DNA of 53,059 bases from a virus (lineage: Duplodnaviria; Caudoviricetes). The notes under the pieces were generated by a model that did no database searches, had not been told where the DNA came from, and worked only from the letters and a program-made list of their open reading frames with translations. The stretch lies in the IMG/VR virus record IMGVR_UViG_3300042987_002152, positions 1 to 53,059 of that record; one strand, given 5' to 3'. The translations under genes and the position numbers were made by a program. Positions 1 to 53,059 of this stretch are shown here, one piece after another. Within the stretch, counting starts at the first letter, position 1, and each line of letters starts with the position of its first letter.

Positions 1-36
1 GACACTTCCTGCCCTAGTCCACTTGTTAAGTGACAT
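1..36 (-). CDS. possible 5' end of a gene running off the window (MSLNKWTRAGSV...)
   Basis: ATG at 36-34 with an open frame to the window edge; TATAAATA at 46-39. Too short to identify. Confidence 0.3.
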   Translation of the reverse strand, partial: MSLNKWTRAGSV

Positions 37-38
37 TT

Positions 39-46
39 TATTTATA
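39..46 (-). promoter_or_regulatory. T4-type late promoter TATAAATA
   Basis: Exact gp55 consensus on the minus strand, downstream of the gp55-like gene. Confidence 0.55.
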
Positions 47-92
47 CAGGACCTAGGACAAAAATGCGACCTAATTCAAAAAAAATAGTTGC

Positions 93-148
93 GTGACAAG
101 CCGCTATCCATCCAGGGCCTAAAGGCGCCTGGCTTTCCGCGGCGGAAC
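93..148 (-). mobile_element. IS200/IS605 left-end-like mini-element, copy A
   Basis: TTAC|GTTCCGCCGCGGAAAGCCAGGCGCCTTTAGGCCCTGGATGGATAGCGGCTTGTCAC; same target/hairpin/GGATGGATAGCG layout as the other copies. Confidence 0.65.
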
Positions 149-336
149 GTAAATTATTGCTGCATCAGGCTCCTGGTCAAAAATTAAATTGACGGGTCGT
201 TTATAATTATCAAATTAAATTTGATAATTGCCTTCTAAACTTATAGATGCCCAATAAGAAAATTCTAAGGTATTAACCCATTGACGTTGATCAATATCAA
301 AAAAGACTACATTATTTCTGATTGGGTGAGAAAAGC

Positions 337-1185
337 TCATAGTACAGCACCTGTGGGTAGATTTACAGTATTTGATGCTTGATTTTCTGCACGTTGTTGT
401 AATTGATCTTCTACTTGACGTGTATGACTGGGACTGCTATCATTCATGATCAACAAATCATCACGTATGGATTGATTTTTCTTTTCAGTGCTGAGAATTT
501 TAAGGAAACTGGTGGCCACCACTTGTGTATAATAGCTGAAGGGGTTGCTGCTTTTGCTTTCATCAAATTGGAGGCCCACTTGACTCAATTGCATGAGAGC
601 CTGTGCACGCATCTCATCCAAATAACTGTAACCTCTCCAGTTGCCACGATGTCCATATCGTTCTACCAATTTCATCCACATGGCGCCCAGCTGGTTGGTT
701 ATTCTACCATGATCCAAGTTGAAATGTCCATTGATCAATCCTCCCTGCCAGTGACTTTTACCCACACAAATCCAGGTTTGATTTTGCCAAACATAATGTT
801 GAAAGGGTGGAAACTGACATCTGATGTGTCTGTCAGCCACAGTTTTTGCTCTAGCTTGCTTGATGGGGTTGGAATCCACAGGCACGTGTTCGAACGTCAT
901 CAATCTCACAACTATTTCCTCAAGTGGGAAATCATCCACTGTCAATGTGCTTTCAAAACTTTTATTTTGGGACTGTTTCTTTTGTTCTATTTGATGGTCC
1001 ATTAATTTTTTTTGTCTGGCTGCCTGCAGTGTGTCCATGGTCACAAGATCCAAACTAGTAGCAATAATGTCGTAATTTTTGTATTTGTCATCCACGAAAC
1101 TGCAAAAAGTCAATTTGCTTGCGTGTATGGCTGCCAATAAATCTTTGTTGGTGAGATATTTTATTTTGGGTACAAGTGTGTTCAT
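337..1185 (-). CDS. T4 gp55-like RNA polymerase sigma factor for late transcription
   Basis: YLTNKDLLAAI, NWRGYSYLDEM and FDESKSSNPFSYYTQ motifs typical of gp55; likely start MNTLVPK at 1185. Confidence 0.85.
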   Translation of the reverse strand: MNTLVPKIKYLTNKDLLAAIHASKLTFCSFVDDKYKNYDIIATSLDLVTMDTLQAARQKKLMDHQIEQKKQSQNKSFESTLTVDDFPLEEIVVRLMTFEHVPVDSNPIKQARAKTVADRHIRCQFPPFQHYVWQNQTWICVGKSHWQGGLINGHFNLDHGRITNQLGAMWMKLVERYGHRGNWRGYSYLDEMRAQALMQLSQVGLQFDESKSSNPFSYYTQVVATSFLKILSTEKKNQSIRDDLLIMNDSSPSHTRQVEDQLQQRAENQASNTVNLPTGAVL

Positions 1186-1271
1186 TAAATCTTTGCACAA
1201 GTAAAATAGTTTCAATGCATTGTGTTGACCAAACATTCGGTTTGTCAATTCTCCTGCAAAACTGGCTTTAT

Positions 1272-1466
1272 CATTTCGAGCGGAAGACCACTGGCTTGAA
1301 AGCCAGCGGATGGATAGCGAATGGTATCAATATTGATCTGGAAGTTGCGCTACAAATATAGGATCTATCCAACCCCACAACAGGAACAACACATGCGATC
1401 TGTGGGTGGGTCAATACCTGGTACACTAGGAAGATTGTTGTGGGCGTGAACATATCACGTACTCAC
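1272..1466 (+). mobile_element. internally deleted IS605/IS1341-type element, copy B
   Basis: TTAT (1268-1271), left-end hairpin CTGGCTT-GA-AAGCCAG, GGATGGATAGCG, then a tnpB 5' remnant; right end degenerate (TCAC at 1455-1458 or 1463-1466). Confidence 0.7.
1321..1449 (+). pseudogene. tnpB: tnpB N-terminal remnant (HTH_OrfB_IS605-like)
   Basis: 42-codon frame MVSILIWKLRYKYRIYPTPQQEQHM...; YKYRIYPTPxQ is the hallmark TnpB N-terminus. Confidence 0.75.
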
Positions 1467-1525
1467 CCTAGAAGGTTAAATACCTCGAATTAAGGTTATG
1501 AGAGCCAATATAATAAGGTTGAGAT

Positions 1526-3814
1526 ATGAAACTTTTTGAACTGTTTGCTACTGATATTCTCCTAGAAGCCAAAGCCAGGATTGAACACCCAGAAGATCTT
1601 ATATTCGATCAAGGATTATCTGGTGCCAAAACTGCTTTGCATATTTTGCATACCACAGCTGACCAACCTCAAAGCGTCAGCATCAAATTTGATGGAAGTG
1701 TGGCCTTGATAATGGGGTGGCGAGCAGATGAGTTTGTGCTCACAGACAAGGCAGGGTTTGGCGCCAAAGGTTATGATGGCATGACCACCAGTGGTGCCAG
1801 TATAGAAAACATGATCATGGCTCGCAAACAGAAAGACACCAGTCCACAGGCCATGGACAAGAGGAGTGCATATGCTAGGACTATTGCCAGCTTGTATCCC
1901 ATTTTGCGCGCAGCTGTGCCTCGATCCTTCAAGGGATATGCACAAGCTGACCTGTTGTGGGTGGGAGTACCCAAAATAGTTGATGGCATGTATGAGTTCA
2001 AGCCCAACAAGATAGTCTATCGTGTGGGTGTGAACACAGAACTGGGCAAACAAATAGCCAACAGCAAGGTGGGCATGGTTGTGCACAGTATATTTGCCAA
2101 CCAACAGGATGAAGAGCCAGACGCATTGCGTGACGTGGCCAGCTTGGGATGGAAAATTCCAGGAGATCTAGTTGTGGTACCACACGAAATAGAATTCAAA
2201 CAAAAATTGGTGCTAAACAAAACGGATAGTGACAAACTGCAAAAGATCATCCAGACAAAGGGCAAAAACGTTGACAAACTTTTTGACCCACTTAGCTTGA
2301 CAGATCGCAACATCAAGGCATTGCCCAATTTGATGAAAAGCTTTTTGGCCTACAAAGCAGGCAAGGGCAGCCAAGATTTCAGCAACGTTGCCCAAGAATT
2401 TGTGGATTGGCTGGCCAGTCCAGCCAGCAAAGCCAGCGCCAAAATGCAGGCCGCAGTGGGTGAATGGTTGAGCGCTAATCTTGCGGGATACAACGCCACC
2501 TGGCAAATAGTGCAGTTGTTGGTTGATTTGAAATTGGATCTCAAGAGTCAGATGGATCAACAAGTGGGCAACATAGTCGGTGCCCAGTTGGATCAGGCTC
2601 CTGGTCATGAAGGCTTTGTGAGTGTGACGCCTCAGGGTATTATCAAGTTGGTCAATCGTGCAGAATTCATGAAAAAGGACCAACCAGTCAGCGAAGCAGA
2701 ACAAGGCAAGCATGTGAGCTGGGCATTTGGCAGGATGAACCCCCCAACTCTAGGTCACCAACATTTGGTTGATACAGTGGCCAAAAATGCCAAGGGTGGT
2801 GATTATTGGATATTCCTCAGCCACAGTCAGGATCCCAAGAAAAATCCTCTGCCTCATGCAGACAAAAAACATTTTGCACAAATGATCATGCCCAAGCATG
2901 CTCAACATTTTGATGTACCAGAAGATATCCGAACCTTTCTACAAGCAGCTGATTGGCTTTACAAACAAGGCTATCGCAGCATGACCTTTGTGGCTGGCAG
3001 CGACAGACTACCAGAATTTGAAAAACATCTCAATACTTGGAACAGCCAAGCTATCCGTGACAAAGCACCTTTGGAAATCCATGGACAACTGCAAACAAGA
3101 CAACCTATTGAAATCAAATTTGCCAGTGCTGGTGAAAGAGATCCAGATGCAGAAGGATTGAGTGGGATTAGTGGCACCAAAGCTAGAGAGGCTGTGGCCC
3201 AAGATGATTTTGTTGGGTTTCAAGCCAGCACTGGACTCACAGGCAAGCTTGCGAAATCCATGTTTGATGCTGTAAAATCTCACATGCAGGCTGCCAAACC
3301 AGCCAAAACCAACAGAGTGAAAGAACAAATGATGGGAACCATCCCTGCACCTGAACAGGAAGATCACAGCAAGGGCACAATCGTCAAATTGAGATTGGCC
3401 AATGAGTGTGCCCAGCAATTATATGAATGGTGTCAACAGCACAATATCAATTGCATAGATCCACATGACTTTCACATGACATTGGTGTTCAGCCTCACTC
3501 CTGCACCTCAATTGAGTGATTTGCATGCAACCAGCACTCACATTCCTGCTAACATCAAAGGCTGGAAGATATTGGGCGAAAATACTCTAGTGTTGGATTT
3601 GGATTCACACATGGCTGATAGAATGCACCACAAACTGTTGGAATGCGGTGCTACTCACAGCTATCCTAGTTTTATACCTCACACAAGTGTCATGTATGGC
3701 TGGAATGAGCCCCGTGTGCCTCAACAAGTTCCAAATATGGAAATGATATTTGAGAGTGTGGAGGTCGAACCGTTAGACCCCAATTATGCAAAAACAACAC
3801 AGCCAGGCAATTGA
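1526..3814 (+). CDS. multidomain protein: ligase-like nucleotidyltransferase + HIGH/cytidylyltransferase-like domain + Acb1/gp57B-like 2H phosphodiesterase
   Basis: KFDG (motif I), EGFV and IKLV (motifs IV/V); FGRMNPPTLGH and ISGTKAREA; HMTL/HTSV 2H motifs with TLVLDLDS, GATHSYPSFIPH and EPLD as in T4 gp57B/Acb1. Confidence 0.8.
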   Translation: MKLFELFATDILLEAKARIEHPEDLIFDQGLSGAKTALHILHTTADQPQSVSIKFDGSVALIMGWRADEFVLTDKAGFGAKGYDGMTTSGASIENMIMARKQKDTSPQAMDKRSAYARTIASLYPILRAAVPRSFKGYAQADLLWVGVPKIVDGMYEFKPNKIVYRVGVNTELGKQIANSKVGMVVHSIFANQQDEEPDALRDVASLGWKIPGDLVVVPHEIEFKQKLVLNKTDSDKLQKIIQTKGKNVDKLFDPLSLTDRNIKALPNLMKSFLAYKAGKGSQDFSNVAQEFVDWLASPASKASAKMQAAVGEWLSANLAGYNATWQIVQLLVDLKLDLKSQMDQQVGNIVGAQLDQAPGHEGFVSVTPQGIIKLVNRAEFMKKDQPVSEAEQGKHVSWAFGRMNPPTLGHQHLVDTVAKNAKGGDYWIFLSHSQDPKKNPLPHADKKHFAQMIMPKHAQHFDVPEDIRTFLQAADWLYKQGYRSMTFVAGSDRLPEFEKHLNTWNSQAIRDKAPLEIHGQLQTRQPIEIKFASAGERDPDAEGLSGISGTKAREAVAQDDFVGFQASTGLTGKLAKSMFDAVKSHMQAAKPAKTNRVKEQMMGTIPAPEQEDHSKGTIVKLRLANECAQQLYEWCQQHNINCIDPHDFHMTLVFSLTPAPQLSDLHATSTHIPANIKGWKILGENTLVLDLDSHMADRMHHKLLECGATHSYPSFIPHTSVMYGWNEPRVPQQVPNMEMIFESVEVEPLDPNYAKTTQPGN

Positions 3815-3829
3815 TACCTGGCTGTAAAT

Positions 3830-4624
3830 TCAGCTTATACCAGTCAATCTGGTGATTCTTTCAGCCTCTTCTCGATTTTTGCGGATATCTCCAGGCTTTC
3901 TAGGACTGCCGTCAGGATTGTTCTCTAGAGGCAAATCATGTACAAGTTTCTTGAATGCAGCAACTAGTTTGGCATTCTTGTGAATTGCGTCCTGCAAAGT
4001 TTCCACACTCAACAACGCATTCTTGTTGTATTTGGCACCAAACATTTTTTTGGCAATCTGATCAGGATCTTTGCTGATCAAACTTTCATCATCTCTGCGG
4101 ATCAGTCCTTTTTGCCAACTGTATTTCATACCCAGGGCTTTGGCCACACTGCTCATCAGCAGGTTTCTGTCTGCACCAGTGTATTTGCTGTTGTCTCCAG
4201 CACTGAACATACCAAACTTCATCCATGTGGGATCATCATCAAACATCCAATCCACTTGAACAAATCCATTCGCAGCATCTCCCCGGATGGGTGTTAGGAA
4301 ATGAACACTAATACCACTTTTTTTAATGTATTGTTTGGGATCCTGGTTGTTGTTGTGTGCCCATTTTGTCAAAATGTCCACCAGCTGCTGCTTGCTGATC
4401 TTGGTGGCATCCACAGCGATATCCAAATCACCCGAGCTGGCTTTTTTGCCCACGCTGCCCAAGGTCATATCCAGGGTAGGCAGTCCCGTTATTTTGTGTA
4501 ACCAAACAAGAGTTGGATGGATGTCAGCCAGGTTTATTCTTTGCGTTAGAGGAGCACCATCAGGATTCTTGAATACTTGTCCTCCTTCCAGGAGATCAAT
4601 TGTGGGTAATTCTTGTAATTTCAT
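3830..4624 (-). CDS. Pol-beta superfamily nucleotidyltransferase, probably virion-packaged
   Basis: GSVGKKASSGDLDIAVD and VQVD acidic motifs; leader MKLQELPTIDLLE; TAAATA 7 nt upstream of the ATG at 4624. Confidence 0.7.
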   Translation of the reverse strand: MKLQELPTIDLLEGGQVFKNPDGAPLTQRINLADIHPTLVWLHKITGLPTLDMTLGSVGKKASSGDLDIAVDATKISKQQLVDILTKWAHNNNQDPKQYIKKSGISVHFLTPIRGDAANGFVQVDWMFDDDPTWMKFGMFSAGDNSKYTGADRNLLMSSVAKALGMKYSWQKGLIRRDDESLISKDPDQIAKKMFGAKYNKNALLSVETLQDAIHKNAKLVAAFKKLVHDLPLENNPDGSPRKPGDIRKNREEAERITRLTGIS

Positions 4625-4631
4625 GATAATA

Positions 4632-4667
4632 TATTTATGCAACGATTTAAGAGATCGTGTATAAATA
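4632..4667. promoter_or_regulatory. back-to-back divergent late promoters
   Basis: TAAATA on minus (4637-4632) and TATAAATA on plus (4660-4667) between divergent genes. Confidence 0.6.
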
Positions 4668-4680
4668 AAGCAACGGCTGC

Positions 4681-4716
4681 TTGCTATCCAGAGATGAAAA
4701 GTACCCGGCTCTCCGT
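4681..4716 (-). mobile_element. degenerate IS605 left-end-like copy G / hairpin
   Basis: Minus strand CCCGGCTACGGAGAGCCGGGTACTTTTCATCTCTGGATAGC resembles copy A; strong hairpin, but no TTAY target. Confidence 0.35.
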
Positions 4717-4756
4717 AGCCGGGTGCAATGCACTAGAATGGGAAAAATTGTAAGAT

Positions 4757-5179
4757 ATGACAAACTATATTTGGATTTTTAAAAATTTCACAGTCAATCC
4801 TAGCACTGATGGGCTAACCAATGTAGTGACTGCTATAGAATACATACTACAAGCTAGTGAGAACGACAAACAAGCATATAGAACCGGTGTTGTTTCATTG
4901 GATCCTGCCAATCCTAATGAATTCATACCTTTTGATCAAATAACCAGCGTGATGGCGCAACAGTGGTGTGAAGCCAAATTGCCTATGCCTATATTGTATG
5001 CAGAATTAGATCAAATATTGCAAGCCCAAAATTTGCCCTTGGTACCACCTCCATTTGTTCCAGTTCCTGTGCCACCACCTGTGCCACCACCTGTACCACC
5101 ACAGCCAGATTCATCTTCCATGCCAGATGAAACTACCATATCAGATCCCTTAACAGAGACCAACAGTCCACAAACATAA
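4757..5179 (+). CDS. tail-associated/fibre chaperone-like protein with Pro-rich tail
   Basis: DGLTNVV...FIPFDQIT...W pattern seen in small phage tail proteins; downstream of a late promoter. Confidence 0.5.
   Translation: MTNYIWIFKNFTVNPSTDGLTNVVTAIEYILQASENDKQAYRTGVVSLDPANPNEFIPFDQITSVMAQQWCEAKLPMPILYAELDQILQAQNLPLVPPPFVPVPVPPPVPPPVPPQPDSSSMPDETTISDPLTETNSPQT
5066..5101 (+). repeat. 12-bp tandem repeat x3 (PVPP)
   Basis: cctgtgccacca cctgtgccacca cctgtaccacca. Confidence 0.9.
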
Positions 5180-5250
5180 TCTCCTCATAGCCTCCTACTT
5201 GGCTGATTTCACCATCTTAAATACATGTTAGAGATGTACAAGGAACAACC

Positions 5251-6207
5251 ATGCCCAGGTTTGGTGGATTTAATTTAGGCAACATAGGAGGAGCATTGGT
5301 CCGCAATGCCGTGGGAACCATTGCCAGTCAAATACGACCCAGTTTGCCTTTTAGTGAGCAAGACGGATACGGTTTTACAAATGCTAGTGTAGAAAACCGC
5401 AAAGTCAGTTTGCGAGCCAAAAGAGGCGCTGCTAGCAGACTGTATGGCAGTGGTATTTGTGCACCTTTGAGCGCAAGTGATGGACTGGTATGGCCCTATC
5501 AACCACAAATAACCTACAACCATCAAGTTATGTATAGTGATCTATCTGTTGTGCATGCTAATCAGGATTTTCATGTATTCAGCAAGGTTCCAGCCGTAAA
5601 ACTGACAGTTAATGGATCTTGGAGTGTACAAAACCAACAAGAAGGGCAATATGCTATGGCAGCCCTACATTTTTTACGCACTATTACAAAAATGAATTTT
5701 GGTGACACAGACCCCAATGCAGGTACTCCTCCGCCCATATTATTGTTCAATGCATATGGGCCCTATGTGTTCAGTGATTTGCCAGTGGTTGTTAATAGTT
5801 TTAGCATGGATTTTCCGGAAGATGTTGACTATGTACAGGTACAAATTCAAGGAGTAAATTCATCCAACACCTCTGCACCCACTCAATTGAGTGATCTCAT
5901 CCAAGTAGAAAGACTTCCCCCATTGCCATCTGAATTACAACCAGACGCCACAGGTAGACTGATTCCTGTAGGGTCCCCAGATGCTTCTTATTTCCAAACT
6001 CCTTTGAGATCCGTTATTCCTGGTAGAAATGGTGCAGTTCCTGGTACCACAAACACTGCTGCTGCTCTCAACTATACTGTGTGGTTGCCCAGTTTATTCA
6101 AGTTAACATGCGAGCTTACAGTGCAACACACTCCCAAAGATTTGCGATCCAGATTTAATTTGGGTAGATTTAGAGATGGTGCCAGCGATCAAAAGGATTT
6201 TATCTAA
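5251..6207 (+). CDS. baseplate/tail-tube initiator-like protein
   Basis: GLVWPYQPQI, FLRTITKMNFG, GTPPPILLFNAYG and LPVVVNSF motifs; directly before the gp53-like gene; TAAATA at 5218-5223. Confidence 0.65.
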   Translation: MPRFGGFNLGNIGGALVRNAVGTIASQIRPSLPFSEQDGYGFTNASVENRKVSLRAKRGAASRLYGSGICAPLSASDGLVWPYQPQITYNHQVMYSDLSVVHANQDFHVFSKVPAVKLTVNGSWSVQNQQEGQYAMAALHFLRTITKMNFGDTDPNAGTPPPILLFNAYGPYVFSDLPVVVNSFSMDFPEDVDYVQVQIQGVNSSNTSAPTQLSDLIQVERLPPLPSELQPDATGRLIPVGSPDASYFQTPLRSVIPGRNGAVPGTTNTAAALNYTVWLPSLFKLTCELTVQHTPKDLRSRFNLGRFRDGASDQKDFI

Positions 6208-6506
6208 TGGCCTTGGTGAATTACAACAAAAGCAGTCCCTATTATAATACCAATCAGAATAGCTATTATTTGGAATTTTGGAATGCTCCTTTGATTGCAG
6301 GCAATGCAAATGACCAAATTTTTGTTGTTACTGACCGTTATGTGAACAGACCAGATTTATTGAGTTGGGATGCTTATGGCACACCTAAATTATGGTGGGT
6401 GTTTGCCATGGCCAACCCCAATCAAATTCGCGATCCCATTGCGGATTTACAAAGTGGTATGGAGATTATTATTCCCAATAAAAATAGCCTGCAAGGGTTC
6501 ATCTGA
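6207..6506 (+). CDS. baseplate wedge protein, gp53-like (LysM-type)
   Basis: RPDLLSWDAYGTPKLWWVFAMAN motif. Confidence 0.8.
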   Translation: MALVNYNKSSPYYNTNQNSYYLEFWNAPLIAGNANDQIFVVTDRYVNRPDLLSWDAYGTPKLWWVFAMANPNQIRDPIADLQSGMEIIIPNKNSLQGFI

Positions 6507-9500
6507 TGAGTGGTAGTCAAACTGCTTTTCAAGCCCGTCAAGCAGCCTCTAGTGCAGCTCAAGCCGAATTGCGTTACAAACAAGATCAAGCAATAGCTGC
6601 ACAAATATCTGATCCAGAATTAAGGGCTCAGGTTTTACAGGATGCACAAGCAAATTATTCGAGAGTTTTGAACACTAGCAATCAGCAGTTGACCTCGAGT
6701 AACAGCAGTGTGCCTGCTGTGACCAGTCAACCGGCCCAAATTGATTATGTGGATTTACAACGAGCCAGACGTGGAGACATAGTGTTGGAACCTGGTGAAG
6801 TTCCCACAATACAACCACCTTCCAGTTCTCCACCCAGTCTGCCTAGGACTTTGGATGATACGATACAAGATACTTACAGAGCTGCTCGAGAACCGCAAGC
6901 CTTTGACATAACAGAAAGAGTCAATCAGCAGTTGGGCGAACCACAAACACCGCCACCCATTACACAACAATCTTTTCCTGTGTCTGGACAAAGTCGCCCA
7001 CCATCTGGCAACAACAGCAGCCTTGACAATAGTACTGATCGTGCTCCCCGGGCAGATACTATTGATGGCAGTGCTAGCCAAGCTGCTCCTCCCATGGAAC
7101 AAGTGCCAGACAGCAGTGCCAGTAGAATCATAACCTCATTGCCATTAACTCTAGATCCGCGCCCTACCGGAACTGCTAGCGCAAACAATAGTCCCCCGCC
7201 TATTAGGCAAAACCCAGTTGCTCCTTTGTTCAATTTTGAACCCAATCAATTTAACACATATGATCGTGTTACCTACAGTTTCAAGTTGTTTATGGTCAAT
7301 GATTTGGATGCCAAAGATCCAGATATAGCATCCAAAATACTCAATAATCAAATAAGAACTATTGTTATTGCACAAAGTGGTGTTACTGTGGGATTTAATA
7401 TAACTGAAGTGTCCATAACAGACAGCTTGAGCGCAAATTTTCGTAGTCGCAGCAATCTCACCACTGATATTAATATCAAACTCACTGAACCTTATGCTAT
7501 GACCTTGCCCGACCGATTGTATGCAGGCAGCAAAGTGTTGGGTATACGCAATTGGCGATTGGCACCCATGTTTTTGCAGTTGGAATTCAAATATATCAAA
7601 GAGGACGGTACTATCTACGTTCCGCAATCCAGTCAACAGTTGATCAAGCTTTATAGCTTGATGATTGTGGATTTTGACAGTCAATTGAAAGAAACTGGTG
7701 CAGAATATGACCTCAAGTGCAGTTCTCAGAACAACTTGGGCTTTAGAGATTTTTTTCAAATATTGCCCAACAGCCAAACAATCAAACTGTCAACAGCCAA
7801 CACTGTGGAAGAATTCTTTAGGGAATTGGGCACTACAATCACTGAACTGAACAGAAAAGCCAGAAAGAATGCCAGCAGTAAAAGTGTACCCCCCAGTTTG
7901 GTAGAATACAACTTTACAGTAAGAGATTCCCTGTTGGCTCAACAAACAATTGACTACAGCCCACAAAAAAGCCAACGCAAAACCAGTTTCCAGGGAGGGC
8001 AAGGTGGCGAGGTAACAGTTGCCCGAGGGGTAGGCATAAGTGCATTGGTGGATGACATCCTCAGCAGCTTGACAGATCCAAAATTTTTTGTAGCCAATCA
8101 ACAAGCAGGAACTTACAAAATACCCATCATTGAATGTATTACAGAAATAATTGGCTGGGACAACATACTCAATGAATATGTGCGTAGATTCAATTATGTG
8201 ATTGGTATGAAAGAGAGTGCTCGACCTGTACCTTTCAAAGAAGTGGCTGAGCAATTTCAAGGCAAACAGGCGCAACAAATGCAAAGATTGCAAACCCTGA
8301 GTCAAAACATGAAAAAATCCTATGAATATTTCTATACAGGAAAAAATACAGAAATAATCTCTCTGGATGTAAAATTTAATCAACTGCATGTGATTGTGCA
8401 ACCGTTGATGGAATTTCTACCCAATGTTCAGTTTGGTGGGGATACAAGCAAAGTAGATCCTAGAATACAAGCATTGAAAGACAAACAACAAGCAGAACAG
8501 AAGATCAAAGAAACTGCAAATTTGGACCCCTCACAGGTAGGAAGTGAATATCTTAAACAAGTGGAACAAGATATTGTTAGAAGTGAACAAATATTAGATC
8601 GTATCAACAATGAAAGTATAATACCTTTTGATTTAACTAGCGGATTGGCAGGATTTGTGACTGAATCATTGAATCCAGAACAAATAGTTGCTCTAGTACA
8701 ACAACGGCAACAGTTGTTGGATATACGTACCAAGATCAACGAGCAAAAAAACAATAATCAATATGCTGAAGATATTCCTCGTCAGTTACAAGCCCTTGAA
8801 TTGAGTTTCGCACCTGACCCACGTGACATGCAAAATACTCAAGTGCGTAGTGTGGCTGGTACTAGCCAAGCCGAAGATTCCAGTCAAAGTACGAGACCTA
8901 TTGTGAGCAGCATACTCACACAAATTTATGATAGGTCAGGCAGTAATATGCTGGAAATTGACATGGAAATCAGAGGAGATCCCTATTGGTTGGGTGTTAC
9001 AGATGTGGAACGTGCTAGAAACTTGATAAACATTATCAAAAACAATCAAGGAACAAATGCTACTACTGCTTCTCCCAACACAGGAAACTCATCCACCAGC
9101 AGTTCTAGTTCAACCAGCAGCACAAATTTTGTGCAAGTGTTTGATGCTGACAGCACTATATTACTGAGATTTAGAGCAGGAGCACAACCTGATAGTAATA
9201 CAGGATTTCAAAAGCTAGATTTGGAAAGTGATTTCTTTTATGGCATTTACACGGTAATCCAAGTAGAACATGATTTCAGGGATGGCAAATTCACACAAAA
9301 GCTGAAGGGTGTGAGAGATACATTGATTGATTTGAGTACATTAAGAACCGCTGGGGTAGAAAACACCAATCCCACACAACCACAAACGGCGGGTAGACCT
9401 TCCACACTTCCAGCTCCAAGTGCCAACAATATTATTACGGCAACAAACACAACCACAGTCAGAGCCAGAACAGTGGGCAACTCTGGAATTGTGGCAGGAC

Positions 9501-9508
9501 CTGTTTAA
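6506..9508 (+). CDS. baseplate hub protein, gp27-like
   Basis: IRGDPYWL and YTVIQVEHDFRDGKFTQKL C-terminal motifs; lies between gp53 and gp5. Confidence 0.65.
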   Translation: MSGSQTAFQARQAASSAAQAELRYKQDQAIAAQISDPELRAQVLQDAQANYSRVLNTSNQQLTSSNSSVPAVTSQPAQIDYVDLQRARRGDIVLEPGEVPTIQPPSSSPPSLPRTLDDTIQDTYRAAREPQAFDITERVNQQLGEPQTPPPITQQSFPVSGQSRPPSGNNSSLDNSTDRAPRADTIDGSASQAAPPMEQVPDSSASRIITSLPLTLDPRPTGTASANNSPPPIRQNPVAPLFNFEPNQFNTYDRVTYSFKLFMVNDLDAKDPDIASKILNNQIRTIVIAQSGVTVGFNITEVSITDSLSANFRSRSNLTTDINIKLTEPYAMTLPDRLYAGSKVLGIRNWRLAPMFLQLEFKYIKEDGTIYVPQSSQQLIKLYSLMIVDFDSQLKETGAEYDLKCSSQNNLGFRDFFQILPNSQTIKLSTANTVEEFFRELGTTITELNRKARKNASSKSVPPSLVEYNFTVRDSLLAQQTIDYSPQKSQRKTSFQGGQGGEVTVARGVGISALVDDILSSLTDPKFFVANQQAGTYKIPIIECITEIIGWDNILNEYVRRFNYVIGMKESARPVPFKEVAEQFQGKQAQQMQRLQTLSQNMKKSYEYFYTGKNTEIISLDVKFNQLHVIVQPLMEFLPNVQFGGDTSKVDPRIQALKDKQQAEQKIKETANLDPSQVGSEYLKQVEQDIVRSEQILDRINNESIIPFDLTSGLAGFVTESLNPEQIVALVQQRQQLLDIRTKINEQKNNNQYAEDIPRQLQALELSFAPDPRDMQNTQVRSVAGTSQAEDSSQSTRPIVSSILTQIYDRSGSNMLEIDMEIRGDPYWLGVTDVERARNLINIIKNNQGTNATTASPNTGNSSTSSSSSTSSTNFVQVFDADSTILLRFRAGAQPDSNTGFQKLDLESDFFYGIYTVIQVEHDFRDGKFTQKLKGVRDTLIDLSTLRTAGVENTNPTQPQTAGRPSTLPAPSANNIITATNTTTVRARTVGNSGIVAGPV

Positions 9509-9529
9509 CCTCCAAGAACAAGAGAAGCA

Positions 9530-12500
9530 ATGGCCAACCTAGGAAAATTAAGCACACAACTGCCTAAAGCCTACAACATGGATCCCGAAGGTCGCCGAAG
9601 CACCTGGGACAAAATTTATGCAGGCTTTGTAAGAGATACCAAAGATGGTGCCCATATGGGTAGGATCAAAGTTTACATCCCTGAACTGTGTGGTAATGAT
9701 GATGAAAAAAATTGGATAATGGTGGACTATGCCAGTGCATTTGCTGGGGCAACACCAGTCAAAGACAGTAGCAGTAATACAGGTGGAGGTCAACGCAGTT
9801 ATGGAATTTGGGCGCCTGCTGTGGACGTGGACAACCAAGTTTTGGTAGTGTTTGTCAATGGAGATCCCAATAGAGGTATATATTTTGCCAGCCTTCCTCA
9901 TTGGGGAGCACATAGACAAACTCCCAGCATACCAGGCAACAGTGTGCCTCCCAATGAAGCTAATAAAAGTGTGGGAGCACCACCAGCTGAAACTCCTGCA
10001 CAAACAACACCAGCTGTGGGTACTGCTGTTCCTGCTGAGCCTGATGCAGCGGGCGGCAACAGCCCCCTGGCGCCCACTCAACAACGCAGTGGAACTGATC
10101 AAATACCAGCATTGGGCAATCCTACCCGCAGCAGTCACAACAGTTATGAAGTTTTTGGTATGAACACGCCGGGTGGCAACAGATTTATCATGAGTGATGC
10201 TGAGGGCGAAACACAAATTAGGCTGGGTACGCGCAACAACATACAACTGGTGCTGCACAACGAAACTGGTATAGCCACACTTATGACAGGAGATGGCAAA
10301 AGTAGGGTGGAATTACACAGGGATGGCGCTGTGTACATCTATGGGGAACTGAACATCAACATACGTAGCAAACAGGATGTGAACATACATGCCAACAAAA
10401 ATGTAAACATTCAAGCAGGAAATTTAGTGCAGATCAAAAGCGACGCTAGTATGAAAATTCAAAGTGGAGATCGTATGAATTTTTACAGTTTGACCAATAT
10501 TCACATGACAAGTTTGGGCGAACATCACAGATACAGCAATGGACATATTTTTGATACCAGTAGTCAAAAAATAAATCGTAGAGCAAATTTTGGCATAAGA
10601 GATACCACTAACAGTGGAAATATTGACATATTCAGTTGGGGCAGTATTGTACAAAACAGCGCCAATGATTTTGATATCAAAGCTGTCAACAAAATCAGTT
10701 TGCAAAGCACATTGGGCAGTATGCATCTCAAAACAAAAGACACTTTGAACCTTTTGGGTGAACAGAATGTAAACATCAAAAGCTCTCTCACTTTAAATTT
10801 ACAAAGTGGTGAAAATATTAATGTGAAAAGTGGTGCACTCTTGAACATGGATGCTGCGGGTGCAGGTAATTTGCGCAGCAGTTCAACTCTAAACTTACAA
10901 AGTATCAATGCTAGACTGAACCTCAAGGGGGGCAACACTGTTGTTATAGGTCCCACAACAATCATAAACAGTGGTACTGTGCCCAATGCAGGGGCCGCAG
11001 AACAGGCAGACAACGCCCTAGACAGTGTGCCTATTGCAGAACAAGCAATTGCTGCTGTGATGGCAGATACGCCCACTACCTATAATAGAGTGGAAAACAA
11101 TCCAGACAGCAGTGGGGCCGCAGGCACAGGCGGACCTGGTGGCGCAGGAGGAGGCGGCAGTCAAAGCGTGATCAGCACTATCACCAGTGAAACACCTGGA
11201 CCTGAACCAGACACTACACGATTTATGAATAGTCCAGGCTATAGCGGTACTAATACTGTGGAAGTTGCTGAGGATGTCACACAAGGAATAAAAATTGGCC
11301 AAATTTTACCCAATCAAAGCACTCCTCTACAGACACTAGGATTTGTAGGTAATGGAGCTACCATTGGAGAAAGTGGCGTAGCACCCAACGACCTAGGATT
11401 GAATCCTCTTATATATGAGGCAGTTCAAGCAATTCAAACCACATACCCACGTGCTAGATTAAGTAGTGGTGTTCGTGCAAATGATGGCGCTAGCCAACAT
11501 AGTTTAGGGAATGCAGTTGATTTTGTATTAGATGGTTTGTCTATCACTGAGCGAAGCAGTCTTATGCAAGAAATATCTACTGGCATTAGAACTGGAAATG
11601 GTCCTTATAGATTTATTCGTGGCATAGGTACTTATGATAGCACAGGTAGAATTTTACATTTGGATTGTAGACCTCGTAATAGTGCTGGTAAAACTAATAC
11701 CATGGATGTATGGGGACCCAACTACAGCAGCAGCAGTGTGGGAGCAACCCCCAGTTGGTTTCAATCAGCAGTGGTGGGAATTACACCTGCACTACCAAAA
11801 AGTCAAACACCATCCACCCCTGGAGAACCAGCCCCTGCTAATAGTGAACCCTTGCGTTGGATAGGTACTGGATATGAAACTACTGGTCAACCCAGATACA
11901 GAACAGAACCTGTGACCAATTGGACATTCAAACCTGCCAATCAATTTCAATTGAGTGACACAGGGTTACAGGATATCAAAAATTTCGAAGGTTTGAGGGG
12001 ACCAAGACCTGGTGACCTCACTGGCAAAAGATTTGAAAACGTGTGTGGTGGGCAAGACATGATTGGCTATGCTCATGTGATCACTCCTGCAGAAGCTCAA
12101 TCAGGCACTGCTATCATAGAAGGCACAAGTGTGAGTTTGACACAAGTGTTGAGTGAAGATCTAGCATCCAAATTGCTCAAACAAGATATTCAGTCTGCTC
12201 AAGGATGGGTCAAATCAGCATGTGGTGATGTACCACTCACTCAACAACAATTTGATGCTTTGGTGGACCTAGCTTGGAATATTGGGCAGCAAAAATTCAC
12301 AAACAGCAAATTGGTACAATTGGTCAAAGACAAGAATTACAATGCAGTCACCACAGAATTTATCAAATGGTGTCAAGCCTGTGGTGTAATAAGAGCTGAT
12401 TTACAAAGCAGGAGAAAAGCCAATGCACTTAGATGGTGTGGAATTATGCGTCCTGAAACACCTGTGCCTGTGAGTTCAATTGCCGCAGATGGTGATGTAA

Positions 12501-12937
12501 GTCCTGTCGCTGGAAGTGGCAGTGCAGCCGAAGCCATGGCATGGTTCCAAAGTGCTGCAGGGGGTGGCTACAGCAAAGCACAAGCAGCGGGCATTGTGAG
12601 CAACCTGATTGTGGAAAGTGGTCTGAGGCCAGGAGCAAAAAATCCCAGCAGTAGTGCCAGCGGTATTGCTCAATGGACCAATACTGGTGGTAGAAAACAA
12701 AGAGTTGAACAGTTTTTAAACGTGCGGGATGTGAGAGAAGCAAGCTTTCAAGAACAGTTGAGAGCCATCACTTGGGAAATGAATGGGGCAGAAGCTAGAG
12801 CAGGTCGTCAGCTGCGTACAGCCATGGATGCAACCAGCGCCGCTGAAATTGTCTACAAATATTATGAAAGAGCAGGACCCAGCGACACCAGCGGACCCAA
12901 GAGAGTGGCCACAGCCCAACAGTTGTTCACCCGCTAG
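9530..12937 (+). CDS. baseplate spike gp5-like with M15-type peptidase, GH24 lysozyme and phage-tail-lysozyme domains
   Basis: OB-fold (GRIKVYIP, VLVVFVNGDPN); beta-helix repeats; HSLGNAVD/HLD; FEG...IGYAH...QQFDALVDLAWNIG; GIVSNLIVES...GIAQW. Confidence 0.85.
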   Translation: MANLGKLSTQLPKAYNMDPEGRRSTWDKIYAGFVRDTKDGAHMGRIKVYIPELCGNDDEKNWIMVDYASAFAGATPVKDSSSNTGGGQRSYGIWAPAVDVDNQVLVVFVNGDPNRGIYFASLPHWGAHRQTPSIPGNSVPPNEANKSVGAPPAETPAQTTPAVGTAVPAEPDAAGGNSPLAPTQQRSGTDQIPALGNPTRSSHNSYEVFGMNTPGGNRFIMSDAEGETQIRLGTRNNIQLVLHNETGIATLMTGDGKSRVELHRDGAVYIYGELNINIRSKQDVNIHANKNVNIQAGNLVQIKSDASMKIQSGDRMNFYSLTNIHMTSLGEHHRYSNGHIFDTSSQKINRRANFGIRDTTNSGNIDIFSWGSIVQNSANDFDIKAVNKISLQSTLGSMHLKTKDTLNLLGEQNVNIKSSLTLNLQSGENINVKSGALLNMDAAGAGNLRSSSTLNLQSINARLNLKGGNTVVIGPTTIINSGTVPNAGAAEQADNALDSVPIAEQAIAAVMADTPTTYNRVENNPDSSGAAGTGGPGGAGGGGSQSVISTITSETPGPEPDTTRFMNSPGYSGTNTVEVAEDVTQGIKIGQILPNQSTPLQTLGFVGNGATIGESGVAPNDLGLNPLIYEAVQAIQTTYPRARLSSGVRANDGASQHSLGNAVDFVLDGLSITERSSLMQEISTGIRTGNGPYRFIRGIGTYDSTGRILHLDCRPRNSAGKTNTMDVWGPNYSSSSVGATPSWFQSAVVGITPALPKSQTPSTPGEPAPANSEPLRWIGTGYETTGQPRYRTEPVTNWTFKPANQFQLSDTGLQDIKNFEGLRGPRPGDLTGKRFENVCGGQDMIGYAHVITPAEAQSGTAIIEGTSVSLTQVLSEDLASKLLKQDIQSAQGWVKSACGDVPLTQQQFDALVDLAWNIGQQKFTNSKLVQLVKDKNYNAVTTEFIKWCQACGVIRADLQSRRKANALRWCGIMRPETPVPVSSIAADGDVSPVAGSGSAAEAMAWFQSAAGGGYSKAQAAGIVSNLIVESGLRPGAKNPSSSASGIAQWTNTGGRKQRVEQFLNVRDVREASFQEQLRAITWEMNGAEARAGRQLRTAMDATSAAEIVYKYYERAGPSDTSGPKRVATAQQLFTR

Positions 12938-14174
12938 GTGGCACAGGATTGAAGGTGAGAATAGAAATATCGCTGGGTATGATGTTTTGCACATTGGCAG
13001 CCAATCCCAATATGGGTGTGGCTGCCAATCTCACAAAACTGCAAAAAGTGAAAGGTATATATTGCAAAAGTTCTTGAATTCCAGCCAAAAGTTTTTGTAT
13101 TGCGTTAAAGAATGGCTTGACCAATTGCATCCATAACTCGAAAATCAAGGTGGGTATACGGTTGAACAAATCTTGTACAGCTTGTGTGACCCTACTGAAA
13201 TCAATTTCAGGCAGTGTTAGGTTCCAATTGAATCCAGTCAGTTTAAGAATATCACCTATTTTCCAGGGGAACGGCCAAGGTATGCGACTGAGAATAGCGC
13301 CAAAAGAGGCTTGCAACAAATCCTTGAGATTGAAATTCAACAATGCATCCATGGCTCTCTGCATGCGTTCATATACACTCAAGCCCAAATTTTGCAAGCC
13401 TGTCCAGATTGCACCAAAAATTTGATCAAAACTGGGCACAGTGAATGTGGGCAACAGAGGGAATCCCAACAATTTCCATATTTGCTCAATGGGTTTGGTA
13501 AGCTTGGTGATAAAATTCAATGCAGTCCAGATAATATTGCTGAGCATTTTTTGTATTTCACTGAAAATGCGATTTATGATGTTGATCACATCAAAATCTG
13601 GCATGTTGAGTGTGAGGTCTCCATCAAATTCCAAGTTCCACGGCATACCTAGTGCCTGTTTGATAGTATCAATTCTAGCTCTTACTGCGCCAAAAATTCT
13701 AGCTCTACCTTCAGCAGTGAATACATCAGTAAGGTATACTCCACTGAGAAATGGTATGGGCACCTTGAGTAGATTGAAGATAAAACTCAATCCAGGAATT
13801 TTGCTGAGGATATCAATCAATTTTTGATGTAGATATAATTTGAACTCATTCCACAACGCTCGCAATCTTATATCAAATTCGTATTCAGGCAGTTGTATTG
13901 TGGAGAATAATGGGTCAGGCAAACTGAAATTCAATGCACCCATTATTCTTCTCAATGTAGCCAACAAGCTGTCAATAGAGGCACTGATTTTCTGTTGCAA
14001 TTCCTCAGCAACACAATCCACAATTCCTCCCAATTGTGCAGGAATACTTCCCAATGCCCTACCAAAATCTGTAAGGTTGCCCAAATTGCCCATTATGTCA
14101 TCAGTGCATTGAAACGTAGGCAAATTGACAGTCAAACTCGTATTTGCACATCTTGTGAATATTGAACCACTCAT
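12927..14174 (-). CDS. hydrophobic Leu/Ile/Pro/Trp-rich hypothetical late protein
   Basis: 415-aa ORF; TAAATA at 14185-14180, 5 nt before the ATG. Confidence 0.7.
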   Translation of the reverse strand: MSGSIFTRCANTSLTVNLPTFQCTDDIMGNLGNLTDFGRALGSIPAQLGGIVDCVAEELQQKISASIDSLLATLRRIMGALNFSLPDPLFSTIQLPEYEFDIRLRALWNEFKLYLHQKLIDILSKIPGLSFIFNLLKVPIPFLSGVYLTDVFTAEGRARIFGAVRARIDTIKQALGMPWNLEFDGDLTLNMPDFDVINIINRIFSEIQKMLSNIIWTALNFITKLTKPIEQIWKLLGFPLLPTFTVPSFDQIFGAIWTGLQNLGLSVYERMQRAMDALLNFNLKDLLQASFGAILSRIPWPFPWKIGDILKLTGFNWNLTLPEIDFSRVTQAVQDLFNRIPTLIFELWMQLVKPFFNAIQKLLAGIQELLQYIPFTFCSFVRLAATPILGLAANVQNIIPSDISILTFNPVPPSG

Positions 14175-14192
14175 GCAGATATTTAAGTGAGA

Positions 14193-14909
14193 TCAAAAAC
14201 GCCAATCAAATTTTTTGATCCACAAGTTCCTATTTGACTGGTTCAAACTCAAGAATTCTCGTTCTATGTGCCACATGCGGTTCATGAATGGTTGACTGAT
14301 TTCTGGATACCACCAACATCCATGTTTGTTGCGACTCCAAGGATATCGTCCCCGCATCCTAAAATGGTCCAAATAGTGGATGATCAACCATCTCAAGTTG
14401 ATGCCGTCCTCCACACTGGGATTATTCCTGTCCCAAAAATCCGTCTGCAACCACTGCCTTATCTTGAGGCGCACAGGCAAGGGCACAAGTCCCAATGTGA
14501 CGTTGACCACATTGCTACACCAAACCTTGCTGCTGGGATAGTGACTGGGATCAAATGGACATTGATATGTGTCTCGCCTAGCTGGTACAAGATGATCTCT
14601 GGTGCCCAGCCAGGGCAATATCCTGGCGTCATGGTTCCAGCCGTCAGGCTTGTTGTGAGGAAAGGCTGTCAAAAGAGTGCCTGTGAAAAAACACCGCATG
14701 TCCAGGTGCAAATCTATCCTGGACTCCACTTGTGTTTGTATGCGCCTGCTGGTATTTGTGCTGTTGATATAACTGGGCAGATCACAAACAAATGGGTCAC
14801 TTGGGACGATATTGGGTTTGTGAACCACTCCAAACACTTGGTTGTCCAGACGCTCATGACGCTCAGCCTTGTGTTGACGATGTGCTTGCCTAGTTTTGTT
14901 AGCCCCCAT
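14193..14909 (-). CDS. hypothetical protein, HNH-like
   Basis: CFFTG...TRDHLVP...WCSNVVN pattern. Confidence 0.5.
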   Translation of the reverse strand: MGANKTRQAHRQHKAERHERLDNQVFGVVHKPNIVPSDPFVCDLPSYINSTNTSRRIQTQVESRIDLHLDMRCFFTGTLLTAFPHNKPDGWNHDARILPWLGTRDHLVPARRDTYQCPFDPSHYPSSKVWCSNVVNVTLGLVPLPVRLKIRQWLQTDFWDRNNPSVEDGINLRWLIIHYLDHFRMRGRYPWSRNKHGCWWYPEISQPFMNRMWHIEREFLSLNQSNRNLWIKKFDWRF

Positions 14910-14911
14910 GA

Positions 14912-15163
14912 CTACACATCTTGTTGCCTGGTCATGGCAAAAATATCACGATCAGATTGGTCCAAAAAGGCAAACTCATAGGGCTTGGGCCAGTAAATAT
15001 AATTGCCAGTTTGGAAATCCCATGATTGGGGATAAGAGCCACAGCAGTAGGACAACCAATTGAATACCTGGCGAGAGTGGTATGGGTCTACCAAGGTGAC
15101 CTTAAACCGGTAGGGTGGGATATTGTGTAGATGCGGACACAAGAGTTGGCTGGACCATGGCAC
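14912..15163 (-). CDS. small hypothetical protein (F-x-F...F family)
   Basis: Tightly packed in the operon; C-terminal FAFLDQSDRDIF resembles ORFs at 48343 and 49068. Confidence 0.6.
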   Translation of the reverse strand: MPWSSQLLCPHLHNIPPYRFKVTLVDPYHSRQVFNWLSYCCGSYPQSWDFQTGNYIYWPKPYEFAFLDQSDRDIFAMTRQQDV

Positions 15164-15167
15164 TTGA

Positions 15168-16760
15168 TCACAGGCCCAGGTTCATGGTGCGCAGCTCATC
15201 ATTGGTGCCACCGTCAATAACGTTGTTGGCAACTTCAGCCTTGGCTACAATAAGATCTGCAATCTCTTCCTCCACAGTCCCCTCCGCAACAAGAGAGTAG
15301 ACAGTCACATTGTCCTGCTGGCCAATGCGATGCACGCGGTCCGCAGCCTGTACCAGGTCACCTGGCGTCCACGGGAGTTGGCAGAAAGCACAAGCGTTGG
15401 CCGCCGTGAGCGTGAGTCCAAAGCCAGCGCTGGCAATGTTGAGCACAATCACCCGCACGCTGGAGTCATTCTGGAAATCATCAGCAGCCTGGGCACGCTG
15501 TTCCAGACCCACGCCACCGCGGATCATACGCACACCCACGCCAGCAGCAGCCACACGCTGGTGGATCTCGTCCACCATGCGTTGATGATGTGCAAACACC
15601 ACCAGCTTCTTGCCCTCTTCCACAAAATCCAGGATCCATTCCACCGCGCTATCCAGCTTGGCGTAGGCAGCAATCTCGCGGCACTTGTTAATGGCCACGA
15701 TGGCCTCATCACTCTTGGCGGGGTTGCCACCATGGCGGATCAGGGTCTCCATGCCCTGCTTCCAGTTGCCAGTGCCTTCAAAAGCACCAGCCACACTGTC
15801 ATATTCCGCACGGTCAAATTCCAGGGGCACCGTCACAAAGGTCTTGGGCGGCAGTTCACTGAGCACGTCCTGCTTGCGGCGGCGGATCATGACAGTGTCA
15901 GTGAGCACCTTGTTGAGCTCAGCTTCGTTGCTGCTGCCGGAGAAGTCCCAGCCAAAGCGGGTCTTGTGACCATCACAGTAGCGAGTGGCAAACTTGAGGA
16001 AACTGCTGAACTGCGGCATCCAACCAGCAAGGGTGCTCACCGTGCTCCACAGTTCAACCGGCCTGTTAACCATGGGCGTGCCAGACATCATGGTCACGCC
16101 ATCCACGCCCTTGTGCACTACCTTGAACACGCCTTTCTTGCCCTTGACGGGCTCCTTGCCTGTGACCAGGCGCAGGATAGCATGCGTGCGCTTGGCCTGC
16201 GGATTCTTGATCTTGTGGCTCTCGTCCACTGCCACGTAATCGTAACCCACGCCTTCCAGGGCTTCCAGGTTACGAGCCACGATATCATAGTTGATCAGCG
16301 TAACATCAAAGCCCTTCTTGGGCGTCTTGCTGAAGGTCACATGCGGATACTGCTTCTTGAGCTGCTGGGCACGGGTCTTGGTGGGCACAAAGCCCACAAT
16401 CAACACGCTGAGCTGAGTGCCCAGCATCTTGCTGATCTCGTTGCGCCAGTTGAGCATGAGCGTCTTGGGCATGATCACCAGCATGGGCAGGCGATGATTC
16501 TTGAAAGCGTAGGCCATCACCTGTGCTGTTTTTCCGGTGCCTGGTTCATCGCCAATAAGCGCATTGCCGCCCCACTTTTCCAGGTGCGCCACACCCTCAG
16601 CCTGATAGGGCTTGAGAGTGAAAGCAAAATTGTTGATCTTGGTGCTCTTGGGCAGAGTGTGCCAATAGCTGGAAACGCTCTCATGGAGATCAATGCCCAT
16701 GCTGTAGGCCAGCTTGGTAGCTTCGCGCACTCGAGCAGGGGTAGCAGCAAATTCCAGCAT
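15168..16760 (-). CDS. SNF2/SMARCAL1-like helicase
   Basis: DEPGTGKT, DESH, SGTP and QAADRVHRIGQ motifs; GAGGAG RBS before MLEF at 16760. Confidence 0.92.
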   Translation of the reverse strand: MLEFAATPARVREATKLAYSMGIDLHESVSSYWHTLPKSTKINNFAFTLKPYQAEGVAHLEKWGGNALIGDEPGTGKTAQVMAYAFKNHRLPMLVIMPKTLMLNWRNEISKMLGTQLSVLIVGFVPTKTRAQQLKKQYPHVTFSKTPKKGFDVTLINYDIVARNLEALEGVGYDYVAVDESHKIKNPQAKRTHAILRLVTGKEPVKGKKGVFKVVHKGVDGVTMMSGTPMVNRPVELWSTVSTLAGWMPQFSSFLKFATRYCDGHKTRFGWDFSGSSNEAELNKVLTDTVMIRRRKQDVLSELPPKTFVTVPLEFDRAEYDSVAGAFEGTGNWKQGMETLIRHGGNPAKSDEAIVAINKCREIAAYAKLDSAVEWILDFVEEGKKLVVFAHHQRMVDEIHQRVAAAGVGVRMIRGGVGLEQRAQAADDFQNDSSVRVIVLNIASAGFGLTLTAANACAFCQLPWTPGDLVQAADRVHRIGQQDNVTVYSLVAEGTVEEEIADLIVAKAEVANNVIDGGTNDELRTMNLGL

Positions 16761-16785
16761 AACTATCTCCTCGTTTCGTGAGCCC

Positions 16786-16813
16786 AATATAGCATGATCT
16801 CAGGTGTTGTCAA
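16786..16813 (-). promoter_or_regulatory. sigma70-type early promoter
   Basis: TTGACA-N16-TATATT, with TGC immediately before the -10. Confidence 0.65.
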
Positions 16814-16844
16814 CCAAAAAAAGGTGTGGCAAAAATGCCACACT

Positions 16845-17576
16845 TTACAGGTTGCGCAAGGCAGCTTCAAACTGAGCCAGCACCTGCGGATCAGCGTGGG
16901 CAATCACCAGCTTGCCAGCTTGGATATCCACACCCATGGGCTGGCCCAGGACCTCAGCAACCTTGCTGCTCTCCGCAGCCTCGCTCACGCCCGCCAGCTT
17001 GTTGAGCACACGGCCATGGAACACCACAAAGCGTTCCTCAATGTCAAATTCCCAAGCCAGAGCCACGTTCATGATCAGCACAATGCTGCTCTCATTCACT
17101 GGCACAGTCCAACACTTGCGATCAGCATCCCAGCTGGCCCAGAATTTCTTGCCCTTGTGCTCTCCACGGATGCCCTTGATAGCATTGACCAATTCACGGT
17201 CAAAGCTGAAAGTGAACACAGCCACCTGATCTTCGCTCACCAGCTTACGGTCAGCATGGGCAGGCTTGCCTGCAAGCGGAGCAGGAGTGCCCAAGGGCTG
17301 CTGAGCAAACGTGGGCTGGCGCAGCCACTCCTTGATGAAGGCTTCGCCCCCAATCTGGCGCCGATACTTGTTGATGAGCTTGAGGGCAGCTTGCGCCTGA
17401 TTTTCAGTCCAGGCACGGTTACCTTTGGCTCGCTCTGCAAGGCTGTGGCCAAAATTGGTGTCCATCTTGCTGAAGCCAGCGCCGTCCCAGGTGCTGGCAC
17501 CGTTGCACATGCCTGCCAATGACTGGATCATGCGTTCGGCAGTCAAACCCTGGGGGTTTACGATCCAATTGTCCAC
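16845..17576 (-). CDS. HARP-like domain protein
   Basis: FSFDRELVNAIKGI...WDADRKCWTVP resembles a HARP domain; GTG start after GAGGAG. Confidence 0.6.
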   Translation of the reverse strand: MDNWIVNPQGLTAERMIQSLAGMCNGASTWDGAGFSKMDTNFGHSLAERAKGNRAWTENQAQAALKLINKYRRQIGGEAFIKEWLRQPTFAQQPLGTPAPLAGKPAHADRKLVSEDQVAVFTFSFDRELVNAIKGIRGEHKGKKFWASWDADRKCWTVPVNESSIVLIMNVALAWEFDIEERFVVFHGRVLNKLAGVSEAAESSKVAEVLGQPMGVDIQAGKLVIAHADPQVLAQFEAALRNL

Positions 17577-17601
17577 GCAACTCTCCTCGTCTTCTGAGCC
17601 C

Positions 17602-17629
17602 AATATAGCACAATCAGGAGGCAAGTCAA
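17602..17629 (-). promoter_or_regulatory. sigma70-type early promoter
   Basis: TTGACT-N16-TATATT; downstream TGCTATATTGGGCTCA...ACGAGGAGA is shared with the 16786 promoter. Confidence 0.65.
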
Positions 17630-17632
17630 CCA

Positions 17633-17806
17633 TTATTTTCCAAAATTTTTCAGAGCAATTTCAAGGCGTTCTGCCTCCTTGAGGGCAGCGTTGATGCTCG
17701 TATAGGTCTTGCCCTTGAACTTGACACGGCCACGCAGGAAATTGATATCCAAGGCCCAACCATGGCGCAGGCAGAGATCAATCAACATATCTTCGTTGGT
17801 CATCAT
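17633..17806 (-). CDS. small hypothetical protein, 57 aa (not in ORF track)
   Basis: MMTNEDMLIDLCLRHGWALD...LKNFGK*; GAGGTG RBS and upstream TTGACA. Confidence 0.6.
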   Translation of the reverse strand: MMTNEDMLIDLCLRHGWALDINFLRGRVKFKGKTYTSINAALKEAERLEIALKNFGK

Positions 17807-17893
17807 CACCTCTTGTTCACGGTCCTATGATAACTTATGCCATCCTGATGTCAAGCCAATTTGGCTACTGCTGGTGGTAGTTCACACATGAGG

Positions 17894-18817
17894 CTAGAGC
17901 TGCCCAGGCGGAAAACTATTCCAACAAGGACGCCCCCTGCCAAACAAACTGTAAAATATGGCTTGTCGAATCAACAGGCCATTGCCAATTTGTTCAAAAT
18001 ATTTGGCACGATGATCGGTATCCAAACTCACAGGCAGCTCATTCACTCGAGGCAATGGATGCATGAGAATCATATTTGATGATGCCCGTTGCATGAGTTC
18101 TGGGGTGATGGAATAGTTGTGTATGCTGTCCAACAACTGTGGGTCATTTATTCTTTCTTTTTGTACACGCGTCATATACACCACATCTACCTCACCAATA
18201 CAGTCACTCAAATTTGTGAAACATTGGTCTTGGCTGATCATTAGATCGGAAGGCATTTCAAATCCTGGTGGACTGACTAGGTAGATTTGAGCTTTATACA
18301 ATCTTAACAATTTGACCAGGCTATGAACAGTACGACCATGATGGAGATCACCCACTAATGCCACTTTTAATGGTTTGTGTAATTTTTTGTGTTTGTAAAT
18401 TGTATATAAATCCAACAAGGCTTGAGTAGGATGTTCACCCACTCCATCTCCACCATTAATAATAGGCACTCGGCTCACAGCAGCCGCACGTTCTGCACTG
18501 CCCTTTTCTGGATGTCGCAAAACGATCACATCACTGTATTGTGCCATGACTTGAATTGTGTCTTCCAAAGTCTCACCCTTGCTAACACTGCTGAAACTCA
18601 CATCATTGATGGGGATTACACTACCGCCCAATTTACTCATAGCACTAAAAAATGAACTGCTGGTTCTAGTGCTGGGTTCATAAAATAAATTTGTACACAC
18701 TGTGGTTCTATCAATTTGATAATTTGATAGACCATCATTAGAGATTCTATCAGCTAATGAGAACAATTGTCTGATAGATTCTTTATCAAACTGATCCACG
18801 CTAATCAAATGTGACAT
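17894..18817 (-). CDS. pyrB: aspartate carbamoyltransferase catalytic subunit
   Basis: FYEPSTRT, HPTQALLD, RVQKER and HPLP motifs; start MSHLISV coupled to the upstream stop. Confidence 0.95.
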   Translation of the reverse strand: MSHLISVDQFDKESIRQLFSLADRISNDGLSNYQIDRTTVCTNLFYEPSTRTSSSFFSAMSKLGGSVIPINDVSFSSVSKGETLEDTIQVMAQYSDVIVLRHPEKGSAERAAAVSRVPIINGGDGVGEHPTQALLDLYTIYKHKKLHKPLKVALVGDLHHGRTVHSLVKLLRLYKAQIYLVSPPGFEMPSDLMISQDQCFTNLSDCIGEVDVVYMTRVQKERINDPQLLDSIHNYSITPELMQRASSNMILMHPLPRVNELPVSLDTDHRAKYFEQIGNGLLIRQAIFYSLFGRGRPCWNSFPPGQL

Positions 18818-19269
18818 TAGTCTTCCTTTTCCCATGGAAATACTATCCAACTGGGATCCACCTGTTTGTTAATATTCATCCCAAAAAAATCCACAGTTGT
18901 TGTACTGCCTTGATTGTTGACAAGAGTGGCAATTTTCACATTCTGTTTGTGTGTAATCGTTTTCATTATAGTATGTATAGTAGCACCACTATCATTGATA
19001 TCATCCACAATCAACACAGGATAACCAATTATAGCCCAATTGTTGATCTTGTGTACGTTAGCATCATTATGCGTGTTGTGATCTCGCAAACTAATGTTGA
19101 TGGAATCCATTTGGCAATCAAAATAATGACTGAGTATGACTGCTGGAATGAGACCACCTCTAGTAACGCCCACAATCATGTGAGGCTTCCACTGGATTTG
19201 AGTCATTTGATCAATAATTGTTTGCACGTGATCATACACATGATGCCATGTGAGGAAAATTTTGTTCAT
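18817..19269 (-). CDS. type I phosphoribosyltransferase (gpt/hpt-like)
   Basis: VGVTRGGLIPA, VLIVDDINDSGAT and WIVFPWE. Confidence 0.9.
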   Translation of the reverse strand: MNKIFLTWHHVYDHVQTIIDQMTQIQWKPHMIVGVTRGGLIPAVILSHYFDCQMDSINISLRDHNTHNDANVHKINNWAIIGYPVLIVDDINDSGATIHTIMKTITHKQNVKIATLVNNQGSTTTVDFFGMNINKQVDPSWIVFPWEKED

Positions 19270-19320
19270 ATTTCAAGCATGAACTATATCTAGAGCTGTG
19301 TCAACATTGTGTATTCTTTT

Positions 19321-19351
19321 TCGTGAACTATCACGGCGTGATAGTTCACGA
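19321..19351. repeat. 31-bp near-perfect palindrome
   Basis: tcgtgaactatcacg-g-cgtgatagttcacga; 15-bp perfect arms. Confidence 0.95.
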
Positions 19352-19519
19352 CTGGGCAACCCCTGATTGATACGATCAAATGATGCCCTTGGAGTTGACA
19401 GTTGTAGGTCATTGCATGAGTTAACCAAGCCCAGCCGGCATCTGCCATGCACAGGGTGGCGGGGTTAATTGCCGCTATCCATCCAAGGGCTCTAGCACCC
19501 TGGCTTTCTGTGGCAGAAT
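19323..19519 (-). mobile_element. IS605-derived mini-element, copy C
   Basis: TTAT|ATTCTGCCACAGAAAGCCAGGG...CCCTTGGATGGATAGCGG left end; ends TAGTTCAC at 19323. Confidence 0.6.
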
Positions 19520-19564
19520 ATAACACTTGATCTTATCTGATTATTCAAAGTAAATAATGGTATA

Positions 19565-19960
19565 ATGGCGATTACAACAAGAACACGGCTATTTGTGGGC
19601 TACAGTAGCGTAGACACAAGTATCAAACAAACTCAATATACAGATTTAGATCTGATTAAACGAGATCTTATCAATCATTTTTATACACGTAAGGGTGAGA
19701 GAGTCATGATGCCTACTTTTGGTAGTATAATATGGGACATGATTTTTGAACCCATGACTCCTGAAAATATTGCTATCATAGTTGATGATAGTACCCAAAT
19801 TGTAGCACAAGACACAAGGATACAATTGCAAAGTATAAATCTGGTTGAATATGATCATGGTTTGCAACTGCAAATGAACATAAGTTATCAACCTCTGAAC
19901 ATCGTGGAATCTTTTAGTTTAGATTTCGACCGTAGAACTATGGAAATCAACACACAATGA
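19565..19960 (+). CDS. baseplate wedge subunit gp25-like
   Basis: TRKGERVMMPTFGSIIWDMIFEP; TAAATA at 19551-19556. Confidence 0.9.
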   Translation: MAITTRTRLFVGYSSVDTSIKQTQYTDLDLIKRDLINHFYTRKGERVMMPTFGSIIWDMIFEPMTPENIAIIVDDSTQIVAQDTRIQLQSINLVEYDHGLQLQMNISYQPLNIVESFSLDFDRRTMEINTQ

Positions 19961-22900
19961 GTCAAACAGTACGCCAAAACAATCTTTTTGTAGCTCAAGA
20001 CTGGACTGTGATTTATCAGGCCATGAGCCAAGTGAATTTTAATAGTTACGATTATGATACAATCAGACAAAGTTTGATTGAATATATCAGAACCAACTAT
20101 CCTGAAGATTTCAACGATTGGATCAGCAGCAGCGAATTTGTGGCTATCATTGAAATGCTGGCTTATTTGGGTGCTAACCTTGCTTTTAGGGTGGACTTGA
20201 ACACACGAGAGAATTTCCTGTCTACTGCCACCCGTAGGGAAAGTCTCCTGAGACTGGCCAGATTTCTCAGTTACAATCCCCGGAGATGTTTGGCAGCACA
20301 AGGGTTACTCAAACTCACTCAGATTAAAACCACACAAACCATTTATGACAGCAACGGTGTCAATTTGCAAAATCTAACTGTAAATTGGAATGACACTGGC
20401 AATCCTGATTGGTTAGAGCAATTTATTCTAATTTTGAATGCAGCTTTTCAACCCAGCAATCCTTTTGGTCAACCAGTCAAGAGTGGCACAGTAGGCAGTG
20501 TGGCTACAGAAAGATATGATTTTAACAATACTGACACCAACAATCTAAGTTACAAATTCAACTCAACTGTCAACGGTACATCCATGGACATGGAATTTGT
20601 CAACAGTGATTTTGTTGCTGGCACAAGCACTGGTAGCACTCTCTCCAGCAATGGATATTATATGGAAAAAATTCCAAATATATTCAACAGTTGGAGCCTG
20701 TTGTACCGTAGAGACGGTAATGGCAATGCCAGTGTTAACACAGGCTTTTTTACAGTGTTCAAACAAGGAACCTTGGACTACAGTGATTATAATTTGGGTA
20801 CTCCTGTGCCCAATAGAGTTATTGATGTGGGTGCTCTCAACATCAACCAAAATGATGTGTGGGTGCAAACAGTGTCTGATGCAGGTCTACCTCTGCTGGA
20901 TTGGACCAAAGTACCGGCTATTGTCAACAGCAATTTGGTCTACAACAATGTGGAACGATTGACTAGAGACATTTATCAAGTTGTAACTAGAGACAGCAAC
21001 GGTAGTGACAGTATCAGCATTAGATTTGGTGATGGTAATTTTGGAAATGTGCCAGTGGGTCGTGTGAGAGTGTACTATCGAACCAGCAACAATCTCACGT
21101 ATGTGATCCAACCCCAGGATATGAATGCTATTACGCTGAGCCTGAGTTATCAAAGCGAGTTGGACACTCTGCAAACACTCACCATGCAATTTAGTTTGCA
21201 ATATCCTGTAGCCAACAGCCTGGCGAGGGAAAGTGATGATAGTATTAGGCTTAGGGCACCAGCAGTTTATTATACACAAAACCGTATGGTAAATGGGGAA
21301 GACTATAATGTATTCCCCTTGCAAAACAGTCAAGTGCTCAAGCTCAAAAGTGTCAATCGTGTTTATAGCGGTCAAAGCCGATTTTTGGATATAACTGATC
21401 CCACTAGTAAATACAGTCGCACACAAGTTTTCAGTGATGATGGTATATTATACAAACAAATTGTCAATACCAGTCAACAAATTCCTTTGATCAACAATCT
21501 CAACACCAACCAAATTATCGAAAGCATTATACAACCTTTGTTGCATGGGGGCACGGATATACAAAATGTCAACATTGCATTGCGTGATTTTTACCTCAGT
21601 TACTATACCTGGTTGCCAGGGGGTGGAATTTTTTGGCGTCCATCAGGTTCTAGTTTGCCCAATGCCAGTCAAGGACTGTTCTATGCACAAAGCAACAATA
21701 CTCCCACAGGTGAAGGTACCGCAGTGTATTTGCCTAATTTGGAACGTGGTCTTACCACAGGCAGCTTGGTTCAGTTCACGGAAGGTGGTTGGGCTAGTGT
21801 GGTCAACCAGGGCAGCAGCGAATTGGGCATTTATGCAACCATAATCAGCAAACCCATTGGCGAATATCTCTTGGGCAGCAGTACACAACGTAACGTGGCA
21901 CTGCAAATTATACCTCCTCTGAGAGTGAGTCTCAGCACATCAGAAAAAGACGACATCAGCAATGCATTGCAATCCAAAAGGAATTTTGGTTTGAGATACA
22001 ACATACAAACTTTGACTTGGCAAGTGATTGACAGTCAAGATTTGGCTATAAATGCCCCATTTAACCTTGCCAATACAGGTAATACTAGTAAATCTAATGT
22101 GGATGCCAGTTGGCTGGTGCAGTTCTTGTATCAAGCCAACAGTGGGTGGCAAATAACCATGCGGGGTCTGCACTATATGTTTGAGAGTGTAAGAGAAGTG
22201 CAGTTCTATTTTCTCAACAATCATCCAGTTGTAGATAATGTAACTCTTACGAGTGCAAGAGACAACATACGCATTCTCAAATACAACACAGGCAGCAACA
22301 ACCAGCAGCTGACCACAGATCAATATTGGGCATTACACAATATCAGCACCAGTATAGATGGACAAATAGATCCACGTATTGTGCGAGTAGTATTTTGGGA
22401 CAGCAATAACGATAACATAATAGACAATCCTCTTGTTTTTGAAGATTTGGTGCCCCCTAATAGTTTGGTGTTTTGGAAAAGCTCTGTGGCTGAGGGTTCA
22501 CAAATCTGGCAACCAATTCCAGGAGTGGATTATATTGTGACCTTTTTGGCTGATCTTTCCACCACAGTTCCTGTTCCCAGTGTGGGTAACATAGCGTATG
22601 TTACAAATCCTGGTGTGTTCTTGGAATGCGTAAGTATAAATCCTCTCAGTTGGAAGGATGTAAGCACCAATTACAAAGCCCTAGTAGGCAAATCCCACAT
22701 CAATTATTGCTGGCAACACTATGCCAACAGCCAAAAGCGTATTGATCCTGCTATTATGAATGTGATTGATGCGTATGTGCTCACAAACAACTATAATACT
22801 GCATTACGCAATTGGATCAGCAAATCACGGCCAACTGACACACAACCACAACCCCCCACACCAGAGGATTTGCGCACATTATTCCAAGAGTTTGACAGTT

Positions 22901-23316
22901 ACAAAATGATGACTGATCAAATCATTTGGCATCCTGTACGTTATAAGTTGCTGTTTGGCAATCTAGCTGATCCACAACTACAAGCAATTTTCAAAATTGT
23001 TAGAATATCAGGCAGCACAATAACTGACAGGGAATTGAAAGCCAGAGTAATACAAGCAGTGGATACTTTTTTTGACATTGCCAATTGGGACTTTGGACAA
23101 AGTTTTTATTTTACAGAATTGGCTGCATATGTGCATCAACAAATGGCCAACCTGCTCAGCAGTGTTGTGATTGTACCCACCAGCAGCAATAGCCAATTTG
23201 GGGACCTTTTTGAAATCAAATGTGAACCTGACCAACTTTTCATCAGTGCTGCCAGAGTTACTGATGTACAAGTTGTGCAAAATTTATACCCTTCTGAATT
23301 GAGAATCAATACATGA
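19957..23316 (+). CDS. baseplate wedge subunit gp6-like
   Basis: ENFLSTATRRES, IRFGDGNFG, ESDDSIRLRAP and QNRMVNGEDY motifs. Confidence 0.9.
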   Translation: MSQTVRQNNLFVAQDWTVIYQAMSQVNFNSYDYDTIRQSLIEYIRTNYPEDFNDWISSSEFVAIIEMLAYLGANLAFRVDLNTRENFLSTATRRESLLRLARFLSYNPRRCLAAQGLLKLTQIKTTQTIYDSNGVNLQNLTVNWNDTGNPDWLEQFILILNAAFQPSNPFGQPVKSGTVGSVATERYDFNNTDTNNLSYKFNSTVNGTSMDMEFVNSDFVAGTSTGSTLSSNGYYMEKIPNIFNSWSLLYRRDGNGNASVNTGFFTVFKQGTLDYSDYNLGTPVPNRVIDVGALNINQNDVWVQTVSDAGLPLLDWTKVPAIVNSNLVYNNVERLTRDIYQVVTRDSNGSDSISIRFGDGNFGNVPVGRVRVYYRTSNNLTYVIQPQDMNAITLSLSYQSELDTLQTLTMQFSLQYPVANSLARESDDSIRLRAPAVYYTQNRMVNGEDYNVFPLQNSQVLKLKSVNRVYSGQSRFLDITDPTSKYSRTQVFSDDGILYKQIVNTSQQIPLINNLNTNQIIESIIQPLLHGGTDIQNVNIALRDFYLSYYTWLPGGGIFWRPSGSSLPNASQGLFYAQSNNTPTGEGTAVYLPNLERGLTTGSLVQFTEGGWASVVNQGSSELGIYATIISKPIGEYLLGSSTQRNVALQIIPPLRVSLSTSEKDDISNALQSKRNFGLRYNIQTLTWQVIDSQDLAINAPFNLANTGNTSKSNVDASWLVQFLYQANSGWQITMRGLHYMFESVREVQFYFLNNHPVVDNVTLTSARDNIRILKYNTGSNNQQLTTDQYWALHNISTSIDGQIDPRIVRVVFWDSNNDNIIDNPLVFEDLVPPNSLVFWKSSVAEGSQIWQPIPGVDYIVTFLADLSTTVPVPSVGNIAYVTNPGVFLECVSINPLSWKDVSTNYKALVGKSHINYCWQHYANSQKRIDPAIMNVIDAYVLTNNYNTALRNWISKSRPTDTQPQPPTPEDLRTLFQEFDSYKMMTDQIIWHPVRYKLLFGNLADPQLQAIFKIVRISGSTITDRELKARVIQAVDTFFDIANWDFGQSFYFTELAAYVHQQMANLLSSVVIVPTSSNSQFGDLFEIKCEPDQLFISAARVTDVQVVQNLYPSELRINT

Positions 23317-26300
23317 CACAAAAACCACGTCGCATAAGTGAATTTTTACCTGAAGTGTTGCAAACTGACCTGTTACAGAAGTTTTTTGCAGCCACTGGGG
23401 ACCAACTTTTTCAACCAAGTAATGTGGAATATCTAAGTGCCTTTGTGGGGGAAAAACCTCCCTATTATAAACCCACAAGTGAACAGTATGTGGCTGAAAT
23501 CAACAAAAATAGGCGAGATTATCAACTGAGCCCCACAGCTGTGAGCAGAGATATTATCAGCAACGAAGTCACCCACACATTGTTTTATGACGATCTCATC
23601 AACAAATTGCGATTTCAAGGTGGGCTTGTTGATGATCATAATAGATTGTTTGAAAACGAATACTACAGTTGGGGAGCGCCTCTCAATTGGGACAAATTTG
23701 TCAATTATTCCAACTATGTGTGGTTACCACAAGGACCCACAACCATTGAATTGCTGAGTCCTACCAATGCACAAGTGGACGTAATATCAAATATATCCTA
23801 TGCTTATGTGGGCAATTACAGTTATCCTGATCCCCAAGACCCTGAACTCTTGGTAATCAAAAGTGCCACAGTCAACAATCCGTTGGTTTTTGTAAATGGT
23901 ATGAAAATCAAATTTCTAGTGGATGCAGACGTGCAATCAAGATCCATAAGTTGGATTGTGGAAGGGGTAGGCACTAGCATAAGATTGGTCAGTGACAACA
24001 TACTCACATATTTGGCCTGGGAAAATCCTGTTGATTATGATACAACACCTTGGGATAGTAATAGTTTGCAAGACTCTCCCACCTATGTGGTCATGGGAAG
24101 AGGCAGTGCTAATGCTAATCCTTGGAGCCTACAAAATCGGTGGTTTCACAAAAGAGTGCTGGAACTAACCCAAACTGCATTGCCTGACAGTGTTTCCAGC
24201 AGTGCACAACGGCCTATTTTGGAATTTGATTATGATCTCAAGCTTTTTAATTTTGGCACTAGACACAGAGGATTTATAACCCTTTTGGATACTCAAAGCC
24301 AATTTTTAGATCAAATAAATGGCCAATGGGTAACTACCATTGACAATTCCAATGGTAACAGAACGTATTTGCAAATTGATCAATTGACTTTGGATGACGA
24401 TCAGATCATTTTGTTTACAAATCTTAGAAATCCAGAACGAAACAACAAACTCTATCGTGTGACCAATGTAAGGAACAGCAGTAGTATATCAGGAGCACAA
24501 ACAAAATTAGGCCAAGTTGTATTGGAGTTGTTGCCCAATCAGATAGACCCACTGGGTGATCCTCAACCAGGTGACGCAGTGACCATCATGCAAGGAGGCA
24601 CGTGGCAAAACACCTGTTGGTGGTATAATCCAGTCACAAGATCTTGGCAGCAGGCACAAAACAGAACATTACCCACAAATGTGGATCCCACTAGTAGTGC
24701 ATATAAATCAGCACTCAACAGCAGCCCATTGTTTGATCTATTCAATACAAGACAAGAATACCTAGCCAATCCTGCTGTGTATCCAGCAAACAATTTTGCA
24801 GGCTGCACTATTTTTGAATATGCTCGCAGCAGTCAAGGTGTTATAGATCCTGTGTTGGGATTTATTCCTGTTGTGGAAAATGCAGGAGCTAGGAACTTTG
24901 TATTCAACAATACACTGTGCAGCCAACAGTGGATATACAAAAACAACAATGCACTTGAGACTGTTCCTGGATTGAAATTTTATCAACACCAGTCTGATCA
25001 CAATGTTTCATATGGTAACAATTGGTTTGTCAGCAGTCAACCCAGTCGTCAGTATGTGGTTAATGAATTTGTAAGTAAACTGGACCAGCAAACATTTGTG
25101 ATTGATCAAGCACCAGCATTGCAAGAGAGTGCTCATGATCCACAACTTTTGACAAATGCTGTGGGAGGCGCAATGCCTATCACAGTCAGCGTGGGCACAA
25201 AAACTCTTGTACTCAATCAAGACTACACAGTTCAAGGCAATGCTGTATTTTTGTTTGAGCCTCTCCTAGCTGATCAATTTGTTAGGATTCGTAGTTTTGC
25301 TGTACCAAACAACCAAGCCACAAATGGATACTTTGAAATACCCAGCAATTTGGCGGCCAACCCCAACAATCAAGCCATACTCAATATTAGTTTTGGCAAT
25401 CTATTACCACATTTGCAAACTATCATAGATAATCAACAAAATTTGTCTGTTTTTGCAGATGTGTCTGTCACAACAAATTATGATAATCTAGCACAAGATC
25501 AAAGTTTGGGCACAGTGATTATACAAAGTCGTGCTCCCATGCTCAAGCTCATGGGCATGAATGCCATTGAGCAAACAACAGTGTTTGATACTACCAGCAG
25601 TGTTTTGGATCCCATCACAGCCATTCAGTGGGCACAGGCAGAATATTTGCGGTTTTACAACAAATTTGTAAACACGTTGATGTACCTTTATAACAATCAA
25701 GGCAACCTAAAAGATCAAACAGCAGGTGGTTGGCTAGATCAAGCATTGGCCATAATAAATGTGGGCAAAACACGCTCCAGCTCTTGGGCCAACAGTGGCT
25801 TTGATATCCAAGCTGGCAGTTATTGCTCACAAAAGAGTCAGACTCCCACTTGGATTCCAGCCAGTGCAACTAGATTGGGATTAACCCCTGCTTGGGAACC
25901 CCTGGTATTTTTTGATACTAGCCAGCCCAACATGCCTTTGAGCATGAGAACACACAATGGTGCACTAGTAGTTCTCAAAGATTACAACAATGAAAATTTG
26001 GGTACCATACTCAACAACCAACAACAAACTAATATACCCGATGCTTTAAGTAATCCAGTAGCACAAGCATGGCTGCTGTTTGAAAAGTTGTTGTATGATA
26101 ATTTGCCAGCATCTTACAAAAACAAGGAAAGACAACTGCCTGTGGATCCGCGCACTATCTTTAGTGGGAAATACCGGCAAACCAATTACAGCCGCACAGA
26201 TCAATTAAAAATACAAAGTGCACAATGGCAATCTTGGTTGACGTTAAATCAAGTGGAGGCGTTCAAAAATACTACTTTTGATGTGACTGATCCCTTTACT

Positions 26301-29300
26301 TGGAACTATAGCAGTTGTGTGGACAAGCAGCAGCAACCAGTACCAGGACATTGGCGCGGGATTTATTTTTGGTTTTTTGATACTGATCAACCCCATCTGG
26401 CACCCTGGGAAATGTTGGGATTCAGTCAACAGCCCATGTGGTGGACACAAGAATATGGTGCAGCACCTTATACAAGTGGCAACCTTCGTATGTGGAGAGA
26501 TCTTGAACAAGGAATCATACTACACGGACCCAGAGCTGGTGTACACACTGTGTGGGCCAGACCAGGGTTGTTGGATAATATTCCTGTAGATACTAGCGGT
26601 AATTTGTTGCCTCCATTTTTGGCTGGAGTAGTCACCAGTCTGCCCACTACAGTTCTGGCAAGTGCGGATTGGAAATTTGGAGATCGTAGCCCATTGGAGA
26701 ATGTTTGGTTAACCCAAGTAACTTGTGATACTTTATGGGCGCAATGGACATATCTTGCCAAACCAGCACAATTCATGGAATATAATTGGGATGGAACAAG
26801 ACAGGAACAAATCCTTGCACAACAACCAGGATCGCAGTGGATCTACACTGACATATTGGACAGAAAAAGCAGCAGTGAATTTTTGGTTCATAGAGAAAAT
26901 CCACAAGATGTTGTCAGTTTACCCAACCCCTTGGACTTGGATTATTATGGTAGTTGTGGCATCCAGCATTGGATTAGTGAATATCTCATAAATGACAGCA
27001 AAGATGTTACTGTGTATTTTGGCAATATAATAAGAGGTATGAATGTAAATCTAGCCTATCGTTTGGGCGGGTTTACTGACAGCCAAAGTACTCGCATTTT
27101 TGTGGAGAGTTTTGGTATCAACAACAATAATAGCCTGTTGATTCCGCAAGAAGATGTGAGTACTGAATTGTTGCGCAGTGCCAGCACAGGTGAATATGTT
27201 TACACTGGTGTAATAGTGGAATTTCAAGGTATTGGTGTGGGTTGGAGAGTGATTGGTTATGACCAACTAAATCCATTTTTCAAAATAGTAGCAAGTGACA
27301 CCAAAGGTCCCAAAAACACTGTTGTGATTGATAATCAGCGAGTTTTTGAATACAGTAGGGGATTGGCACATACACAATTGGTAAGGTATGGTACAGTATT
27401 TGCCACACGACAGGAAGTTTATGATTTCCTCATAAGCTTGGGTAGAGCACAACAGATGGATGGTTGGTTGTTTGATCAATACGACGATGTAGCGGGTAGA
27501 CCTCGTAATTGGAGTTTGAGTGCTAGAGAATTTTTGTTTTGGAGTCAAGGACCTTGGGCAAGTGGCACATACATAGCTCTCAGTCCATTGGCTACATTAG
27601 CCAAATTTGAAAAAGATTATGGCGTAATACAAAATGTGGGCGGATTGGTTAATGGCGCATATAGTATACAAGATCGTAGCGGTGTTGCTATTCAACTACA
27701 AGACGTTGATTTTTTGCGTATTGACAATAAGATCAGTGTCCGGCCACTCAACAGTCAAGGTATTTTTGGATTAAGGTTGTATACTACAACCTTAGAACAT
27801 GCTTTGATAGTGGCTAACAGAACAATTTTCAATGACCTTATGTATGATCCTGTGTTGAACCAAAGACAATATCGTGTGAAATTTTATGGATATCGCACGT
27901 TGGATTGGAATGGAAGAATGAATGCTCCTGGGTATTTGGTCACACAAAGTTTACAGCAGATCAACAACACTGTTAATGTGATCAACAGAATCATACCCAA
28001 TTTTGAAAAAAGTGTAGAAGATTTGCGTAAACTTTTCGAAATAGATTTGGCTACCCCCTATCAGTTGGCAGACAATAATCAAACACTTACTAGCACAATC
28101 ACACAAAGCCTTCCCATCAATTTAAGTGTCATGGCCAAAAATGTAGTAGGTTATACACCTAGATCCTATCTCACACAGTTGTTGACTGATCAAAATATTG
28201 CTTTTCAGTTTTATCAGGGCATGATCAAACAAAAGGGTACTAGACCCAGCATAGACAAATTGTTACGCAATAATCAAATATTAGCCAGTGATCAAAACTT
28301 CGAATATTATGAAGAATGGGCATTTAGGTCAGCGGTTTATGGAAACAATTTGGACAATAGTAGTATAAGCATACTTCTAGACAATACATTAGTCAACAGC
28401 AATCCTCAATTGTTTATGATATCTGGACCTGGCACAAGCGATCTACCCAATGATGATGTATATACTATCTTGACAAATGGCAACAATGTTGTGCAAAAGA
28501 GCAACAAATTGGGTAATTTCAAATTACGTAATTATTATGGTTCAAACAGCAATGACCTACCCACTGCTGGATATGTGTTGTTGGACGAGACAACCTATAC
28601 TGTTGTGTCAGATCAAGACTTGCAGAACTTGTATTCAGAAACTACAAGTAAATGGATCAACAATCAAATAAGCAGGAATATTCAAGCAGGTGACACTGTA
28701 TGGCAGTTGATCAACAGTCAAACCACATGGAATGTTTATAAAATTTGTCAACCCACATGGAGTATTAGTGCAACCACTCCCAGTGATATTGATATATCTA
28801 TCACACAAGTGTCCACAACCAGTGCTCACAATCTTGTGTCTGGGGATCGAGTAATTTTGTATGGTGTTATCAATGCAGGCACAGTAATTGACAATACTTT
28901 TGTAGTAAATGTGATTGATCAACTGACCTTTGAAATCCAATTGACTACATCCAACATTGGTAGTGGAGGCACAGCCCTTGTATATCAAAGTATAAGATTT
29001 GCCAACACACAACAACGGGATGATGCATTGATTGCTGGAGGTTGGCAAACCAAGGACCTTGCTTATGTGGATGGTACCAGCCTGGATCCTTGGAAAGTAT
29101 ATTCATACACGGGTACAAATTGGCGTGTGCTGCGAGAAGAAAACTACAAAGTGGATCCCGAATATGTGGAAGCCAGCTTTTTGTATGACATTGTCACTGG
29201 TGTTACACAAACGCAATGTGTGTTGCTGGATCCAGTCAAAAATAAATTGCCAGGAATTTTTGATCAACAAATTGGTTTTCGCACACCTTATGATCCTGCT

Positions 29301-32300
29301 CAATACACACATGATCCCAGTCAAACAGTGGGTACCAATGCCCTGGATGCTTGGGGTAACGATCAAGTGGGTATGGTTTGGTGGGATCTGAGTAAATTAC
29401 GATTTGTGGATTATGAAATCCATACTGCAAGTTATAGACGACAAAATTGGGGCAAGGTGGCACCAGGAACCAGTGTTGATATTTACGAATGGACCAGAAG
29501 CACTGTGCCTCCGCAAGATTGGCAAGATCTAGTCAAAAGTGGCAAGGATTTGAGTGCCATTGGTACCACACAAATGCCCAGTGGTCAGGCCAAAGATCCT
29601 CAAGGTGCTTATGTGTTGGCGCAGCAGTTGAATAGTTTGAATCAGTTGCAAGATGTATTTTATTTTTGGGTAAAGAATACAACAACTGTTCCTGATGTCA
29701 GTTGGCGTACATTAAGCACCAGTGTGCTGGCAGACATAATACAAAATCCACAAAACACAGGCCAAAGTTGGTGGAGCCCAGCCAGTGCCGATCATGCATT
29801 GTTGGGAAATGTGGGCAATCTGTTGATCAACAATCAGAGTGTTTGGCAATTGAATTGGTTGGCCAATCAACAAACTCCTGTGGTGCACAAAGAGTACCAG
29901 CTTGTTCGACCCATGGACGCTCTCAGCAGTCCCACAAGTCAACTGTGGAATCATTTGAGATACAGTTTGGTAGAATATAATCAGTTCAATGATAGTGTGC
30001 CTTATTTGCGATTGCCTTTGAGTCAAAGATATGGGATTCAAAATCACCCACCACAAACCATTTTTGCAAACACCTTGAGCGCAAGACAGGCATTTGTAGA
30101 ACAAGTGAACACATTGCTAGCCAACAGCTCACAACCCAGTGTGAGTGACCCCAGCAGAGTGGGTTGGCAGCCGTTTTTTGATCTTCAAGAGCCCATACCA
30201 CCACAAAAGATTGTGCTGGCCAGTTGTGTGCGTGGCACTACAGAAAATCTTGATGCGTGGTATACCAATAGCAATGAGGGTATAGGTGCCCAATTAATAG
30301 GCAAGAATACACAGTTGTTGATTGTGGATCAACTGTATGTTCAGGTAGGTGATAGATTGTTGATCAAAAATCAAAAAGAGCCACAGCAGAACGGAATTTA
30401 TACAGTAATTCATCCAGGAACTCTAGTGTATGATGGGGTCTGGCCTACTGGAAATGGCAGAGTGAGTTTCACGGTGGGATCAACAACTTATTTGCCCAGT
30501 CAAGGTCAATACATTTTGAAGCAGAACACATTATATGTTATCACTGATATTGGCTCAGCTACCACAGAATGGCAGAGACAGGAAATTGCTGGCAATGTGC
30601 TCAACGACCCCAAACTCACCAATTGGGTTTTGGAACGAGCAAGTGATTTTGATCATTCCAGCAAACAGATCATAAACACTGAGGTATCAGTGTTATCTGG
30701 CAGTCAGACACACATATACTCTTGCCAACCATCAGGTGTATATGCACAAGATATTCAATTGATTGATGGTGGGCAAGGTTACAACGTGAATGACCTTATT
30801 ACCATTACCCAGGTAACCAGTTATACGCCTGTAAAAATCCTTGTTACTAGTGTTTCCAGCACTGCTATAACGGGGTTTGAAATACTGGACAGAGGAAATA
30901 TTCGAACTGTGAGTGCTGGGCGAATATGTAATACTACCTGGTATCCAGATGCATACAATAGTGGTATAAATGCTAGATTTAGTGTTCTCTGGAGTGGAAA
31001 CAAAGGTTTTGCAGTTGGTACATCAGTCATTAGTTTTCTACCTAAACCAGCGCTTACAACCTGGGATCAACAGGTGGAAAATTTAGCACAATTGCTGGAA
31101 CTCAGAAACAAAGTAGTTCCTGGAACTAGGGTCTTGGTTGCATATACCAATCTAGAAGGCGTGATCAGTGCAGGCAATGATACACAAAACAGATGGACCA
31201 TTTGGTTATGGCCCAATGTGTCAGCGCAAGATTTTGTTTTGATAAGAGTAGAAAGTTATGTGGGTAGTTTGGTGTGGGGATTGCAAGATTGGTATGCTGC
31301 TGGGTATAGTTCACAAACCATTCCTGATTTGGTTTTTGAAACTCTGCAAGATAGAGATCAATACAAGAACTTCTCCAAATTAGATATTGTTAGAGTCAAC
31401 AATACAGGATCTGGTCTCTGGAGCTTGTATTTGTATGTGGCAGTAGACTTCACACCTTGGCTGCTTGTGGGTCAACAAGATGGTACTGTGGTGCTGGAAG
31501 ACACATTGTATGATTACAGCAAATATGGCATGGGATTTGATGGCAGCGGATTCAACCAAGACTATCAAGGTTGGGAATACGACAGTCGTCAAGAATTAGA
31601 TCATATCATACAAGGATTGTGGCCCACAGCGGAAGGCACACAAGGATTATTGTTGATAGACAATCAGACAAATGAAGCCAACACATTGTGGTTTACCATG
31701 CTCAATAGAGTATTTAATGAACAAACTTTTGTGGATTGGGCATTCAAAACCAGTCACATTAATTTACAGGGATTTAGTACTCAGCTGACAGCTAGCCCGT
31801 TTTTCCAGCCAAGTACGTTGGACAACATACTGCAATACGTAAATGAAGTCAAACCCTATCATGTGAAAATTCGGCAATTGGTGGAATGGAAAAAAGCACA
31901 AGACAATTATGATAGTTCAAGCACAGACTTTGACAAACCACCCTATGTTGATCCTGTACAAGGCACAAGAATCTTGAATGTGCAGAGTGCCATTGATCAA
32001 GTTATTTTGCAAAACAATGCAGCTTACAAGAATTGGTACAGCAATTATGTGACCAATCCGCAAGTGGTGAGAACAATCAAAACTCGGTTAGTGTTTGATA
32101 GAGTAAGTTGTCAAGCTGCGGAATGGTACAATCAAGAAATTGATCCAGTAGAGCTGTATGCCTTTTTAAATCAGCCCACTGATCAATTCATCACTAGTTT
32201 GCGTGAATGGCTTGCAGTATTGTATGATACACAAATTATTGTGGGTTACAAGGTACAAGTGAAAATATTCAGTGAGATTATCATCCGTAGAAACAATCAA

Positions 32301-35300
32301 ACGAGTGTTGATCCATTGGAAAATTGGGATTTTATAGCTGCAGGGTTGGATTTCACTCAAATTTATGGATTGGATCCAGTACAAGCATTATCTAGAACTT
32401 TGCAAGAAGCACAAAGTATCTACACAGCACAAGATCTTTTTGTGTTGCTGAATAACAGTGCAAATTATTCTACTGGCTATCAAGCAAAAGTCAGGATAGA
32501 CGAGTGGATAACCACCAACACATATGTCAAACAAAATAACACAAGTATTTTGTTGGACCAATGGTTGTTGATAAGCTATGAGGCAGATAATGGAGCTGTG
32601 GATCGAGTGATTGCCTATTACAATCCTCAGGGAACACAATTACCTACCAACAGTCCATTGTTGATAAGTGGCTGTCAAGGTCAACTGTTGGGGGTTGATG
32701 GCCAAGGTTTCAACACCCAAGATACTTGGGACAAAACTGATTGGGACAATGTGCGAGGTTGGGACTATACTGAACAAAGTTTGGATCTTGTGGATCAAAA
32801 CATATCAGACGGGCTTAGTCCCAGATATTGGATTTTTGTAGGGGATGGTACAACTACTACATTTAGTCTGCCCGTGGCACCACAAAATCCCAACCAACTA
32901 ACCGTGTGGGTGAATGGCATAATCATTGCACAGTCAGGCAATTGGCATGTGCCCAATTGGGTCAGTCAAATTTATGTGCAGAATGGTGGTATCAATTATA
33001 GTATGAGTGATATTGTAAGCATTCAGGGAGGTACCTATACTAGGCCAGCACTGTTTGAGGTAACTGGTGTCTCAGTGTTGGGCACTATCACCAATTTGCA
33101 GATTGTGGATCCTGGAGAATATACAGTTGTGCCGCAAAATGGTGCTGTTCAGGTGAACGGAGGCACAGGTGTAAATGCTGCTGTGAGTGTGTTATGGGGA
33201 GGCACCAGCCTGGTGTTTGCCAGCGCTCCCAGCATCCCCTTACGTCCACGACCCAATGTATGGGTAGTAGAAAAAGGCAGCACATTCAATCCACAAGTAG
33301 AAAGCATGTTAAATATGACTTTTGATGGTGCTGGTTTGAACAGCCCACATCTGCAACCGGGACATCCAGAAGAACTGAATAAATCCTGGAACAGAGACAG
33401 TTTGATCATGGACGTTTACAATCAAGCTCAACCTGGTTATGGTAATTTGATTACCAAAGTTTACACATCAGATGGTTTGATCGACCAATTTGACATAGGA
33501 CAACCCATTGTCAGCAACAATCAATTGTTTGTTTATGTGAATGGTCAGCCACAAATTTATGGTGTATCAAATGATTATGTGATTGCCTATGATACTATGC
33601 GAGTAGTATTTTTAGTGCCTCCTCCAGCAGGAAGATTGAGTATTGTGAGTGTGGGGTTTGGTGGTGCAAGTCAAGGATTGGGCTATTGGAGTATTACCAA
33701 TGCTGGTACCAACTACAAAATTGGTGATAAAATCCAGTTACTGGGGGGCACACCTTATGACCCTTCAGTTACAGCAACCATGATTGTTAGTGCACTTAAG
33801 GCAGTGGGCACACAAATTATACAAGGCGGTCAAGATTATCAAATTGGAGATCTGCTGGAACTCAAATATGGCACCAGTAATGGAATTATGATTGTGCAAG
33901 TGAATGCTGTCACCAATAGTTTGGCAGTCAAAGGTATCATCAGTGGTGTGACTGTGATCAATGCAGGGTTTTATTACAGCGTCCCAGCCAGCAATTTTTG
34001 GTACACATCAGGCACAGGCACTGGGGCTAATATCAATCCCCTTTGGGGAGTTGCTGACATATATGCTGATCCCACTGTGGGATTTTTGGGCATTTATCAG
34101 AGCATTCCTGCTCAAGCCACCCAAGCAAGTGTTACTCCACCAGGTGGCACAGGATTTACATTACAATGGGGGCCCAGTAACATAAGGCAGCAAATTACCA
34201 AAACCTATAATGGCAGCAATGCCAGCTTGAAATTTAATTTGCCTATTGTCAATGCACAATTCTTGTTATTGATCAATGGTGCAGCTAGTGTGGGTTATAC
34301 TTTGGATCCCACTGATCCTACAAATGTGCTTGTTAGTGTTCCATTGGTTGTGGGAGACACTCTTGCGGGTATAGTGTTCAATAGCACACTGTACAGTTTT
34401 ATCAACACACAGACTATTGTTGTACCCAATCCTGCTGTGTTGAATTATACAATTACGTTGCCGCCGTTCTTGAGCGTGATGCAAAGTCAAAACGCTCTAG
34501 TATTTATCAATGGATACAAGCTCCGGCCGCCATATTTTTGGCAAGGCACTGGTGATGGAACAACCACAATTTTTGATGTGGGAGTAGCCACAGGTGCTAG
34601 TGTTTTGAATGCATGGGTCAATATCACTAGTATTACTAGTACTGCCATCATTGCAGGACCAGGCGCAAATCAAGTCACATTTGCCTCTGCACCGCCCCCA
34701 GGCAGCAAATTATTTGTTCAAGTGCAGTTGAATAATGAGTTTGTGATTCAATCTACTAATTTGACTTTGATTAACCCTCCCTCTTCAGGTGATATTATAA
34801 CCGTTCAAACATTCAGTGAAGACAGTATCACCAGTTGGCGTAGCGACCGATTCCCAGGACATATGCCTGCTGTGTATACATTGAGCACGCTGGCCAGCAG
34901 TTATGGTAGTGTGCAAGTGTTTGTGAATGGGTTGTTGGTTGACCAAAATTGGGATTACACAGTGCTGTTTCAAAACAATCAAACCTTAATTCAGTTTGCT
35001 GACAATGTCACACACCTGCCCGCAGACACTGTGGAAATATATTATCCTACCCAGCCTCCAGCAGTGCCCAGTGTGGCATTTAGAATGTTCACAAACATTT
35101 ATTCAGATACTCAATATCTGAGGCTGAGTGACCAGCACACAACCAGATTGGCTGAGAATTTCTTTCACACCAATACCACAATGTGGGTGGAAGATGGATC
35201 AGTATTGCCGGATGCAACCAATAGTAACCCAGGTGTCATCTGGATTGGAAGTGAACGTATTTTGTATGCAAATAAAGTGGCTGATCCCAGTGTGCAATTG

Positions 35301-35813
35301 CCTCAGCGAACTAGATTGGAGCAAATCACTCGAGGATCCATAGCTACAAGTGGGGGAATTCCTACAAGATTTTTGAGTGAATTTCACAATGGTGATAATC
35401 AAAGCATATACTTTGCCACCCAACTACCGGTAGTCAATTTATTTGTGTTTGTGGATGGTATTCCACAAACTTTGAATTCCAATTACCAAATTGTACAGGA
35501 CCCTCCAGGTGTTGTGTCAGGAACATACATTAAATTTTCTAACGTCAGAAATGTGGATGGTGAAATTTTGTATGCAGAGGATGGTACAAGCATGCCACCC
35601 CCAGTGGGTAATAAAAACATTGTATTTGTAAGTAATTACAACAATTTCCTGCCTGCGAATTTGGTTTATGCCCAGGGCAGTGTTGTGAGAGATGGAAGTG
35701 CCAGGCAAAATATACCGGCAGGGTATATTTGGACTCCTGGAACCAGCCTGCAATATAGTGCAGAACCACAAACTCCTTTCTTGGTTCAACAACCTGGCAC
35801 ACGAATAGTTTAG
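23313..35813 (+). CDS. giant (4166 aa) baseplate/virion structural protein
   Basis: Uninterrupted ORF coupled to gp6; KQKGT and EVKPYHVKIR motifs of gp7-position proteins; beta-rich C-terminal repeats. Confidence 0.8.
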   Translation: MTQKPRRISEFLPEVLQTDLLQKFFAATGDQLFQPSNVEYLSAFVGEKPPYYKPTSEQYVAEINKNRRDYQLSPTAVSRDIISNEVTHTLFYDDLINKLRFQGGLVDDHNRLFENEYYSWGAPLNWDKFVNYSNYVWLPQGPTTIELLSPTNAQVDVISNISYAYVGNYSYPDPQDPELLVIKSATVNNPLVFVNGMKIKFLVDADVQSRSISWIVEGVGTSIRLVSDNILTYLAWENPVDYDTTPWDSNSLQDSPTYVVMGRGSANANPWSLQNRWFHKRVLELTQTALPDSVSSSAQRPILEFDYDLKLFNFGTRHRGFITLLDTQSQFLDQINGQWVTTIDNSNGNRTYLQIDQLTLDDDQIILFTNLRNPERNNKLYRVTNVRNSSSISGAQTKLGQVVLELLPNQIDPLGDPQPGDAVTIMQGGTWQNTCWWYNPVTRSWQQAQNRTLPTNVDPTSSAYKSALNSSPLFDLFNTRQEYLANPAVYPANNFAGCTIFEYARSSQGVIDPVLGFIPVVENAGARNFVFNNTLCSQQWIYKNNNALETVPGLKFYQHQSDHNVSYGNNWFVSSQPSRQYVVNEFVSKLDQQTFVIDQAPALQESAHDPQLLTNAVGGAMPITVSVGTKTLVLNQDYTVQGNAVFLFEPLLADQFVRIRSFAVPNNQATNGYFEIPSNLAANPNNQAILNISFGNLLPHLQTIIDNQQNLSVFADVSVTTNYDNLAQDQSLGTVIIQSRAPMLKLMGMNAIEQTTVFDTTSSVLDPITAIQWAQAEYLRFYNKFVNTLMYLYNNQGNLKDQTAGGWLDQALAIINVGKTRSSSWANSGFDIQAGSYCSQKSQTPTWIPASATRLGLTPAWEPLVFFDTSQPNMPLSMRTHNGALVVLKDYNNENLGTILNNQQQTNIPDALSNPVAQAWLLFEKLLYDNLPASYKNKERQLPVDPRTIFSGKYRQTNYSRTDQLKIQSAQWQSWLTLNQVEAFKNTTFDVTDPFTWNYSSCVDKQQQPVPGHWRGIYFWFFDTDQPHLAPWEMLGFSQQPMWWTQEYGAAPYTSGNLRMWRDLEQGIILHGPRAGVHTVWARPGLLDNIPVDTSGNLLPPFLAGVVTSLPTTVLASADWKFGDRSPLENVWLTQVTCDTLWAQWTYLAKPAQFMEYNWDGTRQEQILAQQPGSQWIYTDILDRKSSSEFLVHRENPQDVVSLPNPLDLDYYGSCGIQHWISEYLINDSKDVTVYFGNIIRGMNVNLAYRLGGFTDSQSTRIFVESFGINNNNSLLIPQEDVSTELLRSASTGEYVYTGVIVEFQGIGVGWRVIGYDQLNPFFKIVASDTKGPKNTVVIDNQRVFEYSRGLAHTQLVRYGTVFATRQEVYDFLISLGRAQQMDGWLFDQYDDVAGRPRNWSLSAREFLFWSQGPWASGTYIALSPLATLAKFEKDYGVIQNVGGLVNGAYSIQDRSGVAIQLQDVDFLRIDNKISVRPLNSQGIFGLRLYTTTLEHALIVANRTIFNDLMYDPVLNQRQYRVKFYGYRTLDWNGRMNAPGYLVTQSLQQINNTVNVINRIIPNFEKSVEDLRKLFEIDLATPYQLADNNQTLTSTITQSLPINLSVMAKNVVGYTPRSYLTQLLTDQNIAFQFYQGMIKQKGTRPSIDKLLRNNQILASDQNFEYYEEWAFRSAVYGNNLDNSSISILLDNTLVNSNPQLFMISGPGTSDLPNDDVYTILTNGNNVVQKSNKLGNFKLRNYYGSNSNDLPTAGYVLLDETTYTVVSDQDLQNLYSETTSKWINNQISRNIQAGDTVWQLINSQTTWNVYKICQPTWSISATTPSDIDISITQVSTTSAHNLVSGDRVILYGVINAGTVIDNTFVVNVIDQLTFEIQLTTSNIGSGGTALVYQSIRFANTQQRDDALIAGGWQTKDLAYVDGTSLDPWKVYSYTGTNWRVLREENYKVDPEYVEASFLYDIVTGVTQTQCVLLDPVKNKLPGIFDQQIGFRTPYDPAQYTHDPSQTVGTNALDAWGNDQVGMVWWDLSKLRFVDYEIHTASYRRQNWGKVAPGTSVDIYEWTRSTVPPQDWQDLVKSGKDLSAIGTTQMPSGQAKDPQGAYVLAQQLNSLNQLQDVFYFWVKNTTTVPDVSWRTLSTSVLADIIQNPQNTGQSWWSPASADHALLGNVGNLLINNQSVWQLNWLANQQTPVVHKEYQLVRPMDALSSPTSQLWNHLRYSLVEYNQFNDSVPYLRLPLSQRYGIQNHPPQTIFANTLSARQAFVEQVNTLLANSSQPSVSDPSRVGWQPFFDLQEPIPPQKIVLASCVRGTTENLDAWYTNSNEGIGAQLIGKNTQLLIVDQLYVQVGDRLLIKNQKEPQQNGIYTVIHPGTLVYDGVWPTGNGRVSFTVGSTTYLPSQGQYILKQNTLYVITDIGSATTEWQRQEIAGNVLNDPKLTNWVLERASDFDHSSKQIINTEVSVLSGSQTHIYSCQPSGVYAQDIQLIDGGQGYNVNDLITITQVTSYTPVKILVTSVSSTAITGFEILDRGNIRTVSAGRICNTTWYPDAYNSGINARFSVLWSGNKGFAVGTSVISFLPKPALTTWDQQVENLAQLLELRNKVVPGTRVLVAYTNLEGVISAGNDTQNRWTIWLWPNVSAQDFVLIRVESYVGSLVWGLQDWYAAGYSSQTIPDLVFETLQDRDQYKNFSKLDIVRVNNTGSGLWSLYLYVAVDFTPWLLVGQQDGTVVLEDTLYDYSKYGMGFDGSGFNQDYQGWEYDSRQELDHIIQGLWPTAEGTQGLLLIDNQTNEANTLWFTMLNRVFNEQTFVDWAFKTSHINLQGFSTQLTASPFFQPSTLDNILQYVNEVKPYHVKIRQLVEWKKAQDNYDSSSTDFDKPPYVDPVQGTRILNVQSAIDQVILQNNAAYKNWYSNYVTNPQVVRTIKTRLVFDRVSCQAAEWYNQEIDPVELYAFLNQPTDQFITSLREWLAVLYDTQIIVGYKVQVKIFSEIIIRRNNQTSVDPLENWDFIAAGLDFTQIYGLDPVQALSRTLQEAQSIYTAQDLFVLLNNSANYSTGYQAKVRIDEWITTNTYVKQNNTSILLDQWLLISYEADNGAVDRVIAYYNPQGTQLPTNSPLLISGCQGQLLGVDGQGFNTQDTWDKTDWDNVRGWDYTEQSLDLVDQNISDGLSPRYWIFVGDGTTTTFSLPVAPQNPNQLTVWVNGIIIAQSGNWHVPNWVSQIYVQNGGINYSMSDIVSIQGGTYTRPALFEVTGVSVLGTITNLQIVDPGEYTVVPQNGAVQVNGGTGVNAAVSVLWGGTSLVFASAPSIPLRPRPNVWVVEKGSTFNPQVESMLNMTFDGAGLNSPHLQPGHPEELNKSWNRDSLIMDVYNQAQPGYGNLITKVYTSDGLIDQFDIGQPIVSNNQLFVYVNGQPQIYGVSNDYVIAYDTMRVVFLVPPPAGRLSIVSVGFGGASQGLGYWSITNAGTNYKIGDKIQLLGGTPYDPSVTATMIVSALKAVGTQIIQGGQDYQIGDLLELKYGTSNGIMIVQVNAVTNSLAVKGIISGVTVINAGFYYSVPASNFWYTSGTGTGANINPLWGVADIYADPTVGFLGIYQSIPAQATQASVTPPGGTGFTLQWGPSNIRQQITKTYNGSNASLKFNLPIVNAQFLLLINGAASVGYTLDPTDPTNVLVSVPLVVGDTLAGIVFNSTLYSFINTQTIVVPNPAVLNYTITLPPFLSVMQSQNALVFINGYKLRPPYFWQGTGDGTTTIFDVGVATGASVLNAWVNITSITSTAIIAGPGANQVTFASAPPPGSKLFVQVQLNNEFVIQSTNLTLINPPSSGDIITVQTFSEDSITSWRSDRFPGHMPAVYTLSTLASSYGSVQVFVNGLLVDQNWDYTVLFQNNQTLIQFADNVTHLPADTVEIYYPTQPPAVPSVAFRMFTNIYSDTQYLRLSDQHTTRLAENFFHTNTTMWVEDGSVLPDATNSNPGVIWIGSERILYANKVADPSVQLPQRTRLEQITRGSIATSGGIPTRFLSEFHNGDNQSIYFATQLPVVNLFVFVDGIPQTLNSNYQIVQDPPGVVSGTYIKFSNVRNVDGEILYAEDGTSMPPPVGNKNIVFVSNYNNFLPANLVYAQGSVVRDGSARQNIPAGYIWTPGTSLQYSAEPQTPFLVQQPGTRIV

Positions 35814-35828
35814 GAGATTGATTAAATC

Positions 35829-35987
35829 ATGAGCAACGATAACACCATAAATACAAACATGCAAAAAACAAACTCAACTTCCAACAACACTGTTGTAGAT
35901 GATACACAAACTGTGATTGCCAGCAGTCATCTGCTGGTGCGTGAAAAAAACAGTCAACTAGTGTTGGTAAATCAACGTGGTAGCTAA
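35829..35987 (+). CDS. small structural-module protein (52 aa, or 42 aa from ATG 35859)
   Basis: Not in ORF track; HLLVREKNSQLVLVNQR resembles HVLIRDIQSQEILVNKY in the next ORF; TAAATA at 35848-35853. Confidence 0.65.
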   Translation: MSNDNTINTNMQKTNSTSNNTVVDDTQTVIASSHLLVREKNSQLVLVNQRGS

Positions 35988-35988
35988 T

Positions 35989-36576
35989 ATGCAAGATAAC
36001 TTATACAACAAAATAACTGGTCATGTGTTGATACGGGATATACAAAGCCAAGAGATTTTGGTCAACAAATACAATGCAATAAATTTTGAAAATTTTAGCG
36101 TGTGTTTGGCTGCTGGTGCTGCCTATCAACCTGAAGGTTACATTTATGAAATGGTTTTTGGTAATGGCGCTGCAATTATTACTGGCACTGGCAGTATTAG
36201 TTACCTGCCGCCCAATGTGGTGGGTATGAATGCACAGTTGTATAATCAAACATACAGTCAAGTAATCAACAACATCTCCGCTGCTAATCCTGACCCCAAC
36301 AACAATTTCATTCGAATCAATCACAGGCCAGGAAATTTTTATACAGATGTTATAGTCACTTGCTTGTTGGCCAACAATGTTCCAGTAAATCAGGATGCTT
36401 TTGATACAGCAACGGATATGACCAATGCTTATATGTTCAATGAACTGGGACTCAAGACCAAAAGCTCTAGTATTACTGGAGGATTGTTAATTTGTCATTT
36501 AGTTCACAATCCTGTACAAAAAAGCCTCAATCGAGAAATCGAAGTGATTTATACTATCAGAATACAAAGTGTGTGA
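35989..36576 (+). CDS. virion structural protein
   Basis: MVFGNG, FNELGL and PVQKSLNREIEVIYTIRI; ATG 1 nt after the previous stop. Confidence 0.75.
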   Translation: MQDNLYNKITGHVLIRDIQSQEILVNKYNAINFENFSVCLAAGAAYQPEGYIYEMVFGNGAAIITGTGSISYLPPNVVGMNAQLYNQTYSQVINNISAANPDPNNNFIRINHRPGNFYTDVIVTCLLANNVPVNQDAFDTATDMTNAYMFNELGLKTKSSSITGGLLICHLVHNPVQKSLNREIEVIYTIRIQSV

Positions 36577-36585
36577 GAATAAATT

Positions 36586-37791
36586 ATGACATATGTGATC
36601 AACAATTACAATGGCACACCATTGGTGAGCATTGCCGATCGTACAGTAAATACAGATGCTACCAGTCTCAAACTACCTGGTAGAGATTATCCCAGGTATG
36701 GTGAACCTATTGTGGAAGACCTGGTGTGGATGCTGCAAAATTTTGCAGGCACCACTGCGCCCTTGCATCCTATCAATGGGCAAATTTGGTATGACAGTAC
36801 CAACAAAAAAATCAAAATTTATGATGCTACTACTCTTGTATGGCTGGATACAGGTTTGCCCAGCTTTGGTACTTCGCCCCCCAGTATTCCTGTAAATGGG
36901 CAATTATGGTTTGACAGTGCTACCAAACAACTCAAAGTTTGGGACAGCACTCTTTGGAGAGTCATAGGCCCATTGGGTTCGGCCAACAGTACCGATCCAA
37001 CAACATTGGGTGCAGTAACTTACACAGCATTGGATGCTATGAAAGCCGTGGATAATACAAGCACCAGTCATGATGTTTTGCGTATAACTGTGGGGGGCAC
37101 AGTTTTGGGTGTGTGGAGTGAAGACTCTTTTGTGTGTGGCGCCAGCGCCATCCCAGGCAGTGGCTTGACAACTGTGGTCAAGGGACTTAATTTGGCCAAC
37201 AGTGCACAATTTGCTGGAACTATCTCAAATGCAACTACTGCATCAAATGCACTTGCGTTTCAAAGTCTTGGCCTAAGTAATTTTTATCTCACTAACCAAA
37301 CCAATCTACCCAGTGCAGACAACAGCTGGAACCTGGGCAGTGGCACTTTGCGTTATGCAAATGTATATGCAGTTAATTTTCAAGGCATTGCCACTAGTGC
37401 CTTATATGCAGATTTAGCAGAGAGATACCACAGCAATCAACCTCTGGATGAAGGCACAGTTGTAGAGTTGGGGGGAGAACACGAGATCACTCCCACAACT
37501 AGTATGGGCAGCACAGATGTTTTTGGAGTAATAAGCCTAAAACCTGCATTTGCCATGAACGCACAAGCTGGTGATGATGTCACATGGCCCTACGTGGCCC
37601 TTGTGGGTAGGGTGCCGGTCAAAGTTCAAGGCACTGTAAGCAAAGGCCAAAGACTGATGAGCAGTAATATTCCTGGAGTGGCACAAGCGTGGAATCCAGA
37701 ATCTGGCTTCCTGTCCATCATAGGTCGTAGTTTGGAAAACAAAACCACTCAAAATATTACATTAGTGCTGATGGTGGTTGGTACCCGATAA
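36586..37791 (+). CDS. tail fibre/baseplate protein with C-terminal chaperone-like domain
   Basis: GQIWYDS/GQLWFDS repeats; ADLAERY and VALVGRVPVKV. Confidence 0.75.
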   Translation: MTYVINNYNGTPLVSIADRTVNTDATSLKLPGRDYPRYGEPIVEDLVWMLQNFAGTTAPLHPINGQIWYDSTNKKIKIYDATTLVWLDTGLPSFGTSPPSIPVNGQLWFDSATKQLKVWDSTLWRVIGPLGSANSTDPTTLGAVTYTALDAMKAVDNTSTSHDVLRITVGGTVLGVWSEDSFVCGASAIPGSGLTTVVKGLNLANSAQFAGTISNATTASNALAFQSLGLSNFYLTNQTNLPSADNSWNLGSGTLRYANVYAVNFQGIATSALYADLAERYHSNQPLDEGTVVELGGEHEITPTTSMGSTDVFGVISLKPAFAMNAQAGDDVTWPYVALVGRVPVKVQGTVSKGQRLMSSNIPGVAQAWNPESGFLSIIGRSLENKTTQNITLVLMVVGTR

Positions 37792-39758
37792 TGGCAATTG
37801 TGGGTGGTACTAAAATTGAAGCAATTGATTTTACTAGCATTGTGGGCACAAATGCCACCAACCAAGCTTTTCCAGATGAAAATTCCTCTGTGAACAAATT
37901 GAACGCCTTGTTTGGTGTTGGTTGGGGTTCTAGAGGAATGGGGCAAGTACCATTTGTGTATACCGCTGTGGGAGATGGCACAACACAAACTTTTGATATC
38001 AACACTGTTGTGGACCAATCTCTGCTGTTGGCCACTGTCAATCTCCAGAGTGTGGTCATAGAACAAGTCGTGGGTTCCAACGTTGTTCTTGCTAGTATAC
38101 CACCCCTGGGCAGTCAAATAGCAATTTACGCACATGCGCCAGGTGCAGTTCTAAACACGCCTGTTTTGAGCAGTCATTGGCAGTTTACTCGCAATGCTGT
38201 TTACAAACTCAATCAATTTTTGGCTATAACAGACCCATCTTTGCCTAGTGCCAGCAACTATGATCAAGGCAATACAATCTCAGCTTTGAATTATAATTGG
38301 TTACAAGCAGTAATCAACATTGATCAATCTCGTGACCAAATACCATTGGCAAATTTAATAACCACTCCATTGTTTACCAACACTCGCACAAGTTCTTGGT
38401 TTGGGTTTGTACAATTGGAATTTGATGTAAATTTCTCCAGCGAAGATCACGCCAGATGGTTTTTTAATGCAGGCGGCGCCATCAACATCACACCATCCTT
38501 TGTGCCTCTGGGAAGTGATCAGCGTAGTGCTAGTTGGCGCACATTGTTGGATGGCACCAACCCCTCCAACACCAATTTTGCAGGTGGGTGCAGTATTCAA
38601 GCCAACCAAACTGTCCGCACAAATGGGCAAGGGGGCACATTCAACACCAGTGGTTGGTATCAATTGACAAGATCAATTAGTAACCTAATTCAAGATTTCA
38701 GATGTAGCCAGTTAAATCTGCCCATTTACAATGATTATAGCAACAATCAGTACACCGTTAGTGTAATTCCCAGCAATGGATCAGGTCAAAATGGAGGTAA
38801 TGGTAGAACATTAAAAATACAAATTACTTTTACTGACACTACTGGTACGCAACAACAACCAGTTCAAGGAACATTGAGTGTGGATGTGAGTCTACGTTAT
38901 TCCAATCCTGTCCTTATGATGATCAGTAATCCTACTGTTCAAATAGCTACTAATTTAAGCCAGGGGGGTGGCACTGGTCAGGGAGGAAATACCCAAACAT
39001 ATGCATTTACTGATAATATAACTTCCACCACACTCAACTACAATTTGCTTGCTCAAGCTGTTGCACGTGGATATACCGGTGCATATAGCACTTTGCCATT
39101 GCAAGCTGTGGTGAATATTGCTGAAGGAATAATTGTAGGCAGTTCCACACTGAGTGCAGCATTTACTGTGCCCAATCTTGTGTCGGGTAGCACAGTTGTC
39201 ATCAACAATCAAGGATACATTCTAGGCAAAGGTGGAGATGGAGGTGTGGGAACTAGAGATAGCGCTGCTGGGGCTGGTACTCCAGGTGGTCTAGCTTTGT
39301 TGTTACAGCACAACACTCGGATCAACAACCTTGGTATTATTGGTGGAGGCGGTGGTGGCGGAGGTGGTGGTACTGCCACCAGTGGTGGCCCTCCCTGGGA
39401 GAATTGGGGTGGAAGTGGTGGTGGTGGCGCAGGTTGGCAACCGGGGTTGGCTGGCGCACCTGCTCAAACAGCCAATGTTCCCGCAAGTGATGGTGGTTTA
39501 GAACTAGGTGGATTGGCTGGTCAACCTATTAGAGAAATAAATTTTAATGGCATAGACAGTGCAACTATCATTTGGCAAGCAGGATTGGGTGGAAACGGAG
39601 GTAATCTGGGCAGCAACGGTGTTTCAGGACAAAATGGCTGGTATGATAGCGGGGGTTATGTGGCTGGAGCAGGTGGCACTGCAGGGGCAGCAATCAATGG
39701 CCAATCTTATATACAAACAGGCAGTAATTTGGGAGATATACGAGGAGCTCAAACATGA
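37791..39758 (+). CDS. glycine-rich fibre-like virion protein
   Basis: ARWFFNAGG motif; C-terminal poly-Gly domain ending GDIRG. Confidence 0.7.
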   Translation: MAIVGGTKIEAIDFTSIVGTNATNQAFPDENSSVNKLNALFGVGWGSRGMGQVPFVYTAVGDGTTQTFDINTVVDQSLLLATVNLQSVVIEQVVGSNVVLASIPPLGSQIAIYAHAPGAVLNTPVLSSHWQFTRNAVYKLNQFLAITDPSLPSASNYDQGNTISALNYNWLQAVINIDQSRDQIPLANLITTPLFTNTRTSSWFGFVQLEFDVNFSSEDHARWFFNAGGAINITPSFVPLGSDQRSASWRTLLDGTNPSNTNFAGGCSIQANQTVRTNGQGGTFNTSGWYQLTRSISNLIQDFRCSQLNLPIYNDYSNNQYTVSVIPSNGSGQNGGNGRTLKIQITFTDTTGTQQQPVQGTLSVDVSLRYSNPVLMMISNPTVQIATNLSQGGGTGQGGNTQTYAFTDNITSTTLNYNLLAQAVARGYTGAYSTLPLQAVVNIAEGIIVGSSTLSAAFTVPNLVSGSTVVINNQGYILGKGGDGGVGTRDSAAGAGTPGGLALLLQHNTRINNLGIIGGGGGGGGGGTATSGGPPWENWGGSGGGGAGWQPGLAGAPAQTANVPASDGGLELGGLAGQPIREINFNGIDSATIIWQAGLGGNGGNLGSNGVSGQNGWYDSGGYVAGAGGTAGAAINGQSYIQTGSNLGDIRGAQT

Positions 39759-41545
39759 CCTACACAGCTGGCCAAACAATCCAAGCATCTGACTTGGTTG
39801 CATTTGTGGGAAATCCCACCAATACTCAAGCCTATCCAAATGCACTAGCATGTGCTAATAAAATCGCCGCCATATATGGTATAGGCTATGGTAACTATGG
39901 TTATGGCCAGTCCCCTTTTGTTCTAGCTGTTCCCAATGCAGGTCAACAAATATTATCTCAAGACTGGTTCAATTTATTAATGGCTGTAAAAACAGTAGGA
40001 CTACATACAAATACCAATCTTAGTCCGTATAATTTACCTTTGTTTGCATTGCCTACAACTAATTATCTAGCACAAGGAAACAAAGTTGCTACTAGCAATG
40101 TGGAATTTACCCCTCCAGGAGTAGTTTATAATTGGTCAGGTGCAATCACAGCATTGAGTACTAACCGAACATCAGTAGATTCTAGTCGTATGACTCAAGA
40201 AGCAACACCCAGTTTGCTTAGTGCTAGAACAGCTCAATTCTCTAGTAATATTGAGCATGAATTTACAGCAACATTTGCCAGTGTAGATGCAGCCAGATTC
40301 TTTTTCAATACAAATGGACAAATTCGTCTAACAGCATTTATTGACAATGGTACATATTCAGGGGAAAATCTTGTATGGGCAACATTCTTAAATTCAGGTT
40401 TGACTAACTTGGGATATTGGAGCATGGGTGCTACTAGCACATCCCAAACAGGAGGTACAAGTGCGCCCACTCCTGGTTTTGGTTATTACAATTTGACTAC
40501 TAGTTACCAGGATCTTTTAACAACAACTTTTGGTAGTGGTCCACCCACATATACAATTAAATTACAAGCAAAAACTGATGGTCTTACCAGCAACGGTGGT
40601 AATGGTAGCATCATCACTTTCAAATTCAGCTTTGATCCCAATTCACAGAATATTACTGTGCCATTACATAGTCAAGTTTATAATTACAGACCAAAAAATG
40701 CACAAGAGTTGGCTACTAACGAAGCTTATCCTGTGACAGTGGGTGTAGCCAATTACCAAACTGTAACAGAATTGTCAAGTGTGCCTGGTCCAGCTTATTG
40801 GACTTGGACTGACACGTTGAGTGGTCGCAACTTCAATTATAATGTAATGCAAAGAGCGCAATATTTGGGTTATGATCCTAGTACCAATTTACCATTGGAC
40901 TTAACTGTAATTTTATCTGCCGGAACAGAATTATTGAGTGCTGATTGGCAGTTGGGTAGTTTCTATGCACCAAGTGATATTCCAGCCACAAGTAAAATTA
41001 CTCTGGTAGTACAGGCTGGTGCTGTTGTTGCCGGGCGAGGCGGTCAGGGTGGTGAGGGAGCTCCCAGTGGGGTATGTGGTTGCTTGCCAGGACAACCAGG
41101 AGCTTCAGGAGGTCCTGCACTGCGATTGGAATTCAATACCAAAGTTATCAACTATGGAATAATTGGTGGCGGCGGTGGTGGTGGCGGCGGTGGCGGTGCA
41201 GAATGTGCCTATATTTGGAATGCCAGTGCTGGTGGTGGCGGTGGCGGAGCTGGTACTGATGTCAATGGTGGACAATCAAATACATGTGGGGTAACAGCAG
41301 GACGAAATGGCCAAGCTGGACAGCCAGGCACAATTCTAATGGGTGGCACTGGTGGAAATGCTGGCAATCTTTACACTGCCAGGGGTGGCAATGGAGGGGA
41401 CCTGGGTTTGCCAGGTTTGCCTGGACAATCTATCCATGCTCCTGGAGGTGCAGGTGGTGCTCCAGGAAATGCTATTGAAGGAACCAACTACCTTGACAGT
41501 GGCAGCCAACTGGGTGATTTAAGAGGCGATCAAGTCCCAGCTTAG
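39755..41545 (+). CDS. glycine-rich fibre-like virion protein (paralog of previous)
   Basis: ARFFFNTNG motif; poly-Gly domain ending GDLRG. Confidence 0.7.
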   Translation: MTYTAGQTIQASDLVAFVGNPTNTQAYPNALACANKIAAIYGIGYGNYGYGQSPFVLAVPNAGQQILSQDWFNLLMAVKTVGLHTNTNLSPYNLPLFALPTTNYLAQGNKVATSNVEFTPPGVVYNWSGAITALSTNRTSVDSSRMTQEATPSLLSARTAQFSSNIEHEFTATFASVDAARFFFNTNGQIRLTAFIDNGTYSGENLVWATFLNSGLTNLGYWSMGATSTSQTGGTSAPTPGFGYYNLTTSYQDLLTTTFGSGPPTYTIKLQAKTDGLTSNGGNGSIITFKFSFDPNSQNITVPLHSQVYNYRPKNAQELATNEAYPVTVGVANYQTVTELSSVPGPAYWTWTDTLSGRNFNYNVMQRAQYLGYDPSTNLPLDLTVILSAGTELLSADWQLGSFYAPSDIPATSKITLVVQAGAVVAGRGGQGGEGAPSGVCGCLPGQPGASGGPALRLEFNTKVINYGIIGGGGGGGGGGGAECAYIWNASAGGGGGGAGTDVNGGQSNTCGVTAGRNGQAGQPGTILMGGTGGNAGNLYTARGGNGGDLGLPGLPGQSIHAPGGAGGAPGNAIEGTNYLDSGSQLGDLRGDQVPA

Positions 41546-42466
41546 ATTCCATTGATTTTGAAATTCTACCAATTCTCTTTTACTAAGCTTAAAAAATTCA
41601 CACATGTTATCTTTACTTTCAAAAGTCATGCAAATAATATTCCAGGCTTGCGCAAAACTAATTTTGTGCTGATTGCTCGTTTGGATTATTTCCTGCAATA
41701 GATTTCGGTCCATGCGGCTGAGTGTAGAGCTGTATAGCACATAATCTTCAAATGCTTGGAAAGCATGAGGACAAAGCTGCTTTACATATTTGGCAAATGC
41801 TTGGGCATAATCTTGTATCTCTTGTTGAGCATGGGAATCAGCACGCAACATGAGATACCTAAACAAGTTGTTAAGATCAATCTTCCAATAAAATTCTGTG
41901 TAATTGTTGAGTGGTAGAATAATCCTAGCCAGTTCCCTGCTCAATCCCTGTCTATTTTCCAATTGGTAATCACGACCCTGACTGTCATTAATCAAGCTTA
42001 GATAATCTTTGTAAGCCTCTTGGCTGCTGCGTTGAATAGTATTGTGCACCATCTCAGCTTCTAGACTTCCCAGCTCAGTGCCACTTCCTTGCTTGTTAAC
42101 ACTGCTTTGGCTTTGCAGTCTATGAGCAGGGGGGAAATAAAATTCATCAGTCATTATGCTATATCTACCACTGTATTCGTTCACATTGGCAGTACGATGT
42201 CTAATGTGTTGACGCATGATAAAAATGGGCATCTTGACATGGAATTTGAATTCAACCATTTCAAAAACACTTGTATGATGTCTGCGCATAAGATATCGTA
42301 TAAGTGCATTATCGGAACTGGCTGTTTTAGTACCCTTACCATAGCTTGTTCGTGCTGCTTGAACAATGGAACTGTCATCGCCCATGTGATCAACTAGACC
42401 AACAAACCCATGATCCAAAACTTGTATGTAATTAGGGTCGTTGATGACATCTGATAGTAAAGTCAT
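41519..42466 (-). CDS. thyX: flavin-dependent thymidylate synthase
   Basis: HTSVFE, RQHIRHRTANVNEYSGRY, ELARIILP and HAQQEI. Confidence 0.95.
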   Translation of the reverse strand: MTLLSDVINDPNYIQVLDHGFVGLVDHMGDDSSIVQAARTSYGKGTKTASSDNALIRYLMRRHHTSVFEMVEFKFHVKMPIFIMRQHIRHRTANVNEYSGRYSIMTDEFYFPPAHRLQSQSSVNKQGSGTELGSLEAEMVHNTIQRSSQEAYKDYLSLINDSQGRDYQLENRQGLSRELARIILPLNNYTEFYWKIDLNNLFRYLMLRADSHAQQEIQDYAQAFAKYVKQLCPHAFQAFEDYVLYSSTLSRMDRNLLQEIIQTSNQHKISFAQAWNIICMTFESKDNMCEFFKLSKRELVEFQNQWNLSWDLIAS

Positions 42467-42525
42467 TTAATATTGCCTTTGTGAGAATACTATAGATTAA
42501 ACAATGACAAATTTTTTGTCAATTG

Positions 42526-42903
42526 TTATGATGGCGGTACACTGGCTGGGCGTTGTGGCAATTTTTTGAGAGCTCTTTGTTGCTTTTGCTGTTGCTTACT
42601 TCGGGGATGTCTTCGAGCAGTTTTGTTGAGCAATTTGTTTGTGAAAATGTTTACATCGTGTTTGATTCTATCAAAATCCAAAACCACTTTACAGCTGGCA
42701 ACCACCATGTCTTGCGGATCCAAATGTCTTTCGTGATCCATTATGTTTACAAATTCTACTCCATTCAATTTGTATTTTTGACCAGTGTGAGTTATAATTT
42801 CGGCTTTTTTGATATACTGTGGTTCAGGTTCTACATGCAGCAGAATGTTGTTGAAAATATTTTCCCATTCTTGGTCCTCAGGTGTTTTGCGTCTGGCCAT
42901 CAC
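42526..42903 (-). CDS. hypothetical protein
   Basis: 125-aa ORF; TAAATA at 42933-42928. Confidence 0.7.
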   Translation of the reverse strand: MMARRKTPEDQEWENIFNNILLHVEPEPQYIKKAEIITHTGQKYKLNGVEFVNIMDHERHLDPQDMVVASCKVVLDFDRIKHDVNIFTNKLLNKTARRHPRSKQQQKQQRALKKLPQRPASVPPS

Positions 42904-43000
42904 TGTTTCCTGGCTGATGTTTGTGAATATTTAATATTAAACGTCAACAACAATCACAAAGAAATTCTTTGTGATTGTCTAGAAGAATATCAAACAAAAT

Positions 43001-43684
43001 CTAGGCTGTTTTTTTGTTGGTTTTTTTCACAGGTTTGGCACGTGGAGATTGGGACAAAGCTTCTGCGTTGAGACTACTGGGTTTTTGGGTTGTTTTAATA
43101 GTGGGTTTCAAACTAGGATCCATACGATAGGCTTGTTCTCGTTTGCCTGCAGCATCTGCTTCAAGAAGTCGTGCCATTTCCAACAATGCCTGTGCGTCCC
43201 CCCTAAGACCTTCAGCAGTTGTTCCCAATTGATTACTTTGATGAACATTGAATCGTTTGAGATCGGCTGCAACAGCTGCTTTGGTTTCTGGATCCAACTC
43301 ATCAAACCCCAGGGGCTGTTGGTCTTCTTGCATGGCTTCCAGAACCTGCGGCAAGGGCCAATAAACTCCACTTCTGGGGGTCATAGTCACATTTGTAACC
43401 GGTGTTTTCATTAATCGGTTGGCCTGATGGAATTTTTGCAAAAGTGTAACACCACTACCATCTGGACTGGGTCTGCGGGCCAACACATCAGCCAAATTTT
43501 TACTTTGTTGAGCCTCGGTGCTTTCTACAATCTTGCGCAAGGCTTCATTGAAGATGTCAGGTAGTGCGTCAGTGTCTATAACCAGTGCATGGTTTTTGTC
43601 TTCTGGCAAGCTCATGAAAACCACAGCCACATGTTTGCCTGTGTTATTGAGCTGACCTGTATGTTTTAGCATGCCTTCGAACAT
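43001..43684 (-). CDS. hypothetical protein
   Basis: 227-aa ORF with AGGAG RBS and a basic C-terminus. Confidence 0.75.
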   Translation of the reverse strand: MFEGMLKHTGQLNNTGKHVAVVFMSLPEDKNHALVIDTDALPDIFNEALRKIVESTEAQQSKNLADVLARRPSPDGSGVTLLQKFHQANRLMKTPVTNVTMTPRSGVYWPLPQVLEAMQEDQQPLGFDELDPETKAAVAADLKRFNVHQSNQLGTTAEGLRGDAQALLEMARLLEADAAGKREQAYRMDPSLKPTIKTTQKPSSLNAEALSQSPRAKPVKKTNKKTA

Positions 43685-43876
43685 TTATACTCCTTGTATT
43701 TCTGATAATTGATGTTGTTCTGCATATTCTACAAATTTTTCTAGATTTTGATACAACTGGCCCACACTGGCCAGTTCACCGCCTCGAAATGATCCGCGTT
43801 GTGTGCACAAATCAATCAACACTAAAACATTTTTGATATCTTGTATAGTAAGTGTTGTTGTATTTTCCTGGTTCAT
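43685..43876 (-). CDS. small hypothetical protein
   Basis: LTIQDIK...IDLCTQRGSFRGGELASVG; AGGAG RBS. Confidence 0.7.
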   Translation of the reverse strand: MNQENTTTLTIQDIKNVLVLIDLCTQRGSFRGGELASVGQLYQNLEKFVEYAEQHQLSEIQGV

Positions 43877-43953
43877 ACCAGAGTCTCCTTGAATGTTGTT
43901 AGGCTCTAATTATAATTAGATTTTCCAATTTTAAAGCAAAAAACATTTGATAT

Positions 43954-44505
43954 CTATAATCCATGTGAAAGGATTTCAATTAATTTGGGTGGCCATCCAA
44001 TATATGGAATCCAACTTTCATGAGGAATTCTCACTGGTTGATTTTTAACTTTGGTTACTAATTCGCCATAGGTGGGTTTATATGGCTCCTTCAAGGGCCG
44101 AATATGTGTTTTGTTACCTTTTTGTGTATTGCATGGTTGACAACTCATGACAATATTCAAATAATTGGTTTTTCCTCCCTTGCTTTTGGGTAACACATGT
44201 TCCATGGTGAGTTTTTTGAACTCAAACCTTTGAGCACAATATTGACATGTGTATTCATCTCTCAAACACAATGTATATTTGCTGAATCTCACTCCCCTGC
44301 TTGTTTTCACATATTTTTTGTTGACCACAATGCTGGGAACTTGCAAGCTCACACTAGGACTGTGAACAAACCAGTCCTTATACATATCTAGGCATTGCAC
44401 TTGCCCAAGATACACTAATTTGATTGCATCCCTCCAGCTTAGTGTGCTCAAAGGCAGCACACTCATGGGAGAATAATCGGCATTGAGGTACAGCACATCA
44501 CACAT
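43954..44505 (-). CDS. HNH endonuclease
   Basis: RDEYTCQYC, TMEHVLPKSKGG and CQPCNTQKG. Confidence 0.92.
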   Translation of the reverse strand: MCDVLYLNADYSPMSVLPLSTLSWRDAIKLVYLGQVQCLDMYKDWFVHSPSVSLQVPSIVVNKKYVKTSRGVRFSKYTLCLRDEYTCQYCAQRFEFKKLTMEHVLPKSKGGKTNYLNIVMSCQPCNTQKGNKTHIRPLKEPYKPTYGELVTKVKNQPVRIPHESWIPYIGWPPKLIEILSHGL

Positions 44506-44508
44506 GAT

Positions 44509-45720
44509 TTAACCTGTGACAAATTTTATGGGTTGTGCATGGTTTTGTAGAATATCAATTTCCACAGCACTCAAACATCCTCCCTTGCTACTGCCTGTGT
44601 CAGTGCAAATAACTCTACCGCCCTGAGATCCATGTTTGAACACAACTTGGCATTTGTCGTGATCCAACCAATCATGACCAACCACCACGTTATGACCATG
44701 AGGAACCAGATCCACCCACTTCCAAGTGCGCAAAGGATATCCAGAACTGTTGGTTTGGTTATTGACTACTTCACCAAAATATGCTAATTCACCCATCACA
44801 CCAGGCAGCCTATGGCAATGTTTGTGCCACATATCGGGGTTTGCTGCTCCATGTACAAACATCCAATTGTTGATCACCCAATGCTGGGTGCTGGAATTTT
44901 CCAAAGTTTGCCAAGCACTGTGAAACCTGGATTTACTTGAGCAATTCAAAGCTTGAATTTCTCTGATCGTGCATAGATTGGCCTCACTGAGAGTACCTCT
45001 GTAATTCTTGCCCCAATCTCTTTGAATCCATTTGCTGATTTTGCGCTCATGGTTGCCCCAAATCATGTGAGCCTGACCCTGTTGAACAGATTGGTAAGCT
45101 AATTTTACACATTTGAGGTTTTGTGCACCATAGTCCACAACATCTCCCAACCAAACAACAAACTGTTGGTTCTGTTGAGCATGAGATAACGCCTGCTGCA
45201 TGGCAGCATAATTGCCATGTACATCACCCACAGCCAAAATTTTGTAGGGAGGTTTGGGCTTTGAAAACAATTGAAGAACTTCCTTGCCAGGCACAACCAC
45301 ACAATGGGCCAGCTTGCTCAATTGACTTTTGATTTGATTTTGAACATGAAATTGTGGACAATTGGAATCACATGTGTTTACATAGTACAAACAAACTCCA
45401 TGTCTGTAAGCAAGATCAGCGTATTCGATTACTTCAGCCAATCTAAAACTGCCTTTGACCACTGCTGGTTGGCCATTGTTCAAGAGAAGCTGAGCACTGT
45501 TCCACACATGGTCATATATTTGTTTGTCTCGTAGGTGATTGTCTGTTCGCCCTGTCAGCAGATACCTCTGCTGGGTAATATCCAGCAGACAACCAGCCTC
45601 ACCAGTGGTGTTGACAAAATGTGCCTGTTCACATGTACATCTGCTGCTTGCATTCAAAATCAAGCTATGTGGAAAAATATTCATCATGTCTAATAATAGC
45701 ACACTAGAACAAACAGTCAA
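44509..45720 (-). CDS. calcineurin-like metallophosphoesterase (Pnkp/PrpE-like) with divergent N-terminal domain
   Basis: GDVHG, GDVVDYG, GNHE, HG, GH and DTG motifs. Confidence 0.85.
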   Translation of the reverse strand: MTVCSSVLLLDMMNIFPHSLILNASSRCTCEQAHFVNTTGEAGCLLDITQQRYLLTGRTDNHLRDKQIYDHVWNSAQLLLNNGQPAVVKGSFRLAEVIEYADLAYRHGVCLYYVNTCDSNCPQFHVQNQIKSQLSKLAHCVVVPGKEVLQLFSKPKPPYKILAVGDVHGNYAAMQQALSHAQQNQQFVVWLGDVVDYGAQNLKCVKLAYQSVQQGQAHMIWGNHERKISKWIQRDWGKNYRGTLSEANLCTIREIQALNCSSKSRFHSAWQTLENSSTQHWVINNWMFVHGAANPDMWHKHCHRLPGVMGELAYFGEVVNNQTNSSGYPLRTWKWVDLVPHGHNVVVGHDWLDHDKCQVVFKHGSQGGRVICTDTGSSKGGCLSAVEIDILQNHAQPIKFVTG

Positions 45721-45739
45721 TCATGCTGTCTTCCTATGA

Positions 45740-45943
45740 CTACCAACCTTGTAGCAGATCCCATACACTGTGACACACATATGACAACATGCCCAATTGA
45801 GTGACAAAACTGATGCCAAAAAAGGCACTACTGCTCCAAATACATCCACTCCAGGACAGGACCCAATCGGCCACCATAGCACTAATCAAAAACATAGCAA
45901 AAACAGTTACACAAATTGTAGCATATTTGAGCATGCTTTTCAT
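45740..45943 (-). CDS. small membrane protein
   Basis: Two hydrophobic segments; TAAATA at 45977-45972. Confidence 0.6.
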   Translation of the reverse strand: MKSMLKYATICVTVFAMFLISAMVADWVLSWSGCIWSSSAFFGISFVTQLGMLSYVCHSVWDLLQGW

Positions 45944-45978
45944 TAACTATCCTTTTATCCTGTGTGTGGTTTATTTAT

Positions 45979-46084
45979 CTCCCGTTGCGGAAAACCAGGT
46001 GCCTTTGCGCACTGGATGGATAGCGGCAATTAGTTTTTCGCTGCGCAAGCCTGTTGTGGATAGAGCCCAACAGATACTTTAACT
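45979..46084 (+). mobile_element. IS605 left-end-derived remnant, copy D
   Basis: TTAT|CTCCCGTTGCGGAAAACCAGGTGC...GCACTGGATGGATAGCGGCAATTA; no right end visible before copy E. Confidence 0.6.
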
Positions 46085-46190
46085 GTGAACTACTATTGGT
46101 CTAAACACCAACAGCCTCCTGCTTGATCGTAGTGGCTGACATCAGACCCCAATGAGTGAGAATATCTGTGACCACATCCACAGGCGCAGG
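46065..46190 (-). ncRNA. putative TnpB omega-RNA (reRNA) scaffold plus flanking guide
   Basis: GCCTGTGGA (46185-46177), CGATCAAGCAGG (46129-46118), right-end hairpin and TTCAC; the guide would be the flank 46084-46065. Confidence 0.5.
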
Positions 46191-46323
46191 GGGCAGTTTC
46201 TGCTGTGGAGTTTGATAGGTCCTATATTTGTATTAAATAATATGGCAACTAGATTATATCAATATTTATACCACTCGCTATCCATCCACTGGCTTTCAAG
46301 CCAGTGGTCTTCCGCTCGAAATA
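46085..46323 (-). mobile_element. non-autonomous IS605/IS1341 element with both ends, copy E
   Basis: TTAT target, left-end hairpin, TATAAATA (46270-46263), tnpB remnant YKYRTYQTPQQ (46232-46200), right end CAGGAGG-CTGTTGGT-GTTTAG-ACCAATAG-TAGTTCAC. Confidence 0.75.
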
Positions 46324-46334
46324 ATAAATATGCT

Positions 46335-46721
46335 ATGCACTGGTTGATTGCCTTTTTTCTGCTGATTGCTTGGAGTAGACCTGTTCAATTGGAACACACT
46401 GAAACTCCTAGTTATCATTCACTATCTGCCTTGGCTACGTGTCTTAGTGTCATAGAGGTACAAATATCATTCACAGCCCATCGCATAGAACTTGCTCCAC
46501 ACATTATTGTTTGGGCAAACACCTTGGACCTTTATAATAATATGATCAAAGAGATCTATAGTGAAAGTGCACAACATGTGATTGTAGAAGAATATCAATC
46601 TATGAAAAAAGATTTGATAATAGCTCTCATGCATTATGACCAGGATCAGGTGCTGGAACTTGTGCAAAATTTTGTTTTGATTAGAGAACAATGCATATAC
46701 CTGGTCAGCTACTCCTCTTGA
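46335..46721 (+). CDS. hypothetical protein with N-terminal hydrophobic signal
   Basis: Start MHWLIAFFLLIAW 4 nt after TAAATA; the upstream part of the track ORF is element E. Confidence 0.6.
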   Translation: MHWLIAFFLLIAWSRPVQLEHTETPSYHSLSALATCLSVIEVQISFTAHRIELAPHIIVWANTLDLYNNMIKEIYSESAQHVIVEEYQSMKKDLIIALMHYDQDQVLELVQNFVLIREQCIYLVSYSS

Positions 46722-46860
46722 ACAACCACATGCACTAGATGCCCAACAAAGCAGATAATTGGCAACTTGTGCATGGGAGGATAAACATGATCAAGAACAG
46801 CCATCTGTGAGATTAGGCAGGACTCCTCTGTGAGAAATATGTAGGCACATAACTACTGGG

Positions 46861-47949
46861 TTAGCTCCCAAAACCCATGCGAAATTTTTGGACAGGTAGT
46901 TCTTGAGGATTCTGAAACAGTTGTGCCAAGCTCCAAGAATTTTGCGCCCGCCAATCACGGTCTGGCAAACCTGCTGCTAGTGCTGCCTGTTCAGCTTCTG
47001 CACTGGTGAGTTCTCGAAACTCAACGCTGGCAAAACACCGACCAGGACGCAGTAGAGCAGCATCAATCTTGCTTACCTGAGTGATGTTGCTTGTGAAAAT
47101 CATTTTTTTGTTGATGATTTTGATCAAGCCATCGCTCACATTCAAAAACTTGCTCATCATTTCGTTGTCACCATCTTCCCTGGGAGCCAAAAACACATCT
47201 GCATCCTCCACAATCAAGGCATTATGTTCCTCATCAGTGAGATAGTTGATGAAGAACTCATCATCCTTGAGGATGCGATCATCGTAAGTAACCATTGCAC
47301 TGATGTTATGACTCACCAGCATGTGCCTGAGGAAGCTGGTTTTGCCAGTACCTGGGGGACCATACAACACCAACACACTGGCACTGGATGAATAAAAGTC
47401 ATTGACAAACTGATCCACTCCTTGTTTGAACCATGGATAAAATTCATTGTGCAACTTCTGGCCCAGACCTGTCACGTGCATACTTGCACAATCATTACCA
47501 CGGCCGGTTTTGTAATACCAGCTGATTTTGACCAGTTTCTTACCGTGCAGGCGTTCTTGTAGATTTTCTCTTAGGCGAGTTACTTGCTCTTCTGCACCGT
47601 AAATTTCAAGTACAAAAGTAACAATATTATTGCGGCTGTAGCGATATCCGTTGTCATAACACATCACCAACAGGTTGTCTTGTGCATCAGTCACATAGAA
47701 CTCACGCCTATGAAAAAAATTAGCCTTGATATTAGTGTAGAACTGCTTAAACGTTTCTTTGACTGCATGGAACATTTGCAGTTCAGTTTCTTTGCAGTCA
47801 ATCTCAAACCGTGCCACAATAACTTCCGGAACCTTGCATTTGTTCCAAAATTCATTGATCACGCTACAACTGAGAGCATCACTGTGCCCTTCAGTGTAGA
47901 AAAAGCTTTCCAGCATGGGAGGACGATACATTCTATTACCCTTTAACAT
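46861..47949 (-). CDS. AAA+ ATPase
   Basis: GPPGTGKT, IVEDAD and DAALLRPGR. Confidence 0.9.
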   Translation of the reverse strand: MLKGNRMYRPPMLESFFYTEGHSDALSCSVINEFWNKCKVPEVIVARFEIDCKETELQMFHAVKETFKQFYTNIKANFFHRREFYVTDAQDNLLVMCYDNGYRYSRNNIVTFVLEIYGAEEQVTRLRENLQERLHGKKLVKISWYYKTGRGNDCASMHVTGLGQKLHNEFYPWFKQGVDQFVNDFYSSSASVLVLYGPPGTGKTSFLRHMLVSHNISAMVTYDDRILKDDEFFINYLTDEEHNALIVEDADVFLAPREDGDNEMMSKFLNVSDGLIKIINKKMIFTSNITQVSKIDAALLRPGRCFASVEFRELTSAEAEQAALAAGLPDRDWRAQNSWSLAQLFQNPQELPVQKFRMGFGS

Positions 47950-47994
47950 TATTTTATTCAGTTTATTGAAGAAATTCCATCCGTCAACATTTGT

Positions 47995-48339
47995 TTAGGG
48001 TTCATGGTTCTCCTGATCATATTCCCAAGCTGTGAGACTGACCACAGTCATGTAATTAGTCCATGCTTCTCTTATGCCAGGAAATCTTTTTTGGAGTTCA
48101 TCATGTTTGTAAGCTGCGTGCAGCTGATGCAAGATTGTTTGGAAGTCAGTTTCACTTATTGTGATGTCATACAACTGCTCTGTTTTCACCATTGGTATTG
48201 TGATGTCATACAACTGCTCTGTTTTCACCATTGGTGGTAAGGTAGATTCGTGCAAGCTTACCAGTTGTTGATAGCCTTTTACACTTGCGTTGAACTCCTG
48301 TGTAAACCAATCCAACTCTCGAGAATAAATTTGTGCCAT
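47995..48339 (-). CDS. hypothetical protein with 13-aa duplication
   Basis: 114-aa ORF in a tightly packed minus-strand run. Confidence 0.65.
   Translation of the reverse strand: MAQIYSRELDWFTQEFNASVKGYQQLVSLHESTLPPMVKTEQLYDITIPMVKTEQLYDITISETDFQTILHQLHAAYKHDELQKRFPGIREAWTNYMTVVSLTAWEYDQENHEP
48157..48235 (+). repeat. exact 39-bp tandem duplication
   Basis: tattgtgatgtcatacaactgctctgttttcaccattgg x2 (PMVKTEQLYDITI x2). Confidence 0.95.
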
Positions 48340-48342
48340 ATG

Positions 48343-48612
48343 TTAGCTCCATGTCAAAAGGAAATTCACTGCGTGTGAGTAGTTTCTAAACCAAAATTCT
48401 TGATAAACATTTGTGCAAATCACACCTGTGCTCCAATTGTGAATAGGATCAGGTTCACCAGCAATTTTGTGACAATATTCAATCAAATGTGGATCATGCA
48501 CTGTGTTGGTAGTTGGCAACCTCACGATATGATATGTGATCCCAGCACAGTCAAAGTCATAAAAACATTCGCTCCTCAAAAAAGTATCCTTGCGGGTCAT
48601 ATGTGTTGACAC
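48343..48612 (-). CDS. small hypothetical protein (F-x-F...F-x-L-T-W family)
   Basis: Ends FWFRNYSHAVNFLLTWS. Confidence 0.65.
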   Translation of the reverse strand: MSTHMTRKDTFLRSECFYDFDCAGITYHIVRLPTTNTVHDPHLIEYCHKIAGEPDPIHNWSTGVICTNVYQEFWFRNYSHAVNFLLTWS

Positions 48613-48630
48613 TTGATCAATCTGTGGGGA

Positions 48631-49038
48631 TCAAACAGACCTCATGTGGACACCATTGTAGAACTGATAGCCAAAAACCAAATTAAATTGAACTTGAGTC
48701 AGTTGATCCCAAGGCCATCTAATACCCAATTTGTTCATCCATTCATCCACATCTTGTGTAATATCAACATCCCATATATACCAACGGGGTTTGCCGTTTG
48801 CTGGTATGATTGCTGGACCATCCATTCTATGCCTTTGCCCTTGACAATACCATTGTGTCAGTTGCTCAGGCCCATCATATAAAATCACCACATGTGATTT
48901 GTGCAATGGATAATCTTGATACCCTTGATCAGATTTTGCTTGAGATAATCTGTTTGGGTCCTGCACATCCTGCTTGACCCATAATTCTATTCCTGTATTT
49001 GGATCAATAATTTGTCTGTAGCAATCACTCATTGGCAT
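48631..49038 (-). CDS. hypothetical protein with HRxDGPA repeat unit
   Basis: WYCQGQRHRMDGPAII...WY. Confidence 0.65.
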   Translation of the reverse strand: MPMSDCYRQIIDPNTGIELWVKQDVQDPNRLSQAKSDQGYQDYPLHKSHVVILYDGPEQLTQWYCQGQRHRMDGPAIIPANGKPRWYIWDVDITQDVDEWMNKLGIRWPWDQLTQVQFNLVFGYQFYNGVHMRSV

Positions 49039-49067
49039 GCTAGTTTAGCAGATAGTCAGACTAATGT

Positions 49068-49322
49068 CTATATGCTCTCAAGGTTATGGGAAAAGGTTCC
49101 ACCCCAAGTCAAATGGAACATGATAGCATCTTTGTGAAATTGAAACATAAACCGCCTGCTATAACATCTGACAAGGCCCACATAGATTGGACCTGCATAA
49201 TATGTGGCTCCTCGGGTGTTAGGCCAACACTGATAACACCAAGTATACGCCTGTTCCAAACGGAGGCTGTCTGGTGAATGCAATACCACAATATATTCAA
49301 GCTTAGCCACGTTGCTGTTCAC
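49068..49322 (-). CDS. small hypothetical protein (F-x-F...F-x-L-T-W family)
   Basis: FMFQFHKDAIMFHLTWG. Confidence 0.6.
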   Translation of the reverse strand: MNSNVAKLEYIVVLHSPDSLRLEQAYTWCYQCWPNTRGATYYAGPIYVGLVRCYSRRFMFQFHKDAIMFHLTWGGTFSHNLESI

Positions 49323-49545
49323 ACCCCTGGCATATCCATGCTATGTCCACATTGGGGGCACTTCCAAACGTCTTCAAGTGTGACAATGTGACAGTTTCGT
49401 TATTGATCAAATGTCCTCCTGGATCACTCAGAGCATGTTTAAGATAGTCTGGAATAGTTGGACCAATGGCAATGCCCTGGTTCATAGCCACATGGCATCG
49501 GTAGCAAGTGGGGATCAATTTATGGTTCACCTTATCAAATCTCAT
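49303..49545 (-). CDS. small Cys-containing hypothetical protein
   Basis: CYRC and CQGC pairs; overlaps both neighbours. Confidence 0.5.
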   Translation of the reverse strand: MRFDKVNHKLIPTCYRCHVAMNQGIAIGPTIPDYLKHALSDPGGHLINNETVTLSHLKTFGSAPNVDIAWICQGCEQQRG

Positions 49546-49825
49546 GTGAAGTCTGAGTGATTAGACGTGCTGCAACCTGCTCTGCCATATGAACATACCA
49601 TGGCCAGCCATCAATATTCTCAAAATACCAGTCACTAGTAGAGGTAGGCAACGGCACAGCACAGGGCTCTAATCCTCGATATTCATTATAGCCCCACACG
49701 ATAGGGCCGTATATTGCATCTGTGAGGATCTTGCAACATACCATGGTGGGAAAGCAAGCCACGGCATAGACACACCACAACGGTTTGCCCACGATCCCAG
49801 GATCATTTGGATCAACCAACATCAC
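49535..49825 (-). CDS. small hypothetical protein
   Basis: Coupled to the ligase stop; AGGAG RBS. Confidence 0.55.
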   Translation of the reverse strand: MMLVDPNDPGIVGKPLWCVYAVACFPTMVCCKILTDAIYGPIVWGYNEYRGLEPCAVPLPTSTSDWYFENIDGWPWYVHMAEQVAARLITQTSHEI

Positions 49826-51024
49826 TCATTCTCCTGTGATTCATCCTTGTATTTCAGGCCACCCCATAGATATCGAACGGAATCAACTCTGGTTTGGGTG
49901 CCCAGATTCTTGCGGATCAGCTCTAGCACTGCCGTTGGGAAATCAAATTCACTATTATCCCAGGCCTGAAAAATCATTCCCCTGAGGCTGGAATCCATGG
50001 TGGGAGCCCATTCAATAGCAAACTTCTTGCGATCAGTACCAAACAAGCTTTTGGCATCCATATAAACCAGCTGCCACTTGCCAATGGTGTCCTGCACACC
50101 CTGCCAAAAATCCCGTTCATAGGTTTCCACACGAGTGAGATCTTCTCTGGGCAAATAGCTCTTGATGTCGTCCAGCTTTTGGTCCAAGATCATCTCAATC
50201 AAGCCCTTTTCATGGATCAGATTATCCTTGGCTCGATGGATCCTCACATAAGAATCAGCCTTGAGCTTGACCATGTGTCCATCATGCCAGCGGATAATAC
50301 AGCCTTCCTGATCTTCCAGTGCCCGTGTGTCATTCACCAGTTGCTGCATGCTTTCCACAGTTCCTGCATATGCTCGCACCAAATCCAAGCCATACTCACC
50401 AGCCAGCTCTTGCATCTGCTGATAGGTGAGATATTCACCAGTCAACACATGGCGAACTGCAATCAGCACCAGCCTGTCCTCAGGATAGTCTATCACAATC
50501 CGTTGCTGACGACTACACCATTCAAATATGGGCGTATATCCAGCGCCAATCGCACCTAGGATGAACGTATTGATGTTGGGTTTGTTGGCCACGTATGTCT
50601 CAGCTTGTTGTGCCACATCTGTGATTCCCATTCGGGTGCCCAACCGATAGGTGCCACCTGTGGTGGGAATGGGACGAATCATACTTCCATCCATTTTATC
50701 TAATATGATATGGGGTTTGCTGAGATCAATGTTCTCCAACAAAGTCTCCCGTCGTTCTCCTGCATTCCAAAATTTATGCAGGGGGCGAGACACCAATTCT
50801 CCCTGTTTGTTAAAGCACAATCCTCTGCATTCTCGGCGAATTGCATGATGCATTGCCAGCTCAGGCCCATCCTGGCTGAGTACTTCCGGAAACATATCAG
50901 GACCCATCTGCACATAGTTCACCACAGTGCCCCAGTCACGCTGGGCAACAATAAATCCCTCCACTCCCTGGATGGCAGCCAGCACTTGATCAATGTGGGT
51001 GATTTCAGGAAACTTATAGTGCAT
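49822..51024 (-). CDS. T4 Rnl1-like RNA ligase
   Basis: RECRGLCF, RPLHKFWN, KMDGS, EGCII and MVKLKADSY; start MHYKF at 51024. Confidence 0.9.
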   Translation of the reverse strand: MHYKFPEITHIDQVLAAIQGVEGFIVAQRDWGTVVNYVQMGPDMFPEVLSQDGPELAMHHAIRRECRGLCFNKQGELVSRPLHKFWNAGERRETLLENIDLSKPHIILDKMDGSMIRPIPTTGGTYRLGTRMGITDVAQQAETYVANKPNINTFILGAIGAGYTPIFEWCSRQQRIVIDYPEDRLVLIAVRHVLTGEYLTYQQMQELAGEYGLDLVRAYAGTVESMQQLVNDTRALEDQEGCIIRWHDGHMVKLKADSYVRIHRAKDNLIHEKGLIEMILDQKLDDIKSYLPREDLTRVETYERDFWQGVQDTIGKWQLVYMDAKSLFGTDRKKFAIEWAPTMDSSLRGMIFQAWDNSEFDFPTAVLELIRKNLGTQTRVDSVRYLWGGLKYKDESQENE

Positions 51025-51047
51025 GATCAATCCCTTATGATTGCTAT

Positions 51048-51075
51048 AATATAGCACACTCTTGGATCATGTCAA
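51048..51075 (-). promoter_or_regulatory. sigma70-type early promoter
   Basis: TTGACA-N16-TATATT with TGC before the -10, same geometry as 16786 and 17602. Confidence 0.65.
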
Positions 51076-51299
51076 TCAGTCGTTGTCATCAAATCCATTG
51101 GCAGGTCTCTCTGGGACAGGTACCAATCCCATTGATCCTTGCCTATAGATATGAGGATTTTTTCTTGTCTACAAGGATGTTCATGTACCTGGTCTTTCAG
51201 CACATCCAGAAGATCTTAAAATCACTGCTGGATCGTGGCATCTGACATGACCTATATGGGCATGTCCACAAGCCGATGACCTGTGGTTCCACACATGAA

Positions 51300-52841
51300 T
51301 TATTTTCTTGCCTTCTTGCCTCTACCCAATGCCTGCACATCTGGCACCCTGGGATCCCGCTTGTCACGTGCGTTTTTGCTAACGATCCTACCCACCTGTT
51401 TGTCCCGTATGGCCTTCTCAGCCTGATGTGGGGTCTTGAAACTGTCACCAGTCAGCTTGTCTACAATTTGGCCATCTTTGGTCATTTCAAATCTTTCATC
51501 ACCAGCCAATTCCTTGAGCAGTTTGCCCATTTCAACCAAATTTCTGAATATGGGTTTGCCTGAAGGGTTTTCCACCTTGAGTCGGGCCTTGACAAGCACA
51601 TTATCGGGGTTGTCTTTTTCATGTACAATAATGGTGGGCGTGGCCAGTGCAGTGGCTGATGTCCGGATGCTGGCTGCCAGATCCAGTTGATCCAGTTTCT
51701 CTTCCAAATTGTCAAAGTTGATTTGATCATAGCCTGCAATGGTGGGTGCATTCTTGAGTGCAATTAAAACTACATCCTTGTCTGAACCTCTTGCAAAATG
51801 TTGTATGCCTCTGGCCAAATCCGTCACCCAGTGAGCTTCTGTGGTGTTGTTGGATGTCTTCAATTTACGATTTAGTTCATCTTTGACCCACAAATATGCT
51901 TTGCTGGCAGCTTGTACAGGTTGTCCACTGTCCCATTCCTTTTGGATGCTGGCAGGCAGTGTGACGCCAAACAGGGCATGCATGAATTCTTTGACAGTTG
52001 CAAAGCTTGTGCCATATCTCTGGCCAAACTGTGCAACATCTGCTGCCTTGAGGCTGATATTCAGTTTCACAGGCTTGCCGTCAATTTTCACTCTCACATC
52101 CACTTTGGTGCCTGTTTGTTCACTCAAACCGTCACTTGTGATTTCCACATGATTGGCTTGGGGATCATTCAGAATGTGGTCAATCTGTTCTTGCATCTGT
52201 TTGTTCTTGTTTGCAAACAGTTGGGCGCTTTTTAATGCACCAATATAGCCTGACCTATCTTCACTCATTAGTGCATCCATGGTGATCTTGTCCAGTTTGA
52301 TCTCCAGTTTGATTTTGTTGCCCTGCTCAGTGGTGTTATATGTGGCTCTTGCAATAGGAGCCTTCTTGCCCTGTTGAATATATTCCAGTTTGCCGCCTTG
52401 CCTGTTGTTCTTGATGTTGTTGAGAATCTTAACAATATCTTGTTCTGTGACTAATTTGTTGGTCACAAAGCGAGCTGTAATAGCCACCCCCAATAAACCT
52501 TCTGCCAAATTACCCACATTAAATCCCTTGACTCCTGCGCCTCCTCCGAATTCCTTGGTTTTTTTGAGGTTACCAATTGCCATGCTTTGCCCATCCAGGG
52601 TTCGCACTATGATCTTGGAAAATTTCTCCCCAGCCAACAGTCTGTCAAATGTATCTTTCAGTTGATCATGACTGTGAGGATCTATCAAAACCTGTTCGCC
52701 TGTGCGTTCCACTGTGAAGGGGAGTTGTTCCTTGACCATGTTCAGAAATTTCTGTATTCGCCAAGGACGCCGTATGAGGGCACTAGCATCCAAACCAGAT
52801 TCTGTGATGGATGGATGGGGTCTAAGTTGGTAGATTCGCAT
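51300..52841 (-). CDS. probable virion-packaged protein with PD-(D/E)xK-like nuclease motif
   Basis: Leader MRIYQLRPHPSITE; GNLAEG...KVDV...ISLK; TAAATA at 52866-52861. Confidence 0.6.
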   Translation of the reverse strand: MRIYQLRPHPSITESGLDASALIRRPWRIQKFLNMVKEQLPFTVERTGEQVLIDPHSHDQLKDTFDRLLAGEKFSKIIVRTLDGQSMAIGNLKKTKEFGGGAGVKGFNVGNLAEGLLGVAITARFVTNKLVTEQDIVKILNNIKNNRQGGKLEYIQQGKKAPIARATYNTTEQGNKIKLEIKLDKITMDALMSEDRSGYIGALKSAQLFANKNKQMQEQIDHILNDPQANHVEITSDGLSEQTGTKVDVRVKIDGKPVKLNISLKAADVAQFGQRYGTSFATVKEFMHALFGVTLPASIQKEWDSGQPVQAASKAYLWVKDELNRKLKTSNNTTEAHWVTDLARGIQHFARGSDKDVVLIALKNAPTIAGYDQINFDNLEEKLDQLDLAASIRTSATALATPTIIVHEKDNPDNVLVKARLKVENPSGKPIFRNLVEMGKLLKELAGDERFEMTKDGQIVDKLTGDSFKTPHQAEKAIRDKQVGRIVSKNARDKRDPRVPDVQALGRGKKARK

Positions 52842-52867
52842 GTGATCATCTCTTTTGGCATATTTAT

Positions 52868-52946
52868 TATTTCGAGAGGAAGTCCACTGGCTTTCAAGCC
52901 AGTGAATGGATAGCAAGTGGTATAAATATTGATATAATCTAGTTGC
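52868..52946 (+). mobile_element. IS605 left-end copy F with internal late promoter
   Basis: 52858-52946 matches the reverse complement of 46245-46333 at 83/89 nt; TATAAATA at 52921-52928. Confidence 0.7.
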
Positions 52947-53059
52947 GTCATAGTTATTGAGATCATATATTTCCATAACTGATCTTATATTTTTTTAACA
53001 GAGGGACTATATGCTCCTCTGTTGCGGATATTGATAGCGCCATTCAAGTCAGCATCTAT

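Follow-up and report, generated by a model that had tools for sequence, protein, structure and literature searches.

The 53,059-nt window (the whole stretch of phage DNA analysed here) contains, scattered between its genes, six hairpins with common flanking sequences, which raises the question of what these hairpins are. When conserved hairpins are scattered between the genes of a phage, they are easily taken for regulatory RNAs. Virulent phages, moreover, are generally regarded as poor in insertion sequences, which are disfavoured by their dense gene content and by the limits on packaging. The original prediction had read the hairpins as IS200/IS605 left ends of a non-autonomous MITE/PATE family. 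Gene linkage in relatives, guide/target covariation, right ends closing with TTCAC and an autonomous element on another viral contig (G013) bear this out, and we regard it as very probable that each of the six copies marks the left end of a non-autonomous, PATE-like IS200/IS605-family element in intergenic phage DNA. The kind of mobile element is already known; its host setting is unusual and densely populated. The window, a virulent-type fragment of an uncultivated freshwater jumbo myophage that PHROGs annotates as a T4-like/Rak2-like myovirus, holds six IS200/IS605-derived elements per 53 kb, and by our estimate it represents ~12% of a phage genome of ~440 kb. N4-type hairpin promoters, considered because of a 4166-aa ORF in the window, were discarded, since PHROGs assigns this ORF to a giant structural protein of the virion and gives no virion RNA polymerase.

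The 11-nt box GRATGGATAGC, searched with at most one mismatch, occurs six times in the window, at 103-113(-), 1308-1318(+), 19474-19484(-), 46014-46024(+), 46277-46287(-) and 52904-52914(+), against 0.70 occurrences expected, and none of 100 shuffles reaches six. A covariance model trained on 19 copies (the six of the window and 13 from other viral contigs) and run over the window with filters off retrieved exactly these six copies at 58-72 bits; the next-best match, at 11 bits, is the hairpin of element E on the opposite strand. Hence, of the 6-7 copies first proposed, the six clear ones stand, while the seventh, the "degenerate" copy at 4681-4716(-), is without a covariance match at E<=10 and falls away. 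The geometry that had been described, i.e. TTAY, 9 nt, (C/A)(G/A)GAA, hairpin and box, is present in the alignment of 6/6 copies, all of which lie between genes as claimed. Self-BLAST and alignments likewise recover the two proposed subfamilies, A/C/D and B/E/F, whose stems differ and whose structure is common to both.

Each of the six copies has a subterminal imperfect hairpin at its left end on one (top) strand, left and right ends are not mutual inverted repeats, and homology between copies starts directly after TTAY. In the 19 copies, 77% of hairpin cells are paired compared to 61% in shuffles, and the covariation score was reached by 0/500 shuffles. The pairing noticed at the outset, TTAC with AAAG in A and TTAT with AAAA in D, generalises to covariation across viral and genome copies. 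In the 19-copy alignment, the last TTAY base and the last guide base form C-G in 7 copies, U-A in 5, U-G in 4 and G-U in 2 (both mis-registered rows), and are unpaired in 1; among genome instances in standard register (23 of 59 distinct), 21/23 are Watson-Crick (C-G 13, T-A 5, A-T 3) and 2 are mismatched. Such a guide/target covariation test separates transposon ends from regulatory RNAs where hairpins are conserved between phage genes. Guide and hairpin are enclosed by a second helix, of whose eight pairs three each show at least three standard pair types. To our knowledge, such an enclosing helix is not part of the work on IS608; we count it among the points against the best explanation.

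Genes next to the motif point the same way. In viral contigs, it lies 2-250 nt upstream of Y1_Tnp plus OrfB_IS605 (L049), OrfB_IS605 (L055, L057) or Y1_Tnp (L062); the pattern of our first viral scan had been too loose, most of its 118 loci being chance matches. A scan of bacterial and archaeal genomes gave 120 loci, of which 60 form a stable hairpin, and the first downstream ORFs tested there encode OrfB_IS605 in 12/31 and Y1_Tnp in 3/31 cases (15/31 together). The search for TnpA(Y1) that had been suggested was thus successful outside the window, with Y1_Tnp genes beside the motif in L049, L062, G013 and prokaryote genomes, and found none within it. Contig G013 carries an autonomous tnpA+tnpB relative with ends matching the window copies: TTAC and a left end of the A type, genes for a 143-aa TnpA with an HUH-type motif and for a 398-aa TnpB, and a right end that likewise terminates in TTCAC. 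Of tnpB, elements B and E still hold the opening codons and the 3' end, which are 90-92% identical to the intact G013 gene. Neither tnpA (Y1_Tnp) nor intact tnpB (OrfB_IS605) was found in the window or in G001, a viral contig sharing the window's repeat families; the window holds tnpB remnants only. The claim that no transposase lies in the window is right as regards Y1 TnpA and the RuvC core of TnpB, with the qualification that short pieces of tnpB persist inside B, inside E and at the right window edge. Because the window copies are not associated with tnpA/tnpB, we file them as non-autonomous derivatives rather than as insertion sequences proper, and the best explanation includes that they are internal-deletion derivatives of tnpA/tnpB insertion sequences.

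If the copies are left ends, right ends should be found as well. In C and E, the right end consists of a hairpin and TTCAC, and the A-type elements of ~330 nt in G001 also close with a hairpin and TTCAC, their flanks diverging directly beyond. TTCAC is the reported transposon-end motif of Geobacillus ISGst elements, of which PATE-like derivatives often have omegaRNAs (PMC10055086). Element boundaries fall exactly at TTAY and TTCAC between unrelated flanks, and no direct repeat, i.e. no target-site duplication, is present in these flanks. Elsewhere, the right end is degenerate (B and D), off the window edge (A) or interrupted (F). Elements C (197 nt) and E (239 nt) are short, carry no protein genes and have IS200/IS605 ends on both sides, as PATEs do. 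Another right-end type, 'GGAAT-hairpin-...TCAA' as in L057 and L200, was rejected: the window has 25 tail motifs of this type where 19.5 would be expected, and no window hairpin carries both flanks.

The anatomy of the elements, with coordinates read by eye from the sequence and thus subject to possible single-base errors, is as follows. Element A (1-152, minus strand; 72.2 bits) comprises TTAC at 149-152, the left-end core at 100-148, the guide at 133-136, the hairpin at 112-132 and the box at 103-113. Its body extends to base 1 and past the left window edge; window positions 58-155 match three full-length elements of ~330 nt in G001, and the terminal 20 bases of the window match, by reading, the interior of these elements. 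Element B (1268-1458, plus strand; 187 nt, 59.2 bits) has TTAT at 1268-1271, the left end from 1272, the guide at 1284-1287, the hairpin at 1288-1309 and the box at 1308-1318. By self-BLAST it shares two blocks with E, one of them 71 nt long at 94% identity; a tnpB 5' remnant spans ~1352-1395, of which positions 1356-1395 match the beginning of the G013 tnpB at 92.5% identity, and the degenerate right end (~1442-1458) has lost the 5' arm of its hairpin. Element C (19323-19523, minus strand; 58.2 bits) is complete, with TTAT at 19520-19523, the left end from 19519, the guide at 19504-19507, the hairpin at 19483-19503 and the box at 19474-19484; its right end is a perfect palindrome in self-BLAST (19323-19349), terminating in TTCAC at 19323-19327.

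Element D (45975-46084, plus strand; 61.1 bits) is a mini-element of ~105 nt with TTAT at 45975-45978, the left end from 45979, the guide at 45991-45994, the hairpin at 45995-46015 and the box at 46014-46024. Its right-end-type hairpin at 46051-46073 is followed by a variant tail departing from TTCAC; positions 46029-46077 are 94% identical to a G001 segment, and the right hairpin stem is of the same type as in G001 right ends. Tail to tail with D and 1 nt apart lies the complete element E (46085-46327, minus strand; 66.4 bits), with TTAT at 46324-46327, the left end from 46323, the guide at 46308-46311, the hairpin at 46286-46307 and the box at 46277-46287. Its interior holds a promoter-like stretch (~46245-46270), a tnpB 5' remnant (46196-46232) and a tnpB-3'/omegaRNA-like module (46085-46203) that closes with a hairpin and TTCAC (46085-46089). 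This module has six copies in G001 whose boundaries, in window coordinates, are sharp and common, and its positions 46117-46203 are 89.7% identical to the tnpB 3' end in G013. The arrangement fits an insertion of E at a TTAT between D and the adjacent gene. Element F (52864-52946, plus strand; 59.5 bits) has TTAT at 52864-52867, the left end from 52868, the guide at 52880-52883, the hairpin at 52884-52904 and the box, with one mismatch, at 52904-52914; its 93% identity to E over 89 nt in self-BLAST ends at 52946. Abutting it is an IS200/IS605-type element on the opposite strand (52950-53059, minus strand), with a right end at ~52950-52984 and a C-terminal tnpB remnant including the stop at 52985-53059, which continues past the right window edge. 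It is 94.5% identical to G001 3935-4043, a segment overlapping a match to the TnpB zinc ribbon (TNB, E 4.6e-21); the window's own piece of the tnpB tail is too short for this comparison (E 0.07 against TNB), and its translation was read by likeness. F is interrupted by an opposite-strand element at the right edge. Altogether, C and E look competent, while signs of decay or interruption are seen in B, D and F.

We propose that these elements would move by 'peel and paste'. Each left end is laid out as in IS608: the target-adjacent tetranucleotide TTAY, 3' of which cleavage would fall, is separated by a linker from the four guide nucleotides (AAAG, AAAA or AAGA), which pair with TTAY and stand where the subterminal hairpin begins; the hairpin is followed by the conserved 3' flank. 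A Y1 (HUH) transposase supplied in trans would cut single-stranded DNA of the top strand at the two element boundaries, and the excised element would form a single-strand circle to be inserted 3' of another TTAY. Possible sources of the enzyme are the remainder of the ~440-kb phage genome, the host and a co-infecting relative. Whether any window copy may still be moving can be approached through site occupancy. Four metagenomes, each from a different study, have contigs in which D, F and the end of E that faces D occupy the same sites, the left end of E being covered in two of the four runs. The contigs of these runs break inside repeats. The empty-site alleles sought at D, E and F did not appear in the contigs of the 4 runs, which drop rare variants; that any window copy still moves today is accordingly inferred rather than shown. 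Two findings had been named in advance as speaking against the transposon reading, orthologous loci that are always occupied and motif copies that nowhere flank tnpA/tnpB; the four metagenomes, with no empty allele, agree with the first, whereas copies elsewhere do flank intact tnpA/tnpB. A joint of 46128 to 46270 is not an excision, as 10 other letters stand there that come from another copy. E and F have 5 further identical bases upstream of TTAT, which could reflect recombinational copying rather than transposition, or chance in AT-rich DNA.

The copies might additionally or instead be domesticated regulatory cassettes, in which the left end and an internal promoter would serve as a portable promoter/leader for phage genes; promoter/stem-loop cassettes of a comparable kind are known from T4-type phages. 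Five of the six copies lie in divergent promoter regions near gene starts, E and F have, directly past the box, an octamer of the T4-late type together with an extended -10-like sequence, all four such octamers of the window are near copies, and the elements are fixed in place across the four metagenomes. Yet the same promoter-like stretch is found past the left end of the autonomous element of G013, before tnpA, so that the promoter belongs to the transposon; moreover, B has lost this stretch and the motif is absent altogether from the phage's relatives. We thus hold such a role to be unlikely, and domestication as regulatory hairpins is not needed to account for the data.

A structured cis-regulatory, riboswitch-like RNA, in which a conserved internal loop would lie between two covarying helices, is highly improbable. 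It would agree with the covariation in both helices, with G-U being tolerated on the forward strand only, and with the position of the motif between co-directional genes, on the transcribed strand, in several viral contigs. No Rfam family reached its gathering score anywhere in the window, and at E<=10 there were chance-level matches only, around A, B, D and E, so that a riboswitch or ribozyme identity was dropped. The downstream genes encode transposases instead of a metabolic regulon, the upstream tetranucleotide and the guide covary as in single-strand DNA transposition, matching right ends exist, and G-T is tolerated by single-stranded DNA hairpins as well. REP elements are dispersed intergenic hairpins tied, through RAYT transposases, to the Y1/HUH enzyme family. 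That our copies are REP-like solo hairpins served by a domesticated RAYT-type Y1 enzyme, rather than transposon ends, is scarcely credible: although they are dispersed, intergenic, often in inverted pairs (A/B, D/E and also in G001) and have no transposase nearby, each traceable copy runs into a transposon body, intact bodies close with a TTCAC right end, B and E contain tnpB remnants, the inverted pairs are two separate elements and not one doublet, and the combination of solo or doublet hairpins with a single-copy RAYT gene was not found in the window, which has no Y1 gene. Unlike REPs, the window copies terminate delimited elements, in which right ends and remains of tnpB are present.

Among known systems, the PATEs of Haloquadratum walsbyi, which Dyall-Smith et al. 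reportedly presented in 2011 as short, non-coding, palindrome-bearing derivatives of IS200/IS605-type elements, differ in residing on archaeal chromosomes instead of in a phage. In Helicobacter pylori IS608, TTAC is matched by an AAAG guide where the hairpin begins, and the two bases that follow the foot on its 3' side are required (PMC3201880). The likeness extends to the left TTAC with its AAAG guide beside a subterminal hairpin, the top-strand logic, the base-paired cleavage sites and the 'AT' directly 3' of the foot. In contrast to IS608, the window copies mostly have TTAT with AAAA or AAGA, a conserved 11-nt 3' box, the extra enclosing helix and a right boundary of TTCAC instead of TCAA, and they are protein-less. 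ISGst of Geobacillus stearothermophilus (Meers et al. 2023) resembles them in TTCAC, covarying adjacent motifs, DNA guides and many tnpA-less copies thought to be trans-mobilised, with PATE-like elements often bearing omegaRNAs; its setting is a bacterial chromosome and not a jumbo phage fragment, and the ends are compared by description, not by sequence (PMC10055086).

Jumbo phages may be reservoirs and vehicles of TnpA/TnpB transposons and guide-RNA modules. In its boldest form, which we consider quite improbable, the lineage would sustain a working IS200/IS605 population, with autonomous tnpA+tnpB copies and dozens of omegaRNA-bearing PATEs per genome, that is exploited by the phage, the enclosing helix being the clade's new left-end recognition feature. 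If true, PATEs would be portable promoters rewiring intergenic regions, and TnpB with PATE-encoded RNA guides would cut the 'empty' alleles of co-infecting relatives, amounting to a gene drive between phages. At the nucleotide level, window positions 1-25000 gave 0 matches in a phage collection, and relatives of the late sigma factor are 28-45% identical to the window phage's protein; the left-end motif has 0 matches in the contigs of these sigma-factor-related phages, one complete 480-kb genome included. These phages do not serve as empty-site alleles, since they lack the motif but are too distant to count. The occurrence of the motif is lineage-specific, which we count in favour of the best explanation. 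G001 has 10 strong matches in 61.7 kb; together with the six in the window, this suggests tens of copies per phage genome, provided that the estimate of ~440 kb and an even density hold.

With up to one mismatch allowed, the window contains six matches to the 11-nt box GRATGGATAGC where chance predicts 0.7, and they lie where the original prediction had placed six left-end copies (A–F). Alignment confirmed both the fixed geometry that had been claimed for them, with TTAY, a 9-nt linker, a guide tetranucleotide, a hairpin and the box, and the division into two subfamilies (A/C/D and B/E/F) with different stem sequences. A covariance model built on 19 copies and run over the window with filters off returned exactly these six (58–72 bits), with everything else at 11 bits or less; a degenerate seventh copy, also predicted, was not detected. 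The site concerned (4660–4726) has only a 7–8-nt piece of the box in common and, by the model, is not a family member. It consists of a T4-late-type octamer (4660–4667, plus strand) followed by a hairpin with a 10-bp stem (4701–4726), upstream of a structural operon starting at 4757.

The identity of the motif is settled by the adjoining open reading frames. A scan of viral contigs with a loose pattern, in which chance matches predominate, yielded a dozen true look-alikes, in which the hairpin sequence varies and the pairing is kept. The motif precedes genes for a Y1 transposase and TnpB in viral contig L049, for TnpB in L055 and L057, and for a Y1 transposase in L062. A prokaryote scan with one genome per species gave at least 120 loci; the matches listed include Halomonas, Clostridium, Deinococcus, Nostoc, Acidithiobacillus, Acidianus, Thermocladium and others, and among them at least 60 instances have a stable hairpin. 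Among the same listed matches, the first downstream reading frame was OrfB_IS605 (TnpB) in 12 of the 31 tested and Y1_Tnp in 3, the other 16 giving other families or none. With transposase and TnpB genes next to it, the motif is therefore the left end of IS200/IS605 elements that form a widespread clade. The main inference of the original prediction, non-autonomous IS200/IS605 left ends, was thus right, as the same ends precede tnpA/tnpB in relatives, and the window copies are PATE-like elements of an already known kind.

For IS608, the protein is described as not itself reading TTAC, the left cleavage site (PMC3201880). The IS608 logic shows here in the last base of TTAN, which covaries with the last guide base. 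In the 19-copy alignment these pairs are C-G (7), U-A (5), U-G (4), G-U (2, both in mis-registered rows with a longer linker) and other (1). Among 59 distinct genome instances, TTA stands in the standard register in 23, and 21 of these are Watson-Crick (C-G 13, T-A 5, A-T 3) and two mismatched; the other 36 have a different linker length or are chance matches. Covariation in the hairpin of the 19-copy alignment is strong, with 77% paired cells overall versus 61% in shuffles and a score reached by none of 500 shuffles. In a further, outer helix the linker pairs with the bases just behind the box (100–104 with 139–143 in A, matching positions in other copies), enclosing guide and hairpin. Three positions of this helix show several pair types; it covaries among copies from viruses and prokaryotes and has 8–9 bp in L055. 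We know of no such helix in the IS608 literature.

A stricter scan with the A-type left end revealed three further large-phage fragments. One, G013, carries a full element: TTAC, A-type left end, extended -10-like promoter, tnpA (143 aa), tnpB (398 aa) and a right end with terminal TTCAC; in the other two (G011 and G012), left ends precede full-length tnpB genes. Window positions 1356–1395 in B match the first codons of G013 tnpB at 92.5% identity, and 46117–46203 in E match its 3' end at 89.7%; these identities mark B and E as internal-deletion derivatives. The promoter-like stretch of E and F belongs to the transposon itself. The elements may have been co-opted as promoters. The G013 element (L280/L283, 2880–5794) appears to lie inside or directly before a long reading frame with helicase-like motifs, which resumes directly beyond the right end; a phage gene may have been split by the insertion.

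When copies are aligned with their flanks, homology begins directly after TTAY and, in complete elements, stops directly after the right-end hairpin and TTCAC, with unrelated flanks beyond. TTCAC has likewise been reported as the transposon-end motif of Geobacillus ISGst elements, for which PATE-like derivatives are also described (PMC10055086). C (19323–19519, minus strand) and E (46085–46323, minus strand) are complete; the right end of C is a perfect palindrome with terminal TTCAC. B (1272–1458) has a broken right-end hairpin, and A (148 down to 1) runs off the window, its full-length relatives in contig G001 measuring ~330 nt. The mini-element D (45979 to ~46084) has a hairpin of the right-end type, and its tail is a variant; D and E adjoin tail to tail, which fits insertion of E at a TTAT lying between D and the next gene. 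F (52868–52946) is E-like for 79 nt, after which it runs into the right end of an element on the opposite strand; the tnpB tail of that element extends past the window edge. Distinctive are the density of elements in a jumbo phage and the presence of complete, decayed, nested and interrupted copies within one window.

G001 (61.7 kb, ~9% complete) has almost no protein-coding likeness to the window and shares with it several non-coding repeat families at 80–100% identity. It contains 10 strong left-end matches and several C-terminal TnpB remnants of 110–160 aa (L271–L274; e.g. 15811–16014 and 4011–4196, minus strand, and 8783–8899, plus strand), each followed by a right-end module; neither a RuvC core nor a Y1 gene was found in this contig. 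In one remnant the residue preceding the NAA motif, usually aspartate, is histidine.

No left-end copy was found in phage contigs related via the late sigma factor (28–45% identical, one complete 480-kb genome among them); this makes the family an invader specific to its lineage rather than an old regulatory feature. Contigs of four runs, each from a different study, were aligned to 40000–53059, which covers D, E and F. D and the D-side end of E were present in three runs, the left end of E in two and F in all four, and no contig skipped an element, rare excision being invisible in contigs. These insertions therefore took place before the sampled strains, now up to ~1.7% different, diverged. 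Summed contig depth over the repeats was ~10x that of unique flanks.

The window is a 53-kb contig and the entire record of its genome (~12% complete by CheckV). Its gene content, which includes a gp55-like late sigma factor, baseplate wedge proteins, a 4166-aa virion protein, RNA ligases and an HNH endonuclease, marks it as a large T4-like myovirus of the Rak2/GAP32/Atu_ph07 kind. In tblastn, the best match of the baseplate wedge protein has 38–40% identity to those jumbo phages. With positions 1–25000 as query, the phage collection held no close nucleotide relative, and near-identical DNA occurs in metagenome runs from nine studies of freshwater, sediment and aquaculture. The late sigma factor (337–1248, minus strand) has 303 aa, T4 gp55 being far shorter at ~185 aa, and is flanked by A and B in divergent orientation. 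Between the convergent genes 1526–3814 (plus strand) and 3830–4642 (minus strand), a palindrome with a 12-bp stem (3798–3826), followed by a minus-strand T-run, is likely a two-way terminator. At a perfect 40-nt tandem direct repeat (48157–48235), the contigs from two runs are unlike each other: 45 nt are skipped in one, and 67 nt, with 31 other letters, in the other. This looks like length variation between strains. Finally, at 40872–41307, within the reading frame 39755–41545, summed contig depth in each of the four runs was 15–80x the flanking depth, and there were many GGC/GGT-rich loose ends; the stretch is probably a low-complexity, glycine-rich part of a tail-fibre gene that draws in unrelated contigs.

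Follow-up and report, generated by a model that had tools for sequence, protein, structure and literature searches.

A probable PATE-like miniature of the IS200/IS605 family within a late-promoter-like octamer of a T4-related freshwater phage

A 239-nt gene-less element, here called E, situated ahead of a 128-aa gene is very probably a PATE-like miniature that derives from an IS200/IS605-family insertion sequence and became inserted between bases 1 and 2 of a late promoter of the TATAAATA type in a clade of T4-related freshwater phages. The membership of its repeat family in IS200/IS605, the two ends of the elements and the rule that left ends lie 3' of TTAY are directly apparent from the copies compared below, as is a real excess of TTAT insertions in late-promoter motifs. 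The DNA in question is a 53-kb stretch from IMG/VR (hereafter the window, i.e., the whole stretch analyzed), estimated in its record to be 12% of the genome, and a scan of its 35 ORFs identifies several T4-type genes, namely those for a gp5-like baseplate lysozyme, gp25, gp38-type adhesins, RNA ligase 1 and Acb1.

Repeat searches relate positions 46196-46333 to 1267-1387 (80% identity) and 46236-46333 to 52858-52958 (91-93% identity), with a shorter core of the same repeat also present at 100-154, 19471-19523 and 45973-46027. An IMG/VR pattern scan for this core in other viral contigs recovered 25 stretches, approximately 15 of them homologous; a wider scan with a 15-base left-end word returned 53 stretches, of which only 15, mostly known ones, bear the left-end signature. 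Comparison of 21 copies shows that the core contains two nested helices, whose pairing is maintained through compensatory changes with 88.8% of the cells paired. For four of five covariation measures the observed value was reached by none of 500 shuffles, and for the fifth, i.e., pairs changed on both sides, by 116 of 500. A covariance model built from 19 copies detects six strong left ends (E <= 6e-14) and a weak one (4677-4745; E = 1.6) in the window, along with 10, 4, 3 and 1 full-length copies in the related contigs G002-G005, respectively; the same model finds no left end anywhere in a further relative, the 57-kb contig G001. The left ends thereby attain a density of 6 per 53 kb in the window and 10 per 61.7 kb in one of the related contigs.

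The two helices with their compensatory changes, together with the constant orientation of the core towards the downstream gene, are features that might be expected of a structured regulatory RNA, such as a riboswitch-like leader upstream of late genes, and this was the first reading of the core. It was abandoned on recognition of the core as the left end of a TnpB-encoding element, and we now regard it as scarcely credible: in elements encoding TnpA and TnpB the hairpins of the left end act as DNA, the position of the core 5' of the promoter motif would leave it out of the late transcript, and no Rfam family matches it, with nothing recovered at the gathering thresholds and a sole match, to 5.8S (E = 0.33), when E-value thresholds are used.

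The identity of the core emerges from an all-against-all comparison of contigs G002-G005, which uncovers a repeat of ~1.3 kb that opens with the reverse complement of the core (Table 1). Its 1286-nt full copies code for TnpB only, with the 397-aa ORF of a full copy matching OrfB_IS605 (E = 8e-21), Cas12f1-like_TNB (2.9e-20) and HTH_OrfB_IS605 (2.1e-15). The longest copy, in G005, additionally encodes a protein whose match to Y1_Tnp scores 126.5 bits against a cut-off of 23. As the repeat starting with the core encodes TnpB, and in G005 also a Y1 transposase, the core constitutes the left end of an insertion sequence of the IS200/IS605 family. At the opposite side, the terminus GTAGTTCAC is present in all four of the full copies that reach the right end, with divergence setting in directly beyond it. 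Further, the hairpin-only matches of a model designated R1 sit at right ends (e.g., G003:25043-25066), which indicates that similar hairpins occur at both ends, as in IS608. In the full copies tnpB and tnpA are preceded by TATAAATA and CATAAATA, respectively, the tnpB motif being placed 5 nt ahead of the ATG.

When read on the tnpB strand, the tetranucleotide before the left end is TTAC in 9 of 24 cases, TTAT in 10 and something else in 5, and the sequence beyond it is unrelated between copies. Inspection of the ends and flanks of E and of two other complete miniatures, A and h3, reveals neither of the hallmarks of MITEs, i.e., terminal inverted repeats and target-site duplication. IS200/IS605 elements are described, in the portions of PMC3201880 and PMC10055086 drawn on here, as inserting 3' of a tetranucleotide without duplicating the target and as excising precisely. 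The comparable absence of terminal inverted repeats and target duplication, and the similar subterminal hairpins at both ends, are features of IS608 of Helicobacter pylori as presented in the consulted portions of PMC3201880. The left end of IS608 likewise lies 3' of TTAC with AAAG at the foot of the hairpin, both of which are shared by the canonical copies of the present family (PMC3201880), and the tnpA-tnpB order of the G005 copy is that of IS608. By visual inspection, this AAAG pairs with TTAC in most canonical copies; a guide ending in A is seen, again by eye, in three copies (E, A and h4), all of them at TTAT, and TTAT is likewise the site of seven copies whose guide ends in G. The two elements differ in the distance from target to hairpin (16 nt here as against 19 in IS608) and in the right terminus, which is TCAC at 8 nt after the hairpin here and TCAA at 10 nt in IS608 (both from the same portions of PMC3201880). 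Unlike IS608, the present family uses TTAT as often as TTAC, has an extra outer helix around the left-end hairpin, and resides in a T4-related phage of the lytic type, with tnpA and tnpB behind T4-type late-promoter motifs.

Against this framework the anatomy of E becomes clear (Table 1). Its positions 121-210 correspond to positions 1169-1258 of the 1286-nt full copy (84-89% identity), and its positions 30-48 to the left-end positions 29-47. A second long copy, G004:25593-25832, aligns locally with 46084-46330 and no further. The limits of this alignment, the shared terminus GTAGTTCAC and the TTAT/TTAC rule for left ends together make the ends of E exact. E is thus similar to the PATEs in being gene-less with both IS ends, as are A and h3, the three being 195-239 nt in length. 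Its left-end hairpin is devoid of the bulge of the canonical copies, and this, in conjunction with the degenerate right-end hairpin, suggests that E may be immobile now. In the IS200/IS605 family the 3' region of tnpB and the right end are reported to specify the scaffold of the guide RNA, and some PATEs still specify guide RNAs for a TnpB acting in trans (both from the portions of PMC10055086 consulted). By analogy, E appears to have kept the scaffold-specifying region, downstream of a motif of the TATAAATA type.

Table 1. Coordinates of element E, its surroundings, further copies in the window and full-length relatives (strand of elements: strand carrying tnpB in full copies)
Feature	Position	Strand	Remarks
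Element E	46085..46323	-	239-nt gene-less miniature, IS200/IS605 derivative
Left-end hairpin of E	46286..46307	-	equivalent of IP_L; 8-bp stem, 6-nt loop; compensatory changes across 21 copies
Hairpin foot to left boundary	46308..46323	-	16 nt
AAGA (element strand) next to hairpin foot	46308-46311	-	place of the guide sequence in IS608 (PMC3201880, portions consulted)
Internal TATAAATA of E	46263..46270	-	vestige of the motif preceding the tnpB ATG of full copies by 5 nt
tnpB 3' remnant in E	46110..46214	-	aa 361-395 of 397; E = 4.8e-9, 60% identity
Right end of E	46085..46114	-	degenerate hairpin 46093-46114; terminus GTAGTTCAC 46085-46093
T just outside right terminus of E	46084..46084	+	predicted first octamer base after precise excision
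Target flank ATAAATA	46324..46330	+	late-promoter-like; bases 1-4 complementary to the TTAT adjoining the left end
128-aa gene	46335..46721	+	in frame with ATG 46335; gene served by the promoter motif
Copy h4 (probably the D of the preliminary description)	45979..46036	+	left end; orientation opposite to E; adjoins TTAT 45975-45978
Copy F	52868..52958	+	left-end fragment, 91-93% identical to E
Copy A	1272..1466	+	complete 195-nt miniature; remnant of tnpB aa 2-27; adjoins TTAT 1268-1271; no late-promoter motif
Copy h3	19323..19519	-	complete 197-nt miniature; remnant of tnpB aa 272-303; adjoins TTAT; no late-promoter motif
Copy h1	90..148	-	left end; adjoins TTAC (GTAA at 149-152, plus strand); rest runs towards window start
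Full copies of ~1.3-kb repeat	G003:23789-25074; G004:19284-20573; G005:3488-4696		two more cut by contig ends
Longest copy	G005:2948-4696		1749 nt; Y1 transposase TnpA and 397-aa TnpB, order tnpA-tnpB

At the locus itself, the ATAAATA next to the left end of E is followed by four bases (46331-46334) and the ATG at 46335. With the A at 46323 included, the octamer presently found at 46323-46330 reads AATAAATA, 4 nt 5' of this ATG. The preliminary description of this DNA had noted that joining the flanks of E, with 46084 abutting 46324, rebuilds the octamer TATAAATA at a distance of 4 nt from the ATG, and the sequence bears this out. It had also placed the TTAT target inside a late promoter, and the left end indeed adjoins a TTAT that is the complement of ATAA in the motif. 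The further argument that the rebuilt octamer supports the proposed boundaries is a weak one when taken by itself, as just one base, the T, had to match, with a chance of ~0.3; the boundaries themselves stand, by virtue of the terminus, the TTAY rule and the G004 alignment.

The comparison with relatives lacking the insertion, which had been proposed in the same description, can be made at two sites. In contigs G001 and L080 the 67-aa gene, an intergenic region and the orthologue of the 128-aa gene follow each other in this order with no element at the site, and TATAAATA or GATAAATA, respectively, stands 4-5 nt before the ATG. The positional orthologue of the 128-aa gene is L031:3599-3979 in the case of G001 (BLASTP E = 2e-4), and that in L080 was matched with a tblastn E of 3.7e-14. 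The intergenic region of G001 (~60 nt) has two divergent perfect octamers 10 nt apart, with the plus-strand TATAAATA 5 nt before the ATG; that of L080 (58 nt) has GTAAATAA on one strand and GATAAATA on the other, 4 nt before the ATG. These empty alleles come from distant relatives, with 28-32% identity in the downstream protein and 48-54% in the 67-aa neighbor. A DNA search of phage records with 45000-47500 gave no match, and a protein-based search for the locus with the 128-aa protein gave 11 candidate stretches, none of which was confirmed; an empty allele nearly identical to the window was thus not found. The presence of the motif without the element at orthologous sites implies that the promoter is older than the insertion, with the right-hand junction as predicted. 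The two motifs are ~10 nt apart in G001 and L080 as opposed to 345 nt (45979-46323) in the window, where the intervening stretch is made up of a left end facing left, the unexplained segment 46037-46084 and E facing right. This segment matches nothing in the empty alleles, and since both it and the second left end, starting at 45979, also lie between the promoters, the left flank of the empty alleles is unalignable.

This complication lends some substance to an alternative, whereby E is a real derivative of an insertion sequence but the rebuilt TATAAATA is coincidental, a later insertion or recombination having reshaped 45979-46084. Given that h4, the copy starting at 45979, has no recognizable right end in the right-terminus search of the window and that 46037-46084 has no counterpart in the empty alleles, the T at 46084 was perhaps not the original neighbor of the promoter. 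Further, the relatives carry G rather than T at the first octamer position in two of four motifs, and the chance of a one-base match is, as noted above, considerable. However, G004:25593-25832, which is the sole further long copy next to an ATAAATA to have its two ends defined, likewise has a T outside its right terminus, and G001 has a T at the very same position. We accordingly consider coincidence to be distinctly unlikely, and prefer the view that the junction reflects insertion into a TATAAATA-type motif.

The remaining copies in the window (Table 1) show varying degrees of preservation. A right-terminus search of the window allowing <=1 mismatch gave 14 matches against 10.4 expected, with the expected context only in E and h3, and the right ends of the copies at 45979, 52868 and 148 are not definable. 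Three tnpB fragments are present, inside E, A and h3. The claim of the preliminary description that its copies D and F adjoin motifs serving the outward gene holds for F and for h4, which is probably its D. The TTAT of h4 lies inside a minus-strand ATAAATA (45972-45978) ~29 nt ahead of the ATG at 45943, serving the 67-aa gene (45740-45943), and F adjoins a minus-strand ATAAATA (52861-52867) ~20 nt ahead of the ATG at 52841 of a 513-aa gene (51300-52841). F is an inverted repeat of the last ~100 nt of E plus 10 flank bases, 6.5 kb away. These 10 shared flank bases suggest that E and F are perhaps not independent events, and they probably represent one event plus a rearrangement. In G001 the 513-aa gene follows the 128-aa gene; in the window it sits elsewhere, behind F. 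Hence, the elements probably serve as recombination substrates, through recombination between copies.

Such relocation is reminiscent of the PeSLs of T4-type phages, short intergenic repeats combining a promoter and a stem-loop that mark gene shuffling (PMC2839356, PMC4122927, in the portions consulted), much as E and F accompany the relocated 513-aa gene. The present repeats could accordingly be viewed as PeSL-like regulatory cassettes, spread solely by homologous recombination between intergenic regions; the 91-93% identity of E and F as inverted repeats inclusive of the 10 promoter-flank bases, as well as the displacement of the 513-aa gene, which is next to the 128-aa gene in G001, would be in keeping with this. 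However, the same portions of PMC2839356 and PMC4122927 present PeSLs as a sigma-70 early promoter with a terminator and no transposase, whereas the repeats considered here make up both ends of TnpA/TnpB elements, with sharp termini and a conserved flanking tetranucleotide, and a sigma-70 early promoter and terminator are not their conserved part; within E there are four sigma-70-like matches, all weak, versus 1.7 expected. We hence hold this origin to be highly improbable: a PeSL cassette with ATAAATA as part of the repeat was rejected as the origin, with recombination retained as a side effect of an insertion sequence. The stretch also occurs in public sequencing runs (20 rows, nine studies). 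Contigs from four of the 24 runs listed terminate within the repeat and nowhere span an empty site or an inversion, which speaks neither for nor against empty alleles and gives no evidence of present mobility. Over 46098-46211 these contigs stack to 25 times the depth seen in the flanks, a ratio that is not a copy number but fits the existence of many element copies in those communities.

The association with late-promoter motifs extends beyond E. A TATTTAT context is found for six of the ten TTAT-flanked copies versus 21 of 280 intergenic TTAT sites (binomial P = 2.9e-5), indicating that the insertions are not randomly spread over intergenic TTAT sites, for which the preliminary description had suggested a check; if E and F are counted once, 5 of 9 TTAT sites are in TATTTAT (P = 2.3e-4). 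The background count derives from five contigs with crude greedy ORF calls and masked element bodies, and the enrichment rests on 5-7 independent events. In all six TATTTAT copies the start of an ORF follows within ~35 nt, and, save for E and F, the flanks beyond the 7-mer differ between copies. The nine TTAC-flanked copies show no extended upstream consensus and none of them is in a promoter motif, and 4 of the 10 TTAT-flanked copies are likewise at non-promoter sites. Two further cases came from a later scan, namely a truncated left end at an ATAAATA and a copy, present in four contigs, at an ATAA site outside promoters. The window has 10 ATAAATA motifs, 8 of which fall between genes as judged from the ORF list; three adjoin left ends and three are inside elements. 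The perfect octamer TATAAATA occurs four times in the window, on three occasions inside an element.

On account of its identity with the T4 consensus, the motif is likely to be a gp55-type late promoter in the present phage. Late promoters of the T4 type consist of an octamer at about -10 with no -35 element (PMC2988020, in the portions consulted), and AATAAATA, a single-base variant of TATAAATA 4 nt before the ATG, has the T4-type form. According to the same portions of PMC2988020, T4 has A instead of T at -13 in 9 of its 50 late-promoter sites, which makes this its commonest natural variant. As T4 tolerates A at -13, an insertion altering only that base should be mild. It is solely this T4 variant that speaks for the earlier proposals that the target might be a near-neutral landing site and that excision might tune promoter strength. 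Likewise, because the change at -13 is the commonest natural one in T4, the enrichment might mostly represent the survival of insertions at a tolerant position, which we consider likelier than active targeting.

An alternative is that the enrichment is mechanistic, with open late promoters or late replication-coupled transcription exposing the template-strand TTAT in the single-stranded form that this transposition chemistry requires, or with TnpB and the guide RNA of the element cutting and converting the empty promoter alleles of co-infecting phages in the manner of a homing nuclease. The full 7-mer is common to 6 of 10 TTAT copies, with the TTAC copies lacking an extended consensus, and ~6 of the 21 intergenic TATTTAT sites of the five contigs are occupied. 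Further, tnpA and tnpB bear late-promoter motifs and would thus be made when late promoters are open, and E retains the region specifying the guide scaffold downstream of a late motif; cleavage of donor joints by TnpB and guide-RNA-bearing PATEs have both been described (PMC10055086, in the portions consulted). However, selection after random insertion at TTAY gives the same counts, and 4 of 10 TTAT sites along with all 9 TTAC sites are not promoter motifs. We therefore regard a mechanistic enrichment as unlikely, although of some weight, and retain survival at a tolerant position as the preferred explanation.

Taken together with the anatomy of E, this allows a likely scenario for its origin. 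An internal deletion very probably removed nearly all of tnpB, sparing the left end with its hairpin, the promoter motif of tnpB, ~100 nt at the 3' end of tnpB, and the right end. TnpA supplied in trans would then have moved E, pasting it as a single-stranded circle 3' of TTAY without target duplication. As TTAT is the complement of ATAA in the motif, E very probably entered between octamer bases 1 and 2, on the template strand. Insertion in a late promoter being possible on the template strand only, the orientation is fixed, with the element pointing away from the gene. The 128-aa gene thereby keeps seven of the eight promoter bases at its side, with the octamer now reading AATAAATA, and precise excision, which is the rule in the IS200/IS605 family, would restore TATAAATA. 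The 35 ORFs scanned and the tnpB searches reveal no TnpA or intact TnpB in the window, so that the mobilizing enzyme of E is not seen in the same genome within the ~12% of it that the window covers.

In terms of known systems, the family of E is a known insertion sequence family in an unusual niche. TnpB homologs are present in 407 of 50,697 phage records, in all of which the identity to the present TnpB is <= 37%. The 1286-nt copies, in carrying TnpB only, resemble the IS1341 type (PMC13565253, in the portions consulted). The nearest description is that of ISCaje1-4 from CP220 and CPt10, virulent T4-related phages of Campylobacter, which are IS200/IS605 elements, mostly with TnpB only and one with TnpA and TnpB; compared by description only, no miniatures, late-promoter association or late-promoter-driven transposase are reported for them in the portions of PMC2853527 consulted. 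PATEs, as presented in the consulted portions of PMC10055086, were described in bacterial and archaeal chromosomes, whereas here they occur in phage genomes, at high density, with about half of the TTAT copies in promoter motifs. Hence, IS200/IS605 elements in T4-related phages and miniature derivatives in cells are already known from the available portions of PMC2853527 and PMC10055086, respectively. The listings, abstracts and passages surveyed contained no work joining TnpB, T4-like phages and the late promoter; equally absent from these were late-promoter motifs before tnpA and tnpB, the density of miniatures in phages, and the excess at late promoters.

A more far-reaching possibility is suggested by the free-standing Seg and Mob homing endonucleases of T4, selfish intergenic elements whose transfer from one co-infecting genome to another follows a targeted break (PMC13565253, in the portions consulted). 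While Seg and Mob are protein-only nucleases, TnpB is RNA-guided, and by analogy we conjecture that TnpB with its guide RNA could play the part of the homing endonuclease in these phages. In the full form of this idea, their own late promoters would switch on tnpA and tnpB, the template-strand TTAT of opened promoters would be the preferred landing site, and guides specified by the miniatures would direct TnpB to the empty alleles of co-infecting relatives, resulting in homing in the manner of Seg and Mob. Though we consider this combination rather improbable, it would, if true, allow the elements to spread with late transcription nearly untouched. In any case, the TTAY motifs, the guide-scaffold remnants and the empty alleles provide natural material for the study of RNA-guided TnpB homing between phages.

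In virulent phages, insertion sequences are regarded as rare and costly. The present observations point to a TnpA/TnpB family and its gene-less offspring occurring every 5-10 kb in several large contigs of T4-related freshwater phages, with about half of the TTAT-flanked copies at the one late-promoter position where T4 tolerates variation. The elements explain most of the perfect late-promoter octamers in the window, and identify the repeats at which the 513-aa ORF changed place. They thus offer a concrete picture of how a transposon may persist in a densely packed viral genome.

In this phage and the two relatives whose orthologous loci are element-free, the ATG of the 128-aa gene lies just 4-5 nt downstream of the late-promoter motif, and a tnpB gene in a further related contig is likewise preceded by such a motif, in this case 5 nt upstream of its ATG. 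No Shine-Dalgarno sequence is present between motif and ATG either in the three versions of the 128-aa gene or in tnpB. The arrangement of these sites suggests that late mRNAs are leaderless.

Late-promoter motifs positioned close to a start codon
Gene	Sequence	Motif-to-ATG site
128-aa gene	window	46323-46337
128-aa gene orthologue	L031 (G001 locus, element-free)	3592-3607
128-aa gene orthologue	L080 (second element-free relative, flipped)	2976-2991
tnpB (motif 5 nt upstream)	G003 (related phage contig)	about 23855-23868

The miniature element E, which abuts this motif in the window, and the left-end fragment F form a pair of inverted repeats (46236-46333 versus 52858-52958) with 91-93% identity and a spacing of 6.5 kb, and the 10 bases outside the element boundary are common to both. 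In G001 a 513-aa gene is found immediately 3' of the orthologue of the 128-aa gene, while its counterpart in the window (80% amino acid identity; 51300-52841) is situated behind F, on the opposite strand and after RNA ligase 1. This relocation looks like a rearrangement via the element copies. The stretch 46037-46084, comprising the DNA between the two facing elements, has no match in either of the element-free alleles. Read as its reverse complement, it looks similar by eye to the initial codons of tnpB that are retained in E and in the complete miniature A. In four freshwater/lake metagenome runs, the summed contig depth relative to the flanks is about 25-fold over the right part of the element (46098-46211) and about 8-fold over the left end.

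At the left ends, the hairpin and guide position are enclosed by an outer 5-bp helix (e.g., window 100-152 and 19471-19523), whose pairing is maintained by compensatory changes across left ends; such a helix is not mentioned in the IS608 passages of PMC3201880. A degenerate left-end-like sequence at 4677-4745 (model score 9.1 bits, E = 1.6) adjoins a perfect TATAAATA octamer (4660-4667), one of four in the window. In the relative G002, a gap of about 50 nt separates two left ends in head-to-head arrangement (55473-55640), and at 8498 a right terminus is followed without a gap by another left end, an arrangement that would represent tandem insertion at the retained target.

Elsewhere in the window, a 34-nt repeat with 85% identity (16766-16799 and 17582-17615) represents a PeSL-type early-promoter cassette: on the minus strand it contains a sigma-70-like -10 box, a leader and a ribosome-binding site, placed upstream of two adjacent genes. 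The ORF at 47995-48339 contains a perfect 39-nt tandem duplication (48157-48234), in frame as 13 codons. A 4166-aa ORF (23313-35813) downstream of the gp25 and gp6-like baseplate genes yielded no confident domain in a Pfam search.

Among the relatives, intein or LAGLIDADG signatures are seen in DNA polymerase B, IMP dehydrogenase and a helicase (G003:21567-23816, G003:48704-50596, G004:1868-4438), and G003 carries a second TnpA and two additional TnpB genes. The genomes of these relatives contain selfish elements of several kinds.

Follow-up and report, generated by a model that had tools for sequence, protein, structure and literature searches.

A gene-less IS200/IS605-type mini element with an omega-RNA-like scaffold and a late-promoter-like motif in a freshwater jumbo phage

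Results

A 239-bp tnpB-derived element in a phage genome fragment

The window analyzed here, a stretch of 53,059 nucleotides, is the entire IMG/VR record IMGVR_UViG_3300042987_002152, whose completeness is rated at ≈12%. It encodes baseplate, tail-fibre, and virion proteins; among named phages, the closest matches to these proteins come from jumbo myophages such as Atu_ph07 and members of the Rak2/GAP32 group (≈38 to 40% identity). A gene for a gp55-like late sigma factor lies at 337-1248, and a single 4166-residue ORF at 23313-35813 sits within the tail/baseplate block. The same or a near-identical phage is present in 20 public runs from 10 studies, and the labels of these runs are nearly all freshwater, lake, reservoir, aquaculture, or sediment metagenomes; there are no RNA runs among the public matches to window 52300-53059.

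The minus strand from 46323 to 46085 holds a 239-bp element, referred to here as c46 (Table 1), that derives from an IS200/IS605-family tnpB element by internal deletion and is non-autonomous and PATE-like. The original prediction had drawn the element on this strand with exactly these boundaries and this length. The TTAT target it named (46327-46324) is part of a longer TTTAT, the left-end hairpin is perfect as described, and the perfect copy of TATAAATA that it reported turns out to be a conserved left-end feature of a larger family. The two ends of c46 bear subterminal hairpins of unrelated sequence without terminal inverted repeats, and its flanks carry no direct target duplication. Its left-end architecture is that of the LE2 left ends found in full-length elements. 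Downstream of c46, also on the minus strand, lie a 67-aa ORF at 45943, a metallophosphatase gene, and an HNH gene.

The interior of c46 consists only of tnpB residues 5 to 16 and 365 to 397 and is too short to encode TnpB. Approximately 12 N-terminal codons are joined in frame to the last 33 codons of the gene, and the junction falls within CAG(G/A)AAC, a sequence present at both parental sites. The element arose by deletion between two copies of the 7-nt microhomology CAGGAAC, with removal of tnpB codons ≈17 to 364. Both remnants are recovered by tblastn, in agreement with the predicted origin of the element by internal deletion. The predicted 5′ remnant, put at 29 of 33 identical nucleotides relative to another copy, is 86% identical over 37 nt to the copy c1 (1351-1387), a value consistent with that figure. 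For the 33 C-terminal codons, identity is 72.7% (E 2.7e-10 by tblastn with the window alone as the database). At the nucleotide level, the 3′ part of c46 is 88.9% identical over 90 nt to the right end of full-length elements (blastn E 2e-28) and 97% identical over 70 nt to another mini copy. Judged by these alignments, its likeness to full-length right ends is far beyond chance, and the claim that c46 retains the guide-RNA-coding right end is borne out by the match of its scaffold to the 3′ ends of full-length elements. The right-end hairpin is followed, as predicted, by the terminus TAGTTCAC at 46092-46085.

Table 1. Positions of c46 features and of the other element copies, in window coordinates
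Feature	Positions	Strand	Basis or remark
c46: TTTAT target, putative transposon-adjacent motif	46328-46324	-	directly 5′ of left end
c46: left end, subtype LE1	46323-46245	-	repeated at 52858-52946 (93%) and 1267-1337 (94%)
c46: left-end perfect 8-bp hairpin, CCACTGGC-TTGAAA-GCCAGTGG	46307-46286	-	sequence
c46: TATAAATA, T4-type late-promoter-like motif within left end	46270-46263	-	motif scan
c46: former start-codon region, degenerate, in-frame TAA	46255-46233	-	start codon lost
c46: tnpB 5′ remnant, codons 5-16, reads YKYRTYQTPQQK	46232-46197	-	tblastn with full-length TnpB
c46: tnpB 3′ remnant plus right end, omega-RNA-like scaffold (120 nt)	46204-46085	-	homology and consensus fold
c46: tnpB codons 365-397	46202-46104	-	tblastn; stop codon at 46103-46101
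c46: right-end subterminal hairpin, beta type	46115-46092	-	fold; alpha/beta comparison
c46: right-end terminus AGTTCAC	46091-46085	-	common to all 11 real right-end copies
c46: predicted guide flank (20-mer)	46084-46065	-	position from ISDra2 rule (≈16 nt of flank)
Element B, truncated: TTTAT, LE2 left end (45979-46027), decayed interior	45974-46084	+	tail to tail with c46
Copy c1: TTTAT, LE1 (with TATCAATA), tnpB codons 2-26, then truncated	1267-1416	+	no right end
Copy c52: TTTAT, LE1 with TATAAATA, few decayed tnpB 5′ bases	52863-52975	+	repeat matches
Deletion relic: LE2 left end joined directly to tnpB codons 273-302	19374-19523	-	upstream of baseplate operon
LE2 left end preceded by TTTAC	100-152	-	next on the same strand: TATAAATA (46-39) and an ORF that extends past the window edge

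Other copies in the window and the neighborhood of c46

The window contains six left ends and a single right end, so c46 is its only complete unit. With the protein of the relative L038 as the tblastn query, the tnpB codons of c1 (1342-1416) are 84% identical and residues 273 to 302 of the deletion relic are located at 19463-19374. The 3′ end of another tnpB-like gene truncates copy c52. The left-end hairpins of c46 (46286-46307) and c52 (52883-52904) have identical stems and loops that are reverse complements of each other (TTGAAA and TTTCAA), which looks from the two sequences like a loop flip.

Comparison of window 46334-52857 with the closest relative, L007, identified a 513-aa protein that is 80% identical between the two. 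In L007, the gene for this protein is inverted and lies exactly at the position that c46 occupies in the window, whereas in the window, it abuts c52; the element copies therefore mark rearrangement breakpoints. L007 itself carries neither elements of the c46 type nor a tnpB. In the same region of the window, an ORF at 47995-48339 (114 aa) contains a perfect 39-nt tandem duplication (48157-48234) that doubles 13 residues, and a contig from run X10 has only one copy of this repeat.

The edge of the window (52985-53059, minus strand) carries the 3′ end, comprising the last 24 codons, of a second and unrelated tnpB-like gene that runs off the window and matches phage proteins of ≈400 residues with a Cas12f1-like TNB domain. 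Members of this edge-gene family start with MIRTSKH and are found in Desulfovibrio phage 7757, the huge phage LR756500, and 20 IMG/VR loci. The family is multicopy in some contigs, has internal-deletion copies that keep both ends, and shows a conserved hairpin over its last codons; in run X1, a loose end at a depth ≈5 times that of the flanks continues the edge-gene frame with a zinc-ribbon motif. The edge gene, a point absent from the original prediction, belongs to a different family and is no partner for c46. We also considered whether the 89-nt left-end repeat, read on the opposite strand, could be the right end of this gene. Alignment of the left part of c46 with the edge-gene 3′ end scored 21, compared with 20.2 ± 3.7 for shuffles, 395 of 1000 of which scored as high. 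As the alignment is no better than that of shuffles, this reading was rejected; the repeat instead proved to be a left end belonging to another tnpB family.

Two further candidates were discarded. PeSL-type mobile regulatory cassettes of T4-type phages combine a stem-loop with a promoter repeat and have no transposon homology; a PeSL-like terminator-promoter cassette was ruled out here by the finding that the repeat in question, termed D3, is the left end of a tnpB element read backwards. A tRNA-like fragment was likewise dismissed after ARAGORN found nothing.

Assembly support for c46

In four public runs, no Logan contig bridges the whole of c46; the contigs end within the repeats, at 46146, 46167, 46274, and 46293, and several odd joints fall in this region. 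The depth over 46004-46255 is ≈5 to 14 times that of the flanks in the four runs, and the loose ends in this interval lead into alpha-type right ends and full-length tnpB continuing upstream in the same metagenomes. One could suppose that c46 is a false path through repeats and that a full-length element, or another junction, occupies the locus. The breaks and odd joints would fit such an artefact. The deletion junction specific to c46 is, however, covered without mismatches by a 108-nt contig in run X1 (46167-46274) and a 106-nt contig in run X3 (46169-46274). Their depths are at the single-copy level in both runs and resemble those of the flanks, at 17.5 against 17.7 and 16.1 in X1 and at 18.8 against ≈22 in X3, and all pieces agree with the order of the window. 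We therefore regard an assembly artefact as highly improbable. No precise-excision joint for c46 was found in the contigs of the four runs, a kind of assembly that drops rare forms.

Full-length and mini relatives in other phages

The sequence matching 46203-46114, at 82 to 97% identity, directly follows the RuvC and zinc-ribbon part of a complete tnpB in the phage loci L035, L038, and L039. These genes carry HTH_OrfB_IS605, OrfB_IS605, and Cas12f1-like TNB domains; a scan with the pattern of D3, a shorter repeat, had led to other phage contigs. With one mismatch allowed, a motif search recovered 11 real right-end copies in the window and these loci, and all of them end at AGTTCAC with unrelated sequence beyond. 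Of 20 family left ends, 16 are preceded by TTTAT, TTTAC, TTAC, or TTAT on our reading of the left-end listing.

The left ends fall into two subtypes, LE1 in c1, c46, c52, and L030 and LE2 in the rest, and the right-end hairpins into two types, with most copies having alpha and c46 and L030 having beta. Full-length tnpB genes (identities 72% and ≈37%) likewise bear a beta hairpin in L040 to L042 and L045 to L047. The most similar full-length arrangements, L038 (≈2940-4696, tnpA and tnpB) and L035 (≈560-1847, tnpB only), share the left-end architecture, 3′ scaffold, and AGTTCAC terminus of c46, but they have LE2 and alpha hairpins and encode proteins, whereas c46 combines LE1 with a beta hairpin. 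A full-length parent combining LE1 with a beta right end did not turn up in any of the collections searched. An LE1 stub joined to a beta right end occurs in another phage contig, L043; over its last 118 nt, this copy differs from c46 at six positions (≈95% identity). A Y1 tnpA lies directly upstream of a family tnpB in G005 (126.5 bits), a second TnpA match is in G003, and five phage fragments of 14 to 62 kb contain one to five TnpB zinc-ribbon matches each (E up to 0.001). The search for tnpB and tnpA with matching ends that was proposed with the original prediction was productive in other phage contigs and came up empty in the window, which represents ≈12% of the genome and has no cognate full-length tnpB or tnpA and no PF01797 match.

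Internal deletion has recurred in the family. Four further deletion copies with other junctions occur in L039, L031, L043, and a contig of run X10, and each retains at least ≈97 nt of the 3′ end. Since each junction sits at a microhomology, the retained 3′ blocks need no selection to explain them.

The exact LE1 pattern had no match in IMG/VR or metagenome contigs, and the phage GenBank collection contained no DNA match to c46. A GTDB scan with the scaffold pattern returned three matches, about the chance level by our estimate, and the scan of these genomes gave no host candidate. One of the three is at the 3′ end of a Nocardia tnpB of 35% identity (L049:222-286), where the two helix-2 motifs (described below) occur at the same spacing just after the gene, in a match that was selected by the pattern itself; this hints that helix 2 may be a widespread feature of this omega-RNA type. 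Three left ends (L030:4746, L031:11565, and L037:103) have no tnpB following them and instead share a sequence starting GTGATGTAGCAAGA with a GC-rich hairpin, possibly a different cargo or a structured RNA. Homologs of the window's 19565 gene and baseplate-hub gene flank a distant tnpB that has the same type of beta right end at L042:53-4840; in the window, this neighborhood carries the 19.4-kb relic. Overall, the c46-type family has colonized a group of freshwater jumbo phages.

The scaffold of c46 retains a conserved fold

By positional homology to full-length copies, the scaffold of c46 corresponds to the tnpB 3′ end plus the right end. RNAalifold was applied to nine related copies, comprising four full-length alpha copies, one full-length beta copy, and four minis, and the fold was derived from the same nine sequences on which it was then tested. 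The consensus has six helices and 33 pairs, with 94.7% of cells paired, and in eight of the 33 pairs both partners have changed in a compensatory manner. Covariation scores 0.255; shuffles give 0.162, with none of 500 attaining 0.255, and sliding the partners gives 0.02 to 0.09. Several pairs alternate among G-C, G-U, and A-U, a pattern that fits RNA. Much of the covariation is located in the terminal hairpin, where five of ≈9 to 10 pairs have compensatory changes between the alpha and beta types, and this hairpin may be one that TnpA needs or reads as DNA.

The 120-nt scaffold of c46 retains 30 of the 33 pairs, compared with 32 to 33 in full-length copies. The two motifs singled out in the original prediction, GCCTGTGGA and CGATCAAGCAGG, are both present and pair with one another as the two sides of the predicted helix 2 (46184-46180 with 46122-46118). 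The omega-RNA-like character of the scaffold is supported by this comparison within the family. Rfam 15, which may hold no model for this omega-RNA type, gave no match to it, whether the whole window was scanned at the gathering threshold or 45900-46420 at E up to 10. Near 52900, Rfam gave only chance-level matches of the snoRNA type. Folds of the single c46 sequence are not exceptional (z −1.6 to −2.2).

In ISDra2, according to the sections of the paper drawn on here, TnpB binds an RNA of ≈150 nt that comprises the 3′ end of tnpB, the element's right end, and a flanking stretch of ≈16 nt (PMC8612924). By analogy, the flank 3′ of AGTTCAC in c46 is predicted to serve as the guide. As c46 keeps 120 nt relative to an ISDra2 RNA of ≈150 nt that includes the guide, the 5′ part of its scaffold may be missing. 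The suggestion that related phages carry the guide target found no support: the predicted 20-mer has no match in IMG/VR, and the site is absent from L007.

These observations bear on the view that c46 is an inert relic, a decaying deletion product without usable RNA, TnpB binding, or mobilization, and conserved only because its origin is recent. Broken copies abound in the window, where copies are nested or placed tail to tail and left ends far outnumber right ends; c46 has lost its start codon; the predicted guide lacks an IMG/VR target; and with a microhomology bounding every retained 3′ block, the places where these deletions stop can be explained without selection. Against this, c46 keeps nearly all of the conserved pairs and both ends intact, the lineage it shares with L043 persists in another phage, and the family is multicopy with an autonomous member. 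We consider that c46 may be such a relic but find this view somewhat doubtful.

A late-promoter-like motif is a conserved part of the left end

The motif TATAAATA, which we take to be the T4-type late promoter consensus, occurs as four perfect copies in the window compared with 1.74 expected, and only one of the four is outside an element. Both features expected of T4-type late promoters, the motif and a gene for a gp55-type sigma factor, are present in the window. On our reading of the listing, nine of the family's 20 left ends contain a perfect copy of the motif and five more a copy with a single mismatch, and in those nine, its position is constant amid varied context. In L032, L034, and L035, the left end leads into TATAAATA, after which come five bases and the tnpB start codon; in tnpB-only relatives, just 5 nt separate the motif from the ATG, an unusual placement for a promoter.

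Such a motif could have been exapted for regulation, acting as a late promoter that drives the minus-strand genes downstream, with the scaffold fold being incidental. The element does point at that operon with no terminator-like site between them, and other copies also lie just upstream of genes, including c1 before the gene at 1526 and the 19.4-kb relic by the baseplate operon. The downstream genes, however, are nucleotide-metabolism types that are usually not late, L007 has the same operon without any such element, and element B intervenes between the promoter and the operon. A regulatory role of this kind thus seems to us decidedly unlikely.

Discussion

The closest precedents for c46 are gene-less derivatives of IS605-type elements in cellular genomes. 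The PATEs of Haloquadratum walsbyi arise, in the excerpted account, through repeat-mediated loss of the element core (PMC3119063). As far as that account extends, they resemble c46 in having no protein gene, near-terminal palindromes without inverted terminal repeats, no target duplication, and a nested arrangement among other copies (PMC3119063). Unlike these PATEs, c46 resides in a jumbo phage instead of an archaeal chromosome, carries a complete guide-RNA-like fold, and has a late-promoter motif in its left end, at least in comparison with the features given in that part of the source. The minimal ISGst elements of Geobacillus stearothermophilus are likewise gene-less members of the IS605 family, with bacterial hosts and other ends, and in the portion of the report used here, they are said to "often encode omega-RNAs" that need TnpB in trans, an inference of its authors (PMC10055086). 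That gene-less PATEs would supply omega-RNAs to TnpB made elsewhere is therefore an already published idea, and what is new is the phage setting and the conserved late-promoter motif. Full-text literature searches returned no description of gene-less IS605 minis from phages or of a late-promoter motif at the left ends of such minis, although such searches are no proof of absence. TnpB itself is known to be common in phages (PMC12607003), and one case is described from a cyanophage (10.64898/2026.02.14.705889).

The proposed target motif has counterparts as well. ISDra2 and IS608 insert 3′ of a short motif (TTGAT and TTAC, respectively) that doubles as the TAM, and TnpB cuts TAM-flanked matches, most prominently the joint left by excision, as set out in the available sections of PMC8612924. 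The c46 family resembles them, on the evidence of that partial text, in its insertion 3′ of a short motif, here TTTAY as a putative TAM, and c46 differs from ISDra2 in having no nuclease gene in cis.

These parallels suggest a mechanism in which a late transcript of c46 is loaded as an omega-RNA by TnpB in trans and the element is mobilized by TnpA in trans. Late in infection, transcription would start from TATAAATA in the left end, and the RNA would traverse the tnpB remnant and the right end into the flank. Only a TnpB encoded by a full-length copy, elsewhere in the same phage or in a co-infecting relative, could trim this transcript and bind it as an omega-RNA. The resulting complex would cut the TTTAT-plus-flank joint after excision, or the same site in an element-free genome, and such cutting would preserve or spread the element, whereas a Y1 TnpA acting in trans would move c46 itself. 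The benefit would most likely be selfish rather than a service to the phage. Taken as a whole, we give this mechanism about an even chance of being correct. A wider version, in which freshwater jumbo phages share a late-promoter IS605 family whose minis act as extra guide genes and whose TnpB cuts empty TTTAT-plus-flank sites in co-infecting relatives, is rather unlikely in our estimation. If cutting during co-infection does occur, it would amount to element homing and marker exclusion among competing phages, akin to the homing endonucleases of T4-like phages.

Regardless of how c46 functions, IS605/TnpB elements have multiplied in jumbo phage genomes instead of merely appearing in them, and small genome fragments hold autonomous, tnpB-only, and gene-less copies side by side and nested in one another. 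If c46 is not expressed, its locus is a well-resolved example of element decay by microhomology deletion. Should expression and loading in trans occur, the minis would represent naturally occurring stand-alone guide genes and would provide a direct test system for the part played by TnpB in competition of phage against phage.
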